Source: a virus. From it: DNA of 64,000 nucleotides. Within the stretch, counting starts at the first letter, position 1. Each line of letters starts with the position of its first letter. The stretch lies in IMG/VR virus record IMGVR_UViG_3300046333_000090; one strand, given 5' to 3'. Both the position numbers and the translations under genes were made by a program. Positions 1 through 64,000 of the stretch are shown here, piece by piece. The notes under the pieces were generated by a model. It had not been told where the DNA came from. It saw only the letters and a list, made by a program, of their open reading frames with translations, and did no database searches.

Positions 1-26
1 ATATACATATCCCATTAATCAATACA

Positions 27-1163
27 ATGCTTTCTCGCTATAATTATCGATTTTATCCAACTCCTCACCAACAGTTGCGCCTTGCGCATACTTTTGGTTG
101 CTGTCGTTTTGTTTATAATCATATTTTAGCGATTATTAAATCTAATACTCTCAAATTTACTTCTGCTTACGATCTAATTAAACTTGTTACTTTACTTAAA
201 TCTGAGCACACTTTTCTGAAAGATGTCTCGTCTGTTGCTCTTCAACAATCTGTTTCTAATTTAGGTAGTTCGTTTAAAAACTTTTTTGATTCCCTGAAAG
301 GGAAACGCAAAGGTCAAAAAATAGGTTTCCCTAAATTTAAAAAACGTACTAATTCTCAAAGTTGTACATTTCAATCTAATGGGTATCAATTACTAGCAAA
401 TGGCGAAATATCTATAGCTAAAATCGGTACGATTAAACCTATATATTCTCGCGAATTGCCTTCTACCCCTACTTCTTGCACGATTACTAAAGATTGTGCA
501 GATAGATATTTTATCAGTTTTGTCGTACAAGTAGAACCAGTACAAATATATAGCGAATCACCGAGTATCGGTATCGATTTAGGTATTCAAACTTTTGCTA
601 TTTGTTCTGATGGGACTGCATATAAATCTCCTAATACCTATAATAAACTCTATGACAAGATTGCTAAAGCACAACATAAACATGCTAAGTCACAACCAGG
701 ATCTAAACGTAGAAACAATCTTAGGCTTTCGATAGCAAAATTACATAACAAAATTACTGATATTCGTAAGGATTTCCATCATAAAGTAAGTACTTTAATT
801 TGCAGCAAAAACCAAACTGTAAGTTTAGAACATCTGAATGTAAAAGGAATGCTTGCTAATCGAAAATTGTCGAAAGCAATAAGTAGACAAGGGTGGAGTA
901 ATTTTGTAGTACTAATTAAAGCTAAATGTGATAAATTTGGGAGAGAATTTGTACAGATAGGGAGATTCTATCCAAGCAGTCAGATATGTAACGAGTGTGG
1001 ATACCGATGGGGTTCGCTAGACTTGTCCATAAGGACGATTAAATGCGAAAGATGCGGAGTAATACACGATAGAGACATAAATGCAGCAAAGAATATAGAT
1101 AAAGTCGGCATCGGTCATGGGCACGACTATAAATGTGCGGTGAGAGCAGGTAAGACTAGATAG
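27..1163 (+). CDS. tnpB: IS200/IS605-family RNA-guided nuclease TnpB
   Basis: N-terminal HTH (YNYRFYPTPHQ...FGCCRFVYN), RuvC I IGIDLG, RuvC II VSLEHL, Zn finger CNEC...CERC and RuvC III HDRDINAAKNI are all present. Confidence 0.95.
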   Translation: MLSRYNYRFYPTPHQQLRLAHTFGCCRFVYNHILAIIKSNTLKFTSAYDLIKLVTLLKSEHTFLKDVSSVALQQSVSNLGSSFKNFFDSLKGKRKGQKIGFPKFKKRTNSQSCTFQSNGYQLLANGEISIAKIGTIKPIYSRELPSTPTSCTITKDCADRYFISFVVQVEPVQIYSESPSIGIDLGIQTFAICSDGTAYKSPNTYNKLYDKIAKAQHKHAKSQPGSKRRNNLRLSIAKLHNKITDIRKDFHHKVSTLICSKNQTVSLEHLNVKGMLANRKLSKAISRQGWSNFVVLIKAKCDKFGREFVQIGRFYPSSQICNECGYRWGSLDLSIRTIKCERCGVIHDRDINAAKNIDKVGIGHGHDYKCAVRAGKTR

Positions 1164-1256
1164 TAACCCTTACGGGGTAATTGTGTAGCAATTGTTCTGA
1201 GAAACGCAAAGGAATCCCTGAGAGAAGCGATGCTTTAGCACAGGGAGGTATGTCAA
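27..1256 (+). mobile_element. IS200/IS605 element; left end probably outside the window
   Basis: tnpB is followed by a structured right end with a subterminal hairpin (tccctg...caggga) ending in the typical ...GAGGTATGTCAA at 1256. Confidence 0.85.
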
Positions 1257-1276
1257 ATCTAACACAAATATCTGTA
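1090..1276 (+). ncRNA. predicted TnpB reRNA/omega RNA; guide approx. 1257-1276 (ATCTAACACAAATATCTGTA)
   Basis: TnpB reRNAs overlap the tnpB 3' end and right end and take their guide from flanking DNA; the 5' boundary is an estimate. Confidence 0.6.
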
Positions 1277-1331
1277 TTAACATTGAGGTTAGTATAGTAA
1301 GTTGAATAACATTCCTACCAGGCACATATTA

Positions 1332-1838
1332 ATGTCATTCCCCAAAAATTGTTATCGAATTCGCGCTACCGTACCATCATTCGGCACTCATCTAATTTCG
1401 GAATTACAAGAATTTTTTAATATTACCAGAGACATAATAAAAGCAGATCTATTACATTATGTCACAAATATTAAAAAAGAATACGAATTTATGCGGTTTA
1501 GTATATCAGAAATAGCCGAAGATGGCTATGATGAACAATTTAGTATTATAAAATATTTCAAGTTAGATGACGACAATCGAGTAATTTATGTAAAAGAATT
1601 ATTCAATGATCCGCAAGCTATAATAGATTTTGCGGATAATACGATAGGTGTAACCGAGTTAGTAGATACACTTGCTGAGGTTCTATATAGGTATATTTCC
1701 ATACCACCAAAATTATTACTTTTTGTTGAGTATTTGAATGAAAATGAGTATTACACAATGTTTCCTTGGGAAACATTGTCAGAGTATTTTATTCGGCACC
1801 ATCATATACTAGACCGATATCATTTAACTAGTAAATAA
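1332..1838 (+). CDS. hypothetical phage early protein
   Basis: ORF track 1302..1838; ATG at 1332 is the more plausible start; acidic and aromatic-rich. Confidence 0.6.
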   Translation: MSFPKNCYRIRATVPSFGTHLISELQEFFNITRDIIKADLLHYVTNIKKEYEFMRFSISEIAEDGYDEQFSIIKYFKLDDDNRVIYVKELFNDPQAIIDFADNTIGVTELVDTLAEVLYRYISIPPKLLLFVEYLNENEYYTMFPWETLSEYFIRHHHILDRYHLTSK

Positions 1839-1936
1839 ACAAACATTCCTCAAAATAGCCTATAGACAATTCAGAACGGATCGAATAAAATACTATATGA
1901 GTTGAGCAAACATAATTCTACCAAAATGGAACTAAA

Positions 1937-2254
1937 ATGAATTACAGAATTTTAATTAAACCAGAGTATGATGGCGATACCGATCCTGGGCAGTTTGGGG
2001 ATTGTACCGACGAAACTGTCCAATGGATTAAGGAACAATTATGGAATAATAATGTTTGGGCATGGTGTACCGTCACAGTTAGTATAGATTTTCCATATTT
2101 GGGGATTTTTTTGAGTGAGTCAATTCGTACATGTAGTTATGAGTCAGAAGAGGACTTCAAAAACAGTAGATGCTACGATAGTATGGTGGTTATGCTCAAA
2201 CAACGTGTAGTGGATGCGTGTACCATACTCACAAACGAACTGGTAATACAATAA
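1937..2254 (+). CDS. hypothetical phage early protein
   Basis: 105-aa ORF with upstream GGA, acidic, WAWC motif. Confidence 0.65.
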   Translation: MNYRILIKPEYDGDTDPGQFGDCTDETVQWIKEQLWNNNVWAWCTVTVSIDFPYLGIFLSESIRTCSYESEEDFKNSRCYDSMVVMLKQRVVDACTILTNELVIQ

Positions 2255-2532
2255 TCAGCTATGATGTAAACATACTTAATTAGACCTAAACTATGTATGA
2301 CGGGATAAAAAATGAAAATTATTAATTGTGTAGTAGCGTGGATTGATTGGAGATTGTCTGATATACAGTGCGGATTTTGCAAAATTAAGTGGAAATATCA
2401 AGTCTGGAACTTGACTATTATAAAAAGGGACAATTTGGGTAGTTTGTTTGACTACATGTAAGTCAATTGGCGGATAGACAACCATAGAATCTATCCGCTA
2501 TGATGTAAACATACTAAATAGAGGTTAATAAC

Positions 2533-3096
2533 ATGACGGACACAAAAGTAGTTTTGCTTCTTTTCTTTTCTGGCACATACGACACTATATGGGCACCACC
2601 ATATCCTACAGACGACAATGGTGACGAACTATTAGGCGATCTAGACTTTGGATTATATATGAATTATATATCACACGGTATTACATTAGAAGTAGACAAA
2701 TTGCTACCATTTGCTGATGGGGATGTAGTATTTCAGTCGTGTCACGTACCAAAAGAATACAATAGTGTCACTGACACTATTATAGTGACATTAAAGAACT
2801 ACCGAAATAACATAAATTATCTACGTGGATATGCAGCATATCACAAAAAATACTTCCAAAAGTATCTCAACAGTAATTTTAAATCCTGTGATGGATTTAT
2901 TTCATACTACTCTGATAATTATGATTTTTGGGCACAACAATATTCTGAAGATCTTGATGAAGTGGAAGTTGGAACATACTTGTCATTCTATCTGATAAGT
3001 GAAGTATCTGTAGATTTGAACGAATACATTTTTGATTCAGTGGCTACAGATGTAAGAGAATGGGTATCGGACAACTTCACTTATGAGTCTGAATAG
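2533..3096 (+). CDS. hypothetical phage early protein
   Basis: 187-aa acidic ORF with GAGG RBS and its own promoter. Confidence 0.75.
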   Translation: MTDTKVVLLLFFSGTYDTIWAPPYPTDDNGDELLGDLDFGLYMNYISHGITLEVDKLLPFADGDVVFQSCHVPKEYNSVTDTIIVTLKNYRNNINYLRGYAAYHKKYFQKYLNSNFKSCDGFISYYSDNYDFWAQQYSEDLDEVEVGTYLSFYLISEVSVDLNEYIFDSVATDVREWVSDNFTYESE

Positions 3097-3123
3097 ACTA
3101 CAATTATTAAATTTAATAATCTT

Positions 3124-3152
3124 AGCCGATCTGATTAGATCGGCTATTTTTT
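3124..3152 (+). terminator. intrinsic terminator AGCCGATCT-loop-AGATCGGCT plus T-run (related copies at ~6837, 8074, 8620, 10035, 10651)
   Basis: GC-rich stem followed by a T tract directly after stop codons. Confidence 0.8.
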
Positions 3153-3447
3153 ATGCCAGATCGATCTCACTCCTCTCTACTGTGCCTAAAATGCCCTATA
3201 AGACGGATCTAACTGATTTTAGGTATATCTCACCTACACCAAAAATACAATGTATAAATTGTAGGTGAAAACAAATGGCTGAGACACAATGTAATCTCTA
3301 AGCCATTATGCCCAATCTCTTGAAATAGCTTGCTATTAGATTCGATTGGTGAGATAGTAAAGAGGTAAGCAACAAATCGAACCATATAAAAAATGACTTG
3401 CCCCCTACGCCGCTCTAACGTTTACTCACTATCTGCAACAATTAATT

Positions 3448-3663
3448 TTGACAATATCGATTATGATCGGGGGAGAATTAGAGTCCAATTGGGTATCATT
3501 TATATATGGGTGGCTAACTCATATCCGACAAAATTATACTATCAACAATGATATTGGATTTATTACTTTTGTTGGTAAAGATTATTATGGTCATATAACT
3601 TATACTCGCACTCGCCGAATTTATTTAAATAGTTCCCGATTGTATATTAAAACGTTAATATAA
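3448..3663 (+). CDS. small hypothetical protein
   Basis: 71-aa ORF downstream of a repeated promoter; start uncertain. Confidence 0.35.
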   Translation: MTISIMIGGELESNWVSFIYGWLTHIRQNYTINNDIGFITFVGKDYYGHITYTRTRRIYLNSSRLYIKTLI

Positions 3664-3782
3664 AACCTATACTATCTATTAATAAACATCTCAGTAGTTA
3701 AGTAATTTGGCTGATGTGTATATATCCTCACATCAGCTACCATCTAATCAGTCAATCTAAACATATACAAAAGGTAAACAAA

Positions 3783-4097
3783 ATGAGTCTTGAAACATTA
3801 AATGATACTTTCGGATTGCCACAAGATGCTACATTAGAAGATATACAAGTATTTTTTAAACAAAATAGTGTGTCTTACCAGATATTTACCCGTCCGCACG
3901 ATAAGAATGGTGATCGGTGCTACATAATAGCAGTATATATGACTACTGGTAAGGTATACGGCTTTAAAACTTATAACACTAGTATTTGTCTATCAATGTT
4001 TAAATTTTGTAATAAACTACCAATACAATTAGAATTATCCCCAGCTAATTTTAAATTTTTAGATAAACATCAAATAGATTTTGTATTTCATTGTTAA
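3783..4097 (+). CDS. hypothetical phage early protein
   Basis: ORF track 3714..4097; the AAGGTAAACAAAATG leader favours ATG 3783. Confidence 0.65.
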   Translation: MSLETLNDTFGLPQDATLEDIQVFFKQNSVSYQIFTRPHDKNGDRCYIIAVYMTTGKVYGFKTYNTSICLSMFKFCNKLPIQLELSPANFKFLDKHQIDFVFHC

Positions 4098-4173
4098 TCT
4101 CAGTCATCTGGCGGATTGAATATACCAAACCCAATCCGCTATCATGTAAACAACAAATAAATAGAGACATAAC

Positions 4174-4437
4174 ATGAAATTAACCGAATATATCAATCCT
4201 TGGATCATATGGTATGCAGATGGCGAAATAATAGAAACGCAACATAACTCACGACCATTAGCTGAGTCTTTTCATAAAATATGTACGGTTTATCCTGGAA
4301 TAAATATGAAGTATTTGCAACATATATTTGATTCGTACGATATAGAAAACTTAGCAGATCCTATCTATGTTGAAAACATTTTTTGCGAAAAATTAGCACT
4401 ATATCACGACGAACTATACCCATACTCAGAGGATTAA
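4174..4437 (+). CDS. hypothetical phage early protein
   Basis: 87-aa ORF with its own hairpin-embedded promoter. Confidence 0.65.
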   Translation: MKLTEYINPWIIWYADGEIIETQHNSRPLAESFHKICTVYPGINMKYLQHIFDSYDIENLADPIYVENIFCEKLALYHDELYPYSED

Positions 4438-4533
4438 GTAGACTATATTGCGACAATTGGCTGATAGACAAATACTCACTCTATCAGTTAAAGTTGAAAC
4501 ATACCAAATCGAATCATAACTAGGTAAACAAAA

Positions 4534-5373
4534 ATGGCAACTGCAATCGAATCAATTACAGAATCTTACAATTTAGTCGATGGTAATATGGAGATATGCC
4601 CTAAAAATAAAGGTAAGTGGATCACATCTGACATGTTGCGCATCGGTGACTATGACAATAGTACCGATGTACAGCGTGCTAATGTATCATACATTTTGGA
4701 ACATTATGCGTCAAATCGTTATCATGAAACACATTTAGGGTATGGTCATCATCAAATATTTCTTAAATTTACCGAAGTAAACGCAGCATTGGTATGTGAT
4801 CTAGAGGATTATCCTACCATCTGTGATTCGTACTACTATGACTGGCAACAAAAACATTCTAAGGAATACTTCAATGATAGTGATATATCATATTATCCTG
4901 TAATCGAGCAAGCATTAAATCGACTACATGAAGATACAGATTGGACTGTATCAGATCGGATCTATGGTGCTATACTACATTTTTCTGACTTATGGTGTGG
5001 CGGAGAATCTTATCATTGGAGCGGTTCATCATACTACTTCACTCTGCAAGATAGTAATTATGCTTCTGATGACAATATAAATGAAGTAGTTTTATACTTT
5101 ATCGATAACCCACCATACTCAAAAAAAGATCTTAACCCAAATACAATTGATAACATAATACAAAATGTAACTCCTGGCATATATACCCTAGTTGCTACTA
5201 GTTATAATGACTTAGAATTACATGGTGGTGGTATAGACTACATGACTACTCACGATTATCCTATGCAAGAGATTACAATATATGACGGCGATGACATTAA
5301 ATCCATAATACAAGACGCATACAATGAAATAGTCGAATACAATTTTGAATATCTCGATTATGCACCTATATAA
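4534..5373 (+). CDS. hypothetical acidic phage early protein
   Basis: 279-aa ORF, AGGTAAACAAAAATG leader, very D/E/Y-rich. Confidence 0.8.
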   Translation: MATAIESITESYNLVDGNMEICPKNKGKWITSDMLRIGDYDNSTDVQRANVSYILEHYASNRYHETHLGYGHHQIFLKFTEVNAALVCDLEDYPTICDSYYYDWQQKHSKEYFNDSDISYYPVIEQALNRLHEDTDWTVSDRIYGAILHFSDLWCGGESYHWSGSSYYFTLQDSNYASDDNINEVVLYFIDNPPYSKKDLNPNTIDNIIQNVTPGIYTLVATSYNDLELHGGGIDYMTTHDYPMQEITIYDGDDIKSIIQDAYNEIVEYNFEYLDYAPI

Positions 5374-5574
5374 TTATTAAATTTAATATCTAGATCGATT
5401 ATCCGATCTAGATATCATCTCTATGACCGCTAGAATGCCCCAGAACTGCTCTAATCATCAAACTAGACTCGTACTCGTCTCAATCATTACGACACTGTAT
5501 AAATTGTAGTAGGAAACAAATGGCTTAGACACAACGTAATCTCTAAGCCATTATACTGAATCTCTTAAAATAGC

Positions 5575-5605
5575 TTGCAATTAGATCGGATTAGTGGGAT
5601 AGTTA
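5575..5605 (+). promoter_or_regulatory. repeated sigma70-like early promoter (TTGCAA...GATAGT); copies at ~3330, 7055, 9446
   Basis: Conserved cttgcaattagatcggattagtgggatagt precedes ORFs; a second class (TGCTAG...TATAAT) is at ~8228 and ~10255. Confidence 0.6.
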
Positions 5606-5632
5606 AGAAGTCGAGCAAACAACACAACAACA

Positions 5633-5881
5633 ATGATAACTCAACTGTATCTTATTAAACGAATCTGTTCAGACTATACCAAATCTAAATCAGTCTACTA
5701 TAATTATGGTAGTATCGATGATGCGATATCAACTACTAAGAATACTTGTGAGACTATATTTAATTATAACCATGTAGCAGAATCATCTATATTTGAAATA
5801 TGGGCAGATGATAGTAAATTAGTGACAATAACAACTAATTTGGTAGATTTTTGTCCAGATACTATGGTTACTTTTCATTAA
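5633..5881 (+). CDS. hypothetical phage early protein
   Basis: 82-aa ORF directly after a repeated promoter unit. Confidence 0.65.
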   Translation: MITQLYLIKRICSDYTKSKSVYYNYGSIDDAISTTKNTCETIFNYNHVAESSIFEIWADDSKLVTITTNLVDFCPDTMVTFH

Positions 5882-5969
5882 ACTTCCGCAATTTAGCTGA
5901 TGTGTAACTATCCTCATATCAGCTACCATGTAAACATACTCAATCGAAACACATACAAGGTAAACACCA

Positions 5970-6332
5970 ATGTCCAATACCTCTAACAGTAAATTTGTCC
6001 TAGATTCTGTACGGAATCATGTTACACAATCTGTATCTATTGATGGTACTGTTCCATCATTCTCTGCTGCGGCTGTCTATGTTTGGCATGAATTCATACG
6101 AGTTACAAATAATGATTATTATAAACATCATTTTCCCAACTTGCAAGATCGGTTTAGTAATTATCTCGATGGCTTACCTCACTCATTTTTAATTTATTAT
6201 AATGAGATGGAAACCTATCTAGATACACTCGGTCTTAACAATAATTCCAAGACTAAATTTAGTGAAGACAAAATACATAAAATGTATCACTTTCTTATCT
6301 ATAAAGTAATATATCGCGAAATTTCAAAATAA
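5970..6332 (+). CDS. hypothetical phage early protein
   Basis: 120-aa ORF with AAGGTAAAC leader. Confidence 0.7.
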   Translation: MSNTSNSKFVLDSVRNHVTQSVSIDGTVPSFSAAAVYVWHEFIRVTNNDYYKHHFPNLQDRFSNYLDGLPHSFLIYYNEMETYLDTLGLNNNSKTKFSEDKIHKMYHFLIYKVIYREISK

Positions 6333-6397
6333 TACATTATTGGCGATCTGATATTACAGATCGCCGTAACTACTCACTCACCTAACCTTAAAATACA

Positions 6398-6805
6398 ATG
6401 AATCATTCTAAACTACAATCTATAGAATTTGACGGATCTATTGCATTTAATGATGCTACTGAATTACTAGAATACGTTCAATTACTTACTGGCATCATAC
6501 CAGATGATAATGAGCATTGTATTATTAATGGTGAGAAATACTACTACAATGATGTGATAACTCCACTATTCGATATCTTTGCCGCAATTTTACTAGCATT
6601 CCCTACACTCACATCAGAACAACAAAATACAATCTCACTACTTGAAGATTACAGTGACTTAAATAAATATCGTATCGGTAGCTGTGGTATTACATTAGAT
6701 GACATTTATGATCATGACGAAAATAATTTTCATTATGGCATTCGCCATATCTATGAACTATTAGGGGGGATTGCCCCAACTACTGATGATGCTGAAGCTG
6801 AATAA
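6398..6805 (+). CDS. hypothetical phage early protein
   Basis: 135-aa acidic ORF followed by a terminator. Confidence 0.7.
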   Translation: MNHSKLQSIEFDGSIAFNDATELLEYVQLLTGIIPDDNEHCIINGEKYYYNDVITPLFDIFAAILLAFPTLTSEQQNTISLLEDYSDLNKYRIGSCGITLDDIYDHDENNFHYGIRHIYELLGGIAPTTDDAEAE

Positions 6806-7112
6806 CACTACAAATTATTAAATTTAATAATACAAAAGCCGTTCTCATCAGATCGGCTTTTTTGGTTTATAGCAGTTCTACTCGATCCTTAACATCATCT
6901 CTAAGGTGCCCAGAATGCCCTATAACGAATCAAACACTCAAACTAGACTCATAATCACCTTACTAATTACGACACTGTATAAATTGTAGTGATACACAAA
7001 TGGCTTAGACCTATCGTAATCAATACGTCATTATGCTTAATCTCTTAAAATAGCTTGCAATTAGATCGCATTAGTGGGATAGTTGAGAGGTAAACAAATA
7101 GCCGCTAATCAA

Positions 7113-7349
7113 ATGATTCCACTAATCCGACTTAAAAATATGATAGCTACCGAACAAAAGGTTTATGCTACCTGGAATAAACAAAGAATTACTATCAATA
7201 ATGTATTACTTTCTGAAATATTTTTTAGTATACATGGTAGTTCTATATTCAATCAATTACATCATACTACAATAGATCACTTATCCGATATAAGTTATGA
7301 TATAGTCCCTAATAAATATCAGCCATTTGGCCGTTCCTATCTATCCTAA
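7113..7349 (+). CDS. hypothetical phage early protein
   Basis: ORF track 7083..7349; start uncertain (7113 or 7140). Confidence 0.5.
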   Translation: MIPLIRLKNMIATEQKVYATWNKQRITINNVLLSEIFFSIHGSSIFNQLHHTTIDHLSDISYDIVPNKYQPFGRSYLS

Positions 7350-7403
7350 GATCGGCTACCATATAAACATAACAAGCAAACCGCCACTAAGGGAACAGAG
7401 AAC

Positions 7404-8045
7404 ATGAATTTTCAAACCACTACAACTAATTTCAATCTATTTCTTACCACTAATGGGTACCCTACATCAGAAAATACAATGTATCTTTTGTCTAAGTCTT
7501 ATGATGTTTTCCTGACAACTAATTCATACGATCATTTTGTAGATAAAATGCTACAATATGTCTCAGAATCCTATAATACAGAGTTAGATCGTATAGAACA
7601 ATGTTTCGATATATTAGGTGATGAGGTATTACTATCTCCCACTATATTCATAGATCTATTGTATGGATTTTATAAGATCCAACAAATACTCGATCTTAAC
7701 ACTAGTGACAATCTATTACTAATGACTCAGTATGATATACTAACCTTAACTCTAAGTGTCCTTAATTTTTGTGAATATGGTAGCACTTTTATCGATTTTG
7801 CAAAAATCATATCGATCTGTGATACAGCTTGTGACATAACTTTACTACAACATGACTTTATTGTGTGGTATACATTACAATTATATCCATATACTACCCA
7901 AAAATTCACTTTATCCGAATTTCGTGATACAATGTGTAATCTAGATATAGTAGCATCTCGTAAAGTACCCTATGGATTAAATAATACACTTCTCAATTTT
8001 GGCTGTTTCAAAAATATTAATGGTATATACATTCAACTACCATAA
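7404..8045 (+). CDS. hypothetical phage early protein
   Basis: 213-aa ORF with AAGGGA RBS and a downstream terminator. Confidence 0.7.
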   Translation: MNFQTTTTNFNLFLTTNGYPTSENTMYLLSKSYDVFLTTNSYDHFVDKMLQYVSESYNTELDRIEQCFDILGDEVLLSPTIFIDLLYGFYKIQQILDLNTSDNLLLMTQYDILTLTLSVLNFCEYGSTFIDFAKIISICDTACDITLLQHDFIVWYTLQLYPYTTQKFTLSEFRDTMCNLDIVASRKVPYGLNNTLLNFGCFKNINGIYIQLP

Positions 8046-8280
8046 CCCTACTATCTATTACCTTTAATAACACAGCCGATCTGATTAAGATCGGCTGTTT
8101 TTTTGTTCTTAATTTACGCGATCGTTCTCACTACTCTATTACTATCTTCTCTATTACCGCTATTATGCCATCAGATTACGACATTGTAGTGAGAAACATA
8201 AGCTATTATGCTTAACTTCTGGCAGACTGCTAGATATCTCGTTATAATTTAAGAGTAAACAGATTTCGGAGATACGACTC

Positions 8281-8607
8281 ATGACTACTTCTACTCATTA
8301 TGTATTACTAACTCATTGTCTAGAATATTCCTATAATGACTACGAATCAGATGAATCAGATGAATCATACTACACATACGAATTGATTGTACCACACTCA
8401 TTCGCTGATGTGGTAGAAACTGCTTTAGATTATGGTAATGTAAGCTACAGTTGGAACTGCGAATATAATGATTGCCAACACTATGTTTTAGATGAGACTC
8501 CAGCAGATGACAATGAATGGAAAAAAGTGACAGATCGATTATCGATGATAATGTCTGAATTTTGTATAGATTACCATCATGACCTAATCTGCTACCATAT
8601 TTATTAA
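8281..8607 (+). CDS. hypothetical acidic phage early protein
   Basis: 108-aa ORF with GGAG RBS; promoter and MTTST start are shared with 10308. Confidence 0.7.
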   Translation: MTTSTHYVLLTHCLEYSYNDYESDESDESYYTYELIVPHSFADVVETALDYGNVSYSWNCEYNDCQHYVLDETPADDNEWKKVTDRLSMIMSEFCIDYHHDLICYHIY

Positions 8608-9518
8608 CTTTAATACCACAGCCGATCTTAATCAGATCGGCTGTTTTTTTGTACCTGAATTCACCACAAAATACTACATTATTTGGTAGGCACACTCTAT
8701 TATAACAATTTGTTATAACATCAAATATTAATGAATGTTATAATAAATTGTTATAACATTCATTTTGTAGTATTGTTTGGGTGGATATAGAAATCACTCC
8801 AAACCCATACACAGCACTACATTCAGCCATTTCAAAAACTACAAAAGTGACACCACTTTGACACCACTTTTTGTAAGACTTATGGTAAAATCTACTATAA
8901 CTTCTTACATATTAGGCTACAAATCTACTACACATTATTAAATTTAATAGTCTACTGAGCGATCGTTCTCAATGCTAGGTCAACCCCTTACAAAAAGTCA
9001 TTAAAAGGACTACAAACCTATTGGATACGTCATTATGCACTACTGATTATGTATGTCTATCTTGCTACCTAATGTAATAAAATCCAGATCTGGAGATTGT
9101 AACTCCCAAACACTATACTCTGTAATATGTGTAGCGGTGGTATATACATTATCTAGTCAGTCTTTTGTAGACAAAAAGTCATTAAAAGGACTACAAACCC
9201 ATTGGAGATCGATCGCCACAAATTACAGTTTATTGCAGTATGTGGTATGACTGGAGATCGATCGCTACCACGCCGATCCCTAATATGCTCTGAGAGGTGC
9301 CTAGAATGCCCTCAGACAGTCCAGACAGTCAATCTAGACATATACTCACTTCACTCATTACGACAATGTAGAAATTGTAGTGAGAAACAAATGGCTGAGA
9401 GACAATGTAATCCCTCAGCCATTATGCCTAATATCTTAAAATTGCTTGGAATTGGATCGGGATTAGTGGGATAGTAGAGAGGTAAGCAAACAACAACCGA
9501 TAAGGGAACATAATACAA

Positions 9519-9953
9519 ATGAATATATTCACTATAGAATTACAACGTATTATTACTGCCAGAACCGGATGTACTAGTTTTAGTAGTGCTAAACTAGTCA
9601 CATATCTAGATAGTCATATAGATACAGTTAATCTATATGATACAGTTGTAATTTTGGAGCATCTGATAATCTCAGATATTGCACCAGAACAATGTATTAT
9701 CTCTATAGTATGGCTAAAATTATGTAAGCTTTACCCTAAACAATCGATATTGTTTAGCTGGGATTATGTTACAGCATTGTATCATTTTTGTATTGATGAA
9801 TGTTGCTGTAACAATAACAACATTGATGATGTATTATACTCAATATTATCAATGTACTACATTGATGATGATAATGTATTTTGTGTTGCAAATACACTTA
9901 ATATGCTACAATGTCAGTTTGTCACATATTGGATTGATATACCTACTAGATAA
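9519..9953 (+). CDS. hypothetical phage early protein
   Basis: 144-aa ORF after a repeated promoter unit, AAGGGA RBS. Confidence 0.65.
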   Translation: MNIFTIELQRIITARTGCTSFSSAKLVTYLDSHIDTVNLYDTVVILEHLIISDIAPEQCIISIVWLKLCKLYPKQSILFSWDYVTALYHFCIDECCCNNNNIDDVLYSILSMYYIDDDNVFCVANTLNMLQCQFVTYWIDIPTR

Positions 9954-10307
9954 TCAGTGGTTAGTTAATGGCGATAAAATATTAGTTTGTAAATTAGCAT
10001 AACACTACAATCTAATTATTAACTTTAATAACACAGCCGATCTAGTGAGATCGGCTGTGTTATTTTGTTTATGCCAGATCGCCCGATCTGCTAATATCCT
10101 CTCTATGGTGTTTAAAAATGCCATACAATCGATCGAACTGCCAAACTAGACATATACTCACTTCACTCATTACGACAATGTATAAACTGTAGGAGTTTTA
10201 AATGGCTGAGATACAGCGTAATCACTAAGCTATTATGCTTAACTTCTGACAAACTGCTAGATATCTCGTTATAATTAAAGAGTAAACAGATTCGAGGTTA
10301 CGACATT

Positions 10308-10625
10308 ATGACTACTTCAACTACGACTTTAGAATTAATCGATCTACATGATGTGTATGGTGATAATTTAGCGGAATTGTTTGTAGACATACAAAATGAG
10401 TCTTCTGGATCGATAGAGTACGAAAATGATACAATAGCGTATTATATATTACTTAGTGATGGTATATTGTATTACGACTATGCAGAAAACATCACAAACG
10501 GTGACAAAATGTTACCGTATGCTTATATATATCTACCTTGTAATCCTAGTGAGTTACTAGTAGTTAATACAGTTGTATCTGCTTATAATACACTAGTTGC
10601 TGAAAAATTACCATTAGTAAGTTAA
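10308..10625 (+). CDS. hypothetical acidic phage early protein
   Basis: 105-aa ORF with GAGG RBS. Confidence 0.7.
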   Translation: MTTSTTTLELIDLHDVYGDNLAELFVDIQNESSGSIEYENDTIAYYILLSDGILYYDYAENITNGDKMLPYAYIYLPCNPSELLVVNTVVSAYNTLVAEKLPLVS

Positions 10626-11392
10626 CTACAACTATTAAATTTAATACCTTAGCCGATCTATTAGATCGGCTTTTTTTGTATCAGTCAAACACTATACTCT
10701 GTAATATGTGTAGCTGTGGTATATACATTATCTAGTCAGTCTTTTGTAGGAGAAAAGTCATTAAAAGCACTTCAAACCTATTGGATACGTCAAAGAGTAT
10801 TATTATGCACTACCGATTATGTATGTCTATCTTGCTACCTAATGTAATAAAATCCAGATCGGAGATTGTAACTCCCAAACACTATAGTCTGTAATATATG
10901 TAGCTGTGGTATATACATTATCTAGTCAGTCTTTTGTAGACAAAAAGTCATTAAAAGGACTACAAACCCATTGGAGATCGATCGCTACCTACCTCAGCTT
11001 AGTTACTAACATCCTCTCAAACTGCGCTAGAATGCCCGATCGACAGTGTTTGTAGTGTAGTGGTAGTGAAGTGTAGTTGTTGCCTGTGTTGTCATGTAAT
11101 ATACTACATCAGGAAGGACAAAAAGACAGTGTGTGGTTGTAGTGTAGTGAAGTATGCTGGATATGCCTGACTTTTTTACTCATCGACTTCGCATGATTTA
11201 AAATAGGGGGTAGGGGGTTTCCTATAAGAATTTGACTTCTAAGACAGTGCATTTGACGGATATATTTACCAATCTTTTTAAAATTTTTTTAGAATTTTTT
11301 TTTTTGAAAAGGTCTTTAGATTTGCCAGCTATATTTACAAATCTTTTAAAATTTTTTTTAATAATAAATAAATAAACAAATAAATTTATATT

Positions 11393-12196
11393 ATGAGAAA
11401 ATTATATCAACAAATTACAGAATTTTATGAATTGCAAGAAGCATTGAGCAAAATGCCATCATCGGATATAATTTCCGATGAAGGATATCATCAAACAAAA
11501 CTTACGCATTATCAGGGAGATGCGGAATTTACACCAAGTAGATATCACCAAGATTATTCAGGGGTTACACATAGTGTAGCGTGGATGAATAAAAAAAAGG
11601 GTAACAGCAGTTCGATAACAGACAAAAAGAACACATTACATGATGCAGCACATTTACATAATCATTATATACAGAATAACACAGATATTGGAGATGTAGT
11701 CAGATCTGATACTATGCCAGATGCGGATGGCGAAGGAAACAAACGAGCAAGAATATATGGAAAAATGGCAGGATTTGGGGGACTAAATAAAGCGGGGGAA
11801 CAATATGGAATCGTAAAAAAACACGCAGACGATCATCCAGAAGAACACAAACGAGGAAAAAAATATTTACATCCGTTAGAACATGATGAAATAAACGCGC
11901 ATGGAGATAAACCTAGTGCTGGTTCGACTGATGGAAAAATTCGTACTATGAGTAGAGATTATGGAGAAGGGGGGAAATTACATATCACTCGAAGAAATAG
12001 AGTAATGCACGGAACTGCAATAAATGCAGATGGGAGCGAATCCGAACATATGACAGATACAGAATCCGATCATCCAGACAATGAAAAACATTTAGCAGAA
12101 CTACATAGTCATCACAAAGATTATGTAAATTCTAAACAAAAATCTAAAACTCCAGCAATTGATGCGCTAATTACGAAGTTAAAAACTAAAAAATAG
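11393..12196 (+). CDS. His/Lys-rich late protein, possibly an internal virion protein
   Basis: ATAAATA late-promoter motif upstream; N-terminus MRKLYQQITEFYELQE resembles T4-like capsid-targeted leaders. Confidence 0.55.
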   Translation: MRKLYQQITEFYELQEALSKMPSSDIISDEGYHQTKLTHYQGDAEFTPSRYHQDYSGVTHSVAWMNKKKGNSSSITDKKNTLHDAAHLHNHYIQNNTDIGDVVRSDTMPDADGEGNKRARIYGKMAGFGGLNKAGEQYGIVKKHADDHPEEHKRGKKYLHPLEHDEINAHGDKPSAGSTDGKIRTMSRDYGEGGKLHITRRNRVMHGTAINADGSESEHMTDTESDHPDNEKHLAELHSHHKDYVNSKQKSKTPAIDALITKLKTKK

Positions 12197-12338
12197 AAAA
12201 ATTATTAAATTTAATAATGACCTTCTAAAATCAATTAGAAGGTCATTATTTTTATAATTTGGTACTAGTAGTCATTATTTAGATTATCATTCGTTGTAGG
12301 GCATCCTAGAGGGGTCTGAGAGCATAATATAGGTTCCC

Positions 12339-12725
12339 CTAATATGTGTCATTATTAAAAAGAATATTATAAATTTGAATGAGTGGAATAAATCTGTGAT
12401 AATATGTCACAGGGGTACTATTAATCACTTCTACCGTCTTCTGGGTTTGGATTGCCATAAATATCACCAACTCTTTGTAAATTATATCGCATTTCAATCT
12501 ATTTGGGTGTATACAACTTAGAATAGTTTCAAGAACATCAAATGGGGGGTTTGGTGACTGTTCATAGATACCATCTTCATTTTCAGTGAATGAGATGAGA
12601 TGTGAGTGATGAACATAATCGAAGTCTATTTTCTCATCAGCACAAAACTCATGAGGATCCCATATTGTTCCAATAGAACTGGTTAACAAATGCTGAAATT
12701 TGTTATAAAAATCTTGGTATGCCAT
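12339..12725 (-). CDS. hypothetical protein, paralog of 12725..13105
   Basis: Shares FYNKF.HLLT.S.GT.WDPHEF.A.EKI.FD..HH with its neighbour. Confidence 0.8.
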   Translation of the reverse strand: MAYQDFYNKFQHLLTSSIGTIWDPHEFCADEKIDFDYVHHSHLISFTENEDGIYEQSPNPPFDVLETILSCIHPNRLKCDIIYKELVIFMAIQTQKTVEVINSTPVTYYHRFIPLIQIYNILFNNDTY

Positions 12726-13105
12726 CAGTATAAAAATAGTAAATTGTAGAACTGTCTGATATGAATGAAGTGGTGCAAAATGGTAGTAGGTACACGATTA
12801 ACCCAACCAAGAGTTTTTTGATGTCGAATAGACATATAAACTTCAATTTCTTTAAGTTTTATATCATTGTTCATTCTTCTACCAGAATGGACAGCATTAA
12901 ATATTTCTTCTAGTTCATCAAATATAGGTTCGGGGGGTTGTGTAAGTATAGTATCAACTCCTTTAATAGTATAAATAGGATGGTTATGGTGGATAAAATC
13001 GAAGTTAATTTTCTCACTAGCATCGAATTCGTGAGGATCCCACAAAGTGCCGACAGAATTAGTGAGGAGGTGTTCAAATTTGTTATAAAATTCGGTGTAA
13101 GTCAT
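12725..13105 (-). CDS. hypothetical protein, paralog of 12339..12725
   Basis: Tandem duplicate, stop/start overlap (TGATG). Confidence 0.8.
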   Translation of the reverse strand: MTYTEFYNKFEHLLTNSVGTLWDPHEFDASEKINFDFIHHNHPIYTIKGVDTILTQPPEPIFDELEEIFNAVHSGRRMNNDIKLKEIEVYMSIRHQKTLGWVNRVPTTILHHFIHIRQFYNLLFLY

Positions 13106-13109
13106 ATTT

Positions 13110-13472
13110 TTATAATCCTCGCAATAATGAGTTTAAATTAGACAAATCTTCAGAAGATAGTGTATATGTCTCAATATAAGTGTTGTTACAGTGTTCAATT
13201 TTGATGGTTATTTCGGCACCAAAACGAATAAGAGTTAATTTGTGGGGATAAGCATTACGACAGATTGTAATAGTCCGAGTATTTTTTACAAAAGAGCGTT
13301 TGTGAAAGTATTGAATTTTGCCGTTAGGTACAAGTTTATTATTACAACCAGGAACAGAATCTGTCAATACTTGATATACAGGAACTAGTAATACATCACT
13401 AGTCATTTGTTCTGTTAAGTGGTACAATTTGGCATCAACAAGAGAATCAAAAATTTTAGTATCAGAAGACAT
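13110..13472 (-). CDS. hypothetical protein
   Basis: 120-aa ORF in the same operon-like run. Confidence 0.6.
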   Translation of the reverse strand: MSSDTKIFDSLVDAKLYHLTEQMTSDVLLVPVYQVLTDSVPGCNNKLVPNGKIQYFHKRSFVKNTRTITICRNAYPHKLTLIRFGAEITIKIEHCNNTYIETYTLSSEDLSNLNSLLRGL

Positions 13473-13525
13473 AGTTAATTTGGTGAGAATATGTAAGTGG
13501 TGTAGTAAGGCATTCTATGGGCATC

Positions 13526-14224
13526 TCAGAACATAATCGGGGCATCCCAAGTAAGTTGATTCTCTAGATGTGCTTCGATCAATTGGTTTAGTTTTGATTG
13601 ATGTTCTGGAGTAAATTGTATAGTAGAATCAGGCAACCAATTAGGTACTTCTTTGAGGTATCGTTCGGGAGATACTACCCCTGATTTAGTGGCAAACTGA
13701 TAATGAATGTTTTGAAGGCAATTCTGATCTTTTGAACCAAAATTTATAAATTTGTCATGTATTCTTGGCATACGGATTATTGTTTGATAGCTAGTACCAC
13801 CACGATTATATTTTATACCTATAGGAAGTCCCGATGACTTTTTCATTAATGCTATATTGAACCAATTTGTCACTAATTCTAAATTAGATCTTGTATTATT
13901 ACTAGGATCGCCATCTATATGATTGATCACCCAATTTTGATTAGTCTTCAATCCAACTATTAATTCATAAATTTTTACATTTTTTCCATTTTTCTTTGTA
14001 CTAAATCTGCCTTCACAATCCGGACACCAATTATATAGTTTTAATAGATCTACTTTATCAAGATCGATAGTATTAGTATATAATCTACCAGTATTAGTAT
14101 TGAGTACATGTAAAGTTTCATCTACAAACAATTGATTAAAAATTAATTTATAATTACTTTTATTTACATTATGATGAGGTAGATCGAATTCCCATTTATT
14201 AGTAGTGTTGGTATAATGAATCAT
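13526..14224 (-). CDS. HNH endonuclease with AP2-like C-terminal region (family copy 1)
   Basis: VINHIDGDPSNNTRSNLELVT HNH motif; start MIHY at 14224 by alignment with paralogs. Confidence 0.85.
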   Translation of the reverse strand: MIHYTNTTNKWEFDLPHHNVNKSNYKLIFNQLFVDETLHVLNTNTGRLYTNTIDLDKVDLLKLYNWCPDCEGRFSTKKNGKNVKIYELIVGLKTNQNWVINHIDGDPSNNTRSNLELVTNWFNIALMKKSSGLPIGIKYNRGGTSYQTIIRMPRIHDKFINFGSKDQNCLQNIHYQFATKSGVVSPERYLKEVPNWLPDSTIQFTPEHQSKLNQLIEAHLENQLTWDAPIMF

Positions 14225-14565
14225 ACAGTTTGTCTCATTCGCAAATAAAGGATAGTAGGTAAGCATAAATGGCAATGAGGCGGCATACCAGCATTCCAGA
14301 CAATAGGAGATTCTTTATCGTCGTCACATTCTAATCTGTAAGATATTTGAGTAGATTTGGGGAAAGATTTAGTGGTATGGTATAGTTCAAGAACCATATT
14401 AGTGATTACATAATTTACAATTTCTTGGACAGAAGGGACTACGCAAATATAATCTTCGAGATTGATTGATCTTAGGTAATTATTGTCTTGATTGTTTATG
14501 TTTATTGAGTAAATCGTATCTTCGAGATTGATTTGTTTAATGAGTTGATAGATTTGTTGAGTCAT
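14221..14565 (-). CDS. hypothetical protein
   Basis: 114-aa ORF overlapping the HNH start (ATGA). Confidence 0.5.
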   Translation of the reverse strand: MTQQIYQLIKQINLEDTIYSININNQDNNYLRSINLEDYICVVPSVQEIVNYVITNMVLELYHTTKSFPKSTQISYRLECDDDKESPIVWNAGMPPHCHLCLPTILYLRMRQTV

Positions 14566-14709
14566 ATTTTGGCGAAAGAGATGAATAATAATTGACTAAT
14601 ACTTTAGTAACATTGTCACACATAGATTGTTGTTCTTCTAGCGTCATTCCTTCCATAAGATTATTACACTCTTGAATGTAGGAATTGACATGATTATTAA
14701 ATTTAATAA

Positions 14710-15414
14710 TTAGTGAGTGAGTGGAGTAGGTTGTTCCCAAGTTGCTTGATTAGCTAGATGTGCTTCAATTAATTTATCTAGTTTTGATTGATGTTCTGGA
14801 GTGAATAGGATAGTATGATCTGGTAGCCAGTTTGGGACTGATAATAGATATCTTTCTGGCAATACTAAACCTGATTTAATAGCAAATTGGTAGTGCAAGT
14901 TTTGAAGATAGTTAAGATCTTCAGAACCAAAATTTATTTGTTTCTTTACTCTTGGCATAGCAATTTGTGTTTGATAGCTACTATCACCATGATGATACAG
15001 TATACCAATAGGAAGTCCAGATGACTTCTTCATTATTGCGGTGTTGAACCAATTAGTGACTAATTCTAAATTAGATCTTGTATTATTACTAGGATCGCCA
15101 TTTATATGATTGATCACCCAATTCTTATTAGTCTTTGCACCATATACAGATTCATGAATTTTTACAGTTTGTCCATTTTTATATGTTAGAAATCTACCTT
15201 TATTGTCAGGACACCAATTATATAGTTTAAGAAGATCTACTTTATCAAGATCGATAGAATTAGTATATAATTTACCAGTATTAGTATTGAGCAGATGTAG
15301 TAGATCGTCTACAAATAATTGATTATATGTTAATGGCTTACAAGATCCATTATTTATATTATGATGAGGCTGAACGAACTGATAGAAATTGAGTATTTTG
15401 CAGAAATGTATCAT
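14710..15414 (-). CDS. HNH endonuclease (family copy 2)
   Basis: VINHINGDPSNNTRSNL; start MIHFCK at 15414. Confidence 0.85.
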   Translation of the reverse strand: MIHFCKILNFYQFVQPHHNINNGSCKPLTYNQLFVDDLLHLLNTNTGKLYTNSIDLDKVDLLKLYNWCPDNKGRFLTYKNGQTVKIHESVYGAKTNKNWVINHINGDPSNNTRSNLELVTNWFNTAIMKKSSGLPIGILYHHGDSSYQTQIAMPRVKKQINFGSEDLNYLQNLHYQFAIKSGLVLPERYLLSVPNWLPDHTILFTPEHQSKLDKLIEAHLANQATWEQPTPLTH

Positions 15415-15448
15415 AATTAATCCCCTATAACAAAAATGGTGAGAAATG

Positions 15449-15949
15449 TCAACCAAATACTACCACCATTGAGTCGAAAGTACCTGAGTTTTTAGCTTTT
15501 GGTAGATGTTCTGTGTTGGGGATAGAATTTATACCAGTGCCAGGATTGATATGGGCGGGTTGTAGTACACCATTAACTTTAATCTTACCAATACCTTCAA
15601 ATTTTAGTCTGCCTTCTATGAATAGAATTTGACTAGCATGAGGTTTAATTACATGGTGATAAAGTCTGGTAGACGTGCTGACAGGAAGTAGAAATACAGA
15701 TTTATTACCATTAATTTGCCATTCTGCTAACCCCTTCATAACAAATGCTTCTTTTTCTATTTTGCTGTATGGAGGATTGACAAAATTAACTTTTTTCCAA
15801 GGGACGATTAGTGCATCATTTTCTGGCGTGATTACTTCATTTATGGGGCAAACATCAAACATTTCACCATGTACATCAACTAATTGATCGTAGAAATATT
15901 TTGGTGTCGTCCAATGATTACTTGGGTTGGAAATTCTAGGTTTAGTCAT
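15449..15949 (-). CDS. phage N6-adenine DNA methyltransferase (phage Dam family)
   Basis: W-T-T-P...FDVCP...FVNPPYS...LLPVST...GRLKF pattern. Confidence 0.85.
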   Translation of the reverse strand: MTKPRISNPSNHWTTPKYFYDQLVDVHGEMFDVCPINEVITPENDALIVPWKKVNFVNPPYSKIEKEAFVMKGLAEWQINGNKSVFLLPVSTSTRLYHHVIKPHASQILFIEGRLKFEGIGKIKVNGVLQPAHINPGTGINSIPNTEHLPKAKNSGTFDSMVVVFG

Positions 15950-16242
15950 TTTTGATTAATTTCTATCTTTCATATAATTATAGCATCAATCACTATAGAA
16001 TGTCAACAAAAAAAGAGAGCAATTATTGCTCTCTTTCTTAATATTTTGAGTGGTGTTATCCAACAAAGAATTATCCAAGTGTATTAGGCTTCGATTTGCG
16101 AATTACTTTAACTGGTGGAAGAACATAATAATCAGTCACTAACCGAGTTGCGCCAGTTGTCGCTTTCATTAATTGTGCATTTCGTTCAGTGTTGGTCATA
16201 AAATTTTGGTGAGAGAGTGGAATATATCTATTATAACATTAT

Positions 16243-16515
16243 TTATTGATATTTGTAAAGTAATTTGCGAAGTTCTATTGACTTACCATTTACGACAATC
16301 ATCATTTTTTTCAATTGTTCTGACCAAAATATGTGTGGATTGTATATTCGTTCAAATCGAGGAAAATATTGTCTCAAGTTTTGTCCGTGTTTGCAATCAC
16401 AAAAATCTAGAACATTAAAAGATTTGAGAAATTTGCTACCTTCACTATGGTATAAACGCAAACCAAGATCTTTGCATTTACAATTTGACAACCAGCCAGA
16501 CGAAATTATGCTCAT
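16243..16515 (-). CDS. hypothetical Cys-containing protein
   Basis: 90-aa ORF immediately downstream of the PAAR-like gene. Confidence 0.5.
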   Translation of the reverse strand: MSIISSGWLSNCKCKDLGLRLYHSEGSKFLKSFNVLDFCDCKHGQNLRQYFPRFERIYNPHIFWSEQLKKMMIVVNGKSIELRKLLYKYQ

Positions 16516-16516
16516 A

Positions 16517-16834
16517 TTAACTAATAAATGTGTTGCTAGGCGATCCGATGATTACCCCTCCGTATATACCTATATTATCACCAATTTTTAATTTTGGCAA
16601 TCCTCCAGAGTACGAATTTGTAGCGGTGCCAGCAGCAAATAGTTGATCGGGCAAACACGGGGATGCACAGGTCAGATTAATATTACTTCTAATCCCATAA
16701 AATCCCGCAGTTAGAACGGGATAACCATTTACGAAGTTGTTATTTTGTCTGACTAATGGTGTTTGGGGGTAAATGCAGCAGGGGGGTATTGCGGACAGTG
16801 ACACAAAACAGGATGAATTTGCTACTTGACTCAT
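16517..16834 (-). CDS. PAAR-like baseplate spike tip (gp5.4-like)
   Basis: 105 aa; NFVNGYPV...LKIGDNIG...IIGSPSNTFI pattern; ATAAATA late promoter upstream. Confidence 0.65.
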   Translation of the reverse strand: MSQVANSSCFVSLSAIPPCCIYPQTPLVRQNNNFVNGYPVLTAGFYGIRSNINLTCASPCLPDQLFAAGTATNSYSGGLPKLKIGDNIGIYGGVIIGSPSNTFIS

Positions 16835-16929
16835 ATAAATTTATTTATTTATCACTTAATATTTATAATATTATAACATGCTTCCAGGTTTTTGCTAACT
16901 TTATATCATTAATAGTAGCCTTATGAACA

Positions 16930-17700
16930 TTATATTTTTTTGATATATATATATATATATACTCCAGTAAACCCATCTCTTAGTAATACTTTTATTTCTC
17001 GCACTTGTTGTTCATTTAACTTTGCATGTGGTGCCTTTTCGCCACACAAAGAAACTGACAAGTTTTTTTTATGTTCGTCGGTAAAAATTCGCCCAGCCAT
17101 AACAACTGATAAATGTTTCTTCGCTTCTTCTGATAAAGTTTTTCCCTTTTGAGAAGCAGACATATTTTTCTTAGTTTGCTGCGTGTGTTTATATCCATAC
17201 AAAGGATGTTCTTCCCCAAATTTTCCATACATGGGATTATTACTACCAACTTTGCAATTTGATAGTTTTTGTTTAGTTTTTTCTGATGGAGTGTTACCGA
17301 TATGAGAATCAGACATTTTTTTCCTTGTTGATGTGGAAAAATCTTTTGCAAAATTAGGATGATTTTCACCAGATAACCCGTTACCACCACCAGAAATTGG
17401 CGAAAAATTCATACAATATGGTTTGTGCAAATGTTCGGCGATCAATTCCGTCTCTGCTATCATCAATTCTTCTATGGTGTCATAGTAAGAAAGTATTGTT
17501 CGTCGCAATAGATTCTTATCTTTAATAGACTTCACCCATTTACCAGATCCCAAATAAGGATCATTATCTGGATGTTTGTCTGATGAGTGCATACCGTAAT
17601 ATTTCTTATCACTACCCACTAGGATAGTTTCATACAAATAGTTATATTTTTTAGGGGTTCTGTTGGTCATAAAAATTAATGATAAAGACAGCATTATCAT
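16930..17700 (-). CDS. GIY-YIG (Seg-like) homing endonuclease with NUMOD3 repeats; C-terminus frameshifted at a (TA)n tract
   Basis: YLYET...KYYGMHS...YLGSG motif, HT..TK..MS repeats; the native tail ...KTWKHV lies in another frame. Confidence 0.8.
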   Translation of the reverse strand: MIMLSLSLIFMTNRTPKKYNYLYETILVGSDKKYYGMHSSDKHPDNDPYLGSGKWVKSIKDKNLLRRTILSYYDTIEELMIAETELIAEHLHKPYCMNFSPISGGGNGLSGENHPNFAKDFSTSTRKKMSDSHIGNTPSEKTKQKLSNCKVGSNNPMYGKFGEEHPLYGYKHTQQTKKNMSASQKGKTLSEEAKKHLSVVMAGRIFTDEHKKNLSVSLCGEKAPHAKLNEQQVREIKVLLRDGFTGVYIYIYIKKI

Positions 17701-17868
17701 ACTAACATATATTGGCGCAAAATACCACCACCAAATTCTAAATTATTAAATTTAATAATGACCTTCTAAAAATCAATTAGGAGGTCATTATTTTTATGAT
17801 TTGATGCTAGTGGTCATTATTTCAATTAAGACCTGCTACATGGCATTTTAGACCCCTCCCAGGGCATA

Positions 17869-20800
17869 TTAAACAATAATAGAAACATCAGACTCGATCA
17901 TACAATAATGTTCAGATTCAATTTGCCCATAATAGTACAATTTTGTAGTATAGTTGGTATTAGTTAACCCACTACCAGCATCAATAATTTTTGCTCTAAC
18001 AATACTACCGTTCAAACATTCTAATAAGATCTTAGCAGGGTCAGCAACCCCCTCTACCGCTAACATCATGTAGCGGGGATAATGCAATCCAGCATACACA
18101 ATATCAACGCCAGTCAATTCGCCCCCAACAATATTAAATTTGAATTCAGCGGGGATCACGTCTTTATCATTATTACTATTATATACAATAGAATATACAT
18201 CATCTACTCCAATAGTATCATCAACGATCCAAGCACTCAAATGAGTAATAAAATCAGTAGAATTAACAGTAAGTGTTGTACTAGTAGTAGTATAATTTGC
18301 AGATGGTTGGATAACTCCATTTACAAATAGTATTATGTTTCTATTAGTGGGGTTATTGGTAATGGTATAGATTTTATTGGTAAGGCTGACTAAATTTAAT
18401 GCAGTAAAATTATCACTATAGACCCCATATGCCGTACCAGTAATATTTTGTGTAAAGACAACATTATTACCAACAATACTAAATTCATTATTTGGTACAT
18501 TATTTACAAACATAATCAATTTTGAAACATCTACAGGGACAAAAAGGTTAGTATTTGTGGTGAGTGTGGTAGTATTGGAGTTCGTTAATACTTTTTTGTC
18601 CGTATAAGTTAAAAATGAACTCGGTAGGTTGAGTATAGAGACCCGGTCACTCAAATCATTTATTGTTTGATGAATAGTTACGTTATTGTTAGCCACCGAA
18701 TAATCATAAGATGGATGTTGTGTAACTCCATTGATGTACAAAATTGAATTACTGGCAATCCTACTAACCAAATTATTAAATTTAATAATACTATAGTCAG
18801 TTGCCAATACGGTATTAGAATTAATTTTTTCTAATATCAATCTGTTATGATTTTCTGTCAGCCATACTAGATCTCCGTAATCATAATTGATAAAGGACGA
18901 GTAGTTGCTGTGAACATAATCATTATCATTCCAAATGTAGTCGAAATATTGTTTTTTGAATTTAGTATTTTTGTATAGATCTTCTGGTAATGAATCGATA
19001 TTAATAACGAAATCAGTTTCGTTTTTTTCGGCTAATATACTTAAAATATTCTCGATATTGATCTTATAGTCAATAACATTGTTGATCTGTGTCTCTCTAT
19101 GTAGGTACATCTTCACTATATTATCTATGCTGTATATGCTGTATATCTTATTACCGAGCATATGTACATTATCCACCACAAAATTTTTCCATTCTATTAG
19201 TGAATGTGGGGATTTTATTGAATAAGAATATTGTTGATGAGTAAGGTTGTCTGCGATCACATTATTAGAAGTAATAATACTATCCAAATTATCAGTAAAA
19301 TCTTGAATAGTTTTGTTGCTGGTTGGAGTACAAATTAGTTCTGCTGTACGGACATTATGAATTTTACCAATTTTTCGTCCAGATTCATCCCACAAAAAAT
19401 AATCATTATTCACTACAAATTTTCCAAATAATGATTTCACTTGCAAAGTCGAAGCAATTTTATTATATAAATTAATTTTACCCTTTGCCACATAATTATT
19501 TCTAGTTAATCCATAATAAACAATACTGGTATTGATATCAGATTTGCTTAATATTGGAATGATAGTTGCACCAATACCAATTGATATAGAAACAATAGGA
19601 ATACTTTCAAAATAATTATCACTTTCAATAATGTCAATTCTACTAATAACACTATTAGCAACCACTAAACTAGCAGAAAACTGATTATTTAATACTACAG
19701 AATTTTCAGTATAGCCAATACCATTAGTGATAATTATAAAATCGGTGATGGTATTATTAAATTTAATATCTAAAATCACATCACTATCCACTGAATAATT
19801 TATAGTAGGGTCGCCACCAAACCCATCTCCATTGGTAATATTTTTAATATTTTTAATAGTTCCAATAGTATCACTACGAAATATAATAACTGCACCAACT
19901 CCATATTGTGATAATATAGTATGTGGTGGGATGGATTCTAAATTAATGCCGTTATCAATTATGTTTACTCCAATAATCCCACCAGTATTAGATACTGCTG
20001 AAACGATTATTTTTATATTAACATCTTCAAATTTTATAATATCTCCTACTGCATAATTAATACCAGGAATCTCTATTAGGTAATCATCTATTGCCCCATA
20101 GCTAATATTATCCACCTTTGCCAAATATGGATAAATTTTATTATTTGGTGAAGGGAATTTAACTTCATCATTGTATATTCTGATTGAACCACTAGGAATA
20201 TTGCAATTATTTTGCAATTTCAGATGATTATAGGAATCAAATTTGTATTTGTATTGATTACCGACAAAATAAGGAAATGCGTCGGTTGCAAAATAGCAAT
20301 ATCTACCTTCTGGAAATTCTGGGGTATACGCAAACACCCCATTATACTCATCCAAAACACCACCAATATACTCATAATCTTCAATAAATGTTCCTAATGG
20401 TGCGGTTGGTCTATTAGTAGAAGTAGTAATCTTGAGTGTCCAACTAGAGTATAGTTTATCAACCCCCCCTCTTGGCGCATCTACATATGCTCCATATATA
20501 GGCACACCATCAAATGCCCAACCAATTATGGGAGAATGTACTGTTCTTACTGGTTCAATGTGTACTAATTGTAAATATTGTGGCGAAAAATTAGTATCAG
20601 GTAGATTAGATTCGCCGACCCCACTATCTCCTTGATTATATACATATCCACCAGTACTATCTATAGGGGCATTATTTGCAATATTGTACGTCCAGCTATT
20701 TATAGTCGCAGCAAATACCGCAGAGTTTGGAAAATAATTGACTACCAATGTTGGATTATTGAAGTAGCTAGAACCACCATTTATTACTTCTACAGACACT

Positions 20801-23175
20801 ACTCTACCGAATTCAACATTGACAGAAAATTTAGCACCACTACCAGTAGTATTGATTACCTTTAATTCTGGACTAGTGAAGTAGTTTATACCACTATTTT
20901 CTACCGATACGGACACAATTACTCCCAATTCTACCACTATACTAAATACCACTCCACTACCAGATTTTAAATATACTTCTGGAGTGGCAGAATATACATC
21001 GGTGTTTGGGATGGCTAATGATTTGTAGTTGATAGGATCAAAGTCAACATCTGATAGTTCTGTAGGTAGAAAATAATATTTACCTACAAAACCAGATATA
21101 TACACGTTTGTAGTGGGAATAGTTAATGGAGTTAGATATTTCCCACCATTAACTATTTTTATTTCTGGGATCTCTGTATACCATTTACCAGGATTTTTTA
21201 TTATTATTCCATTAATTACTCCACTCACATCATAATCAACTTCCAACTCCATATCTATCCCAGTAACATCATTAATATTTCTGGTGACAATTACTTCTGG
21301 CTTTTTATTATATCCACTCAATAAATCTTGGCTGATACCATCCAATGTTATTCTCTTCAAACTTCCATATATTTTTATAATATTGCTGTAATTCTGAGTA
21401 TTAACATACAACTCTGGAATAGATTCATTAATTCTATTCGGTAAAAAATAATCATCCCCATTACTAATAATATCGATATTAGTCAAGTTACCATAGTCAA
21501 TAGTTGCCCCTTTATAACTACAAATTTCTACCCCATTGGTGGTTAAGCCAATACCTTTATTGGTTGGACTTGGTTCGACTATATTATTTTTGATAAATCT
21601 TTTCAGGATAGTTTGTTCCGAAAATGATCTAGTATTCGTAGTACTTACTGGCTTACCATCAGCAGTAATATACATATAATCATCAGTATCATATATACCA
21701 TAAATATTACTCCACACATTGTATTCGGTAGCATCTTTAGTGATTGGAGATATACTATCAAAGATACTATCATTTTTATACCCACTGGCACCATCTAAAA
21801 TCACGGCACCCGACCCACTACTAATTACTGAAAACTGACATTTTTTGTTGCCGGAACTCAATTCAACGGTAGCTGTACGATATTGATTATCGCTATAAAT
21901 TCTATACAATTTTACCACATCTTCGCCAACCATACTATAATTTTGCGTACCAGGAATCAATACATTTCTCGTAATACCAATCAGTTTATTGATAGTCTTA
22001 GATGTATAATTTATATACTCACCATTTAGACTGACTGTACCAGCAGTAGGAAATCCAATAGTAGAATCAACAATAATATCAGTTCCTACTATTGGAATTA
22101 ATTTGGTAGTTGGTGGCACATATAGTGAGTTATTTTTATCAGTGATAATCTTGACTATTACTCTTTCATTATCCCGATAAACTACACTTAAATCCGAGGT
22201 ATAAATACTTATTTTATTCTGTGTTAATACAATATTCTTCTCTGATCTGATCTGCTCAAAATTGGTAGTGGTATCATTTAATTCTAATAATATTTCAGAA
22301 TATACACTGTTGTCAGAATTTGTTTTAATCGTATACTCGTACGGTAATATTACAGAAGGTTCTTCGGTAGTAATATCTATATTGTTTATTACTGCTGTAC
22401 AATTGGTACTAGTTATAGACTCACCAATTCTAAAACTTTTATCAGTTTCGTTCAAATATAATTCATTTATATCGGGGTTCCAATATGTAATTTTACCCTT
22501 CGCGCCACTAATACTGCCAGTAACAATAGAATTGATATCAAAATCACGTTCAAGAATTACTACATTATTATTGTTGTTGTATAGAGTACCAGGATTTACT
22601 ATGGACACCGCAGTAATCACTCCAGCGACTATATTATCTATTTGCAAAACCGCATCAGTACCAGCACCAATCACATCAATTGTTGGTTTGAAATTGTTGT
22701 TATAGCCAGAACCGCCATTAATTATAGTAGCAGTAGCTACGCTGCCATTCAACACTTCTAACAATACTACCGCACCAGAACCTCTCAGCAGTACTTTAAT
22801 TTTGGTGGTAGTGTCATCGAACAACAATTTGAATAACGTTTTGATCGATTCCTCAGTACCTTTGCTGGTGTTGAAATCTTTGATGTGGGGTATTAATGTC
22901 GAGTAATTGATTTTAGGATTCAATTTTTGTGGTAGATTTCCTAGATATTTGTATCTAAACTGGTCTAAGATCAGGTTTTGTTTATCTGTAAGATCTTGTA
23001 TTTTATAGTTTTGAATATTGTAGTACTCAATCAGATTGTTCATCAGATCCAAATTGCCCAACGGCTGTTCTTGAGACTTGTAGTATTCCTCAATGAATTG
23101 TACAAATTTAGGGTAACTCTCTACAATGTGATCTGGTAATAGTGATGAGACGGTGAGACTACTAGTTACTTTCAT
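17869..23175 (-). CDS. baseplate wedge initiator (gp7-like) with a YHYH-type domain
   Basis: N-terminal LPDHIVESYPKFVQFIEEYY...KGTEESIKTLFKLLF; HSPIIGWAFDGVPIYG; GSGY/G.GA beta repeats; TATAAATA upstream. Confidence 0.75.
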   Translation of the reverse strand: MKVTSSLTVSSLLPDHIVESYPKFVQFIEEYYKSQEQPLGNLDLMNNLIEYYNIQNYKIQDLTDKQNLILDQFRYKYLGNLPQKLNPKINYSTLIPHIKDFNTSKGTEESIKTLFKLLFDDTTTKIKVLLRGSGAVVLLEVLNGSVATATIINGGSGYNNNFKPTIDVIGAGTDAVLQIDNIVAGVITAVSIVNPGTLYNNNNNVVILERDFDINSIVTGSISGAKGKITYWNPDINELYLNETDKSFRIGESITSTNCTAVINNIDITTEEPSVILPYEYTIKTNSDNSVYSEILLELNDTTTNFEQIRSEKNIVLTQNKISIYTSDLSVVYRDNERVIVKIITDKNNSLYVPPTTKLIPIVGTDIIVDSTIGFPTAGTVSLNGEYINYTSKTINKLIGITRNVLIPGTQNYSMVGEDVVKLYRIYSDNQYRTATVELSSGNKKCQFSVISSGSGAVILDGASGYKNDSIFDSISPITKDATEYNVWSNIYGIYDTDDYMYITADGKPVSTTNTRSFSEQTILKRFIKNNIVEPSPTNKGIGLTTNGVEICSYKGATIDYGNLTNIDIISNGDDYFLPNRINESIPELYVNTQNYSNIIKIYGSLKRITLDGISQDLLSGYNKKPEVIVTRNINDVTGIDMELEVDYDVSGVINGIIIKNPGKWYTEIPEIKIVNGGKYLTPLTIPTTNVYISGFVGKYYFLPTELSDVDFDPINYKSLAIPNTDVYSATPEVYLKSGSGVVFSIVVELGVIVSVSVENSGINYFTSPELKVINTTGSGAKFSVNVEFGRVVSVEVINGGSSYFNNPTLVVNYFPNSAVFAATINSWTYNIANNAPIDSTGGYVYNQGDSGVGESNLPDTNFSPQYLQLVHIEPVRTVHSPIIGWAFDGVPIYGAYVDAPRGGVDKLYSSWTLKITTSTNRPTAPLGTFIEDYEYIGGVLDEYNGVFAYTPEFPEGRYCYFATDAFPYFVGNQYKYKFDSYNHLKLQNNCNIPSGSIRIYNDEVKFPSPNNKIYPYLAKVDNISYGAIDDYLIEIPGINYAVGDIIKFEDVNIKIIVSAVSNTGGIIGVNIIDNGINLESIPPHTILSQYGVGAVIIFRSDTIGTIKNIKNITNGDGFGGDPTINYSVDSDVILDIKFNNTITDFIIITNGIGYTENSVVLNNQFSASLVVANSVISRIDIIESDNYFESIPIVSISIGIGATIIPILSKSDINTSIVYYGLTRNNYVAKGKINLYNKIASTLQVKSLFGKFVVNNDYFLWDESGRKIGKIHNVRTAELICTPTSNKTIQDFTDNLDSIITSNNVIADNLTHQQYSYSIKSPHSLIEWKNFVVDNVHMLGNKIYSIYSIDNIVKMYLHRETQINNVIDYKINIENILSILAEKNETDFVINIDSLPEDLYKNTKFKKQYFDYIWNDNDYVHSNYSSFINYDYGDLVWLTENHNRLILEKINSNTVLATDYSIIKFNNLVSRIASNSILYINGVTQHPSYDYSVANNNVTIHQTINDLSDRVSILNLPSSFLTYTDKKVLTNSNTTTLTTNTNLFVPVDVSKLIMFVNNVPNNEFSIVGNNVVFTQNITGTAYGVYSDNFTALNLVSLTNKIYTITNNPTNRNIILFVNGVIQPSANYTTTSTTLTVNSTDFITHLSAWIVDDTIGVDDVYSIVYNSNNDKDVIPAEFKFNIVGGELTGVDIVYAGLHYPRYMMLAVEGVADPAKILLECLNGSIVRAKIIDAGSGLTNTNYTTKLYYYGQIESEHYCMIESDVSIIV

Positions 23176-23347
23176 TTAATAAATTTGATACTTTTATTCA
23201 TATTCATATTTATAGTTATCATGCGTGTAATTATTAAATTTAATAAATGACCTTCTAAAATCAATTAGAAGGTCATTATTTTTATGATTTGGTACTAGTA
23301 GTGATTATTTAAATTATCGTGCCTTACAGGGCATTCTAGACCCCCCC

Positions 23348-23772
23348 TCAGTGTATGTATGATGTGTTTAAGATATCTAACAATAGACAAAATTGATGGA
23401 ATGATAATTTCAACATATCATTTAAAATAAACCAACTATGTCTTTTTTTGGGGTCACTAATCCACTTCACTTCACTTGTTTTTTAGTCAATTCTAATTCT
23501 GTTTGATATTTTAATAAAAACTCACCAGATATAAATTCTGGCAAGTTTAATTCTGTATATGCCTTATCAGAGATATTATTATAATAATATCTCCATTTAA
23601 AATACAAAGAATTCATTCCATTGTCCTCATTCTTCTTAATAGAATACCCAGTAGTAATTCCTAGTATTCCCTCTGCACATAGGCAAGTTTGATCATTTTT
23701 ATCAACCAAACTACAAAACCCTTGTTTATATTTTGCGAAGTTGTCTTTCAGTTCTTGTAATTTGTTAATCAT
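23348..23772 (-). pseudogene. frameshifted member of the four-gene MINKL..LKENFAKY family
   Basis: A 5-nt duplication (AAGTG) near 23465 breaks the frame; removing it restores ...HSWFILNDMLKLSFHQFCLLLDILN. Confidence 0.75.
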
Positions 23773-23841
23773 GATAATTTACTCAAAAAAATTAGTTTAT
23801 GTGACTTGAGGGACACTCTAGAACTAGTAGGGGGAGCATAT

Positions 23842-24252
23842 TTATTGTTCATTCAATAAATCTAGCAGCAAAGAAAATTGGGAGAAGGTTAAGTTAATAT
23901 AATCATTAATATCATGCCAAAAAAATGAATCAAATTCTTTATTAATGCTAACAATTTGAAATTTTGTTAATTTTAATTGTTTTTGATGAGTTAATAATAA
24001 AGTTTTAGGAATGGGGTTGGGTAAATTTAATTGTTGATACACACTGCCAGGTATAGTACTATAATAGTATCCTCCATCCAATAGTATCATTTTTATATTA
24101 TTGTGCATAGGAACATTAGCAATTGTTCCCCCCACAGTAATTGCTAATACCCCTTCAGCACATAGAGAACACCCATCAAGAGACACCAATCTTCGGTGAT
24201 ATTGATTATATTTGGCGAAATTCTCTTTTAATTGTTCTAATTTATTAATCAT
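23842..24252 (-). CDS. hypothetical protein, tandem paralog family
   Basis: MINKLEQLKENFAKY...LCAEG...LTFSQF.LLLD.LN. Confidence 0.8.
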   Translation of the reverse strand: MINKLEQLKENFAKYNQYHRRLVSLDGCSLCAEGVLAITVGGTIANVPMHNNIKMILLDGGYYYSTIPGSVYQQLNLPNPIPKTLLLTHQKQLKLTKFQIVSINKEFDSFFWHDINDYINLTFSQFSLLLDLLNEQ

Positions 24253-24269
24253 GATATATATATATCTAT

Positions 24270-24677
24270 CTATAATTTGTTCAGGATGTCCAGCAGTAAA
24301 ATAAATTGTGGAAAGGTTAATCTGACAATATCGTTTAGATTTGCCCAAGAAATGAGAGAATTAAGACTTTGTAGCATATCTATTTGTCTCGAAGTTAGTT
24401 GTAATTTTTTTGCCCACCAAAGAAGTTCAATTTTTGTTATATATTTGGGTAAATTTAACTCTGTATAATGGTAGCTGGGTATAGAAAACTCAAAATAGCA
24501 ACTATTTTCTTCTTCGTAAACCATATCGTCAGAAAATGAATATTGTTTTTTGATAATTAAACCATTAGATATAGCCAAAATAGCCTCTGCACACAGGCAT
24601 TCGCCAGTCACTAATTTACAAAATCCTTGTTCATATTTGGCAAAATTCTCTTTTAATTGTTCTAATTTATTAATCAT
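24270..24677 (-). CDS. hypothetical protein, tandem paralog family
   Basis: Same conserved termini and CAE motif. Confidence 0.8.
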   Translation of the reverse strand: MINKLEQLKENFAKYEQGFCKLVTGECLCAEAILAISNGLIIKKQYSFSDDMVYEEENSCYFEFSIPSYHYTELNLPKYITKIELLWWAKKLQLTSRQIDMLQSLNSLISWANLNDIVRLTFPQFILLLDILNKL

Positions 24678-25101
24678 GATATATATATAGTTTGTCCAGA
24701 ATGTCCAGCAGTAAAATAAATTGGGAAAAAGTTAATCTGACCCCATCGTTCAAAGATGCCCAACAAATTTGTTCGCCTTCCTGCATAATAGCCTTAATTT
24801 GCTTTTTTGTCAACTTTAATTGTTCCCCCCATCCTATTAATTTTGATGTAGATATAAGCAACGGCAAATCTAAATTATCATAGATATTATGAGGAATATT
24901 CAAATATAGATATACCCCATTAATACAAAACATGGAGACGTTATGTTCTGGATGAATTTTGATGTCAAGACCAGCAGTAAGTCCTAAAATTCCTTCTGCA
25001 CAAAACTCGTATCCATCTTCATCTGTATTTCTCATCAACCTGCCGTATGTTTGTTCAAATGTGGCGAAGTTTTCTTTTAATTTGGTTATTTTTTCAATCA
25101 T
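24670..25101 (-). CDS. hypothetical protein, tandem paralog family
   Basis: Same conserved termini and CAEG motif. Confidence 0.8.
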   Translation of the reverse strand: MIEKITKLKENFATFEQTYGRLMRNTDEDGYEFCAEGILGLTAGLDIKIHPEHNVSMFCINGVYLYLNIPHNIYDNLDLPLLISTSKLIGWGEQLKLTKKQIKAIMQEGEQICWASLNDGVRLTFSQFILLLDILDKLYIYHD

Positions 25102-25145
25102 GATGCTTTCCTCAAAAAATTAATTTTCGTGCGTTGTAGGGCATT

Positions 25146-25352
25146 CTAGCGGTGTTTGGGAAGATATTCTCGCAGTCTGTCCATCTGTTTTAGTTCTTCT
25201 TTGTTTAATGTTGGTTGTAGCACATTAAAAAACTCTACCATTGCTGTTGCTTGTTGTGCTGCACTCTTAGCTGGTAGATCATCTTCGTAATATGCGATTT
25301 CACTTGCTAGGAGTAGTTTAAAGATATTTTCTGCCAGTTGTTTGTCAATCAT
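25146..25352 (-). CDS. hypothetical protein
   Basis: 68-aa helical ORF with TGTTATATACT promoter upstream. Confidence 0.6.
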   Translation of the reverse strand: MIDKQLAENIFKLLLASEIAYYEDDLPAKSAAQQATAMVEFFNVLQPTLNKEELKQMDRLREYLPKHR

Positions 25353-25402
25353 ATATTAATAATGTTGGCTTATTACTAGTATATAACAGATTCTCGTTTT
25401 TG

Positions 25403-25741
25403 TCAAGATAAATCACGAAAAAACTCACCAATTTCTATTTTTTTCCTTTTTATTGAACTAAATAATTTAGGGACTACCCAACCTTGTCTATATCTGGAAT
25501 GTATTGTATTGTAGCTTAGATTAAATGCAATGCACCATTCGCGCAAAGTTTGTTTTTTTTTAATTGGTACGAATTCCCTGTTGCAATATTCACATACTTT
25601 TGATTTCTTTTGATATATATATATATTATGAAATTTTTTATAATCTGATAAATTTTGATATCCATGAGATTTAACATGAAATCTTAAATTATATTTGTCA
25701 TAGAAGTTATTACAATTAACACATATTACACTATTTAACAT
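25403..25741 (-). pseudogene. degenerate homing-endonuclease-like gene (Zn fingers plus HTH, nuclease core missing)
   Basis: CVNC...H, CEYC and QTLREWC.....YNTI.SR...GW modules fused; lies right after terL piece 1. Confidence 0.5.
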
Positions 25742-25844
25742 AACAGTTAATTTATAAGATAATATAATTATTATAACACAAATCCCCAGAGTTATCCAGG
25801 GATTTGTGTTATGTGTTATTCAGTTTTACATGATGAGGCTTATA

Positions 25845-26266
25845 CTATATGGAGTTGAAATATTCTGCAATAGTTATAATTTTTACTTCATCGGTAATTC
25901 GGTTTTTGATGGTGATTGCGGTGTCACCTGTAACACATTTCCCGCTTTGACGAGGTTGTCCCCAATATTAGCTAACCAGTTTATTGATTATGCGGCAATC
26001 GGGGACAAAAAAGGATACTTAACGACAACGAAGCGGTTGCGGTCAAACGTCTTCAGCAATTTTTCCTGATATTTATAAAGTTTTATATTTGTCAACCCTT
26101 TATCCAATGTAACGATTTTGATGTAATTATTTGCAAAATAATTTATATCTTTTTTGCACTTCATAAATTCGTTTACATTATCCTCATCAAATTCTATGTC
26201 TACACCAATTCTTTTTAGGAGCGGATTCGATTGAAAAGAGTTTTCCAGTTCTTTTTTTCTTGCCAT
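25845..26266 (-). CDS. terL: large terminase gp17 piece 1 (residues 1-90, ending at Walker A RQSGK) plus a 30-aa split-intein N-fragment; interrupted by a 59-nt coding gap
   Basis: MARKK...NPLLKR...KCKKDINYFANNYIKIVTLDKGL...YQEKLL...NRFVVVKYP, then 59 nt later CCT CGT CAA AGC GGG AAA TGT GTT ACA GGT GAC ACC = P-RQSGK|CVTGDTAITIKNRITDEVKIITIAEYFNSI*; TATAAATA at 26309-26302. Confidence 0.9.
25953..26011 (-). other. 59-nt hairpin coding gap between matched CCT codons in terL
   Basis: TTTTTGTCCCCGATTGCCGCATAATCAATAAACTGGTTAGCTAATATTGGGGACAACCT; arms TTGTCCCCGAT/ATTGGGGACAA; stop codons in all three frames. Confidence 0.85.
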
Positions 26267-26350
26267 TTTTATTTTTGCTTGGATAAGTGTTTGAGTAATA
26301 ATATTTATACGCAATATAAATAAAAATAAAATATGGCAACATATAAAAAT

Positions 26351-27148
26351 TTAGCCTATCATGAATATAGGATATTCCTCCCATTCTGATGACATTTTCG
26401 CCAAAAATGCTTCTTTTTCTCGAACACCGTCGTTGTATAGTGAGTCAGCGTTAAACATCACCCCACTAGGAAGTTGTATATTAGAAAATTTTCTTAGATT
26501 TTGCCCAAATTGTATTTTGACAAGTATTGCGAAATATTCTTTGACGAATCTATCATTATATATCTTCGCAAATTGAACAGGATCGAGTGCGCGTTGACAC
26601 TGAATAATTATAAAACGATCTAACATTGATTCAATATCAAAATCTAGATATAATCTACCATTATTTCTATTAAATTTAATAGCAGTTTCCGCATTCAATA
26701 TATTTATAATGTTTTCAATGCTTTGACGTAGTAGATAAATATCAGTCAGATCTAACATCTGACCACCATAAAAGTTAAACTGTTCCATTATGAAGAATTC
26801 GGGGGATCGACCGAACATGTCATGTAGGTAATTATTATTTGTTCTGGCAACACTAGTAATGCCAATTATATAGTCAGGAACTATTAAAAAGTTTTGATTG
26901 TCAAAGAATGACAATCCACCAGGATTCAATATTTGTGTGTGTGTCTTTTTGTTATCAATATCTTGCTGTGTAATTTTATATTTAAGATACACCTCTTCTG
27001 TGCCGTCATACACACGATCCTGGTATAGTTGGAGTACGTCATCAAGAAGTTGTTCTAACTGGGAATTCTCTACATTTATTTCTATTAGTGGCGCACCTAA
27101 TTTCTTTTTTGCGTAATCAAACAATGCTGTGCGAGAATTTATTGACAT
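26351..27148 (-). CDS. gp13: neck protein gp13
   Basis: LFDYAKKKLGAPLIEINV...YDGTEEVYLKY...QFGQNLRKFSNIQLPSGV...PIFMIG. Confidence 0.92.
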   Translation of the reverse strand: MSINSRTALFDYAKKKLGAPLIEINVENSQLEQLLDDVLQLYQDRVYDGTEEVYLKYKITQQDIDNKKTHTQILNPGGLSFFDNQNFLIVPDYIIGITSVARTNNNYLHDMFGRSPEFFIMEQFNFYGGQMLDLTDIYLLRQSIENIINILNAETAIKFNRNNGRLYLDFDIESMLDRFIIIQCQRALDPVQFAKIYNDRFVKEYFAILVKIQFGQNLRKFSNIQLPSGVMFNADSLYNDGVREKEAFLAKMSSEWEEYPIFMIG

Positions 27149-27176
27149 TTTATTAAATTTAATAATTTTGTGTTAG

Positions 27177-27584
27177 TTAGGGAAAATTTCCCCCGTCTAT
27201 AAAATAGTCATTATCACCATCATTAGTTGGTGGTATAGCTGTATTTAATATGTCAGTCACCCCTTGAGTCACGGTTATTGTGCCAGAATATAATCTGTAT
27301 ACTGTGTTTGTATCTACTAATGTCGATATATCATATACATATTGCCCAGTCGCCATACTAGAGGTAGTAAGATTAGTCAACTCTATAGTAAATTCTCCTA
27401 ATAATGGATTAGTTTTATTACATAATATATATATAGTTTCTGAAGAATTGTACACTCCTTGTATTGCTCCAGAAATTGCCCAACTGGTAATGTCTTTTGG
27501 TGAGCGATTATCATTCAATATCTTGATTGTTTCTAGAAACGTTGAAAACTGTTTAACTTCATAATTCTTTATAATGGTTTTCAT
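27177..27584 (-). CDS. small virion structural protein (T4-like cyanophage family)
   Basis: ...GQYVYDI......VYRLYSGTITVTQGVT pattern. Confidence 0.65.
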   Translation of the reverse strand: MKTIIKNYEVKQFSTFLETIKILNDNRSPKDITSWAISGAIQGVYNSSETIYILCNKTNPLLGEFTIELTNLTTSSMATGQYVYDISTLVDTNTVYRLYSGTITVTQGVTDILNTAIPPTNDGDNDYFIDGGNFP

Positions 27585-27796
27585 TTTTGTAGTAATTGTT
27601 TTAATAGTGTTGTTATTTCTAATAAACTTTCTGACAACTCTATTACAGAAATTTCTAAATTAACTAATCTGAGATTATTGTTTTGAATATTAGCAAGATT
27701 ATCTATATATTGTTTATACATATCACTATCTTGTAATAGTATAGCACCAGTAATAGGGTCTTTACATAATGATGGTTCAGAGATTATCTTGTACAT
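27581..27796 (-). CDS. conserved small T4-like protein
   Basis: LCKDPITGAILL...Y..Y followed by a coiled coil, typical of the gene after VrlC-like genes. Confidence 0.6.
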   Translation of the reverse strand: MYKIISEPSLCKDPITGAILLQDSDMYKQYIDNLANIQNNNLRLVNLEISVIELSESLLEITTLLKQLLQK

Positions 27797-27857
27797 AGTT
27801 ATAATGCTGTATTTATTATATATTTATGTTATAATGATTATATCGTTTATTATTAGT

Positions 27858-28165
27858 ATGGCAAAACTTCGATAAATATAACATATGCCAATGGCAGTAG
27901 CTATAAAACACAAGTTATTATGCCAAGAGTAAATGGTAAGCAAATAAATTTTACTTCTAAAGATCTTAATTCCCTCCAGAATATTCATTTTCAGTTTGGT
28001 ACAGAATCAGGATTAGTGTCTCCAGAACGATACCTCAAAGAAACTCCTAACTGGTTGCCCGATTCTACTATCCAATTCTCACTAGAACAGCAGAATAAAC
28101 TAGACCAATTAATTGAAGCACATTTAGAAAATCAGGCATCTTGGGATAAGCCTATTAGATTCTAA
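27858..28165 (+). pseudogene. internally deleted HNH family copy (copy 3; only the C-terminal part is left)
   Basis: MPRVNGKQINF...LIEAHLENQASWDKPI matches the paralog C-termini; HNH core absent. Confidence 0.85.
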
Positions 28166-28277
28166 GAGGGGTCTGGAATGCCCCACAATGCACGATAACT
28201 ATAAATACGAGTGCTAGTGTCATAATCATAAAAATATGACCTTCTAAAAATCAATTAGAAGGTCATATTTTTGTATA

Positions 28278-31200
28278 TTAAGAAGCAGTACTGATAATTC
28301 TAAGATTTTTTATGGTTGGGTACGATGCTTGATTGTCAGATTTACAAACAATCTTGATTTGAAATTTTTTGTATTGTGGTATGTTTCGTAATTCAAATCT
28401 AAACTCTTTAAAATCACTATTGGCTGGGTATACAATAGATGGAACCAATACAAAGTTATTATTATCAAAATTAGGAGAATTGTCTTCTCTGGATAACTTT
28501 AGATATACTTCAATACTCTCACTGGCGTTTCTAGTTGCATCCAATATGATAGTAATTGCTTGCGACGGAAGAATTAATGATATAGGTTTAGTGATGTATA
28601 CGAATGATGACATAATATAATTAGGTAACAACTCATTCCCAGCAACATTATTAATTATATTGGTGGTAGCTACTACAGAACATTTATCATAGTCAATAAT
28701 TGGTGAGATATTTTCGTTACTGGTGGACATATCTATATTTAATTTCATAGATTTGGTGCCCAATATCGCTTCATTATCGGTAGATGCCACCAATAATGGT
28801 TTGTTGAAATTAGTAGTTTTATCTATAGACAGATCAGAAGTAAATGGAATATATGATGGTTGGATTAGATTAGTACTAGAAATACTAGTTCCAGTAGTGG
28901 CGATTAATGATAAATTAACATTAGTTTCTGGGAAATATTTATAAGATATGTTTGGTGTGACTGATTCATATTGGTGATTGACAGAAACACTAATATTATC
29001 CCCACCACAAACATTCGTATAATTGGCACTAGAAATAGCGTATACCCCAAAATTATCTAAATCAATTGGTACAATCGAAGTAAAGGTTTTATTTAATTCT
29101 ACTAGTGGAATACCATTTATAGAATAAATCTCTACTACACTATTTGTTAAATGCTGAATGATTGAAGTGTTATTCTTACCTCTACCACCAGCAGGGATAG
29201 TGATTAATTTTGTGCCATTATTCACATTAATATATGATAGGATCTCATCATCTATTTTGATATAACCTGGATTGGTGATAGATATTGGTAGATTATTTAT
29301 AAATTGAGGTACCAATTCAGGAGTTTCTACTGGTATCGTTGTAGCCACTGTATACTGAGTGTCAGAAATAATATCAGTCAATATAGTTGGAATATAATTA
29401 GACACTATATTCTTTATAGTCACACTGTTATTAGTGGTGTGCATCCCATGATTTTTGGAATATACACTAACTAAGTTGCTATTTTTTGTTGTGGTTATAT
29501 AATTTCCAATAATTTCTGGGAGATTGTCTTCATTATTAAAATTAATATTTCCAGTCAAACTAAATTTTGCTTTATTCAACTTGAATTTTATCGATTTCTT
29601 ATTGTCTGCGATCCAATTTTTATAGTTTTGTGGGACGTATAGATTGGAAATATTAGGATTTTTGATTGAAACTATATCAGTTGTATTTTTTACTTCAAAG
29701 TCATTACTGAATATTTCATAATTATTTGAGTTAGATAGTACACAAATACAATATTGAGTATTGTCCTTTAAGTATACCATATTATTAAATTTAATAATAG
29801 TAGGCGTATTTCCATCACTACTGGTAACTATATCTTTTGTATTTACGCTTATTTCTGAGTATGGTAGAATAGTTTCAGTAGGATAGTTATTTTCAACAGT
29901 TCTCAACTGAACTATTAAAGGGATGAAATTATCTTTTTTGTTGAAGAATAGTTCTAATGAGGTGATAAAGCAGCCACCAACAATATTGTTATTAAATGAT
30001 TGAGTTATTGGACTATTCCAACCATTATTGTTGATGATATTACCATTGATCTGATTTTGAATTATGTTAGTGTCATTATTTTCAGGAATGCTTAGTGAGA
30101 TGATGTCTTTAGTTTCGATGTTAGAATTGCCACCACACTGAAATATGGTTTTAGCAAATGTAGTATTACCAATTGCGGATAACACTAGTGTTCCTACTGA
30201 AAATTTGTAATCGCTTTTAGTTGGGTTGGGAATAAATACATTTCCTGCAAAATTACCATTGTCATCACTAATGATATCAGTGTTTGTCAAAATTGCAATT
30301 GCCCCCGAAGTTTGTCCAATGATGTATGTGCCGACTCCAATATCCTCCACATTAAACTGATACCCGTCATTCCAATTTATTTTTATGGTGTTAGTGGTGC
30401 CAGTGTACACTCCACTAGATAAACTATCTACTTTGGCGGATATATAATTTGATAGTACTGTTGGCTGATATCTTGAACCTGTTAATACTCTAGTATTGAC
30501 ATTTCTCCACAACAATTTTTCACCAACTACAAATGATATAGTATTAGTGCCATTAGTACCATCCTTTTTAATTACACAAGTAGAGGGTACTACTAGATCT
30601 GTAATATTTTTTGAATTTATATATACATCCAGTTTAGTGTTTGGTTTTAGTGCATCTATATTTATTTTTATAGTTTGTTGTTTTAAGTAATTGTTGGTGT
30701 TAGTATTTTTCTTAGTAGATTTGTTGCTGGTGATAGGCAACCAATTTTCTTTGTCAGAGTAATCTCCATAAAACCAATTGTCAGAACTAGGATGAGTGTT
30801 TATAACACCTTCCCAATTATTCAACGCATATGGATTGACCTTCAATACATAATTTTTGTTATTTTGTTCGATAAATGTTGCCTCAGTATATGGTAGACTG
30901 ATTAAATTATTGCTTATTTTGTAACTACCATTATTAATTTTCAATTTTATATTTTTACTTGCAGTCTTTGGTACTAAAGTTTGATCATCGGGATTTATGC
31001 TGCTTTTATATGCTAAATTACTTATGTCGGATAATTGGTAATTTAAAAATTCATCTACCACAAATCCAGTCTTTAGTCGAACTATTCCAGTATTGTCTAG
31101 TAATACTGTATTATTGGCAGTAGATTCTAATTTGTTTAATGCTATTTCATTTTCTGTATTTTTTATTCTTTTTTCTAAATTTCCAATATCTTCCATAGTG

Positions 31201-34200
31201 TATCTCTTGTTTGGATACACCACAGTTTTAATGTCACTAATAGCTTTAACTACTGGTGGGATTTGTAATGTTGCTATCGCCAAACAATCTTGTGGCAGAT
31301 CGGGATTATTTGGATTGTTTGCCGAAATACCACTAATTATTCTACATTTACCAGTAGTATCTATTATTAGTAAATCTGTTCTAGGAGTGTAATAATTATA
31401 ATCACCTTTTAGTATGGTGCTTGGTGCAGGAAATGATCTTAGTTTTAATAGTCTGGTGCTGGGGTTTAGACCACTATACAACAAACTATATGGGGATAGG
31501 AGATTGCCTAGTCCAACAATTGTTGGAGATTTAGCATAGTATCTCAAATCGATTATATTAGTCTCTATATCATCAGTTGGGTTGATGTAAGAATCAATAC
31601 TCGTTATATCTCCTATACTAGTGTTAAAATAATCAAACACCACTACTAAATGATTGGTGGGTATGTTACTATTATTGATTATGGTCAATTTGTCGATGTC
31701 ATGAATGTTATTATTACTATTTTTTATTAATTTGTAATTGCCAGTTACATCAATATAATTTCCTCTATATACATTTGTCACTGTACTAGTAGTTGCAGTA
31801 TTCCAATTGAACGCTGTATCAGCAATATTAAAATGATTGCTACTGTAATATATTAAATTTAATATATTACCAGTTATGCCTATTATTTTGGCTTTTATAT
31901 TCTTGTTATAAACAATATCACCTACATTAAATAATGAATTGTTGGATATAGTGATATTGTCGAAACATTCATTAGTGTAGTTGTTATTGGTATTGTCATT
32001 GTTAGAATATCTGACTGCCAATACATTACTCACATTACTATATCCTAAAGATAGTTCAGGATCATCATAACGAATACCATAGTCAGAAGGAACTACATCA
32101 GTTTTTGACTTAATGTACTTTATTACTTTATTTTGTATTAAAGTATTAGTAGTAATGGTTGGGGTGAGTAATTCTACGGTATAAGAAACTAACCCATTCC
32201 CAGTAAAGGGCACTCCTAGATTTACTAAAGTTATTGTGTTAATCCCTGTAAATGTACCAACAAAACTTCCTACACTGGTCTGCACTAGCGTATCTCCACT
32301 ATAAATTTCATTAATATTTTGATTTGGCAGTACGCCCACATTATTTGTGAACGATATTGAACTGTTTCTTATAATAGAAATAGTTTTGTTGGTGGTGTCT
32401 TTGATATTCTTATCTGTTAATGGCACATATAAGTTTTTGTTATTACTTTTTAGTATAGTAACAGATTTGTAGATGGTATCAATATTTTGAGAAGTAAAGC
32501 TATTGGATAAAGAAAGAGTAGTATTATTTAAAATGCCATCAACTGTGGTAATAACCCCAGCCAAATTTATATTACTTCCAACATGTAATTCTGATATAAA
32601 TTTAGAATTAATACCCGTTAAGGTTGTGCCATTGACATTGAAGTTGCTACCAGTCAAAACAAATTCTGTTTTTAATGTTGATGCCGCAAATCCGACTCTA
32701 CCAATACTTCTAATATCATCAATCAAGTAATCTCTTATTTCCAATATATTGTTGATGATATTGTTTTTTGAGTTAATAATTGGTTCGTTCAAAATAAATG
32801 TACCTGTATTGTTCTCCAACGTAATCATATCACCAACTACTGAATATACATATCCAGAAGAACCAGAAATTGTTCCAGTCACATGATCGCCATAGACGAT
32901 ATTAGTTAATGCCCCACTTACTCTTAAATCGGTGTGAGTGGATAAATCTATCACATACAGTCTCACCGAATTTTGAAGATAATTAATCGATACGGCTTTG
33001 GCTACCCCAATAATCTTCGATGGGGTAGCTACAGTGCTAGTACTATATAAATTTATATTTTGTGGTGATGATGATACATCTAACATACCGCCTATGCCAC
33101 TAATTTCAAGATAAGACCCACAATCTATGAATGATTGGTGATTTATTCTTCGGTTTGTTTTGGTGGGTAGGTCTACGGTTATTAATTGTTTATCTGGAAA
33201 CTTGTAATTGTACCCCTTTACTACAGCATCGCCAGCAGACAATTCCACAGAAAAGTAATCATTTCCATTGATCTTATTTGGTTCACTCACCAATGGATCT
33301 ACATTGATTACTGTTCTATTTTGATCGTCTACCTCATTTACTTTATATACACCATTATTAAATAAATTATCTAGTGTTGGGTATACATTAATGTCAAAAT
33401 CCTTGAGTACATAATTGCCAGCTTGTTTGTAAGTCTGAACCGCAATTGCATCAATAATTTGAGTATTTACACTTACATCGATTTTGTAATTGATATTTCC
33501 ATTCAATATTTGTACTAACTCTGTGTAATTAGTAGGAATGGCGGAACCATAAGTAAGTTTTACTACATTTGCTAATATTTGTAATCTGTCTGCTCCAACA
33601 GCAGCACAATTATTGAATCCATTCGCATTATCTGTTAAAGTTGCGTCATCTACAGCAGTGACAAATTTAGGAGTAAATTGTATCCCAATACTATAATTAC
33701 CTGTGTTGGTGTATTGATCTAATACCACACTAGTATTGTTCAGGTTGGTATAGTACCCGTCCCAATAAAATGTGCCCTGATTTACGTGTACTATACTTGA
33801 ATTATATAGTGTACTATTCGTGCTAATAGTTGTGGCAAATTTAATATTATTGAATGACAATATTTCATTATCTGCAAATTTGTTATATTGTACTCCCATC
33901 AATACAGTACCACCACTAACATATTTTACATATAATGATGGTTTGGATATAGTACTATTCTTTTTGCTTACATATGCAACTACTATGGCTTGTACGTTTG
34001 TAGTATTACCTTTAATAGTTTTGCCAATTAGTTTATTTATTTCTACATCGGGTGTATTGCCATTAAATAGATCATTTAATAATACTACATCTACCTCTTT
34101 GTCATGAGTAATCTCACCACCAGAAATCAAATCTCCATTTTGGTATTGTACATCAGATAAAGATTTTATTTGATTCTGAGCAATACTTTGTAGATTATTT

Positions 34201-34313
34201 AATTCTCTAGCTTGGATCGGATATCCTGGTTTAAATAATACTTGGTGATAATTTTTGGATTTGCCAAAATCATCATGATACGGTGGGATGTTTGTGTTGA
34301 TTTTGTCGGTCAT
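28278..34313 (-). CDS. large virion structural protein (VrlC/DUF4815-like)
   Basis: PPYHDDF..SKNYHQVLFKPGYPIQARELNNLQSI N-terminus; NKRYTMEDIGNLEKRI; KTGFVVDEF. Confidence 0.85.
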   Translation of the reverse strand: MTDKINTNIPPYHDDFGKSKNYHQVLFKPGYPIQARELNNLQSIAQNQIKSLSDVQYQNGDLISGGEITHDKEVDVVLLNDLFNGNTPDVEINKLIGKTIKGNTTNVQAIVVAYVSKKNSTISKPSLYVKYVSGGTVLMGVQYNKFADNEILSFNNIKFATTISTNSTLYNSSIVHVNQGTFYWDGYYTNLNNTSVVLDQYTNTGNYSIGIQFTPKFVTAVDDATLTDNANGFNNCAAVGADRLQILANVVKLTYGSAIPTNYTELVQILNGNINYKIDVSVNTQIIDAIAVQTYKQAGNYVLKDFDINVYPTLDNLFNNGVYKVNEVDDQNRTVINVDPLVSEPNKINGNDYFSVELSAGDAVVKGYNYKFPDKQLITVDLPTKTNRRINHQSFIDCGSYLEISGIGGMLDVSSSPQNINLYSTSTVATPSKIIGVAKAVSINYLQNSVRLYVIDLSTHTDLRVSGALTNIVYGDHVTGTISGSSGYVYSVVGDMITLENNTGTFILNEPIINSKNNIINNILEIRDYLIDDIRSIGRVGFAASTLKTEFVLTGSNFNVNGTTLTGINSKFISELHVGSNINLAGVITTVDGILNNTTLSLSNSFTSQNIDTIYKSVTILKSNNKNLYVPLTDKNIKDTTNKTISIIRNSSISFTNNVGVLPNQNINEIYSGDTLVQTSVGSFVGTFTGINTITLVNLGVPFTGNGLVSYTVELLTPTITTNTLIQNKVIKYIKSKTDVVPSDYGIRYDDPELSLGYSNVSNVLAVRYSNNDNTNNNYTNECFDNITISNNSLFNVGDIVYNKNIKAKIIGITGNILNLIYYSSNHFNIADTAFNWNTATTSTVTNVYRGNYIDVTGNYKLIKNSNNNIHDIDKLTIINNSNIPTNHLVVVFDYFNTSIGDITSIDSYINPTDDIETNIIDLRYYAKSPTIVGLGNLLSPYSLLYSGLNPSTRLLKLRSFPAPSTILKGDYNYYTPRTDLLIIDTTGKCRIISGISANNPNNPDLPQDCLAIATLQIPPVVKAISDIKTVVYPNKRYTMEDIGNLEKRIKNTENEIALNKLESTANNTVLLDNTGIVRLKTGFVVDEFLNYQLSDISNLAYKSSINPDDQTLVPKTASKNIKLKINNGSYKISNNLISLPYTEATFIEQNNKNYVLKVNPYALNNWEGVINTHPSSDNWFYGDYSDKENWLPITSNKSTKKNTNTNNYLKQQTIKINIDALKPNTKLDVYINSKNITDLVVPSTCVIKKDGTNGTNTISFVVGEKLLWRNVNTRVLTGSRYQPTVLSNYISAKVDSLSSGVYTGTTNTIKINWNDGYQFNVEDIGVGTYIIGQTSGAIAILTNTDIISDDNGNFAGNVFIPNPTKSDYKFSVGTLVLSAIGNTTFAKTIFQCGGNSNIETKDIISLSIPENNDTNIIQNQINGNIINNNGWNSPITQSFNNNIVGGCFITSLELFFNKKDNFIPLIVQLRTVENNYPTETILPYSEISVNTKDIVTSSDGNTPTIIKFNNMVYLKDNTQYCICVLSNSNNYEIFSNDFEVKNTTDIVSIKNPNISNLYVPQNYKNWIADNKKSIKFKLNKAKFSLTGNINFNNEDNLPEIIGNYITTTKNSNLVSVYSKNHGMHTTNNSVTIKNIVSNYIPTILTDIISDTQYTVATTIPVETPELVPQFINNLPISITNPGYIKIDDEILSYINVNNGTKLITIPAGGRGKNNTSIIQHLTNSVVEIYSINGIPLVELNKTFTSIVPIDLDNFGVYAISSANYTNVCGGDNISVSVNHQYESVTPNISYKYFPETNVNLSLIATTGTSISSTNLIQPSYIPFTSDLSIDKTTNFNKPLLVASTDNEAILGTKSMKLNIDMSTSNENISPIIDYDKCSVVATTNIINNVAGNELLPNYIMSSFVYITKPISLILPSQAITIILDATRNASESIEVYLKLSREDNSPNFDNNNFVLVPSIVYPANSDFKEFRFELRNIPQYKKFQIKIVCKSDNQASYPTIKNLRIISTAS

Positions 34314-34362
34314 ACTAGAAATTTTTGTATTCTTTTTAATATTTAGTTTAATATAAATATCT

Positions 34363-34371
34363 GTATAAATA
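34363..34371 (+). promoter_or_regulatory. T4-type late promoter TATAAATA (similar sites precede gp7-like, terL-1, gp14, gp18, the Calx-beta gene, gp6 and gp19)
   Basis: TATAAATA or (C/A)TAAATA lies 15-45 nt upstream of structural gene starts. Confidence 0.75.
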
Positions 34372-34385
34372 TTAAATTTAATAAA

Positions 34386-35861
34386 ATGAGTTCAATCATT
34401 ACAAATCAATTTCGTACTGCTATTGCAAAGAATTTTTTATCTCTTGCCGCCACTGACAATTTATATCTCTTCATCTCTAGACCACAACAATGGCAGTCTG
34501 AAGAGTATGCTGGTAATCCTGCCGTCAGTGAATTAACCCCCCCAGTGCCTAATGACAATTCTGCTGAATTTGTGAATAGTCACAATAATATGATCGGGAT
34601 TAAGAAAATTAATTCTACCGATCTCTCGCTTGTGATTAAGAAAATTGTATGGCAACCAGGCGTAATTTATGATATGTATAAGCATAATTACTCTCAAAAT
34701 AATCCTACCGCCACTGGTTCTACTATTTTGGCGGATAGTAATTTTTACATAGTCAACAGCCAATTTCAAGTTTTTAAATGTATATATAACGGACAAACCC
34801 CAGAAACTCCATTAGGGATACCAACTACTATCGGGTCGGAACCTACTGTAATAGGTTCTTCTACCGCTATTGTCACTACGTCAGATGGATATAAATGGAA
34901 ATATTTATTCTCTCTGACCACTAATCAAGTATTGAAATTTGCAAATAACAATTATATTCCTGTACTAGTAGATAGTGTTGTTAGCATTGCTGCTGCTCCT
35001 GGTTCAATTTCTCAATTGAATATCCTTAATAGAGGTACAAACCTGACTCCAGGTACATATTACTCCAGAATTATTGGTAATGGTGAAGGTGGGATTATTA
35101 GAATTATTGTTCCCAATGATACTTTAGACCCATTTAATCAAAAAATTGGTAGTGTATCTGTTATTTCTGGTGGTACTGATTATACTTATGCTAAAGTTAA
35201 TTTGGGTGCTGTCTTTAGTGACATTCTGTGTACCATTCCTTCTAATATTGGCACTATTAATAATTCAGTACAGTATTTGGAAGTAATTATTCCACCAATA
35301 TTAGGGCATGGGAGCGATCCGGAAAAAGAATTGTTCGCTCATCGCGTAGTTATCGCTCCCAAATTAGAATCTATCGATCAAGATATTCCCGTAAATATCC
35401 AGTATCGTCAGTTTGGTTTGTTCATAAATCCAAAAGTTGCTGGCACGGATACATTATTTGATGCTGCTACTGGTAATTGTACCACTCGTATCAAATTTCC
35501 TAATACTTTCGTAGGTACGTTTGTGTTAGGTGAGCGAGTTGTGCAAGCTATAACTGGCGCAATTGGTAATGTAGTGGCGTGGGATGTAGTTAATAAGATA
35601 TTGTCTGTGTATCAGAATCAGTTTCAAAACAATTTTGTTGTTGATGACTTTGCTGGCGCAAATACTGTAACTGCTGGTGGGTTGACTGGAGTTCCTGAAA
35701 TTGCTTTTAATGGTGTATTGAATTACAATACTTTCATTAATGGATATTCCACTAGCGAGATCGAAAAATATTCTGGTGAAATACTTTACATAGAAAACAG
35801 GGGGGCGATCAATAGAAGTCTCGATCAAACAGAGCAGATACTTCTCATAATTGAACTCTGA
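34386..35861 (+). CDS. gp8: baseplate wedge subunit gp8
   Basis: MSSIITNQFR...W.PG.IYDMYKH...SDGYKWKYLF...SGEILYIENR..I.RS.DQTE. Confidence 0.9.
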   Translation: MSSIITNQFRTAIAKNFLSLAATDNLYLFISRPQQWQSEEYAGNPAVSELTPPVPNDNSAEFVNSHNNMIGIKKINSTDLSLVIKKIVWQPGVIYDMYKHNYSQNNPTATGSTILADSNFYIVNSQFQVFKCIYNGQTPETPLGIPTTIGSEPTVIGSSTAIVTTSDGYKWKYLFSLTTNQVLKFANNNYIPVLVDSVVSIAAAPGSISQLNILNRGTNLTPGTYYSRIIGNGEGGIIRIIVPNDTLDPFNQKIGSVSVISGGTDYTYAKVNLGAVFSDILCTIPSNIGTINNSVQYLEVIIPPILGHGSDPEKELFAHRVVIAPKLESIDQDIPVNIQYRQFGLFINPKVAGTDTLFDAATGNCTTRIKFPNTFVGTFVLGERVVQAITGAIGNVVAWDVVNKILSVYQNQFQNNFVVDDFAGANTVTAGGLTGVPEIAFNGVLNYNTFINGYSTSEIEKYSGEILYIENRGAINRSLDQTEQILLIIEL

Positions 35862-35894
35862 TGACAAATAATTAAAATTTGTGTTATAATAGGA

Positions 35895-36122
35895 ATGTTG
35901 TCATTCCTATTATTTTTTATGGATAAAAATAAGAAATACTATTACACTTATATCATTCGACACAAAAATGGGCAATATTATGTAGGCAGAAGGACTTCTA
36001 AAGTAGAACCACAATTAGATTCGTACATGGGATCTGGCGTGTGGGTAACTGCAATTAAAGATAGGGACTCTATTGAAAAATATATAATTGCTGAGTACAA
36101 TTATGCTATAAGAACATCATAA
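35895..36122 (+). pseudogene. truncated GIY-YIG endonuclease
   Basis: YYTYII...YYVGRR...YMGSG, similar to the N-terminus of 16930..17700, stops after 75 aa. Confidence 0.7.
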
Positions 36123-36130
36123 CACAGATA

Positions 36131-37834
36131 TCAAATAAATGGGAAAATCTGCACCACCTCAGCAAACCAATTATTTATTTCGTTAGAACCTATTTCTTCG
36201 TAGCTATATTGAGTATTCGCATCAATCCAAAAAGATGTTAAAGTTTTCATAGAATAATATACTATTTCACTTCCTACATATTCATAATTTCTAATTTCAT
36301 TAGAACCACTAGTGGTAAAGGTTACATTAAATTTGTTCAATTGTAAATAACCAGAACTCATGAATTCACTAGTGTCAACAACATTAATGACTCTTTGACC
36401 AATTAGCAAATCGGTAGTCATCGTAGTAATGGCAGGAGTGGGGTATTCATAATTACCACCAATATCGTTAACTAATTTTATTTTTTCTGCACCAAAGCTG
36501 TATTTTGTAGAAATATCGATCTGATTTTGGATGTCGCGCAAATTAGTAACATTAGACGAACCATATGGTTCGATATCGTAGTCTAATACATGAGTAGTAG
36601 TTTCATAAACTACATCATTACCAGCAAATAATACATTAGTGGTAGTGTTATTAGTATATCCTACAAAATTGACATAATTATTGGCATCTTTATTGTATCT
36701 TATAGATGGAGGTGCAGAATATGTAATATCATCAGGTACTTGTGGATCTATATTTGGAGTGACAGTAGTGGTATAGTTATAAGTATGTAACAGCCAGCCA
36801 TCAATGACACGAGAATTAAGAGTAGTAGCAGGAGGGTTAGTGATAGGAATTGGTGAATAGAACCTATTAAATTTAATAGTTATTGCCCCAAAACTAGGAG
36901 AAACATAAGTAAAATCGTTATTTTTGGGGGTAATGTTACTAACGCCGAAACCAACAATATTAGTTTTGATGGGGATATCCAGCCAAGAAGTCACTACTAT
37001 AGGATTATCTATATTACTGATACCATCTACAGGACTATCATTTTTGACAAATGTTGCACCATTGAGATCTGCAATAGATGAGATGTGACTATTAGCAGTA
37101 GATAATATACTATTAGCAGTAGATAATCTGTTATTTGGGGTGGAGATGGGGACAATTTGCGAATTATCCACATATTTGGTATTATTTTGTTCAGTATAGG
37201 GATTTGGCAATTTTAGATCATAATTACTAAAATTACTCACCGAATCTGAATTTGTAGGTAAATTTGGTGTAAATTTGGCATAATACGATATATTTTTATA
37301 ATCTGTGGAATATTTACCAACTACTCCAGCACGATCTAATATTCCTTTTCCAGCTAATATTATGACTTGAATTCCATTAACTGTGATAACCTGATTGACA
37401 GTAAAAGTAGCAGTGCCAGTATATTCAAAATATGAATATTTGTCAAACAAATTAACCACTTTTGTAATAATTCCATTATTAAATGTATCACCCAATTTTA
37501 GTAAGTTTTTATTAGACCTTGGGTTTATAATGTAGTCAAATATGACTGCATTAGTAGTCATATCTGCATAATAAATGGTAGCATTAGGATTAGGTATTAC
37601 AGATATAGCAGTAGCAACTAATTGAATAGTGCCTTGTAAATCTAATGTATAGTTATCTACGTTTTCTGGGGTAGATTCTGTTCGAGTATCTGCTTTATTA
37701 GCCGTGGACAGATTAAGAGTTAATTGATTTGATGGGATGACGAAAACATGGGCAAATGTGGTGTCGTCAGTATAAAATATGGGTAGGGGTGGGTTAATTG
37801 TTAAAGTTTTTTTGTAACTATTCTGGAGCGTCAT
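36131..37834 (-). CDS. putative virion structural protein
   Basis: 567 aa, T/N-rich, directly downstream of gp25 on the same strand. Confidence 0.55.
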   Translation of the reverse strand: MTLQNSYKKTLTINPPLPIFYTDDTTFAHVFVIPSNQLTLNLSTANKADTRTESTPENVDNYTLDLQGTIQLVATAISVIPNPNATIYYADMTTNAVIFDYIINPRSNKNLLKLGDTFNNGIITKVVNLFDKYSYFEYTGTATFTVNQVITVNGIQVIILAGKGILDRAGVVGKYSTDYKNISYYAKFTPNLPTNSDSVSNFSNYDLKLPNPYTEQNNTKYVDNSQIVPISTPNNRLSTANSILSTANSHISSIADLNGATFVKNDSPVDGISNIDNPIVVTSWLDIPIKTNIVGFGVSNITPKNNDFTYVSPSFGAITIKFNRFYSPIPITNPPATTLNSRVIDGWLLHTYNYTTTVTPNIDPQVPDDITYSAPPSIRYNKDANNYVNFVGYTNNTTTNVLFAGNDVVYETTTHVLDYDIEPYGSSNVTNLRDIQNQIDISTKYSFGAEKIKLVNDIGGNYEYPTPAITTMTTDLLIGQRVINVVDTSEFMSSGYLQLNKFNVTFTTSGSNEIRNYEYVGSEIVYYSMKTLTSFWIDANTQYSYEEIGSNEINNWFAEVVQIFPFI

Positions 37835-37840
37835 GTCTGT

Positions 37841-38209
37841 TTATCTATCTCTCACTAAGTTTACAGTGAATGAATCTGTTTCTTCCAGTTGTTTAATAGT
37901 GTATTCTAGATAAACAGATAATGTAATATTATCATCTTCTAAAATAACTTCTATTTTTTCTATAATAACACGATTCTCCCATAACGTCAAGGAGGTTCTG
38001 ATCTCTTCAAGTATTTCGTTCCCAAGATTGTTGTCTGCAACTTCAAATAAATATTTTGATAGTGATGTACCGTAATAAGGTTGGAAAATTGCACTACCTC
38101 TTTCGGTGAGTATAATATTTTTTACTGATGCTTTTACGGCTGCTTTTGTATTTAAGATTGTGATATCGTGACTATTAGTTTGGCTGAATGATAAATCCAA
38201 GTCTGGCAT
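37841..38209 (-). CDS. gp25: baseplate wedge subunit gp25
   Basis: DLDLSF...AVKASVKNIILTERG...FQPYYG..L..YLFE...WENRV. Confidence 0.92.
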   Translation of the reverse strand: MPDLDLSFSQTNSHDITILNTKAAVKASVKNIILTERGSAIFQPYYGTSLSKYLFEVADNNLGNEILEEIRTSLTLWENRVIIEKIEVILEDDNITLSVYLEYTIKQLEETDSFTVNLVRDR

Positions 38210-38249
38210 AATTTTTATGTTTTGATACTAATAGTCATATTTAGAGTTT

Positions 38250-38978
38250 CTATGCGGTGTAGGGCATTCTAGACCCCTCTGGGAGCATAATAGGTTGTTC
38301 CCAAGATGCTTGATTTTCTAAATGTGCTTCAATTAATTGGTCTAGTTTTATCTGATGTTTTGGTGAGAATTGGATAGTATGATCTGGCAACCAATTAGGA
38401 GTTTCTTTGAGGTATCGTTCTGGCAATACTAAACCTGATTTGATGCCGAACTGATAGTGAATATTTTGAAGGTAATTTATTGATTGTGAACCAAAACTTA
38501 TTCTCTCACCATTTACTCTTGGCATACGAATTTGTGTTTTATAGCTACTACTACCACCATTAGCACATTTTATACCAATAGGGAGTCCAGATGACTTCTT
38601 CATTAATGCTATATTAAACCATTGAGTGACTACTTCTAAATTAGATAATTTGTTATTACTAGGATCTCCGTCGATATGATTGATCACCCAATTATTATTA
38701 GTCTTCAATCCAACTATTAATTCATGAATTTTTACAGTTTGTCCATTTTTATATGTTAGAAATCTACCTGTATTATTAGGATTAAAATTATATAGTTTTA
38801 ATAGATCTACTTTATCAAGATCTATAGAATTAGTATATAATATACCAGTATTAGTATTGAGTACATACAGTTGGTCATAAGTAAAGAATTGATTATATAT
38901 TAAATTGTAACCATTGTCTACATTATGATGAGGTTGATTGAACTGCCATAAATCCAGCGTTGTGTCGTAGTAAATCAT
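38250..38978 (-). CDS. HNH endonuclease (family copy 4)
   Basis: VINHIDGDPSNNKLSNL; start MIYYD at 38978. Confidence 0.85.
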   Translation of the reverse strand: MIYYDTTLDLWQFNQPHHNVDNGYNLIYNQFFTYDQLYVLNTNTGILYTNSIDLDKVDLLKLYNFNPNNTGRFLTYKNGQTVKIHELIVGLKTNNNWVINHIDGDPSNNKLSNLEVVTQWFNIALMKKSSGLPIGIKCANGGSSSYKTQIRMPRVNGERISFGSQSINYLQNIHYQFGIKSGLVLPERYLKETPNWLPDHTIQFSPKHQIKLDQLIEAHLENQASWEQPIMLPEGSRMPYTA

Positions 38979-39066
38979 TTTAATATAATAAAGTATATAA
39001 TCATCATAACACAGATATTGATGTATCGCAATCATAAATATCTATAGAATTATTAAATTTAATAGA

Positions 39067-40923
39067 ATGAAGATCTCCCCGTTGACTAATCTCGACTACG
39101 AAAGCATTAAAACAGATCTAAAGCTATTTTTGAAAGATAACACTACATTTAGTGATTATGACTATAATGGTTCAAATATCACTCAACTGATAAATTTGCT
39201 TGCGTATAATACATTTCTAAGTCAGTTTCAACTCAACTTAGCATTAAATGAATTATCGTTAGAAACTGCAACATTACGAGATAATGTCACAGCTAAAGCG
39301 AATGAACTCGGATACACACCTAACAACTATTCTTCAGCACTTCTAGATTTGCCACTCACGTTCACCGTTCCCGCTGGTGCAAAATTTGTAGAGATTCCAT
39401 CAGGAATAATGTTTGTCGGCACTAAATCTACAGACAACATTGGTTACACATTCAATAATGTAGATAGAAAGATCTTGCCAGCAACAAATGGTAATGTAAC
39501 AACTACATTAACGCTAAGTGAAGGTGTATTGCTAACAAATTCTTACATTTATGGTGAAGAAGATGCAGATCGAATCATTCTGTTCAATGACAAAATCGAC
39601 ATCAACACAATTCGAGTTACATCAAATGGGATAAATTATACTAAATTTGACCGAAATAACGCTACAGATACAACATTCTATGTCTCTTTAATACAAGATC
39701 AAAACATAGAAATTCAATTTGGTGGTAATATTTTGGGAAAATCTCCGAATATTGGTGATACGGTAACAGTATCATACCTCACTAATAATGGTTCTAATGG
39801 TAATAATATTAATCAAGGTACATTTGTAGGAAACATCAAATACTACTTTGACAACAATGCAATTGGTATAATAGTACCATTAGGAGATATTACAGTAGGA
39901 ACAATTGCTGTTAGTAGTGGTGGGACAGATAGCCAGCCGCTTAAACAGATCAAATTTAATGCTAGAAATTTGTATACTGCACAGGATAGAGCAGTAGTAG
40001 CTAGTGACTATCAAGCGTTGTTGATAGAACATTTCCCTTTTATCAACTCAGTGATGGTCATTGGTGGAGAAACATTAGTACCACCAAGATACGGTCATGT
40101 GAAGCTAATTATACAAAATAAAGATGGAAATAAGCTGAATCAAGTACAGAAAAACAATATATTACAATTTTTGAAGCGATACAACTTAACAAATATAATC
40201 ATCATAGAGGACGCAAAGTATACCAAATTGAAGATCCGATCTTATATCAAATATGATCTGAAGAAATTGCCTACTTATATCGATAAACTAATAGAAAAAA
40301 TTAGTACTGCAATAAACGATTACGTCGCCACAGAAGACTTTGCTAATGGTTTTTATGGTAATAGGTTAGAATCAATCATTTATAATTTGGACAAATCCAT
40401 CCTATCGGCAAAAATTAAACTAGTGCTAGTGGATGAGTTGAGTAGTAATAATGGTAATTATAAGGGAAATATTGGCAACAAGATTAAATCAGATAACTGC
40501 AAATTATTTTCCCTGATGAGTAAATCCTATAATCAGAATGGGACAAACTATAGAATTGTGTCTGTAGGAGATAGTGGAATAGTAGAGAAGCAGAAGTATA
40601 CATCGGATGGGGATGTATATTCTTGGAATATGGATTCCAATGTAGGTACGATAGATCCTAAAACTGGCGAATTTGATCTAAATGTGGATACTAACGATCT
40701 AACTATTGTGACTATACCAGATACGCTAGACATAGATAATACTGGGGGTATATTAGTGCCAGTAGTATTGCCCCCAGTGGTGTCTGTTGATGATATTGTA
40801 ATCATTGATGATATTTCCATAGAGGAAGAAGTAGTCGATCCAGTAGTGATAGATGTGGTAACGCCAATCGATACGGTAGTGATTAGCGATATTATTCCAA
40901 TTTTGTCCAATATTGTTTGTTAA
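39067..40923 (+). CDS. gp6: baseplate wedge subunit gp6
   Basis: LDYESIKTDLK.FL....FSDYDYNGSN...LLAYNT...AQDRAVVASDY...PPRYGHV. Confidence 0.92.
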   Translation: MKISPLTNLDYESIKTDLKLFLKDNTTFSDYDYNGSNITQLINLLAYNTFLSQFQLNLALNELSLETATLRDNVTAKANELGYTPNNYSSALLDLPLTFTVPAGAKFVEIPSGIMFVGTKSTDNIGYTFNNVDRKILPATNGNVTTTLTLSEGVLLTNSYIYGEEDADRIILFNDKIDINTIRVTSNGINYTKFDRNNATDTTFYVSLIQDQNIEIQFGGNILGKSPNIGDTVTVSYLTNNGSNGNNINQGTFVGNIKYYFDNNAIGIIVPLGDITVGTIAVSSGGTDSQPLKQIKFNARNLYTAQDRAVVASDYQALLIEHFPFINSVMVIGGETLVPPRYGHVKLIIQNKDGNKLNQVQKNNILQFLKRYNLTNIIIIEDAKYTKLKIRSYIKYDLKKLPTYIDKLIEKISTAINDYVATEDFANGFYGNRLESIIYNLDKSILSAKIKLVLVDELSSNNGNYKGNIGNKIKSDNCKLFSLMSKSYNQNGTNYRIVSVGDSGIVEKQKYTSDGDVYSWNMDSNVGTIDPKTGEFDLNVDTNDLTIVTIPDTLDIDNTGGILVPVVLPPVVSVDDIVIIDDISIEEEVVDPVVIDVVTPIDTVVISDIIPILSNIVC

Positions 40924-40985
40924 TAAGTCGTTTGTCCATAAAAAATAATAGTAATGACAACATTACTATTATAACATAAATATTT

Positions 40986-41411
40986 TTATATATCAGATTT
41001 CTTATTTATAAATTTTAATAACTGCGCCGTACTTCCAACGAAAATACTATTATTAGTAGTATTGTTAGTATTGCCGCCATTCAATCCTTTGACCTTTTTG
41101 ACTTCATTCGCCAATTTGATCAAAGATAAATTCAGTTCAACCGCCTCTCTCACCAACCCACCAGCGACTTCATATGCGCGGGGAGTTTCTGATGCTTGGG
41201 CGACATCTATTGCATTGTCGATCAATCCGTTTAGTTTTTCTGAAAGAGCATGTAAATTGCTTCTGGTACGAACATAATCTACATCTAGATTAGTATTTAT
41301 AGATGTGTCACCAATAGTAGTAGTAATAGGTTCGGCATCTACAACCTCTACTGGGGTAATAGACACATTTTCTATGTCCAATGATTCTGTAAGTTTATCA
41401 AATATTGACAT
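40986..41411 (-). CDS. gp16: small terminase subunit gp16
   Basis: DY..TRSNL...VAQASETPRAYEVAG.L...NNSIFVGSTAQL. Confidence 0.9.
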   Translation of the reverse strand: MSIFDKLTESLDIENVSITPVEVVDAEPITTTIGDTSINTNLDVDYVRTRSNLHALSEKLNGLIDNAIDVAQASETPRAYEVAGGLVREAVELNLSLIKLANEVKKVKGLNGGNTNNTTNNSIFVGSTAQLLKFINKKSDI

Positions 41412-41601
41412 TTTATTTTTTTTTGAATCTGACTATATTTATATCAAATTGTTACATGTTTCCATGTTCTGCCGACTGTGATTCCAATCACTACCGCGAC
41501 CGCGGTAGTAGTATCAAATTATTCAAATATGCTAATTAAAATCATTTTGGATATATCATTGGTGACAGCTGCTTTGCAGCATTTCTCACCAATGATATGC
41601 C

Positions 41602-43917
41602 TCATACATCAATTATACTGATACTCACTGGGTCAGGAGTAGCTATTAAATAATTATTACCAGAAACCAAAGTAAGAGTAACCGTCTTATTACCTTCTAC
41701 AAAAGCACCAGTAATAGGAGTAATTATTAATTCTGTGGTAAGAATATTATTATTATCAAATGTAATAACTGTGTCAACTAATTCATAATCAATACCATTA
41801 ACCGCAATACCACCTAATATATAATTAACGCTCATAATACTAGTATTACCATCAGTCCTCGTAAAAGTAAATCCAGTGTTATTAGCATTAGCAACCACAC
41901 TAACATCAGTAGGATCAATAATAGTCATAATAAATATGTCTGGTGTAAGTATTTCGTATCCACCTCCAGCAACTAATGTAATAGTAACTGTCTCAGAACC
42001 ATCATTAAGCGCATCAAGAATAGGACGTATAGTTATAAAGGCATATTCAGAACCACGAGTAAATGTGACGGTATTATCCAGTAATTCATAATCAACACCA
42101 TTAACCGCAGTACCACCTAATGTGTAATTAATAGTTAGAGGATTAGTATTGGAACCAGTTCTTTGTAATGTGAACGTCCCAATGAAGTCATCATTTTCCA
42201 CAACAACAGGAAAATTAGCTGCATTCATAATCACACCAGCAAGAGAATCGTTAAGATTAATAGTAACGGGATTAGGAGTAATAACGGTATATTCGCTACT
42301 GCCTAGCACAGTTAATTGAATATTTTCAGTTGGTTCTGCTACGTTATCAATAGTAGGATCAATTATTAATTCAGCAGTGGCAGAACCAGCAGCAATTATG
42401 ACAGAAGAATTAATTACTGTATAATCAACCCCATCAGTAGCAGTACCACCTAATGTGTAATTAATAGTTAAAGGATTAGTAGTGGAACCACTTCTTGTGA
42501 ATGTATATGTAGCATTTACTACTTCATTTTCAACAATGCTCGTAGTACTAGCAACAGTGGTGATTTCAGGAAGTGCAGTAGTACTATCTAAAATATTAAT
42601 ACTTACCGGATCGGGAGTAATAGACACATATCCACTACCATCGACTAATGTAATAGAAACGGTTTCCGTTGCTTCGCTGTCTGCATCCACAATAGGAACG
42701 ATTACCAAAGTAGAAGTAGCAGAATTGGCACCAAAAATAATAGAATTACCTACCGCAACATAATCTGCACTAGTGGTAGCAGTACCACCCAATATATAAT
42801 TAACCGTCAATGGATTAGTAATATCGCCATTTCTTGTAAATGTATATACGGAATTGGTGTTTCCATCTTCAGTGATATTAGTATTAGTCGCAAATAAACT
42901 AACATCAACGGGAATAGTATTACTTAATAAATTAATAATTACCGGATTAATACTAATAGAAATATATCCGCTACCATTTATTAAATTTAATGATATTGTT
43001 TCTGTTTCCTCTTCAACATTATCAACAATAGGATTGATTACTAGTGTGGTGGTAGAAGAATTGGTAGCAAATATAGCTGAGGTACTAATTAATTCATAAT
43101 CAACACCATTAACCGCAGTACCACCTAATGTGTAATTAATAGTTAGAGGATTAGCAGTGGAACCACTTCTTGTGAATGTATATGTAGCATTTAATACTTC
43201 ATTTTCAACAATAGTTGCCGTAGATGCAGTAACACTAACCTGAATATTACTTACCAACTCAAAATTAATAATATTTACAACAACTGGATTAACAGTATTT
43301 TTAATATATTCTGTATCATCAAGTAATTCTACAGAAATCGTTTCTGTAAATTCTACAATATTATCAGAAGTAGGATCGATTATCAGGGTGGCAGTATCAG
43401 ATCCCGCAGGTATTATAATATTATCAGGTAATAACGCATAATCAAAACCATTAGTACAAGAACCGCTTAATATATAATTTACCACCAAGTCATAATTGTT
43501 ATACCCAGTTCTAGTAAATGTATATACTAGATTGGTAGCACTATTTTCATCAGCAGTAGAAATAGTGGCAGATACACTGACCCCGACATCTTTAATTATA
43601 TTTACTATAATTGGGGTAATAGTATCTACAGCATAATCAGCACTATCCACTAATGTTAAAGAAATAGCCTCATACAATTGAGTAAGATTAGTTGTGCGAG
43701 GATTAATAGTTAATGTAGTAGTATTAGATCCGGCGGGGATGACGATGGGAATTTTGGCAGAAATCGCACCAACATTATTACTATCAGTAAATCTATAAAA
43801 AATAGTCAATGGATTGTCTGTACTACCAGTTCTAATAAATGTAAATTCGATATAATGTATAGTATTTACCGAATTATAAACTCTAACTCTAGTATCATCA
43901 GAAATTAATATTGGCAT
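41602..43917 (-). CDS. tandem Calx-beta-like repeat protein (about 7 repeats of ~110 aa), late gene
   Basis: Repeats of YTFTR.G...PLTINY.LGGTA..G.DY...P..D...E.TET; TATAAATA upstream. Confidence 0.8.
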   Translation of the reverse strand: MPILISDDTRVRVYNSVNTIHYIEFTFIRTGSTDNPLTIFYRFTDSNNVGAISAKIPIVIPAGSNTTTLTINPRTTNLTQLYEAISLTLVDSADYAVDTITPIIVNIIKDVGVSVSATISTADENSATNLVYTFTRTGYNNYDLVVNYILSGSCTNGFDYALLPDNIIIPAGSDTATLIIDPTSDNIVEFTETISVELLDDTEYIKNTVNPVVVNIINFELVSNIQVSVTASTATIVENEVLNATYTFTRSGSTANPLTINYTLGGTAVNGVDYELISTSAIFATNSSTTTLVINPIVDNVEEETETISLNLINGSGYISISINPVIINLLSNTIPVDVSLFATNTNITEDGNTNSVYTFTRNGDITNPLTVNYILGGTATTSADYVAVGNSIIFGANSATSTLVIVPIVDADSEATETVSITLVDGSGYVSITPDPVSINILDSTTALPEITTVASTTSIVENEVVNATYTFTRSGSTTNPLTINYTLGGTATDGVDYTVINSSVIIAAGSATAELIIDPTIDNVAEPTENIQLTVLGSSEYTVITPNPVTINLNDSLAGVIMNAANFPVVVENDDFIGTFTLQRTGSNTNPLTINYTLGGTAVNGVDYELLDNTVTFTRGSEYAFITIRPILDALNDGSETVTITLVAGGGYEILTPDIFIMTIIDPTDVSVVANANNTGFTFTRTDGNTSIMSVNYILGGIAVNGIDYELVDTVITFDNNNILTTELIITPITGAFVEGNKTVTLTLVSGNNYLIATPDPVSISIIDV

Positions 43918-43952
43918 AAAATTATTAAATTTAATATTTATATTTAGTTCAG

Positions 43953-44750
43953 CTAATTTATTGCCAATGCGAATCCAAAATCACTAGTAGCAGTTAATAA
44001 ATTATTATCTAATTGATTTATTGCCCCATCATTATTCAGATCGGTCTTAGCTACTGGCGTTACTACTAATGTAGATGCAGGCACGACACTATTATTGACT
44101 GTATTTATATTTACGGTTACATGTTTAATCAACTTATTACTGTTATCAGTAATTGCTCCAAATATATTACCACTAGCCGTAAATCTTAATGTATATATAA
44201 TTTCTCTAGTGGAATCCATATAATTCCCCGCATAACTATCACTATAATTAATATTATTCAGGGTGATTGGTACTTCTGTACTTGGGAATCCTGCCGTACT
44301 GACTATATTTATAGTGAATGTGGGAGTAAAGTATGGTAATATTTGTTCGACTATTTGTAGAACATCATCATTAGAAATAGTGAGTATATTGACTTCAAAA
44401 TCTAAATTGTAGGGCACTGGTACTAAAGTTGAGGACTTCCCATCAATACTGCAATTGTAGAGTTTGTTTAAGGTATTCAGTTTTCGTTCTGGATCGTATT
44501 GGAGCGAGATCATCTCAAAAACGATCTGAGGATACTTCATTCCAATCAAAGTAGTATCTTCCAGATCTGGTACTTCTAGTGCCCTCGCTAGAAGGCGGTC
44601 TCTGTTCGAGTAGTGGATCGGGACTTTGATAGTTTGGATCAATGTGTTGGTCTTGTCATATCTTCGTAATTCAATGTTCGAGAATAGAGTGCCGAATGCT
44701 ATAATAATTCGTTTAATTGATTCGTTATAAAACCATCTATTTCCTAACAT
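43953..44750 (-). CDS. gp15: tail sheath stabilizer/terminator gp15
   Basis: FYNESIKRIIIAFGTLFSNI...VPVPYNL.F...LQIVEQILPYFTP. Confidence 0.92.
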   Translation of the reverse strand: MLGNRWFYNESIKRIIIAFGTLFSNIELRRYDKTNTLIQTIKVPIHYSNRDRLLARALEVPDLEDTTLIGMKYPQIVFEMISLQYDPERKLNTLNKLYNCSIDGKSSTLVPVPYNLDFEVNILTISNDDVLQIVEQILPYFTPTFTINIVSTAGFPSTEVPITLNNINYSDSYAGNYMDSTREIIYTLRFTASGNIFGAITDNSNKLIKHVTVNINTVNNSVVPASTLVVTPVAKTDLNNDGAINQLDNNLLTATSDFGFALAIN

Positions 44751-44817
44751 TTTTATATTTTGATACTTGTATTCATATTTAGAGTTATGGTGCGTTGTGG
44801 GGCATCCTAGACCTCTC

Positions 44818-45081
44818 TCAGAGCAGAATAGGTTTACCCCATGTTGCTTGATTCTCTAGATGTGCTTCAATTAATTGATTTTGACATACCTCCCTGTGCT
44901 AAAGCATCGCTTCGCTCAGGGATTCCTCTGCGTTTCTCAGAACAATTGCTATCTAATTACCCCGTAAGGGGTTTTTACCCAAATCTCCGATAAACTATCT
45001 TTTTATTAGCATTTTTTTATATACATTATGATTAGGTTGATCGAACTGCCAAAGATTTAATATTTTACAGAAATGAATCAT
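44818..45081 (-). pseudogene. HNH family relic (copy 5) whose middle is replaced by an IS605 right-end fragment
   Basis: MIHFCKILNLWQFDQPNHN start and NQLIEAHLENQATWGKPILL end flank the insert. Confidence 0.8.
44881..44970 (-). mobile_element. 90-bp copy of the IS605/TnpB right end
   Basis: 85 of 90 bases identical to 1167-1256, ending in ...GAGGTATGTCAA. Confidence 0.9.
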
Positions 45082-45123
45082 AATTTGCTAATATAAAGTA
45101 TATAATCATTATAACACAAAAAA

Positions 45124-45984
45124 TTAAAAGTTATTCATAAAATTACTTGTCACGATTTTGCCTAAAGCATTGACTTCGCTCTGATCTACAATAGTATCTG
45201 CCTTCTTCTCTAGTAAATCATTTATATCCATCAAAATATTAGTATCATCAGTGGTCTTAAATTTGGCAATACTCCAGACAGTAGAACCACTAATTATAGG
45301 TAAAATCTCATTCACCGCACCATTCATATCAATTAATTTCAATTCTCTAGTGACTATATTCCAGTCAACTACCTTACCATTAACAGTTCCATTATTTGCC
45401 GCTTCGCCAATAATAAAATCACCAACTCCAGCATCTAATGTGATAGTAAGTGCAGTGCTAAACCCGTTTGCTTCTCGTTCCACAATGTCAGTATTAATAC
45501 GTTGATTGCTATATTTGTAAGCTTCACAACTTAATTTGTACGTTTGTATCTTACCGAACTGTCTATAGGGGTTCTCTTCTTCAACAAACTTTATTTGAAA
45601 CAGTTCTCTAGAAACGATAGAATATATAAGATCCCCTTCCAATGGTCTGGTTAGTGATGAAAGATTGTTGTCCAATACCACTTGCTCAAACTTAGTTTTA
45701 GAGATGGTGTATATTGCTTCATCCTTAACTTCTATCCCAAACTTACCAAAAATGTTAGCTTGATTCCCAAACCCAGAGTTTTGATTGTCCATATATGCTT
45801 CTAATAAAAAAGATTCCGTGTATTTGGACAGAATATCCTCACCAAATAAAGTATCAAAATTGACAATTGTGCGAGGAAGATATAGAATGTCCTCACCCAT
45901 GATATAGATGGATTCAGTGATGATGTTTTCATATAATCTCTGCTCATTTTCCGAAGAATTTCTAAAGTACGGTGATTTAGCCAT
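45124..45984 (-). CDS. gp14: neck protein gp14
   Basis: EQRLYENIITESIYIMGEDILYLPR...FGKFGIEVKDE...RPLEGDLIY...YKLSCEAYKYS. Confidence 0.92.
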   Translation of the reverse strand: MAKSPYFRNSSENEQRLYENIITESIYIMGEDILYLPRTIVNFDTLFGEDILSKYTESFLLEAYMDNQNSGFGNQANIFGKFGIEVKDEAIYTISKTKFEQVVLDNNLSSLTRPLEGDLIYSIVSRELFQIKFVEEENPYRQFGKIQTYKLSCEAYKYSNQRINTDIVEREANGFSTALTITLDAGVGDFIIGEAANNGTVNGKVVDWNIVTRELKLIDMNGAVNEILPIISGSTVWSIAKFKTTDDTNILMDINDLLEKKADTIVDQSEVNALGKIVTSNFMNNF

Positions 45985-46201
45985 TGTAACCCCAAATATT
46001 GGTATTAATATTTATAAAAAAACTCCCCATTATTAACAGGGAGTTATTAAATTTAATAATTATATTCTTCCAAAGTTTGTCTAGCTGCATCTTCTGCGGT
46101 TAACCCATTATTAATTAAATACCTGCGGCGCGATACTAGTTTACAAATCATTTGCTTATCGTTTTTTATACTAAAAATCAGTGTTTTTAATTTGGTGTCC
46201 A

Positions 46202-46594
46202 TTATAGTTTATGTAGTGATGTGAACATAGTTTCTCCAGCAATTGATAACTCTAATAAAAATTCGGAAACAGTTGGCAATTTTGATAAATTATTAAGGTA
46301 GTATTCAACTTTGTTGAATATAAAATCAAAATCTGCATCGTCTGATATTAATACAGTTTCTGCTGACCAATCACCATCATCAATGTTATTAATAGTCACA
46401 TTAACTGCCGCACCATTTTGTTTAATATTTTTTACATATTTTATAGACTGACGTAATTTGATCGATAGTAATCCACTATCATAATCAAACATTGGAAAAT
46501 CACCAGTGGGTATATAACGAATGAGGTTATATTTAGACATTTCTCGAAATTTAAAATATTCTCGATAGACTGCGGACAAACTTTTATAGTTCAT
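46202..46594 (-). CDS. hypothetical protein downstream of the orphan omega RNA
   Basis: 130-aa ORF with no PLMP, RuvC or HNH motifs. Confidence 0.6.
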   Translation of the reverse strand: MNYKSLSAVYREYFKFREMSKYNLIRYIPTGDFPMFDYDSGLLSIKLRQSIKYVKNIKQNGAAVNVTINNIDDGDWSAETVLISDDADFDFIFNKVEYYLNNLSKLPTVSEFLLELSIAGETMFTSLHKL

Positions 46595-46619
46595 TGTTAT
46601 TAATATTTGAATGACCCGT

Positions 46620-46861
46620 ACTTACTAATAAAGTTACAAGTTCCTTAGACCAACATATCCAAGATGTCCTATTTAATAGAATCTAAACAATTAGATTTAT
46701 AGAGGTACAGCCTAGGAAAATATCTGAACGTATGTGCCAGGATATGTATTGTAGATGTGGTCAGACCACAAATGATCTAGACAAGACTTGAGTTAGATAT
46801 ATTGTTATACCCAAGCCACGGGGTTAACCCCGTGGTTCTTGACAATTAATCTTTCGCTACT
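46620..46861 (-). ncRNA. orphan IscB/IsrB-type omega RNA (HEARO-like) with a ~18-nt 5' guide
   Basis: Scaffold starts at 46843 with GTCAAGAACCACGGGGTTAACCCCGTGGCTTG...CAAGTCTTG...TGGCACATAC...TTTTCCTAG...GACATCTT...GTTGGTCTAAGGAACT; TGTCATAAT promoter at 46875-46867. Confidence 0.7.
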
Positions 46862-46888
46862 TATATATTATGACACCATCTCCATAAA

Positions 46889-46918
46889 ATGGTTATCCGC
46901 CATTTGGCGGATAACCAA
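46889..46918 (-). terminator. terminator hairpin after DNA polymerase
   Basis: TGGTTATCCGCC-attt-GGCGGATAACCA perfect stem. Confidence 0.8.
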
Positions 46919-46922
46919 TACA

Positions 46923-49409
46923 CTAGAACAGCAAATCTTCTAGTGTATTGGATTCAGTTAATTCCCATCCTACAACATTTAGAACGCCCTCTAGGGGAGT
47001 TAAGAAACATTTCTCTAGCATTAAGTCGTGATCCACATACTGCTCTAACCCCATTTCTGGCGGTATGCTGCCAAAAAAGGCAATAATATTCTCGTGGATG
47101 GGATTGGGCATCTTTAGATATACCGTTTTAATTTTATCACCATTTTTGATTAATTGATATTTTTTTTCCAAATTATTAACAAGAATATATCCATTATATA
47201 CAATTGCAGACCTTGCACCAATAGGTGTCCCTTTTATGTATCCATTACTATACGGATCCGTATACTTGTTCACATCAGACACTCCACGCGCAACACCAAT
47301 TTCGGCAGAAGTTAGCTTTTTGCTATCAGACCGTACCCGATCTACATATTCAATCAATTCTGAATTATTAGAATTGATGATAACAGAATATGCAGAGTTC
47401 AACTTATCTCGAAAACACTTAGGAGTAGACGAACGTACTACTTCTAATCCAACTACCTTTAATTTTGGTTCTTTGTAGCGCACCCCTTCTGCATCATAAA
47501 CATTAGATATGTATCGTTTTTTACCAGTAATCAAGAATTTACTAGAAATCGTGTCCCGAACCATCGTAAGACACTGCTTATACACATGCAAATATTCTCC
47601 CAGTTCGTCATATATTTCTGATATCTTTGGACTGATAATAGCTTGACAATATTCGTCCAAATAATCAACTATTTGCTCATTATTCATACCTTCACATTTA
47701 GCCAATACTAAATCGTTAAAATCAATAAACATAGAATCTGTATCGTTAGCAATAATACGGTCTTTACTCTTGCCTACTAGTTCAGAAATAAATATGTTAA
47801 TTCTGTCACTCGCGCAACGAATAGCGACTTGTCCAGTATGCGTAATTGAAGTAGCGTTTGCTAAGTTATAATACCTGAAATATGGCGATCCTAGAACACC
47901 ATAAGCACTATTCATGGCAATTTTTTTGGCAAGCTGTATGTTATTGTAGGTAGATATATCTATCGCTAATTGCTCGGTAGGATTAATTTGATATTCCTTT
48001 TCTGCTTCTTTTTGTAATTTTTTATAATGTTTTCGTTCACTATAGTACTTTGACATTAGTTGAGATAACATACCTTCACTAGTACGATCATACAACGTAC
48101 CAGAAGGAGAAATACAATAATCGGTGTATCGAGAGAAGTCTAAACTTTCATTCAATACCTTTTCTATTGTTATTTGTGGGTCAAATCCTCGTATAGTCTC
48201 TGGGGAGATATTAAGCAGTTGGATAATGTGAGGATACAGAGATGCCAAATCGAATGACACAACCCAACTATACATACCAGGGTTAGGTTCTTTGACAAAT
48301 GCACCATCAAATTTGTCATCTTTGGTATTATAAGCTTTAGAAGGAACTACTATATTTCTTTCTTTGAGGTAATTATAGATAATATTATCCCAGCAACATA
48401 CTTGAGAATATACATCAGAGAAATTAATTTTGGCATCATATGATACTACTAATGCTAAGTCTAGTAGACCCATCTTTTCTTCTAATCGCCGGAGTAATCG
48501 TACATCTTGTAAATTATAAGAAGTAAATTTGAAAATGTTTTCAGTGTAGAATGAAATCCAACTACCATACTCGCTATGATCTAACTTTTCTGCCCCCAAT
48601 TCCACATTAGCAATATGATCCAATGAATAACTTTCTTGATTCTTATATGTAAACTTTTTGTAAAGCTGCATATAATCTAAGTGAGATACCCCTACGATCT
48701 CATACACAGTATATTCATTACCAAAATCATAATCCTTTTTAGTATGAATCCTACCCCAAGGTGACAACTTCTTGCTATATGATTCACCCAAGACTAGATT
48801 GATTCGATTAATTATATAGGGAATATCAAATTTTATACCATTCCAACTAGAAAGAACATCTGGATAATTATCTTTCCAATAATTAAGAAACCCAATCAGC
48901 ATATCAGGTTCAGTGCTATATTGGTGATACACCGTATCTACTTCTTCTAAAGTTATATCTGCAATACCATACACATTGTATATCTTTGTATATGAATCGT
49001 ATAAAGTAAGACAAATTATACTCTCTTGTGGATCGTTTACATTGGGAAATCCATATTCGCTGGTAGTTTCGATATCCAAATAGAACTTCCTGACCAGTTC
49101 ATTATTAAATTTAATAATTTCTGGAAACTTTTCTGATAACCATATATAGTTAAATTTCTCATAACCATACACTTTGAAATCAGTTACATACTCGTACTCC
49201 TTAATAAAATCCTTTGCTTCTTTGACGGTATTGAAGGATTTTGGTGATACAAATTCGCCAGATAAAGTTTTATAATCAGTGGGAGTATTTGATTTTAGAT
49301 ATAAAGATGGGGAAATTGGTTCTTTGAATTGAACCCTTTTCCCATCCTGATACCCAATATAATATATAATATTTCCGAAAAGTTTGCAGCTAACATACTG
49401 TGCAGACAT
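46923..49409 (-). CDS. gp43: family B DNA polymerase gp43
   Basis: Exo I LDIETTS; region II SFDLASLYPHII; region III KIAMNSAYG; region I NDTDS; KKRY; 828 aa, uninterrupted. Confidence 0.97.
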   Translation of the reverse strand: MSAQYVSCKLFGNIIYYIGYQDGKRVQFKEPISPSLYLKSNTPTDYKTLSGEFVSPKSFNTVKEAKDFIKEYEYVTDFKVYGYEKFNYIWLSEKFPEIIKFNNELVRKFYLDIETTSEYGFPNVNDPQESIICLTLYDSYTKIYNVYGIADITLEEVDTVYHQYSTEPDMLIGFLNYWKDNYPDVLSSWNGIKFDIPYIINRINLVLGESYSKKLSPWGRIHTKKDYDFGNEYTVYEIVGVSHLDYMQLYKKFTYKNQESYSLDHIANVELGAEKLDHSEYGSWISFYTENIFKFTSYNLQDVRLLRRLEEKMGLLDLALVVSYDAKINFSDVYSQVCCWDNIIYNYLKERNIVVPSKAYNTKDDKFDGAFVKEPNPGMYSWVVSFDLASLYPHIIQLLNISPETIRGFDPQITIEKVLNESLDFSRYTDYCISPSGTLYDRTSEGMLSQLMSKYYSERKHYKKLQKEAEKEYQINPTEQLAIDISTYNNIQLAKKIAMNSAYGVLGSPYFRYYNLANATSITHTGQVAIRCASDRINIFISELVGKSKDRIIANDTDSMFIDFNDLVLAKCEGMNNEQIVDYLDEYCQAIISPKISEIYDELGEYLHVYKQCLTMVRDTISSKFLITGKKRYISNVYDAEGVRYKEPKLKVVGLEVVRSSTPKCFRDKLNSAYSVIINSNNSELIEYVDRVRSDSKKLTSAEIGVARGVSDVNKYTDPYSNGYIKGTPIGARSAIVYNGYILVNNLEKKYQLIKNGDKIKTVYLKMPNPIHENIIAFFGSIPPEMGLEQYVDHDLMLEKCFLTPLEGVLNVVGWELTESNTLEDLLF

Positions 49410-49459
49410 GTTTCAATTTCCTTATTTTAATACTATCGTATCACTAAAATTAATTATTG

Positions 49460-49681
49460 TCAATCATCGATTTCTATATATCCTTCACCTACTAATGAAA
49501 AGTGATCGTAACCTAATGGCAATTGCATCCTCAATCGATTCCTTAATTGTATAGTGGCTGTCTGTAATATGGTTTCATATGGTTGTTTATAAACAATCAC
49601 TACACCAGATAATAAGGGTAGCTGATATTGAAAACAATAATATTTTAGTTTAGTATTCATAGCTTCACATATCCCACACAA
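49460..49681 (-). CDS. hypothetical protein
   Basis: 73-aa ORF in an operon-like run. Confidence 0.45.
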   Translation of the reverse strand: MCGICEAMNTKLKYYCFQYQLPLLSGVVIVYKQPYETILQTATIQLRNRLRMQLPLGYDHFSLVGEGYIEIDD

Positions 49682-50034
49682 GTTTGATATAATGCAGTAA
49701 ATTCCGCACCATTCGCAGTAACCATAATGTCTTCATATATTTTTTGAGACAATTCTTCTAATTTACCTTCTGGTAAGTCTTTCCAGACTTCATCTGGTTT
49801 TGTATTAACTACCAGATCTACTTTTTTAATTTGTGAATAATTATTAGCAGGATCGACTCCTCTCAACTCACGAACTTTATGGTTCGGCATATAATGAAGT
49901 TGTTTGTTTAGTATCCCATATTCTTTAATCAAATCACAAATTTCTGGTACTGTAATACCTAACTGCATAGCCATATCTGTACGACTACAACTTGTTTTTG
50001 CTAATAAAATTATTTCTTCTTTTGTTGGTTTCAT
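49657..50034 (-). CDS. HTH-containing hypothetical protein
   Basis: PTKEEIILLAK...DMAMQLGITVPEICDLIKEYGI resembles the N-terminus of 50043..51083; start likely MKPTK. Confidence 0.55.
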   Translation of the reverse strand: MKPTKEEIILLAKTSCSRTDMAMQLGITVPEICDLIKEYGILNKQLHYMPNHKVRELRGVDPANNYSQIKKVDLVVNTKPDEVWKDLPEGKLEELSQKIYEDIMVTANGAEFTALYQTCVGYVKL

Positions 50035-50042
50035 GTTCTTAA

Positions 50043-51083
50043 TTAAATATGTTTCCAAGTACGTCTTTCTACCATATCCGAAACAGTTTTTCTATCCAAA
50101 CTATAACGTCTAGATAATTCTCCTTTACTTACTCCTTCACTCCATAATCTTCTTATTTCTAATACTTGTTCGTCAGATACTTTACTATTCTTGTGCGAAC
50201 TTCCAACCATTGTACGAGATTTGATGACAACACCTGGGAATATTTTACGCTCCACATGTTTAAAGCATTCTCGTCTCAATATTCTCCCTACTTGTACTTG
50301 ACTGATTTGGAATTTCTCACCAATTTCTTTTTGTGTCCATTTATGTATATCATACAATTCTACAATATGGAGAATATCTTCTTCACTTAAATCAGAATTA
50401 GTTCGGAATTTCTCGGCTTTATCATTATTATTGTCTATTCTGGAACCTTCAAATAAATTATCTGGGTGAACATTTAATTTATTATCATCTTTATGACATA
50501 AACATATATCTGAAGTTAATACTACCTTTGTTAGTTGATATATGATTCTATGTATTTTATGAGATGATGGTTTTCCATTTTTACATAAAGTGATTTTAGG
50601 ATAGCCATTAGTGGTACTATACTTACACAACCAAGTATTTTCATCTATTACATCTATCTTACCTTCCAATTTTTCGATCATATCTTGCAAATATATATCA
50701 CTCAATCCTAATTTATTTACAATTGGCACACCAAAAATATTAAAATTAATATCTAATTCAATATATGCACGAACTACTCGCACAATATTATATTTATCAA
50801 TTAATCGATTTATTGTAGATGGCGAACTATTAAGTAATTTAGCTGCTTCTGATTGATGCCAATTACATTCTTCCAATGCTTCCATCAACTGTTCTCGACT
50901 AATGCTGCTGAATTTAGGTTTTTGTAGAAATATTAGTTCCTTTTTATTAATCCCCAATCGTTTAATGTGAAGATGAATACCAGTTACACTGTATCCTAAT
51001 TGTTTAGCTATATCAGAACCACTATGTACAGTTTTAGCAATATCAAGCAATTCTTTTTTCGTTAAAGTTATTTTATTAGCCAT
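50043..51083 (-). CDS. HNH homing endonuclease with multiple HTH domains
   Basis: GYPKI...HKIHRIIY...LCHKDDNKLNVHPDNLFEGSRIDNNND; RTWKHI tail; sits right after the IntN of terL piece 2. Confidence 0.85.
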   Translation of the reverse strand: MANKITLTKKELLDIAKTVHSGSDIAKQLGYSVTGIHLHIKRLGINKKELIFLQKPKFSSISREQLMEALEECNWHQSEAAKLLNSSPSTINRLIDKYNIVRVVRAYIELDINFNIFGVPIVNKLGLSDIYLQDMIEKLEGKIDVIDENTWLCKYSTTNGYPKITLCKNGKPSSHKIHRIIYQLTKVVLTSDICLCHKDDNKLNVHPDNLFEGSRIDNNNDKAEKFRTNSDLSEEDILHIVELYDIHKWTQKEIGEKFQISQVQVGRILRRECFKHVERKIFPGVVIKSRTMVGSSHKNSKVSDEQVLEIRRLWSEGVSKGELSRRYSLDRKTVSDMVERRTWKHI

Positions 51084-51123
51084 CTATACATCTTAATTCA
51101 ATAAATTAATCATAACATCCACA

Positions 51124-53535
51124 TCATTCTTTGTCAAGTACTATTTCTGAATCAATATCTATGCACTCTTGCTTCTGCTCTAATATGTTCTGTTCTTTTA
51201 ATAAATTGTATAATTCTCCTAATTGTATGTCTCTCTCAACCCCCTCTAGATCGATGATACGAACAATACTACAAGATGAAAGCGACTCAAACTCCTGCTC
51301 GAATTGTTTAGCACTCGTATTCGCGATGGTCATTCGTTTAAATTCCGCATCTCTTCCTGGAATCATATCCCATGTAATCTCTACTGGCACATACTCATTC
51401 TTACCATTCTTTGCATCAACAAAAATACGATAAAATAAGTTTAGCCCACGGGGGGTTTGTTCACCAACAAATCCATTATAGATAACGGAATGACACCAAG
51501 GATCGTTAGGAACATTATCTAGAGAAAAATCATATAACTGTTCGATGTGGTCGTCATTAATCCGACGAATTTTAGTCCACAACAAATCCGGTCTAACATT
51601 CAATTCAACAAATTCGCTAACACTACTATTAATTACAGATTGAATGATTGGTAATTTTTTAAGAGCATTTTGTCGATTCATGTGTACATATTTGTGTTGT
51701 CCCTCCCCATTAAAAGCAAAATATTGTTTAATATATTTCTTTTGTGTTTCTAATGGGAGATGTTGTTTAATGAATGGAATAAAAAATGGAATAGAATCAC
51801 TCTGTTTACGAAATTTTCTGATATTAGTCTGATAGCAATTCCATTGTTGTTTGTGAGGATGTTTAAAATTAATTATTTCAAAAAATTCTGGGGTGTAGCA
51901 ATTTGGTATCTTCAGCAAAGTGCGACGAGAGTATCTCATTTTTCTTCTCATATGCCAATAATATCTTCGTTGTTCATATAACCCCTTTTTGATAGAATTA
52001 ACCACACCAATATTCAATAATAATAGGTGTATTTGTTCCAATAGGTCTTCATTAGTATTAGTGATGTATATATCACCATAATTGTTATTTTTTTTACGAT
52101 GATTCACTAGTGCCATACTATCGAAGCATCCTTGGAGAAAGGTAACAGTATTAATTTTAGACCACCGAAGGGGAATATCAGTTAGACCATTTCCAAAAGT
52201 AGTATACTTATCAGGAGAAGTGTACTTCAATTTTTTTAATACACTGGCTAGTTCAATTGAATCTATAATGTAATTAACCCCATCAAACTCATAATCCAGT
52301 CCAATATTTTTTATGGCATCATCATAACAATCCTCATCCAAATATCCACTATCCGTAATACGAAGAGTCAGAGTAATAAATCTGCCATCAGTTATATAAC
52401 CACTACCAGCATATATACCAAAAAAATAAGCAAATTCTGGAGTAACTATTGGGAATTTTTCAGAATCTAATGTATCCAAATTACCAAATATTTGAGTATT
52501 ATATCTGACTGCAATAAAATCATTAGGTTCCAACTCAGATGCCCTAAACCAACCATATTTGCCTTGCTTACAGGCATAAAGTTTATGAGTAGTCGAACAC
52601 TCCAATTCAGTAAAATTAGTATATATTTTTCTAACGTTTGATTTACCGTTATTACACATAACAGTACCTTTATTATTTCCCTTCATACCCACTAATTCAT
52701 ATGGTGGGATATGATATGATTTTTTCTCTAATTGATCTTTAATAAAAGTTTCGATGCGAGTATAACCTTTAGTGGTGAGAATATATGTATTTTTCACTAC
52801 ACAAGAAGTGATAATTAATTTAGATTCTTTAGATGACGAAATAGTAGGATATACCGAGGTCATAAACTCTTCTTGGATACCATTAGGGACGAATGCGAAT
52901 TCGTCGCAAAATACGATATTGAAGGTAGACCCGCGAACAGAGGTGGCACTGGTGGATGAGGCTAATATTTGAGAACCATTTTCAAGTTCGATATGTGTTT
53001 TATTCCATTGTATTACTCCTTGTTGTAACCACATTGGCAAATTTTCATATGCCATTTGTAGTCTACCTAATAGTTCCATAGATAGATCTCTTTTGTTTGC
53101 TAATATTGCAATATTTTGATGAGGTTTAAATAGTGCGACCCAGAGGGCATAGCAAATCATCGTAGTCGAGTTATGTGAAACTATATTATTGGTGATGTAG
53201 AGGTCATCTTCTACATTCAATAAATCATACATATTTTCAATATTATCTGATTCATTAATAGCAAGAATTATATCAGGATACAAATATCCACCATCATCCA
53301 TTACCAATATCTCGTCCCCAACTATTAAATCTACTAGTTTAGTTTCTTCATACTCATCTTTATCATTCAATCTAATTAGAATATGATCGTCAGCACAAGA
53401 TAGATGATATTGGGTGGTGTATACGTTCCAAACATTATATTTAATAGTTTGCCCTACTCCAGCAAAATCTTTATATCCAGTAGGCGTTAGTACTTGCCAA
53501 TCATTAGTATATTTTTCTTGTACAAACTCAGCCAT
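51124..53535 (-). CDS. terL: large terminase gp17 piece 2: IntC (122 aa), ATPase extein, cis intein (449 aa), extein, IntN (53 aa)
   Basis: ...NNIVSHN|STTMICY...AILANK...VFCDEFAFV (Walker B)...IITS|CVVKNT...GFVGEQ|TPRGLNLFY...FEQEFE|SLSSCSIVRI. Confidence 0.93.
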   Translation of the reverse strand: MAEFVQEKYTNDWQVLTPTGYKDFAGVGQTIKYNVWNVYTTQYHLSCADDHILIRLNDKDEYEETKLVDLIVGDEILVMDDGGYLYPDIILAINESDNIENMYDLLNVEDDLYITNNIVSHNSTTMICYALWVALFKPHQNIAILANKRDLSMELLGRLQMAYENLPMWLQQGVIQWNKTHIELENGSQILASSTSATSVRGSTFNIVFCDEFAFVPNGIQEEFMTSVYPTISSSKESKLIITSCVVKNTYILTTKGYTRIETFIKDQLEKKSYHIPPYELVGMKGNNKGTVMCNNGKSNVRKIYTNFTELECSTTHKLYACKQGKYGWFRASELEPNDFIAVRYNTQIFGNLDTLDSEKFPIVTPEFAYFFGIYAGSGYITDGRFITLTLRITDSGYLDEDCYDDAIKNIGLDYEFDGVNYIIDSIELASVLKKLKYTSPDKYTTFGNGLTDIPLRWSKINTVTFLQGCFDSMALVNHRKKNNNYGDIYITNTNEDLLEQIHLLLLNIGVVNSIKKGLYEQRRYYWHMRRKMRYSRRTLLKIPNCYTPEFFEIINFKHPHKQQWNCYQTNIRKFRKQSDSIPFFIPFIKQHLPLETQKKYIKQYFAFNGEGQHKYVHMNRQNALKKLPIIQSVINSSVSEFVELNVRPDLLWTKIRRINDDHIEQLYDFSLDNVPNDPWCHSVIYNGFVGEQTPRGLNLFYRIFVDAKNGKNEYVPVEITWDMIPGRDAEFKRMTIANTSAKQFEQEFESLSSCSIVRIIDLEGVERDIQLGELYNLLKEQNILEQKQECIDIDSEIVLDKE
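51457..52803 (-). other. cis intein with LAGLIDADG-type endonuclease, ending in Gln
   Basis: Starts CVVKNT, block B CSTTHKL, LAGLIDADG-like helices FAYFFGIYAGSG and FLQGCFDS, ends GEQ before Thr, splitting the coupling motif S|TP. Confidence 0.88.
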
Positions 53536-53700
53536 TTTATTAAATTTAATAATTCTATACTGATATTTATTGGTGTGTTTTTAATTATTAAATTTAATAA
53601 TGACCTCCTAAAATCAATTAGGAGGTCATTATTTTATGATTTGATACTAGTAGTCATATTTGTGATTTTTATGCTCTGAGAGGGGCATCCTAGACCCCTC

Positions 53701-54399
53701 TCAGAGCATAATAGGTTTATCCCAAGTAGCTTGATTTTCTAGATGCGTTTCAATAAGTTGTTCTAGTTTTGATTGATGTTCTGCTGTGAATACAATATTA
53801 GGATCTGGCAACCAATTAGGTACTTCTTGTAAGTATCTTTCGGGAGTGACTAATCCAGATTTTACTCCAAACTGATAATGCAAGTTTTGTAAGTAATTGA
53901 GATCTTTATAACAAAAATTTATATGTTTACCATTTACTCTTGGCATAGCAATTTGTGTTATATAGCTACCATTATTATATGTTGCACCAATAGGGAGTCC
54001 AGATGACTTCTTTTGTATTAATATGTTAAACCATTGAGTAACTACTTCTAAATTAGAACGTTTATTATTACTAGGATCGCCATCTATATGATTAATTACC
54101 CAATTAGCATTAGTTTTATATCCATATACTAACTCATGAATTCTTACAGTTTGTCCATCTTTTTTTGTACTAAATCTACCTCCACTATTATGATACCAAT
54201 TATATAGTTTTAACAATTCTACTTTATCAAGATCTATTGTGTTAGTATATATTTTACCAGATTTAGTATTCAGTACATGTAACGTTTCATCTACAAATAG
54301 TTGATTGTAAGTAAGTTTACCTGCATATAGTTTATTGAGATTATGGTGAGGTTGATCGAATTGATAGAAATTGAGTATTTTGTCGCAGAAATGTATCAT
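53701..54399 (-). CDS. HNH endonuclease (family copy 6)
   Basis: VINHIDGDPSNNKRSNL; lies between terL pieces 2 and 3. Confidence 0.88.
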   Translation of the reverse strand: MIHFCDKILNFYQFDQPHHNLNKLYAGKLTYNQLFVDETLHVLNTKSGKIYTNTIDLDKVELLKLYNWYHNSGGRFSTKKDGQTVRIHELVYGYKTNANWVINHIDGDPSNNKRSNLEVVTQWFNILIQKKSSGLPIGATYNNGSYITQIAMPRVNGKHINFCYKDLNYLQNLHYQFGVKSGLVTPERYLQEVPNWLPDPNIVFTAEHQSKLEQLIETHLENQATWDKPIML

Positions 54400-54401
54400 T
54401 T

Positions 54402-54773
54402 TTAATAATAATATATAGAATATATCTCAATCTGACGCATCCGATTTAGAAAATAGGTTTTTTCATTTTCAGTTTCAACTATCGCAACCGACGCATAAAA
54501 TTCAACACAATTCCCTAAGTCAATTCTTTCAACTTCTATATATTCTTTTAGTCCCGAACCAATTTTAAATATTTGATCTTTTAATATTATACCAGATTCA
54601 CCATTAACACTGATATTAATAATTTTGATATATTTTTCGTTTAAATCTTCAACAATTCCAGAGTATCTTTGAGATCTATTTTTGTACTTAACTAAGTTGC
54701 CATTAATAATGTTCAATATATTTTTTCTCGATGTGTATTCTAATAATATAACATTATTGGTGAGATATGTCAA
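54402..54773 (-). CDS. hypothetical protein
   Basis: 123-aa ORF; start uncertain. Confidence 0.45.
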   Translation of the reverse strand: MTYLTNNVILLEYTSRKNILNIINGNLVKYKNRSQRYSGIVEDLNEKYIKIINISVNGESGIILKDQIFKIGSGLKEYIEVERIDLGNCVEFYASVAIVETENEKTYFLNRMRQIEIYSIYYY

Positions 54774-54810
54774 GTATATCTAAATATCAATATAAAAATT
54801 CAGTTTTTAC

Positions 54811-56034
54811 ATGTTAAAATTACTTCCGTCATTACAGCAAAATATAGGAAATTTGGTAGAAACACCAGATGGTTTCGAGAAATTTATGGGAGTGCAGAAA
54901 ATTTATAGAAATAAATATATAGAATTAGAATTCTTAGACGACAATAAATTAGTTTGCTCACTTAATCATCCGATAAACACCACAGAAGGTATAATATTAG
55001 CTAAAGATCTCACTAAAACTATAGAAATAATTGGAAAAGTAAATAATACTTTTCTTAAAACAAAAAAAACTATAAGAAAAAAAATAGAATTATATGATAT
55101 TGTTAATTCTGGCAAGAATCATTGGTATTATGCGAACGATATATTAAATAAAAACTGTAGCTTCATAGGTTCATCGCTCACCCTTCTTAATGCCAATAAA
55201 TTAGCAGCATTAACCCATAAAGAACCAATAGAAAGAAATGACAATATAGTTGTCTACGCAAAACCAAATCCTACGCATAGATATATGATTTGTGCAGACA
55301 CCGCAGAAGGTGTTGAAAAGGATTATTCAGTAGCAATGGTGTTTGACATCACTACTGTACCATACACCATAACAGCTATTTATAAAAACAATAATATTGC
55401 ACCAATAGTATTCCCCAACATAATATTGAAATTGGCGAATGAATATAATAAAGCTTACGTTCTTGTAGAGTTAAACAGCATTGGATCACAAGTAGGAGAT
55501 ATTCTACATTACGATCTAGAATATAGCAACCTACTTATGACAGCCACCGTGGGACGAAACGGGTTAATTCTAGGTCAAGGATTCGGTAATAAGTGCAAAT
55601 TTGGATTACAAATTACTAAAACTACAAAACGACTAGGTTATAGTAACATGAAATCTTTGATTGAAGATGATAAATTACTAATAGAAGATTTTGGTATTAT
55701 TAGTGAATTATCAACATATGTAGAAAAAGGGGATTCTTATGCAGCAGATGATGGTAGTAATGATGATCTAGTAGCTTGTATCGTATTATTTTCTTGGTGT
55801 GTTACCCAGCCGTATTTCAAAGAACTTACAGATTTAGACGTAGCAAAAGATATTCGGGAATTACACAGACAAGAAATAGAAGACGACATGGCGGTATTAG
55901 GTGCTTTATTGATAAATGGAGAAGAATTAGAAGATGGTATTGTGGAAGAAGGTGGAGATCTGTGGTGGAATGCTAAGTTAACTGACAGTTATTATGAGTA
56001 CGGGTACGAGGTGCCAGTTATTTATTACTTTTAA
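54811..56034 (+). CDS. terL: large terminase gp17 piece 3: IntC (115 aa) plus the C-terminal nuclease domain
   Basis: ETPDGFEKF.G...CSLNHP...LYDIVN...YYANDILNKN|CSFIGSSLTLL...ICADTAEG..KDYS...VELNSIG...NDDLV. Confidence 0.93.
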   Translation: MLKLLPSLQQNIGNLVETPDGFEKFMGVQKIYRNKYIELEFLDDNKLVCSLNHPINTTEGIILAKDLTKTIEIIGKVNNTFLKTKKTIRKKIELYDIVNSGKNHWYYANDILNKNCSFIGSSLTLLNANKLAALTHKEPIERNDNIVVYAKPNPTHRYMICADTAEGVEKDYSVAMVFDITTVPYTITAIYKNNNIAPIVFPNIILKLANEYNKAYVLVELNSIGSQVGDILHYDLEYSNLLMTATVGRNGLILGQGFGNKCKFGLQITKTTKRLGYSNMKSLIEDDKLLIEDFGIISELSTYVEKGDSYAADDGSNDDLVACIVLFSWCVTQPYFKELTDLDVAKDIRELHRQEIEDDMAVLGALLINGEELEDGIVEEGGDLWWNAKLTDSYYEYGYEVPVIYYF

Positions 56035-56086
56035 TTGCTTACTATAATTATAGTTTTCGTGCGTTGTAGGGCATTTTAGCCATCTC

Positions 56087-56491
56087 TCAGAGTATAATTG
56101 GCTGCTCCCAAGTAGATTGATTCTCTAGATGTGCTTCAATTAATTGATCTAATTTTGTTTGATGTTTTGGTGAGCATTGTATGGTAGAATCGGGTAGCCA
56201 ATTAGGAACTTCTCTGAGGTATCTTTCTGGAGTAACTAATCCTGACTTTACTGCAAAATGATAATGTATGTTTTGTAAGTAATTTATATATTTAGAACCA
56301 AAAGTCATAGCTTTACTATTTTTTCTTGGCATAGCAATATTTGTTAGATAACTACCGCCACTAACAATTATTTATAGATCGTCTATAAATAATTGATTAT
56401 ATGTTAATTTTAATTTTTATTTTCCATTATCTACATTATGATTAGGCAGATTGAACTGATAGAGATTTAATGTTTTGCAGAAGTGGATCAT
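56087..56491 (-). pseudogene. internally deleted HNH family copy (copy 7)
   Basis: MIHFCKTLNLYQF start near 56491 and paralog C-terminus 56087-56332; HNH core missing. Confidence 0.8.
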
Positions 56492-56530
56492 TTTTACCAA
56501 TATAAAGTATATAATAATTATAACACATAA

Positions 56531-56830
56531 ATGCAAAAAAAACAGGTTTATATTATCTTTAATGAATTATTAAATTTAATAAAAATAGGAGTCACCAACA
56601 ACATTCCTCGCAGACTAAGGCAACTTGAGTGCAGTTCTGGATGCAAACTAGAACTATACTATCATACTGAACCGATATATAACGCAACCAAAATAGAAAA
56701 GTCACTGCATCAGTATTTTAATTTAAAACGAAAAGAAGGCGAGTACTTTTTTATAAGCGCAGAAGAAGCAAAAGAAAAATTGTTATTTATGATATCTAAC
56801 TTGACTAAAGTATATACAGACAATTTATAA
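56531..56830 (+). CDS. GIY-YIG / T5orf172-like protein
   Basis: VYII......IKIGVT.NIPRRLRQL...IEKSLHQYF...EGEYF. Confidence 0.8.
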   Translation: MQKKQVYIIFNELLNLIKIGVTNNIPRRLRQLECSSGCKLELYYHTEPIYNATKIEKSLHQYFNLKRKEGEYFFISAEEAKEKLLFMISNLTKVYTDNL

Positions 56831-56865
56831 ATATAAATAATAGTAATAACAATAAGTATAATAAA

Positions 56866-58842
56866 ATGCCTATAAATTTATCCTCGCCTGGTGTGTCGAT
56901 TCAAGAAATAGATAAGTCCGCAACAATCAATACAGAAAATAGCAAAATTGCAATTATTGCATTACCCGCATCTAAAGGCGTAACTAATAAAGTAACATAC
57001 ATTTCTAATGAAGCAGAATTAGTAGAGCAATTTGGTAAACCAGATGATAATAATTACATTGAATGGTTTAGCGCATTAGAAGTAATGCGTTATGGAGTAC
57101 TAGCAGGGGTAATTCGCCCAAATGATAGTACCACTGCACTAAAAACAGCAAACGTAACTAGCAATGGATTTGATAGTACATTATCTGTATCAGGAATGTC
57201 AGAATACGAATTAAACACCAATAACTATATTTTTTCTGCACAAAGTCAATCTGATTTATACAATGGGGTGACAGTAGCGGTAATCGATCATGGAGCAGAT
57301 CAAATTCTGACAATAAATGTTGGTACAAATCCAGTACCAACAATTGCAGTTGGGGATATTGTAAAAACGATAACTAGTTTTGGATGGGTGTATTCTATTA
57401 ATACAAATGGATATACAGTTACAATAAATGACCCCACCAAAAAATTTAATTTGGGGGAAACTATTTATCTAGTAGATGGTATTACACCTATTGGGGTAAT
57501 CACTGGCATTACTGATTTTTATAATACACAAAATATATTACCAGGACTTCCTTGGTCAACTATTGCACCACAACCAGGAACTAGTCAAAAAGCTAAAGAT
57601 TTGAATAGCAAATTTGATGAATTTCATGCAGTAATTATTGATACTACTGGTAAAATTAGTGGTAATATTAATGCAATTTTAGAATCATACACATACCTAT
57701 CCAAAGCATCAGATGGAACTAGTGCGGAAGGAGTAGACACTTATTGGAAACGAGCAATTTTAAATCGTTCAAAATATATTTTCCCTGGTTCACAAAAATT
57801 TAATATTGGTACTACATTAACTCCAGTAATCCCAGCAAATGCTACATATATTGGAGCAGATATTGGAGATCAAATTGCCGGAAAAATATTTAGACTATTT
57901 CGGAATAGTTCGAGTGGAGCAACATTAAAATTACATTTACAAGGTGGTACATCTTACAATTGGCTATTACCTACAGTTGTCGAAAGCAGTATTAGTTCTG
58001 CCTATGATATTGTAGAAGATTCCGAAGTATTTGGTGATATCGATTTTTTAATCCCTGGTAAAATTACTACACAGAGAATATTAAAATTACTCAGTATTTG
58101 CGAACGTCGTAGAGACTGTAGAATGGCGGTCGCGCCTGCACAAGCAGATGTTTTAAATAGTTTCAGTAGTAACAATAAAGTTAACAGAATTATTAATTTC
58201 TTTGATACACTACCTAGTAGTTCATTCATGATTTTCTGTGATAATTATAAATACATTTATGACAAGTACAATAATACTTTTAGATATATTCCATGCTCTG
58301 CTGATGTGGCTGGATTAACTTTATCTACATTAAATTCTTGGCAATCTCCCGCAGGAGTTACACATGGGGTAATAAAAAATGCAATTAAACTAGCATATAG
58401 TCCAAAACGTTCTGAAAGAGATCAACTATATAGTCATAGAGTAAATTCGATCATTAGCTACCCAGGTAGAGGGGTAATTCTAAATGGTGACAAAACTGCA
58501 TTATCTTCACCATCGGCATTCGATCGAATTGGTGTAAGAGGATTGATGATTGAATTACAACGAGTAATTTCTCAATTTGCAGAAAATCAATTATTTGAAA
58601 TCAATGACGATAACAGCAGAAAGAATTTTCTAGATAACGTAACACCTTATCTACAGAATATTCAAGCAAATCGCGGAATTTACGAATACCAAGTGATTGC
58701 CGACACTACTAATAATAGTGTTCAAGATATTGATGCCAATAAGTTTACTGCGGATATCTACATCAAACCTGCACGTAGTATAAACTTTATCGTATTGAAT
58801 TTTATTGTTACTGCTACTGGTGCAAGTTTCACAGAAACTTAA
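56866..58842 (+). CDS. gp18: tail sheath protein gp18
   Basis: LSSPGVSIQEID...FGKP...SPAG...GDKTAL...SAFDRI.VRGL...LFEIND...IYIKPARSINFI. Confidence 0.95.
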   Translation: MPINLSSPGVSIQEIDKSATINTENSKIAIIALPASKGVTNKVTYISNEAELVEQFGKPDDNNYIEWFSALEVMRYGVLAGVIRPNDSTTALKTANVTSNGFDSTLSVSGMSEYELNTNNYIFSAQSQSDLYNGVTVAVIDHGADQILTINVGTNPVPTIAVGDIVKTITSFGWVYSINTNGYTVTINDPTKKFNLGETIYLVDGITPIGVITGITDFYNTQNILPGLPWSTIAPQPGTSQKAKDLNSKFDEFHAVIIDTTGKISGNINAILESYTYLSKASDGTSAEGVDTYWKRAILNRSKYIFPGSQKFNIGTTLTPVIPANATYIGADIGDQIAGKIFRLFRNSSSGATLKLHLQGGTSYNWLLPTVVESSISSAYDIVEDSEVFGDIDFLIPGKITTQRILKLLSICERRRDCRMAVAPAQADVLNSFSSNNKVNRIINFFDTLPSSSFMIFCDNYKYIYDKYNNTFRYIPCSADVAGLTLSTLNSWQSPAGVTHGVIKNAIKLAYSPKRSERDQLYSHRVNSIISYPGRGVILNGDKTALSSPSAFDRIGVRGLMIELQRVISQFAENQLFEINDDNSRKNFLDNVTPYLQNIQANRGIYEYQVIADTTNNSVQDIDANKFTADIYIKPARSINFIVLNFIVTATGASFTET

Positions 58843-58968
58843 TTTAAATTATTAAATTTAATAAAATGCCCTCAACTATGAGGGCATTTTATTGTATTAG
58901 ATGCTAGTAGTCATTATTCTAGTTATCATGCGTTGAGGGGCATTCTACACCCCTCTCAGCGCATAATA

Positions 58969-59172
58969 TTAGATATCAGGAAAATTTAAGTGTGCAAATT
59001 GTTTATGATGTATTTTCGCAGCATCATCATAAGCTTTAGCTGCTTCAATTTCAGTTTTAAACCTTCCTAATCGGTACTTGGTCTTATTTGCAATTATTGT
59101 TGCCATCCAGGTATTATTACGAGAATCTAAATAGTATCGAATAATATAGACATTTAAGTCTTTACTACTCAT
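58969..59172 (-). pseudogene. AP2-domain relic of an endonuclease gene disrupted by IS607
   Basis: WMATI......RLGRFKTEIEAAKAYDDAAK....FAHLNFP; an HTH N-terminal relic (MSNPNST...KDLGIS) lies on the other side at 61130-60972. Confidence 0.7.
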
Positions 59173-60389
59173 TTGTAAGTTTTTATCCTTACTGGGTGTA
59201 CTACTAAACCCTCTATCCCATTGCTGAACACGTTTGGGATTGCTTTTCTCATGATATTATAACTACCATTTATGTCTGCATTAAATTTCAGACCACTCTT
59301 GGCTTTGTATATCCCTCGTTGCAGTCTTCTACCGCTGAACTGGCGTTTTACACCTGCACTGTAAGTAGGAATTGAATCTGCATCTAAGAAACTTGCTTTA
59401 CTTGTATAACTCTCTTCTTGTTCGATAAATTTTATACCTACCAATTCACATTTGTAATGCAGTTTGGCTATCAAATCATTAAATGGTACTTGAACGAAGT
59501 TCTGGTTATTTTTACTCCCTATATTGATGTTTTGTTTCCATCCATTGTTTTTACCTACTACCAATGTGCCCACATCATTTTCTATCAATGTCCTTACAAT
59601 AGTTGTACTAGCTTTATGTAAATAATCACTAATTTTGTTTCCTCTCTTATTGTAAAGCCTTCTGATCCTCTTACTACTACCACCTTTCAAGATTGATTGT
59701 AGCTGCGCTAATCTCTTGTTGAAAAATTGGTTAATTGATTTTAGAGGATTCCCACTTAACAGCATTGGCTTAGTTCCAATTTTATTAAATGTAAGTGCAA
59801 CCAAATTACTCAGTCCTAAATCTATAGCTGCTACGTTTGCTTGGTCTAATCTCAAATCAACAATTGATTTTTCGTAAACTATTTCTACTACATAATGCTC
59901 CAATTTTGGCACAATTCTAACTTGATCGATTTTCTCATATGGGATATCTGTTTGAACAAATATATTGGTACCAGATGGATTAAGTAGTCCATCCTTGGTT
60001 AAGCTGCGCTTAGAAATAGCTTGATTAGAGTAAGAAGTTACATTTCTACCAGATTCAATTTTATGATATTTTGGAATTTTTGGACACGCATTAAATTTAG
60101 ATGGATTGCTTGTAAAAGATTTGATAGCCTGAAAGTAAGATTTCCAATTTTTATCAAGACCCATCAGGACATGTTGGGACACTTTCGCCGGAAGCGAAGT
60201 ATAATCAATAGTACCCTGAACAAGCTTTAATATCTTGTAATAATTAAGATAACCAGTACCAGCAAATATAGATTGTCTAATTATATAATTTGCATAGTTA
60301 TATAAATTCTTAGATAAGAAACAAATAGAATCTAACTCATAATAAAATGGATGATTAGAGTAGAACTTATGTTGTTGAGTTAGTTTCAT
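59169..60389 (-). CDS. tnpB: IS607-associated TnpB
   Basis: SKNLYNYANY..RQ; AAIDLG; VVGKNNGWKQ; QEESYTSKAS; NADINGSYNI. Confidence 0.93.
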   Translation of the reverse strand: MKLTQQHKFYSNHPFYYELDSICFLSKNLYNYANYIIRQSIFAGTGYLNYYKILKLVQGTIDYTSLPAKVSQHVLMGLDKNWKSYFQAIKSFTSNPSKFNACPKIPKYHKIESGRNVTSYSNQAISKRSLTKDGLLNPSGTNIFVQTDIPYEKIDQVRIVPKLEHYVVEIVYEKSIVDLRLDQANVAAIDLGLSNLVALTFNKIGTKPMLLSGNPLKSINQFFNKRLAQLQSILKGGSSKRIRRLYNKRGNKISDYLHKASTTIVRTLIENDVGTLVVGKNNGWKQNINIGSKNNQNFVQVPFNDLIAKLHYKCELVGIKFIEQEESYTSKASFLDADSIPTYSAGVKRQFSGRRLQRGIYKAKSGLKFNADINGSYNIMRKAIPNVFSNGIEGLVVHPVRIKTYK

Positions 60390-60945
60390 CAGAATTAATA
60401 ATATTTACAATTTGACAAGATTTTCTAGTTCTTCTACGAATAGAATATAGTCTAGCACAGAAAGAAGTAATAATGCTAACAAAATCTTGCATAAGATCAT
60501 CAGTACGTTCGGTACAAATATTAACCACATCAATAGATTTGCCTTGTTTAGATAGTAGAACATCTAGATAATTAAACCCAACTCTAGTAAGGCGATCTTT
60601 ATGTTCTACAACTATGATATCATAGTTATCAGAATTAAGCAAGTCAATAAATTTACGTCTATGGTCATTAACGCCAGAACCAACTTCTTTAATAATTTTA
60701 ACAATAGAATAACCTTTTGATAAACAATAGGATTCTAAGCGTTCCACTTGAGTGTCCAGATTAGATTTATTTTGAGAAGAAGAGACTCTGGTATATATAA
60801 CTGCATTTTTAGTAGGAGTGGTAGGTGGATGAACAATAATAGTACCAGTAGGGAGTTGGGTGGCGGATAGAGTGCCAGATTTCCACATACGCCAAGCAGT
60901 TTTGTAGGAAATACCAAGAGAAGAGGCGTAAGTAGATAACTTCAT
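60367..60945 (-). CDS. tnpA: IS607 serine transposase TnpA
   Basis: N-terminal HTH (GISYKTAWRMW), YTRVSS catalytic motif, EVGSG, EHKDRLTR. Confidence 0.95.
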   Translation of the reverse strand: MKLSTYASSLGISYKTAWRMWKSGTLSATQLPTGTIIVHPPTTPTKNAVIYTRVSSSQNKSNLDTQVERLESYCLSKGYSIVKIIKEVGSGVNDHRRKFIDLLNSDNYDIIVVEHKDRLTRVGFNYLDVLLSKQGKSIDVVNICTERTDDLMQDFVSIITSFCARLYSIRRRTRKSCQIVNIINSDETNSTT

Positions 60946-61249
60946 ATGTGACTATATATAACCATGTTTGTCTATATATTTAGCAAAGTTAACCAATACA
61001 TTAGTCTACTGACTGAAGTATTACTAATTCCCAAATCTTTAGCAGTCAAAGATTGATCGTAATTATTATCATTTAATGATTTGATAAATTCTTCTTTAGT
61101 TATATTTGCTGTAGAATTTGGATTTGACATGATGATTTATTTAACTTTTTACATATTTTAATTATATCACATTTAAACTATTGAGTCAAGCATACTACGA
61201 AATTACTAAATATTAATATAACAAAATATAATAATTTTTTAAAAAACAT

Positions 61250-61900
61250 ATGGCATTAAATATAATGGACTTTCGGACACAATTACTACTTGGTGGCTTT
61301 AGAAGCAACTTGTTCAGAGTAGATCTGTCCTTCCCCTCCCAAATTGATTCATTAAAAGGAAATACTGGGGATAAACCAGCATCAGCAGCAACATTAAATA
61401 CAGCAGCTAGTTTTTTGATTAAATCAGCACAAATACCTAGTATGGACATTGGAGTAATTCCTGTTCCATTTAGAGGAAGAGAATTAAAAGTAGCTGGTGA
61501 CAGAAGTTTTGAGAATTTTTCCTGTACTGTAATTAATGATGGTGAATTTAGATTACGCAAAGGATTTGAGGCATGGTCTAGAGGCATCAATGCGTTGACA
61601 GAAAACGTATCAGAATTAGGATATTCTAATGGATCGGGTACAAACAAAATTAGTTATATTCAAGATATTACATTACATTTATTGAGTAGAGATAATGTTG
61701 CTCCAGAGAGAACACCAGCAAATGCTAGTTCATTTAGTTCTGCTACTGATAAGATTTTGAGAAGTTATCGGTTATACGGTGCATGGGTATCCAGTTTATC
61801 TGGAATGGATCTTGGTTACGAACTCAATAACCAAATTTCGCAGTACAGTGTGACTTTTGCGTACCAGTACTTCGAGGTACTACCAAGTACTACAAATTAA
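61250..61900 (+). CDS. gp19: tail tube protein gp19
   Basis: GGFRSNLFRV...VPFRGRELKVAGDRSFE.F..TVIND..F.LR..FE.W. Confidence 0.95.
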   Translation: MALNIMDFRTQLLLGGFRSNLFRVDLSFPSQIDSLKGNTGDKPASAATLNTAASFLIKSAQIPSMDIGVIPVPFRGRELKVAGDRSFENFSCTVINDGEFRLRKGFEAWSRGINALTENVSELGYSNGSGTNKISYIQDITLHLLSRDNVAPERTPANASSFSSATDKILRSYRLYGAWVSSLSGMDLGYELNNQISQYSVTFAYQYFEVLPSTTN

Positions 61901-62014
61901 TTATTAAATTTAATAAAGCCTTTCTAGATGACTCTAGAAAGGCTTATTTTTATATTCTGACACTAGTAGTCATTATTATAGTTTTCGTGCGTTGTGAGGC
62001 ATCCTAGACCTCTC

Positions 62015-62726
62015 TCAGAGCAGAATAGGTTTACCCCATGTTGCTTGATTCTCTAGATGTGCTTCAATTAATTGATCTAATTTTGTTTGATGTTCTGCTG
62101 TGAATACAATATTAGGATCTGGCAACCAATTAGGTACTTCTTGTAAGTATCTTTCTGGGGGACACTAAACCTGATTTGGTTGCAAATTGGTAATGAATAT
62201 TTTGAAGGTAATTGAGATTTTTAGAACCAAAACTTATACTTTTTCCATTTACTTTTGGCATCCTGATTTGTGTCACATAGCTACCAACATAATTAGTATA
62301 TTGTAACCCAATAAATAAACCAGAAAACTTTTTCTTTATTGTTGTGTTGAACCATTGAGTCAATAGTTCTAGATTGGAACGTATATTATTACTAGCATTA
62401 CTATCTAAATGATTAATTACATAATTTTCATTAGTCTTCGCTCCAAATACTAGTTGATGAATATATGTATTAGCACTATCAGTTCTTGTCTTAAATCTAC
62501 CACTACTATCAAGATTAAAATTATATTGTTTTAGAATATCTACTTTATCAAGATCTATAGAATTAGTATATATTGTACCAGATTTAATATTGAGTAGATG
62601 TAATTTGTCATGTAAAAATAATTGATTATATATTAATTTGTAATTACCATTATTTACATTATGGTGAGGAAGATCGAACTGCCATAATTTTAGTAATGAA
62701 TCAAAGTGAATCATATTACTACTCAT
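62015..62726 (-). pseudogene. HNH family copy 8, frameshifted at a C-run (~62160)
   Basis: INHLDSNASNNIRSNL; the paralog tail ERYLQEVPNW...WGKPILL continues in another frame. Confidence 0.8.
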
Positions 62727-62741
62727 AAAAATTTATTAAAT

Positions 62742-63605
62742 TTAATAAAGTACTTCAACTAACTCGTTAATACCCAAACCAGAGACTTTACACGGTTTTG
62801 TTCCTATAGAAGAACCTCGATCATTATACACTCCAACAATTGTATCAAACTGAGCATTGACATGGTAGTGCCCAAAGTAATATTTCTCTGGATTGATGCG
62901 ATTGAATATACCATTAAGATATACCGCATCTTTATCTAAATCTTCTTTTAAAGTAGGATCGTTTTTATATCGTTGGTCTAAGCAACTTAATTTTAAATAG
63001 GGATAGAATAGCATCGGCGCAGAATGACTGACAACGATATCAAAGTAATTGGCATTTATGAGATTATCTAATATTTTATCAGCATCATTATAAGGAGATA
63101 CTTTAGTTATTTTTTGTGCGCCGTGGCGAGAACAAACTGATAAATGGCGTATATATTCGTCTTCCCACCACGACACATTTTTTTCTCTGTCTACTCGATC
63201 AATAGAAGTTGCACCACCAACAGTCAATAGTTTTTTACATACAGAACCCCCTTTCCAATTAATAACCGAATAGTCTGGTAAAAATTTAATATTGGATAAA
63301 GGTCGATCATATTCCTTTGTACCAATATGAGGTTCATGATTATAATATTGCGAACCCAACTCAGGATAATGGTTATAGTAATTGTCGTGGTTGCCACGAT
63401 TAATTAGTAAAGTAACATCATTACACCTCAAATAATAATCGAGTTTGGATAATTGTTCTTGAGTGAATCCGTAACCAAAATCGCCGACTTGGATAATTGT
63501 GCAGCCTTGTAAATCAAATCTAGTGATGTAGCTGTAGATGACGGCAAGTTCGCCGTGGATGTCGCTTAAAATGAATAGCCGTCCGTTTGTATAAAATTCT
63601 TGCAT
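62742..63605 (-). CDS. calcineurin-like metallophosphoesterase
   Basis: SDIHG, GDFG, RGNHD, SHSAP, FGHYH. Confidence 0.92.
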   Translation of the reverse strand: MQEFYTNGRLFILSDIHGELAVIYSYITRFDLQGCTIIQVGDFGYGFTQEQLSKLDYYLRCNDVTLLINRGNHDNYYNHYPELGSQYYNHEPHIGTKEYDRPLSNIKFLPDYSVINWKGGSVCKKLLTVGGATSIDRVDREKNVSWWEDEYIRHLSVCSRHGAQKITKVSPYNDADKILDNLINANYFDIVVSHSAPMLFYPYLKLSCLDQRYKNDPTLKEDLDKDAVYLNGIFNRINPEKYYFGHYHVNAQFDTIVGVYNDRGSSIGTKPCKVSGLGINELVEVLY

Positions 63606-63706
63606 AAATATAAATCTCTTTTATTACCATAACTAATTAATGGTGTTCTTTATTTATATTCTAACATATATTAGTTCTAAATACTAGAAGAATTACCATT
63701 AATTAG

Positions 63707-64000
63707 TTATGAATGATGTGCCCATGTTCTCCCATATTTAATACCATATATCGCCCCCTGACTGATATTATAAAGTTTGGCAATATATACACAAGTATGA
63801 CCATCTCTTAATAATATTTTTATTTCCTTTACTGATATATTATTAAGTATTGCTCTTGGATTGTTTTCTCCACTATATTTACCAATTCTTGCATCAGAAA
63901 TTTTTTTCTTAGATTCTTCTGTATGATTTTTTCCAAATCTATTATGATTACTTCCAATTTTACCCATTGCAGAATTGGACATTTTTTTCTTAGATTCTTC
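63707..64000 (-). CDS. NUMOD3/HTH C-terminus of a homing endonuclease; 5' part is outside the window
   Basis: HTEESKKKIS repeats and GRTW tail, similar to 16930..17700. Confidence 0.75.
   Translation of the reverse strand, partial: EESKKKMSNSAMGKIGSNHNRFGKNHTEESKKKISDARIGKYSGENNPRAILNNISVKEIKILLRDGHTCVYIAKLYNISQGAIYGIKYGRTWAHHS

Follow-up and report, generated by a model that had tools for sequence, protein, structure and literature searches.

Evenly spaced palindromes in the genome of a T4-like phage: putative loading sites for a phage-encoded ParB/KorB/Noc-family protein

Introduction

In ParB-parS systems, dimeric proteins of the ParB family recognize a 16-bp palindrome through an HTH domain, and in the linear prophage N15 the SopB centromere palindromes are scattered in the genome. 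In comparison to the phage described here, these systems have few sites and a ParA partner and serve partition in a plasmid prophage. Noc, known from Bacillus subtilis and Staphylococcus aureus, is an orphan ParB paralogue that lacks a ParA partner, and its NBS sites, like those of the phage, are 14–16-bp perfect palindromes at many dispersed positions, some of them intragenic. However, Noc works on a bacterial chromosome and depends on a membrane helix at its N-terminus, and the NBS sites avoid the terminus, are not evenly spaced and have a sequence (ATTTCCCGGGAAAT) unrelated to the phage site. HIP1 in cyanobacteria and the matS and SlmA sites of E. coli are further selected, iterated and partly coding palindromes with a role at the level of the chromosome rather than the gene; HIP1 has 8 bp, is far more frequent and its function is unknown, while the E. 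coli sites are regional and read by unrelated proteins.

KorB of plasmid RK2 is a ParB-family CTP clamp at OB operators, which slides away from them by up to 1.5 kb and acts as a long-range silencer together with KorA (PMC11790492). Here, too, a short perfect palindrome is dispersed over a mobile genome both close to promoters and at a distance from them. The OB sequence is unrelated to the phage site, and the phage differs in being lytic and T4-like instead of a plasmid and in having much denser, evenly distributed sites, many of them in coding sequence. Stoperators of Cluster A mycobacteriophages, bound by the L5 repressor as a monomer, are asymmetric, orientation-dependent and intergenic and serve lysogenic silencing (PMC9283540); they share with the phage sites the number (more than 20 copies of one 13–14-bp site), the density of about one per 2 kb and, by the reading proposed below, the single phage protein as reader. 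PeSLs of T4-type phages resemble the early-region modules of the present phage in combining an AT-rich stretch, a stem-loop and a promoter between small early genes, but they are a degenerate regulatory consensus restricted to intergenic hyperplastic regions (PMC2839356, PMC4122927), whereas the phage palindrome is exact and is found in late regions and within essential genes as well.

The DNA analyzed here, referred to as the window, is a stretch of 64,000 nt from the IMG/VR record IMGVR_UViG_3300046333_000090. It belongs to an uncultured, cyanophage-related T4-like phage, a type for which only a strictly lytic life cycle is known. One palindrome per approximately 2.3 kb together with a phage-encoded clamp protein of the ParB/KorB/Noc type would be an undescribed arrangement for a lytic phage.

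Abundance and spacing of the palindrome

We found 27 exact copies of the 14-bp core TATTAAATTTAATA in the window, the first at 3105 and the last reaching 62747, where dinucleotide shuffles give 0.02 expected copies. The core has the layout TATTAA-AT-TTAATA; when the two central bases are left free (TATTAA-NN-TTAATA) the number rises to 31 (0.14 expected). The perfect dyad symmetry is carried on into the flanks to 16–20 bp with the consensus AAT-core-ATT, and 17 copies have the 16-mer TTATTAAATTTAATAA and nine the 18-mer ATTATTAAATTTAATAAT. Copies with one mismatch number six (0.4 expected). Since copies with two or three mismatches are close to their expected numbers, the exact form dominates. 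In five of the six one-mismatch copies the sole difference lies at central positions 7–9 (binomial P approximately 0.002), as expected if a dimer reads two half-sites. HIP1 (GCGATCGC) has no copy in the window. A preliminary description of this DNA had counted at least 27 exact cores, all of which we recovered in place, and had named variants at 8602, 10017 and 42979, which carry one mismatch, and at 8056, which carries two.

The mean distance between exact copies is 2293 bp. With a coefficient of variation of 0.48 compared to 0.95 under random placement (P<1e-4) the copies are far more evenly spaced than random, which agrees with the earlier suggestion that spacing is under selection. The widest gap between exact copies measures 4872 bp and contains a one-mismatch copy (position 14; 42979..42992) within the Calx-beta structural gene 41602-43917; when one-mismatch copies are included the widest gap is 3928 bp.

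Copies within genes

Eight of the 27 exact copies are intragenic, as had been described, and are translated as IKFN (six) or LNLI (two). The baseplate gp7-like gene (17869-23175, minus strand) contains a full 18-mer at 18774..18787, read as IIKFNN, and a second copy at 19755..19768, read as IKFN. IKFN is also encoded at 26668..26681 in the gp13-like gene (26351-27148, minus strand) and at 36865..36878 in a gene for 567 aa (36131-37834, minus strand). Within the DUF4815/VrlC-like gene (28278-34313, minus strand) we find one copy at 29783..29796 (IIKFNN), a one-mismatch copy (central position 8) at 29534..29547, and a copy read as LNLI that is part of the perfect 26-bp palindrome at 31845..31870 reported before. 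The family B DNA polymerase gene carries a copy at 49103..49116, again read as IIKFNN. The eighth copy (56568..56581) is located in a doubtful ORF of 99 aa (56531-56830) upstream of the sheath gene. The names given to the gp7-like, gp13-like, VrlC-like and polymerase genes in the preliminary description hold. A further one-mismatch copy (central position 8; 50738..50751) lies within the multi-HTH gene 50043-51083.

In 17 genes tested we counted seven exact intragenic copies, in comparison to 0.017 expected after shuffling the codon order and 0.69 after shuffling synonymous codons. Codon and Markov nulls thus do not account for the intragenic copies, which supports the claimed selection on the DNA site. 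Were every copy merely a terminator tail or part of a promoter, this claim would have been overturned, but the eight copies within genes refute that possibility.

Comparison with orthologues pointed in the same direction. In relatives with 77–86% protein identity all four alignable intragenic sites are unchanged to the letter, while only 4–16% of all 14-mers are identical there (3.9% in the VrlC-like gene, 16% in the DNA polymerase gene). Relative L140 is identical at 29783 and 31845-31870 and has the same variant at 29534; relative L114 is identical at the polymerase site and uses the same codons. In the 52% relative L141 the site at 29783 is missing, the palindrome at 31845-31870 has one mismatch, and sites stand elsewhere than in the window phage, indicating that sites turn over. 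A role as recombination site, which had also been considered, finds no support at the intragenic sites, where the level of identity between the window and L140 does not change.

A ParB-like protein encoded next to the window

The gene for the 409-aa protein P0121 ends 956 nt upstream of base 1 of the window. By its fold, its GxxRxxA motif and its ParB HTH, P0121 is a ParB/Noc/KorB-family protein. It matches the PHROG "ParB-like partition protein" (E 2e-21) and contains the motif GHRRQKA in addition to an HTH_ParB match, which in Pfam reaches 21.4 bits, just below the cut-off of 22.6; Pfam ParB_N did not match P0121. Among 70 homologues, 62 match HTH_ParB, 34 ParB_N and 31 KorB, and the family profile finds Noc with 1e-29 and KorB with 1e-22. 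The AF2 model (pLDDT >90 over residues 20–220) has ParB-CDP, Noc and KorB as best folds, with the best superposition on KorB 8QA9 (TM 0.62). Where H. pylori Spo0J has Glu-Asn in its "ENxxR" box, the alignment places Ser-Ser in P0121, so that CTP hydrolysis may differ. We detected no ParA-binding motif in P0121 and saw no homologue of ParA/IncC or KorA. Downstream of the ParB-like gene comes a conserved ~70-aa gene that has no known family. Contigs with close P0121 homologues (L263, L262, L265) contain the motif or near variants of it as well, and no exact copy occurs in approximately 120 kb of other T4-like contigs.

We therefore propose, with about even confidence, that the palindromes are genome-wide loading sites, similar to parS, OB and NBS, for a clamp formed by P0121. 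The dimeric phage DNA-binding protein postulated in the preliminary description thus has a concrete candidate in a neighboring gene of the right family, but its binding to the sites is inferred, with no binding data to connect the two. By analogy to parS, KorB OB and Noc NBS, the extended palindrome of approximately 18 bp would be the specific DNA site of P0121, and a P0121 dimer would recognize the two half-sites via its HTH domains. Closure of the dimer into a clamp that depends on nucleotide would probably follow, with sliding over 1–2 kb in either direction. With sites ~2.3 kb apart, placed within long genes wherever intergenic space is lacking, the whole phage chromosome could be reached by such clamps. 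The match between the site spacing and the sliding range of KorB (PMC11790492) is counted in favor of this reading. Clamp behaviour and biological role of P0121 remain inferences: a likely purpose would be to mark, organize or silence phage DNA genome-wide rather than plasmid-type partition, and which of the suggested roles of organizing, protecting or silencing applies can likewise only be inferred. Copies overlapping with or directly following late promoters could double as KorB-like operators.

Other DNA-binding proteins cannot be excluded, because at least 157 kb, most of the genome, lie outside the readable DNA. A different dimeric or tandem-HTH protein could read the site, which would then be a dispersed operator or roadblock for silencing or timing transcription in the manner of stoperators; a host factor, a phage regulator encoded in unseen DNA and the 346-aa multi-HTH protein encoded at 50043-51083 are candidates. 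In the multi-HTH protein we count four or more HTH units and detect no nuclease domain, most early-region ORFs are without known family, the density of about one site per 2 kb resembles that of L5 stoperators (PMC9283540), and several copies lie between a late promoter and an ATG or overlap with TATAAATA. We nevertheless regard this explanation as unlikely: the sites have perfect dyad symmetry and one in three is intragenic, in contrast to the asymmetric, orientation-dependent, intergenic stoperators (PMC9283540), and palindromes of such size fit a ParB-family protein better. The multi-HTH protein resembles the DNA-binding part of homing endonucleases (phrog_59), for which long asymmetric targets are usual, and among the matches listed no host genome has several copies of the 18-mer in one locus.

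Copies between genes

Copies between genes occupy narrow places, either immediately 5' of a terminator hairpin or in the gap separating a T4-type late promoter from the start codon. Terminator hairpins adjoin 14 of 34 sites (exact copies and variants), and several sites lie within repeated non-coding cassettes. This association could point to a role in transcription or in mobile cassettes and counts against clamp loading, as does the asymmetric intergenic version (TATCRRATTTAATA) in a relative from sample 3300037882.

The early-region copy at 3105..3118 lies 8 nt past the stop of ORF 2533-3096 and abuts the plus-strand terminator 3123-3146; the copy at 5375..5388 is directly 3' of the stop of ORF 4534-5373 with a hairpin following at once; the one at 6816..6829 is 10 nt past the stop of ORF 6398-6805 and is followed by a hairpin and a T-run; and that at 10633..10646, 7 nt past the stop of ORF 10308-10625, abuts the terminator 10651-10671. 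Terminators are also abutted by the early-region two-mismatch copy at 8056..8069 (central positions 6–7; terminator 8072-8098) and the one-mismatch copies at 8602..8615 and 10017..10030 (both central position 7; terminators 8618-8644 and 10027-10064). The early-region intergenic copy at 8936..8949 is without adjacent hairpin. Further downstream, a copy is located directly 3' of the stop of the HNH_3 endonuclease gene 14710-15456 (minus strand; 14695..14708) and another just upstream of a minus-strand terminator (46045..46058); the matching intergenic region of L114 has kept an exact copy in a different arrangement.

Six copies head a non-coding cassette of ~145 bp, consisting of the motif, a terminator hairpin and a second long hairpin. 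The copy at 12203..12216 is its first element where plus- and minus-strand genes converge. Cassettes also accompany the copies between the gp7-like stop and the start of the NUMOD3 endonuclease gene (17744..17757), upstream of the gp7-like start (23232..23245) and downstream of the HNH gene 53701-54399 (53586..53599), and they follow, behind a terminator hairpin, the copies 7 nt past the tail sheath stop (58850..58863) and 1 nt past the tail tube stop (61902..61915). The palindrome might accordingly be carried by mobile or recombinogenic cassettes, whether these are MITE-like units, sequences flanking homing-endonuclease genes, or terminator/promoter modules of the PeSL type; it would be frequent because such cassettes spread and act as crossover points in the shuffling of modules. 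Besides the 145-bp cassette, early-region copies lie in repeated PeSL-like modules of stop, ACTACAAT, motif, terminator and promoter (PMC2839356, PMC4122927), the window contains at least seven homing-endonuclease-like (HNH/NUMOD3) genes, two TnpB and one IS607-type TnpA, and indels adjoin sites when L114 is compared to the window. Spread cannot explain the eight intragenic and seven intergenic copies in unrelated flanks, however, and would not give even spacing. At intragenic copies reading frames are kept without insertions and identity to L140 is constant, and the 14 bp are exact even where cassette flanks diverge, which makes this origin decidedly improbable.

Several copies are associated with late promoters. 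Those at 39051..39064, in the divergent gap between an HNH gene (start 39035) and gp6, and at 53538..53551 are located 2 nt ahead of the ATG of gp6 and of the terminase piece 51124-53535, 11 and 12 nt past a late promoter ATAAATA, respectively. The copy at 34370..34383 lies 2 nt ahead of the gp8 ATG, where L140 has a one-mismatch copy, and its first two bases complete TATAAA to the T4-type late promoter TATAAATA, which also overlaps with the copy at 43923..43936, 5 nt ahead of the ATG of gene 41602-43917. A copy 2 nt ahead of the gp13-like ATG (27151..27164) is exact and likewise placed in L140. Near the copy at 23232 there is a late promoter ATAAATA at 23207 and a degenerate one at 23177, 1 nt from the ATG. 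The copy at 62734..62747, 7 nt ahead of the ATG of the HNH gene 62130-62726, shares bases with the stop codon (62742-62744) that ends the phosphoesterase gene 62742-63605 (minus strand).

An RNA or transcription signal, such as an AU-rich leader or translation element, an RNase site, or part of a terminator or promoter, would suit the five copies ending 2 nt ahead of an ATG, in leaders of ~20 nt without Shine-Dalgarno sequence behind late promoters, and the 13 copies directly 5' of plus-strand terminator hairpins, whose stems the last motif bases can lengthen. It is very unlikely to explain the motif as a whole: neither a perfect DNA dyad nor exactness is necessary for such a signal, TATAAATA exists separately as late promoter, other late-gene leaders just as AT-rich lack the motif, contexts are inconsistent (5'UTR, 3'UTR, both sides of terminators, coding), relatives conserve the intragenic copies, and Rfam gave no match. 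A target for a phage nuclease or nickase (e.g. HNH), where cutting would provide ends for priming recombination-dependent replication or for loading the late-transcription clamp, would fit the many HNH-family genes and an even spacing that offers entry points throughout the genome, but is barely credible, as palindromic cuts every 2.3 kb would break up the phage's own genome, homing endonucleases normally have no targets in their own genome, and nothing ties any HNH gene to the motif.

Loading of P0121 is further counted against by the surroundings of its gene in the window phage, which contain one-mismatch copies only. The one-mismatch copy at 134..147 (position 9) is located ~1.1 kb downstream of the ParB-like gene, and L265 has the identical variant including its flanks after its own ParB-like gene.

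Distribution and symmetry of the palindrome

The preliminary description of this DNA had claimed a highly iterated palindrome. The palindrome is real: TATTAAATTTAATA occurs in 27 exact copies, located as reported there, against an expectation of 0.02. One-mismatch copies are few (six, with 0.4 expected) and copies with two or three mismatches occur at about the level of chance, which indicates an exact word rather than a fuzzy consensus. The dyad continues into the flanks, with T at position -1 in 22 of the 27 copies and A at +1 in 18, followed by A/T and again A/T. Counting core and flanks together, 17 perfect 16-mers and nine perfect 18-mers are present. Mismatches are tolerated mainly at the central positions 7–9, where five of the six one-mismatch copies differ (binomial estimate ~0.002), and the relaxed pattern TATTAA-NN-TTAATA has 31 sites where 0.14 would be expected. 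Sites of the parS/NBS/OB type are perfect palindromes of 13–16 bp built of two half-sites, and a 14-bp core extending to 16–18 bp meets this definition. Judged by its sequence, the site has the anatomy of two half-sites for a symmetric dimer, for which there are no binding data.

The copies are also spaced more evenly than by chance. The coefficient of variation of the intervals is 0.48 compared to 0.95 for random placement, and 20,000 simulations produced no case of equal evenness. When one-mismatch copies are included the largest gap is 3.9 kb.

We did not find the 14-mer in the literature. Scanning viral contigs for the 16-mer yielded, among the matches listed, almost only single copies per locus in unrelated AT-rich sequence, with at least three viral loci carrying two. 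The same holds for the 18-mer in 185,579 prokaryote genomes, where the matches listed were almost only one per locus and again in unrelated AT-rich sequence. No motif-enriched host or other virus appeared among the matches listed.

Copies inside genes are retained as DNA sites

Eight exact copies lie within ORFs: the giant gp7-like and DUF4815/VrlC-like genes contain two each, and the gp13-like gene, a 567-aa gene, the DNA polymerase gene and a doubtful ORF contain one each. They are read as IKFN in six cases and as LNLI in two, and in three the whole 18-mer is translated as IIKFNN. We compared their number with two null models, using 33.5 kb of coding sequence that holds seven of the eight copies. 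Shuffling the codon order gave 0.017 copies. Shuffling synonymous codons while keeping the proteins gave 0.69 copies, and never more than 4 in any of 300 runs.

Orthologous genes point in the same direction. In the close relative L140, whose VrlC-like protein is 77% identical, two exact sites and one one-mismatch site are unchanged and occupy the same codons, in a gene that shares just 3.9% of its 14-mers between the two. A second close relative, L114 (polymerase 86% identical), has an identical polymerase site with differing flanks. The probability of four conserved intragenic sites by chance is ~1e-5 if they are treated as independent. In L141, a 52% relative, different residues are found at two site positions (KITFKD, KVTLCN) and a one-mismatch copy persists at another, while the stretch that reads GIQFTP in the window contains an additional exact copy. 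Taken together, these comparisons indicate retention of sites within a lineage, replacement between lineages, and protein sequence that is bent to hold them. The earlier inference that selection acts on the DNA site and its spacing holds, and the underlying observation is real.

A ParB-like protein encoded next to the window

A candidate reader of the site is encoded just outside the window. Position 1945 of contig L135 corresponds to window base 1, and this contig carries the 3’ part of a ParB-like gene ending at 989. The full-length protein, P0121, has 409 aa and matches the PHROG “ParB-like partition protein” with an E-value of 2e-21. Its score against Pfam HTH_ParB (21.4 bits) is slightly below the cut-off, which the homologue P0123 passes. 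P0121 can be aligned to H. pylori Spo0J across the N-domain and HTH. It contains the arginine-rich nucleotide-binding motif GxxRxxA as GHRRQKA at residue 90, equivalent to GERRLRA of Spo0J, and G90, R92, R93 and A96 vary little or not at all across 70 homologues. In the ENxxR box the Glu-Asn of Spo0J aligns with Ser-Ser. Of these 70 homologues, obtained by exhaustive search, 62 match HTH_ParB, 34 ParB_N and 31 KorB.

The AF2 model has a pLDDT above 90 for residues 20–220 and a confident small helix-strand-strand-helix domain (368–406) following a disordered acidic linker; this domain may or may not correspond to the C-terminal dimerisation domain of the family. Structurally the model comes closest to ParB-CDP, Noc and KorB, the top Foldseek entries being 6SDK, 7BM8, 7NFU and 8QA9 (E ~1e-8). 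The family profile gives 1e-29 for Noc and 1e-22 for KorB, with Noc, ParB and KorB all within this range. Sequence and predicted structure thus assign to P0121 a ParB N-terminal (ParB/Srx) fold followed by a ParB-type HTH; CTP binding, hydrolysis and clamp closure are inferred.

Membership of a ParABS partition system is not supported. An N-terminal ParA-binding motif of the LG[KR]GL type is absent from the protein sequences P0121–P0125, and a scan of window ORFs, which leaves the remainder of the genome uncovered, turned up nothing ParA-like. We also considered a helper of the 5mYOX type. Phage ParBs that activate thymine dioxygenases lack an HTH domain (bioRxiv 10.1101/2025.08.14.668559), whereas P0121 has one. 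In cultured phages a single weak match to the ParB-like protein was found, and a ParB_N search of two related, fragmentary viral records found none.

In four lineages the ParB-like gene is followed on its 3’ side by a gene for a ~70-aa protein of no known family (L132:677-943, ~1.2 kb upstream of window base 1; L263:1708-1923; L265:2246-2461; L262:3167-3370). These proteins share 41–57% identity and invariant YDP, GF-GW and AP motifs. By analogy with KorA and KorB, the small protein may be a partner of the clamp.

Association of protein and site, and a possible role

The link between P0121 and the palindrome is circumstantial, resting on co-occurrence in four lineages only and on no binding data. 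The motif or a near variant is present on every fetched contig with a close P0121 homologue (L263, L262, L265); L263 has one exact and one one-mismatch copy within 3.6 kb. The closer relatives L140 and L114 carry it at a density like that of the window, and ~120 kb of other T4-like contigs contain no exact copy. In a more distant phage, from sample 3300037882, this word again ranks first among 14-bp palindromes, though it is much rarer and its intergenic version is asymmetric. No iterated palindrome was detected at L264, a distant ParB-like locus (23% identical). Neither does the motif, with its core of A/T only, resemble canonical parS, NBS or OB sequences. The centres of parS and NBS are G/C-rich. 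So is that of OB, TTTAGCGGCTAAA (PMC11790492). A link to HIP1 was rejected as GCGATCGC is absent from the window.

KorB is loaded at palindromic operators, shuts around DNA in the presence of CTP and can slide over distances of up to 1.5 kb (PMC11790492). By analogy, with a loading site every 2.3 kb no base of the phage chromosome would be out of reach of a clamp. Such a reach would explain why spacing is conserved rather than position relative to genes, and why long genes have internal sites. The even coverage would suit a role in organising the entire genome or in marking unmodified phage DNA as self, and the copies on late promoters would suit KorB-like occlusion; partition is an unlikely role in a lytic T4-like phage without ParA. 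We tentatively propose that a strictly lytic T4-like phage coats its whole chromosome via an orphan ParB/KorB-type clamp loaded at 60–80 evenly spaced sites, even in polymerase and baseplate genes, a proposal that we regard as possible but rather doubtful as it stands. Coating might mark DNA as self, gather replicating genomes into one body or act as a genome-wide switch of transcription timing, and the conserved ~70-aa partner may join in it.

Clamps of the ParB family act in chromosome and plasmid partition, in nucleoid occlusion and in gene control of plasmids or ICEs. Those of phages are widespread and almost uncharacterised (PMC12704722). We found no description in the literature of a lytic T4-like phage in which a ParB/KorB/Noc-type protein occurs together with an array of sites that is dense, even and in part intragenic; it is this combination that is new, with binding as yet unshown. 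If true, coating of a lytic phage chromosome by an orphan clamp would put the ParB switch to a new use, and a loading site every 2–3 kb despite the constraint on essential proteins would imply that whole-genome clamp coverage is very valuable to the virus. The phage would then offer a clean natural system for clamp sliding distance and its effects on transcription and replication, and for how a phage can distinguish self from host DNA without base modification. The site is in addition a compact lineage marker, and ~30 natural contexts of the inferred binding site are ready for biochemistry.

Intergenic contexts and alternative explanations

Four other explanations each account for a subset of the copies; none covers the exact dyad, the even spacing and the conservation and turnover of intragenic sites all at once. 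The one with most weight is that a different DNA-binding protein uses the sites as stoperator-like roadblocks. The site does not itself qualify as a stoperator: stoperators are asymmetric and follow transcription in their orientation, whereas the site is a perfect palindrome.

Second, the motif could have spread with a non-coding cassette and by recombination. A ~145-bp non-coding cassette is indeed present in six copies (12190-12345, 17731-17885, 23219-23375, 53573-53730, 58837-58990 and 61889-62116), in which the palindrome is followed by a terminator hairpin, a conserved spacer and a G/C-rich second long hairpin, the latter with a perfect 15-bp stem at 53675-53715. Rfam returned no family match, including for the cassette. 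Parts of it also occur downstream of HNH genes, after their 3’ ends. The identity between window and L140 shows no step at the intragenic sites, which are thus not visible recombination joints.

A third explanation is an RNA or transcription signal. The fourth, a nuclease target, has the least weight.

The intergenic contexts are heterogeneous. A hairpin and T-run follow the site within 0–6 nt on the plus strand in thirteen cases, and one case has the mirror arrangement. In the early region a module recurs in the order stop codon, ACTACAAT, motif, terminator and next small gene, reminiscent of the PeSLs (stem-loop promoter/terminator modules) of T4-type phages (PMC4122927). Ten early-region copies fit this pattern. 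PeSLs are intergenic only and combine a stem-loop with an early promoter between small ORFs of hyperplastic regions. The motif as a whole does not conform to this, as eight exact copies fall within genes and some of the remainder within the leaders of late genes. A sigma-70 promoter was rejected because ACTACAAT and the motif lack a consistent -35/-10 spacing. Five copies finish 2 nt upstream of an ATG. At gp8, gp6 and a terminase piece a T4-type late promoter, (T)ATAAATA, is located 10–12 nt upstream. Three copies overlap with a promoter of this kind. Other late genes have equally AT-rich leaders with neither Shine-Dalgarno sequence nor motif; the motif is therefore not the promoter and not needed for translation. 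That it constitutes the late promoter itself was rejected, since TATAAATA is separately present upstream of late genes.

These contexts are most simply read as an A/T-only word fitted into the scarce non-coding bases of a compact genome, and into genes where none are free.

The phage and its gene content

The large ORFs identify a T4-type myovirus. The window, with a G+C content of 31–34%, encodes the baseplate proteins gp6, gp7-like, gp8 and gp25, tail sheath, tail tube, gp13/14/15-like proteins, a small terminase, a family B DNA polymerase and a large terminase that is split into pieces and has intein and LAGLIDADG matches. No cultured phage is near-identical at the DNA level; the closest cultured DNA polymerases are those of Synechococcus T4-like phages (46% identity). 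Several JGI and SRA samples contain metagenome contigs that encode proteins identical to those of the window; one such contig measures ~157 kb. Metagenome scans with the VrlC-like and gp6-like proteins, and a gp6 scan of viral contigs, found no relatives.

Also present in the window are at least seven homing-endonuclease-like genes (HNH/NUMOD3), two TnpB genes, an IS607-type TnpA and a Dam-type methylase. The load of homing-endonuclease-like genes (HNH_3, NUMOD3: 13526-14275, 14710-15456, 16930-17700, 38250-39035, 53701-54399, 62130-62726 and 50043-51083) is unusually high. In one relative of 346 aa at least four HTH units are recognisable, and a nuclease domain could not be detected. The large terminase pieces lie on opposite strands, the N-terminal ATPase piece with the intein and LAGLIDADG matches at 51124-53535 (minus) and the nuclease half in a divergent ORF at 54811-56034 (plus), with two genes between them, one of them HNH. 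The TnpB genes (IS605 OrfB/Cas12f-like) are located at 27-1163 and 59169-60945. The second adjoins the serine-recombinase TnpA and forms an insertion that separates the gene for the tail sheath from that for the tail tube; at this place contig L125 has a 363-aa minus-strand ORF whose 3’ end matches the window at 80%. In L125, a 66% relative, a tandem array of the 11-bp unit GGCATTTTAGA at 6758-6813 precedes the terminase-like gene.

Early genes (start regions 3150-3210, 5400-5460, 6860-6925, 8100-8165 and 10070-10125) appear to start ~7–9 nt past a TAnnnT box (TCTCTA..GT). They begin with ATGCC(C/A) (M-P-Y/Q/S) without a Shine-Dalgarno sequence, a pattern suggestive of early mRNAs with almost no leader and of a 5’ module that these genes share. 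Finally, the Dam-family N6-adenine methylase gene (15449-15949) shares 8 nt with the start of the HNH_3 gene at 14710-15456.

Follow-up and report, generated by a model that had tools for sequence, protein, structure and literature searches.

The terL gene of this virus is interrupted at its Walker A coding site by a 59-nt coding gap that is real, old, conserved and structured, and that lies in an essential gene. With roughly even chances of being right, it is best explained as a programmed coding gap bypassed by translating ribosomes, in a manner that differs in its details from the bypass of T4 gene 60. The analysis covered the 64-kb stretch of DNA as a whole, hereafter the window, together with related sequences. 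The features of the window and the homologous gaps are collected in Table 1.

On the minus strand of the window, the first piece of terL opens with an ATG at 26266 and can be read up to AAG TAT CCT (26014-26012). This upstream part matches the TerL family phrog_5989 (E = 2.4e-16) and aligns with residues 1-79 of TerL from a relative. A second CCT (25955-25953), the same codon as the take-off CCT, is found 59 nt further on and is followed by CGT CAA AGC GGG AAA TGT and then by a 30-aa N-intein. The intervening sequence contains stop codons in all three frames. Beyond the take-off CCT, the 0-frame comprises seven more codons before the TAA at 25990-25988, and ribosomes that do not skip the gap would release a 92-aa product ending there. 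A search across the entire downstream ORF for ATG, GTG or TTG gave none. Our re-reading agrees on all these points with an earlier note on this DNA, namely the reading on the minus strand, the positions of both CCT codons, the stops in every frame and the startless downstream frame. Deleting exactly 59 nt recovers the K-x-P-R-Q-x-G-K spacing in the window, and this removal is the sole one that restores the motif because R-F-x3-K-x-P-R-Q-x-G-K-S-T-T is uninterrupted in the 80 IMG/VR relatives examined (80/80, 49-59% identical); the spacing that the note had called canonical is indeed that of the relatives.

Table 1. Features of the terL locus in the window and homologous gaps in related lineages
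Feature	Position	Strand	Description
terL piece 1, upstream coding part	26012..26266	-	85 codons beginning with ATG; the final conserved one, CCT (Pro) at 26014-26012, is the take-off position
Coding gap, 59 nt	25953..26011	-	U tail of 3 nt, hairpin of 53 nt, terminal CCT
Hairpin	25956..26008	-	Folding -23.1 kcal/mol (sense) vs -15.8 kcal/mol (antisense)
In-frame TAA	25988..25990	-	8th codon past take-off; base of the apical helix
terL piece 1, downstream coding part	25845..25952	-	RQSGK 25952-25938, Cys1 25937-25935, IntN, TAG 25847-25845
Zinc-finger/HNH-like ORF, 112 aa	25403..25741	-	phrog_3377 HNH, E = 2e-6
terL piece 2	51124..53535	-	121-aa C-intein ending SHN, then STT; ATPase exteins
terL piece 3	54811..56034	+	Second long C-intein and nuclease domain (Terminase_6C)
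Clade 1 gap, window			59 nt after Pro
Clade 1 gap, L097			62 nt after Pro
Clade 1 gap, L098			62 nt after Arg
Clade 1 gap, L083			63 nt after Gln
Clade 1 gap, L084			61 nt after Gln
Clade 2 gaps, L204, L205 and L206			59 nt each, after Pro; 43-52% identical to the window

Fracture of terL goes beyond this gap, the gene being split into three genes in the window, piece 1 being 25 kb away from pieces 2 and 3, which lie on opposite strands. Piece 2 consists, in this order, of an IntC, an extein, a full LAGLIDADG intein, an extein and a second short IntN; its IntC matches the engineered consensus intein 6dsl_B (E = 5e-8). Piece 3 shares 48% identity with the gp17 protein of T4-like cyanophages. 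Among cultured phages, T4-like cyanomyoviruses come nearest (~48% identity); a megablast search against cultured phages returned no match. As proposed before, a split-intein N fragment follows RQSGK. It is 30 aa long and of the atypical split-intein type, with a Cys1-bearing N part of ~30 aa after GK and a C part of ~121 aa ending in HN. Trans-splicing of piece 1 with piece 2 would, judging by these junctions, place STT directly after GK (GK/STT) and yield a full Walker A. A metagenomic terminase has been described whose intein is likewise split atypically, its C part being long (122 residues; Dassa et al. 2009, PMC2677866). As in the window (~30 + ~121 aa), that intein stands after the Walker A GK and is split past motif N1; however, that study concerns a split intein and not a coding gap, which here falls within the extein, five codons before the intein begins. 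In three distant IMG/VR sequences (L024, L030 and L034), a contiguous intein starting ALSLDTPIP is found directly after the Walker A GK (at ~3300 in L030 and L034), which is the insertion point of the window's split intein.

A gap at the same site of terL was found in eight diverged lineages, the window included, which fall into two clades and have gap lengths of 59-63 nt. The relatives were located as truncated N pieces of 92-94 aa in a large protein collection, and DNA was obtained for seven of them; one metagenome scan relied on poor peptide patterns and reached just relatives of <=47% identity. In the window and the seven homologues alike, the two halves flanking the gap sum to exactly PRQSGK, divided as P/RQS, PR/QS or PRQ/S. 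All eight gap boundaries fall between codons, the element being displaced by 0, 3 or 6 nt, and in 8/8 the 8th codon of the entering frame is UAA or UAG. In L098, UAA is replaced by UAG with a compensating change in the stem, and the stop is retained. Furthermore, the gap lengths (59, 61, 62 and 63 nt) span all three phase relations, the frame required downstream is blocked by stops in five of the eight gaps, and a UGA stands immediately ahead of the resume codon in L098.

Close relatives P0008 and P0011 (= L101) are gapless and have an uninterrupted motif. In the tree of the N pieces, which omits clade 2 (found afterwards) and includes one member, P0010, known as protein only, the clade 1 gapped forms and two gapless forms make up one clade (support 97/97). 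The gap positions are interleaved inside the clade 1 part of the tree, and so are gapped and gapless forms. Despite saturation of the synonymous sites between lineages (pS 0.6-1.0), the gaps are still 60-76% identical; pN is lower than pS for the IntN frame in all pairs, and the coding sequence flanking the gap is under purifying selection. Alignment of the tails of the window and L083 suggests an ancestor with PRQ on both sides of the insert, as after a 9-bp target duplication. On this comparison, the element probably goes back to the insertion of a small inverted repeat; the PRQ codons would have been duplicated in the process, and the lineages kept different halves of the duplication.

The gap folds into one hairpin. 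In the window, its basal stem of 11 bp (26008-25998 with 25966-25956) holds the C-run and the G-run (25963-25960) and is surmounted by a GC/GC middle helix of 2 bp, a bulged A, an apical helix of 6 bp and a loop of 6 nt, the architecture given in the earlier note. With a folding energy of -23.1 kcal/mol (z = -3.9), this hairpin was not equalled in stability by any of 200 shuffled sequences. The same three-helix hairpin is found in the fold of every homologue (-21 to -25 kcal/mol). The basal helix of the homologues is again a C-run paired with a G-run, the middle helix is wholly different in sequence from one lineage to the next yet paired in all, and the apical helix, whose sequence is almost invariant within clade 1, shows an A-U to G-C swap among homologues; compensatory changes were found in all three helices. 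A model-fitted alignment gives a covariation score of 0.295, compared with 0.196 in shuffles, of which 1/500 reached it; all slid controls score lower. The model-fitted alignment puts two sequences one column out of register, so that its value of 80% paired positions understates the pairing seen in single-sequence folds. A covariance model (R1) scores the window gap at 72.4 bits (E about 1e-18).

Across the gapped loci, folding energies are -21 to -25 kcal/mol for the sense strand vs -9 to -16 kcal/mol for the antisense strand. The sense strand folds better by 7-15 kcal/mol because of G-U pairs, and this asymmetry points to RNA, not double-stranded DNA, as the conserved form. The RNA structure of the gap is under selection. 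In the eight gaps, the hairpin starts 3-7 nt past the take-off codon and covers nearly the whole gap. The 5' tail ahead of the C-run is a constant 6-7 nt in the homologues. No sequence is conserved at the 3' boundary, which is located 3-8 nt from the end of the stem and 7-11 nt from the G-run. The G-run itself forms the 3' arm of the stem and ends 4-8 nt ahead of the landing triplet in 8/8. No match was obtained by searching the gap against Rfam at E values up to 10, and no conserved flanking helix emerged from wider folds; in these wider folds the KFP codons are complementary to the GK codons (UUUCC/GGAAA), which coding constraints probably explain. The comparison of relatives called for in the earlier note has thus yielded same-site inserts with covarying stems in eight lineages, and the claim that both flanks are intact and the gap skipped precisely is backed by the selection on the flanks, the three phase relations and the eight homologous gaps.

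Judged from the sequences, the two flanks have to be united precisely between two codons, since separate polypeptides would not need to sum exactly to PRQSGK in each lineage. We infer that the joining occurs on the ribosome and not in the RNA; the hairpin's role as roadblock or shunt and the parts assigned to the G-run and to the in-frame stop are likewise deduced. In the proposed mechanism, a ribosome carrying the 85-residue nascent N piece of TerL would arrive at the Pro codon CCU, placed 3 to 7 nt ahead of the stable GC-clamped hairpin. The peptidyl-tRNA would let go of the mRNA, the ribosome would cross the entire hairpin without decoding, and decoding would restart at CGU, 7 nt beyond the G-run, to give ...KYP-RQSGK-IntN. 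Trans-splicing of this product with piece 2 would then complete the Walker A motif, and ribosomes failing to bypass would decode seven further codons before terminating at the UAA of the hairpin top. With the take-off codon in the P site, a 5' tail of 6-7 nt would put the base of the stem near the mRNA entrance of the ribosome. The codon-exact boundaries, the whole-codon shifts and the preserved stop at the 8th codon favour, as far as these sequences go, bypass over splicing, since all three concern the reading frame, to which splicing would be indifferent.

Hopping between matched CCU codons, put forward in the earlier note, finds no support as a general rule, take-off and landing codons being matched or synonymous in 2/8 only: they are identical in the window alone (CCU/CCU) and synonymous in L083 alone (CAG/CAA). 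The remaining six landing triplets are UCA, UGA, CUU, ACA, AUU and ACA, and no matched codon pair is possible in L098. The landing triplet is compatible with the take-off codon at positions 2 and 3 in 6/8, which makes it the top offset; however, other landing offsets reach 4-5/8, and the excess at the landing triplet is small. The reading of GGGGA as SD-like is weakened: a G-run precedes the landing triplet by a few nucleotides in all eight gaps, but the genes of this phage rarely carry SD motifs (GGAG at 0/46 gene starts in the window). Other observations also speak against bypass. The codon next to take-off is UUU in five of the eight gaps and otherwise UUC, UGU or AAU, and there is no stop or rare codon at this place. 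If the hairpin stays shut, the G-run cannot pair with rRNA, as the hairpin nearly fills the gap. No feature was identified that fixes landing precisely where the codons mismatch, and an AUG or GUG near the resume point in three clade 2 sequences would permit another solution there.

[quoted passage not shown] The terL gap resembles the 50-nt gap of T4 gene 60 in several respects: an untranslated gap of ~50-60 nt interrupts an essential and conserved phage gene, and joining of the two parts gives the exact ancestral protein. As with gene 60 homologues, the position shifts by one codon and gapped and gapless forms are interleaved. Both systems also have a G-rich tract a few nucleotides before the landing triplet and an in-frame stop for ribosomes that do not bypass. 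A homing-endonuclease-like ORF beside the gap is a further likeness in the window, although this link is inconsistent in the other gapped loci. The differences are as marked. Gene 60 encodes a topoisomerase and the gap here lies in the Walker A region of terL, with no similarity between the cassettes, judged by description. The stop adjacent to take-off in gene 60 is here the 8th codon, with no rare codon, and the short take-off stem-loop and AU-rich sequence of gene 60 are replaced by a single three-helix hairpin spanning nearly the whole gap. Finally, the pair of codons read by the same tRNA in gene 60 has no counterpart in six of the eight terL gaps.

No publication describing the present gap was found in the literature. 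The bypass inserts of Magnusiomyces capitatus are short and GC-rich and occur in an AT-rich genome. Two-out-of-three codon matching is reported for yeast mitochondrial bypasses in PMC5009743, according to which the mitochondria of M. capitatus share with the terL case frame-breaking blocks in coding genes and codons that are not always perfectly matched. The mitochondrial system has 81 such positions in one genome, an unassigned A-site codon and mitochondrial ribosomes, whereas the terL gap is single-copy, site-specific and bacterial, with an ordinary Phe codon next to take-off. A candidate bypass of 10-nt UUA blocks concerns the large terminase of Streptomyces phage Hau3 (PMC10732093), and here too a frame-breaking insert is involved, its removal restores a conserved junction, and bypass is deduced chiefly by comparison. 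The Hau3 case nevertheless differs by its 10-nt inserts, its rare UUA trigger, the lack of a gap-spanning hairpin, and another host and site in the gene (PMC10732093).

A possible, though less likely, alternative to bypass by hopping is that the gap is skipped without codon-anticodon re-pairing, either by a prokaryotic ribosome shunt across the closed base of the hairpin or through a protein-dependent class of 60-nt hairpin mini-introns. In the shunt version, an elongating ribosome would resume at a position determined by the structure.

Excision from the RNA is the main rival of bypass, though an unlikely one. In such a protein-dependent mini-intron, a nuclease would recognise the hairpin and cut the single-stranded tails, and an RNA ligase would rejoin the exons. 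The structure conserved on the mRNA strand, with its covariation, agrees with this reading, and the near-invariant apical sequence of clade 1 would fit a protein binding site. Excision requires neither a codon match nor a frame relation, which suits the six unmatched pairs out of eight and the occurrence of all three phases; moreover, the same hotspot holds a group I intron-like insert in a clade 2 relative (L207). Yet the variable, unconserved 3' boundary, whose distances from the end of the stem and from the G-run both change among lineages, makes a poor fit to a structure-measuring nuclease. The codon-exact boundaries, the whole-codon shifts and the retained stop at codon 8 are left unexplained, and we know of no comparable mini-intron system in bacteria or phages. 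Self-splicing introns of group I or II were rejected, the gap of only 59-63 nt being much too short and without any match in Rfam.

Two coupled cistrons offer an improbable solution, in which the N piece would end at the loop UAA, RQSGK-IntN would start separately and the pieces would associate non-covalently; translation of the 5' arm would melt the stem and expose the G-run as a ribosome binding site. This would account for the seven codons that stay open across the C-run before a stop is met, for the pairing between C-run and G-run, for the 7-11 nt between the G-run and the first codon required, and for the freedom of frame. Split genes that are not rejoined are known beside mobile endonucleases (preprint 10.1101/2022.08.31.505936). 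Possible starts also exist in clade 2: L205 has a GUG and L206 an AUG two codons ahead of Arg (4 nt past the G-run and in frame with RQxGK), where L204 has GUA, and L207 has an AUG directly before GGC AAA UGC. The starts of L205 and L206 may be due to chance or represent a step to a truly split gene. Canonical in-frame starts near the resume point are found in 3/8 (L083, L205 and L206), which is about the estimated chance level. Re-initiation is rejected in the window, whose downstream ORF is without AUG, GUG or UUG, and no start exists in L097, L098, L084 and L204 within the interval bounded by the last upstream stop and the GK codons. Two separate chains would have no need to add up to PRQSGK in all lineages, the cut would part strand beta-1 from the P-loop, and the rarity of SD motifs in the phage is unfavourable as well.

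That the gap is a dead relic is very improbable. Piece 1 would then be inactive and either another terL copy, a minority gapless allele, a defective phage or an assembly error would have to be invoked. The window represents 64 kb of a genome of ~157 kb and assemblies reflect majority alleles only, which leaves some room for this reading. However, the 92-aa truncated product is encoded by 17 contigs from several independent samples that carry the same gapped sequence, and the three contigs compared with the window are identical to it across 422 nt, which rules out an assembly artefact. Eight lineages retain the gap, with both flanks intact and evolving under purifying selection even though synonymous sites are saturated; pieces 2 and 3 are themselves intact yet lack the N-terminal 85 residues and the Walker A GK, and each TerL segment is present once in the 64-kb window. 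A MITE in a defective gene, which would show dispersed copies with target-site duplications, is rejected as well: using the covariance model, further copies of the gap were sought in the 64-kb window, in the flanks of the relatives, in >100 loci and among pattern matches in IMG/VR and GTDB genomes, and none appeared beyond terL. Searches of IMG/VR and GTDB genomes for the exact hairpin patterns gave chance matches only, apart from the L097 contig. Among the gapped loci, a 3-nt direct repeat is seen in the window alone. Of the findings named beforehand as able to overturn the case (an artefact, a MITE or a second 5' part of terL), none was thus encountered, the last within the window.

A hairpin-stimulated -1 frameshift at the U-run (U UUU UUG), maybe combined with readthrough, which would insert ~20 residues before the P-loop, is hardly credible: the slippery-looking U-run adjoining the take-off codon in 5/8, a hairpin onset at a spacing typical of frameshift stimulators and the -1 frame open across the gap in L097, L205 and L206 are outweighed by the UAA at codon 15 of the -1 frame in the window, the +1 shift required in L084, the two UAG stops of the in-frame L083 gap, the UAA met immediately after a -1 shift in L204, the use of TAA, TAG and TGA alike as gene stops in the window, and the implausibility of an insert of ~20 residues in a P-loop of invariant spacing. 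Frameshift or readthrough as a common mechanism is rejected because the phases needed differ among the homologues, covering all three relations, and the needed frame is closed in 5/8. The view expressed in the earlier note that simple frameshift and re-initiation both fail is sustained in the window by the closed -1 frame and the startless downstream ORF.

T4 gene 60 is, to our knowledge, practically the only natural case of long-range programmed bypass that has been studied well. If the terL gap is bypassed, it would provide an independent family in another essential gene and with a different signal architecture. The eight natural variants amount to a mutational series in which stems covary, all three frame relations occur and some landing triplets are unmatched, and with them the rules that govern take-off and landing can be tested directly. 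Should the gap prove to be cut out of the RNA, it would represent a phage intron of a new kind; more broadly, a shunt or a hairpin mini-intron would constitute a new expression route for an interrupted gene of bacterial type. In practical terms, automated annotation truncates terL in these phages and turns it into 92-aa 'hypothetical proteins'.

The Walker A coding site is, on the insertions found here, a hotspot, in view of the inteins after GK and of the group I intron-like insert located one codon upstream of the hairpin site in L207, and it draws inteins, introns and hairpin gaps alike. The L207 insert (2454-2970) matches RF00028 with 37.6 bits (E = 8e-8), a value below the gathering score, and its 5' splice site would follow AAG UUU. 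A degenerate copy of the P-loop codons is seen ~30 nt beyond the RF00028 model match, and the downstream ORF opens with AUG GGC AAA UGC (M-G-K-C-IntN) directly after UAA CAA. A splice junction restoring P-R was sought in L207 and not found.

Downstream of the gap in the window, the 112-aa zinc-finger/HNH-like ORF, for which Pfam gives only a weak zf-C2H2 match, is possibly a remnant of a homing endonuclease. A truncated copy exists in L084 and the ORF is missing at the other gapped loci, where no consistent endonuclease neighbour was detected. After the IntN stop, a long terminator-like hairpin with CCC/GGGG is conserved between the window (25775-25835, minus strand) and L084 (5430-5490); in L084, it is followed by the truncated zinc-finger/HNH-like copy. 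The window further contains four tandem paralogous ORFs of 101-168 aa (23467-25101), starting with MINKLEQLKENFAKY or similar and without any family match; ORFs related to them are also found downstream of the gap locus in relatives. The window has a GC content of 32%, and no tRNA genes were found in it. A shared AT-rich motif (TATTAAATTTAATAAA) stands before many of its ATG start codons and ends a few nucleotides away from them. Lastly, a TnpB-like gene with OrfB_IS605 and Cas12f1-like TNB domains is present at 59169-60389, in the genome of a T4-like phage.
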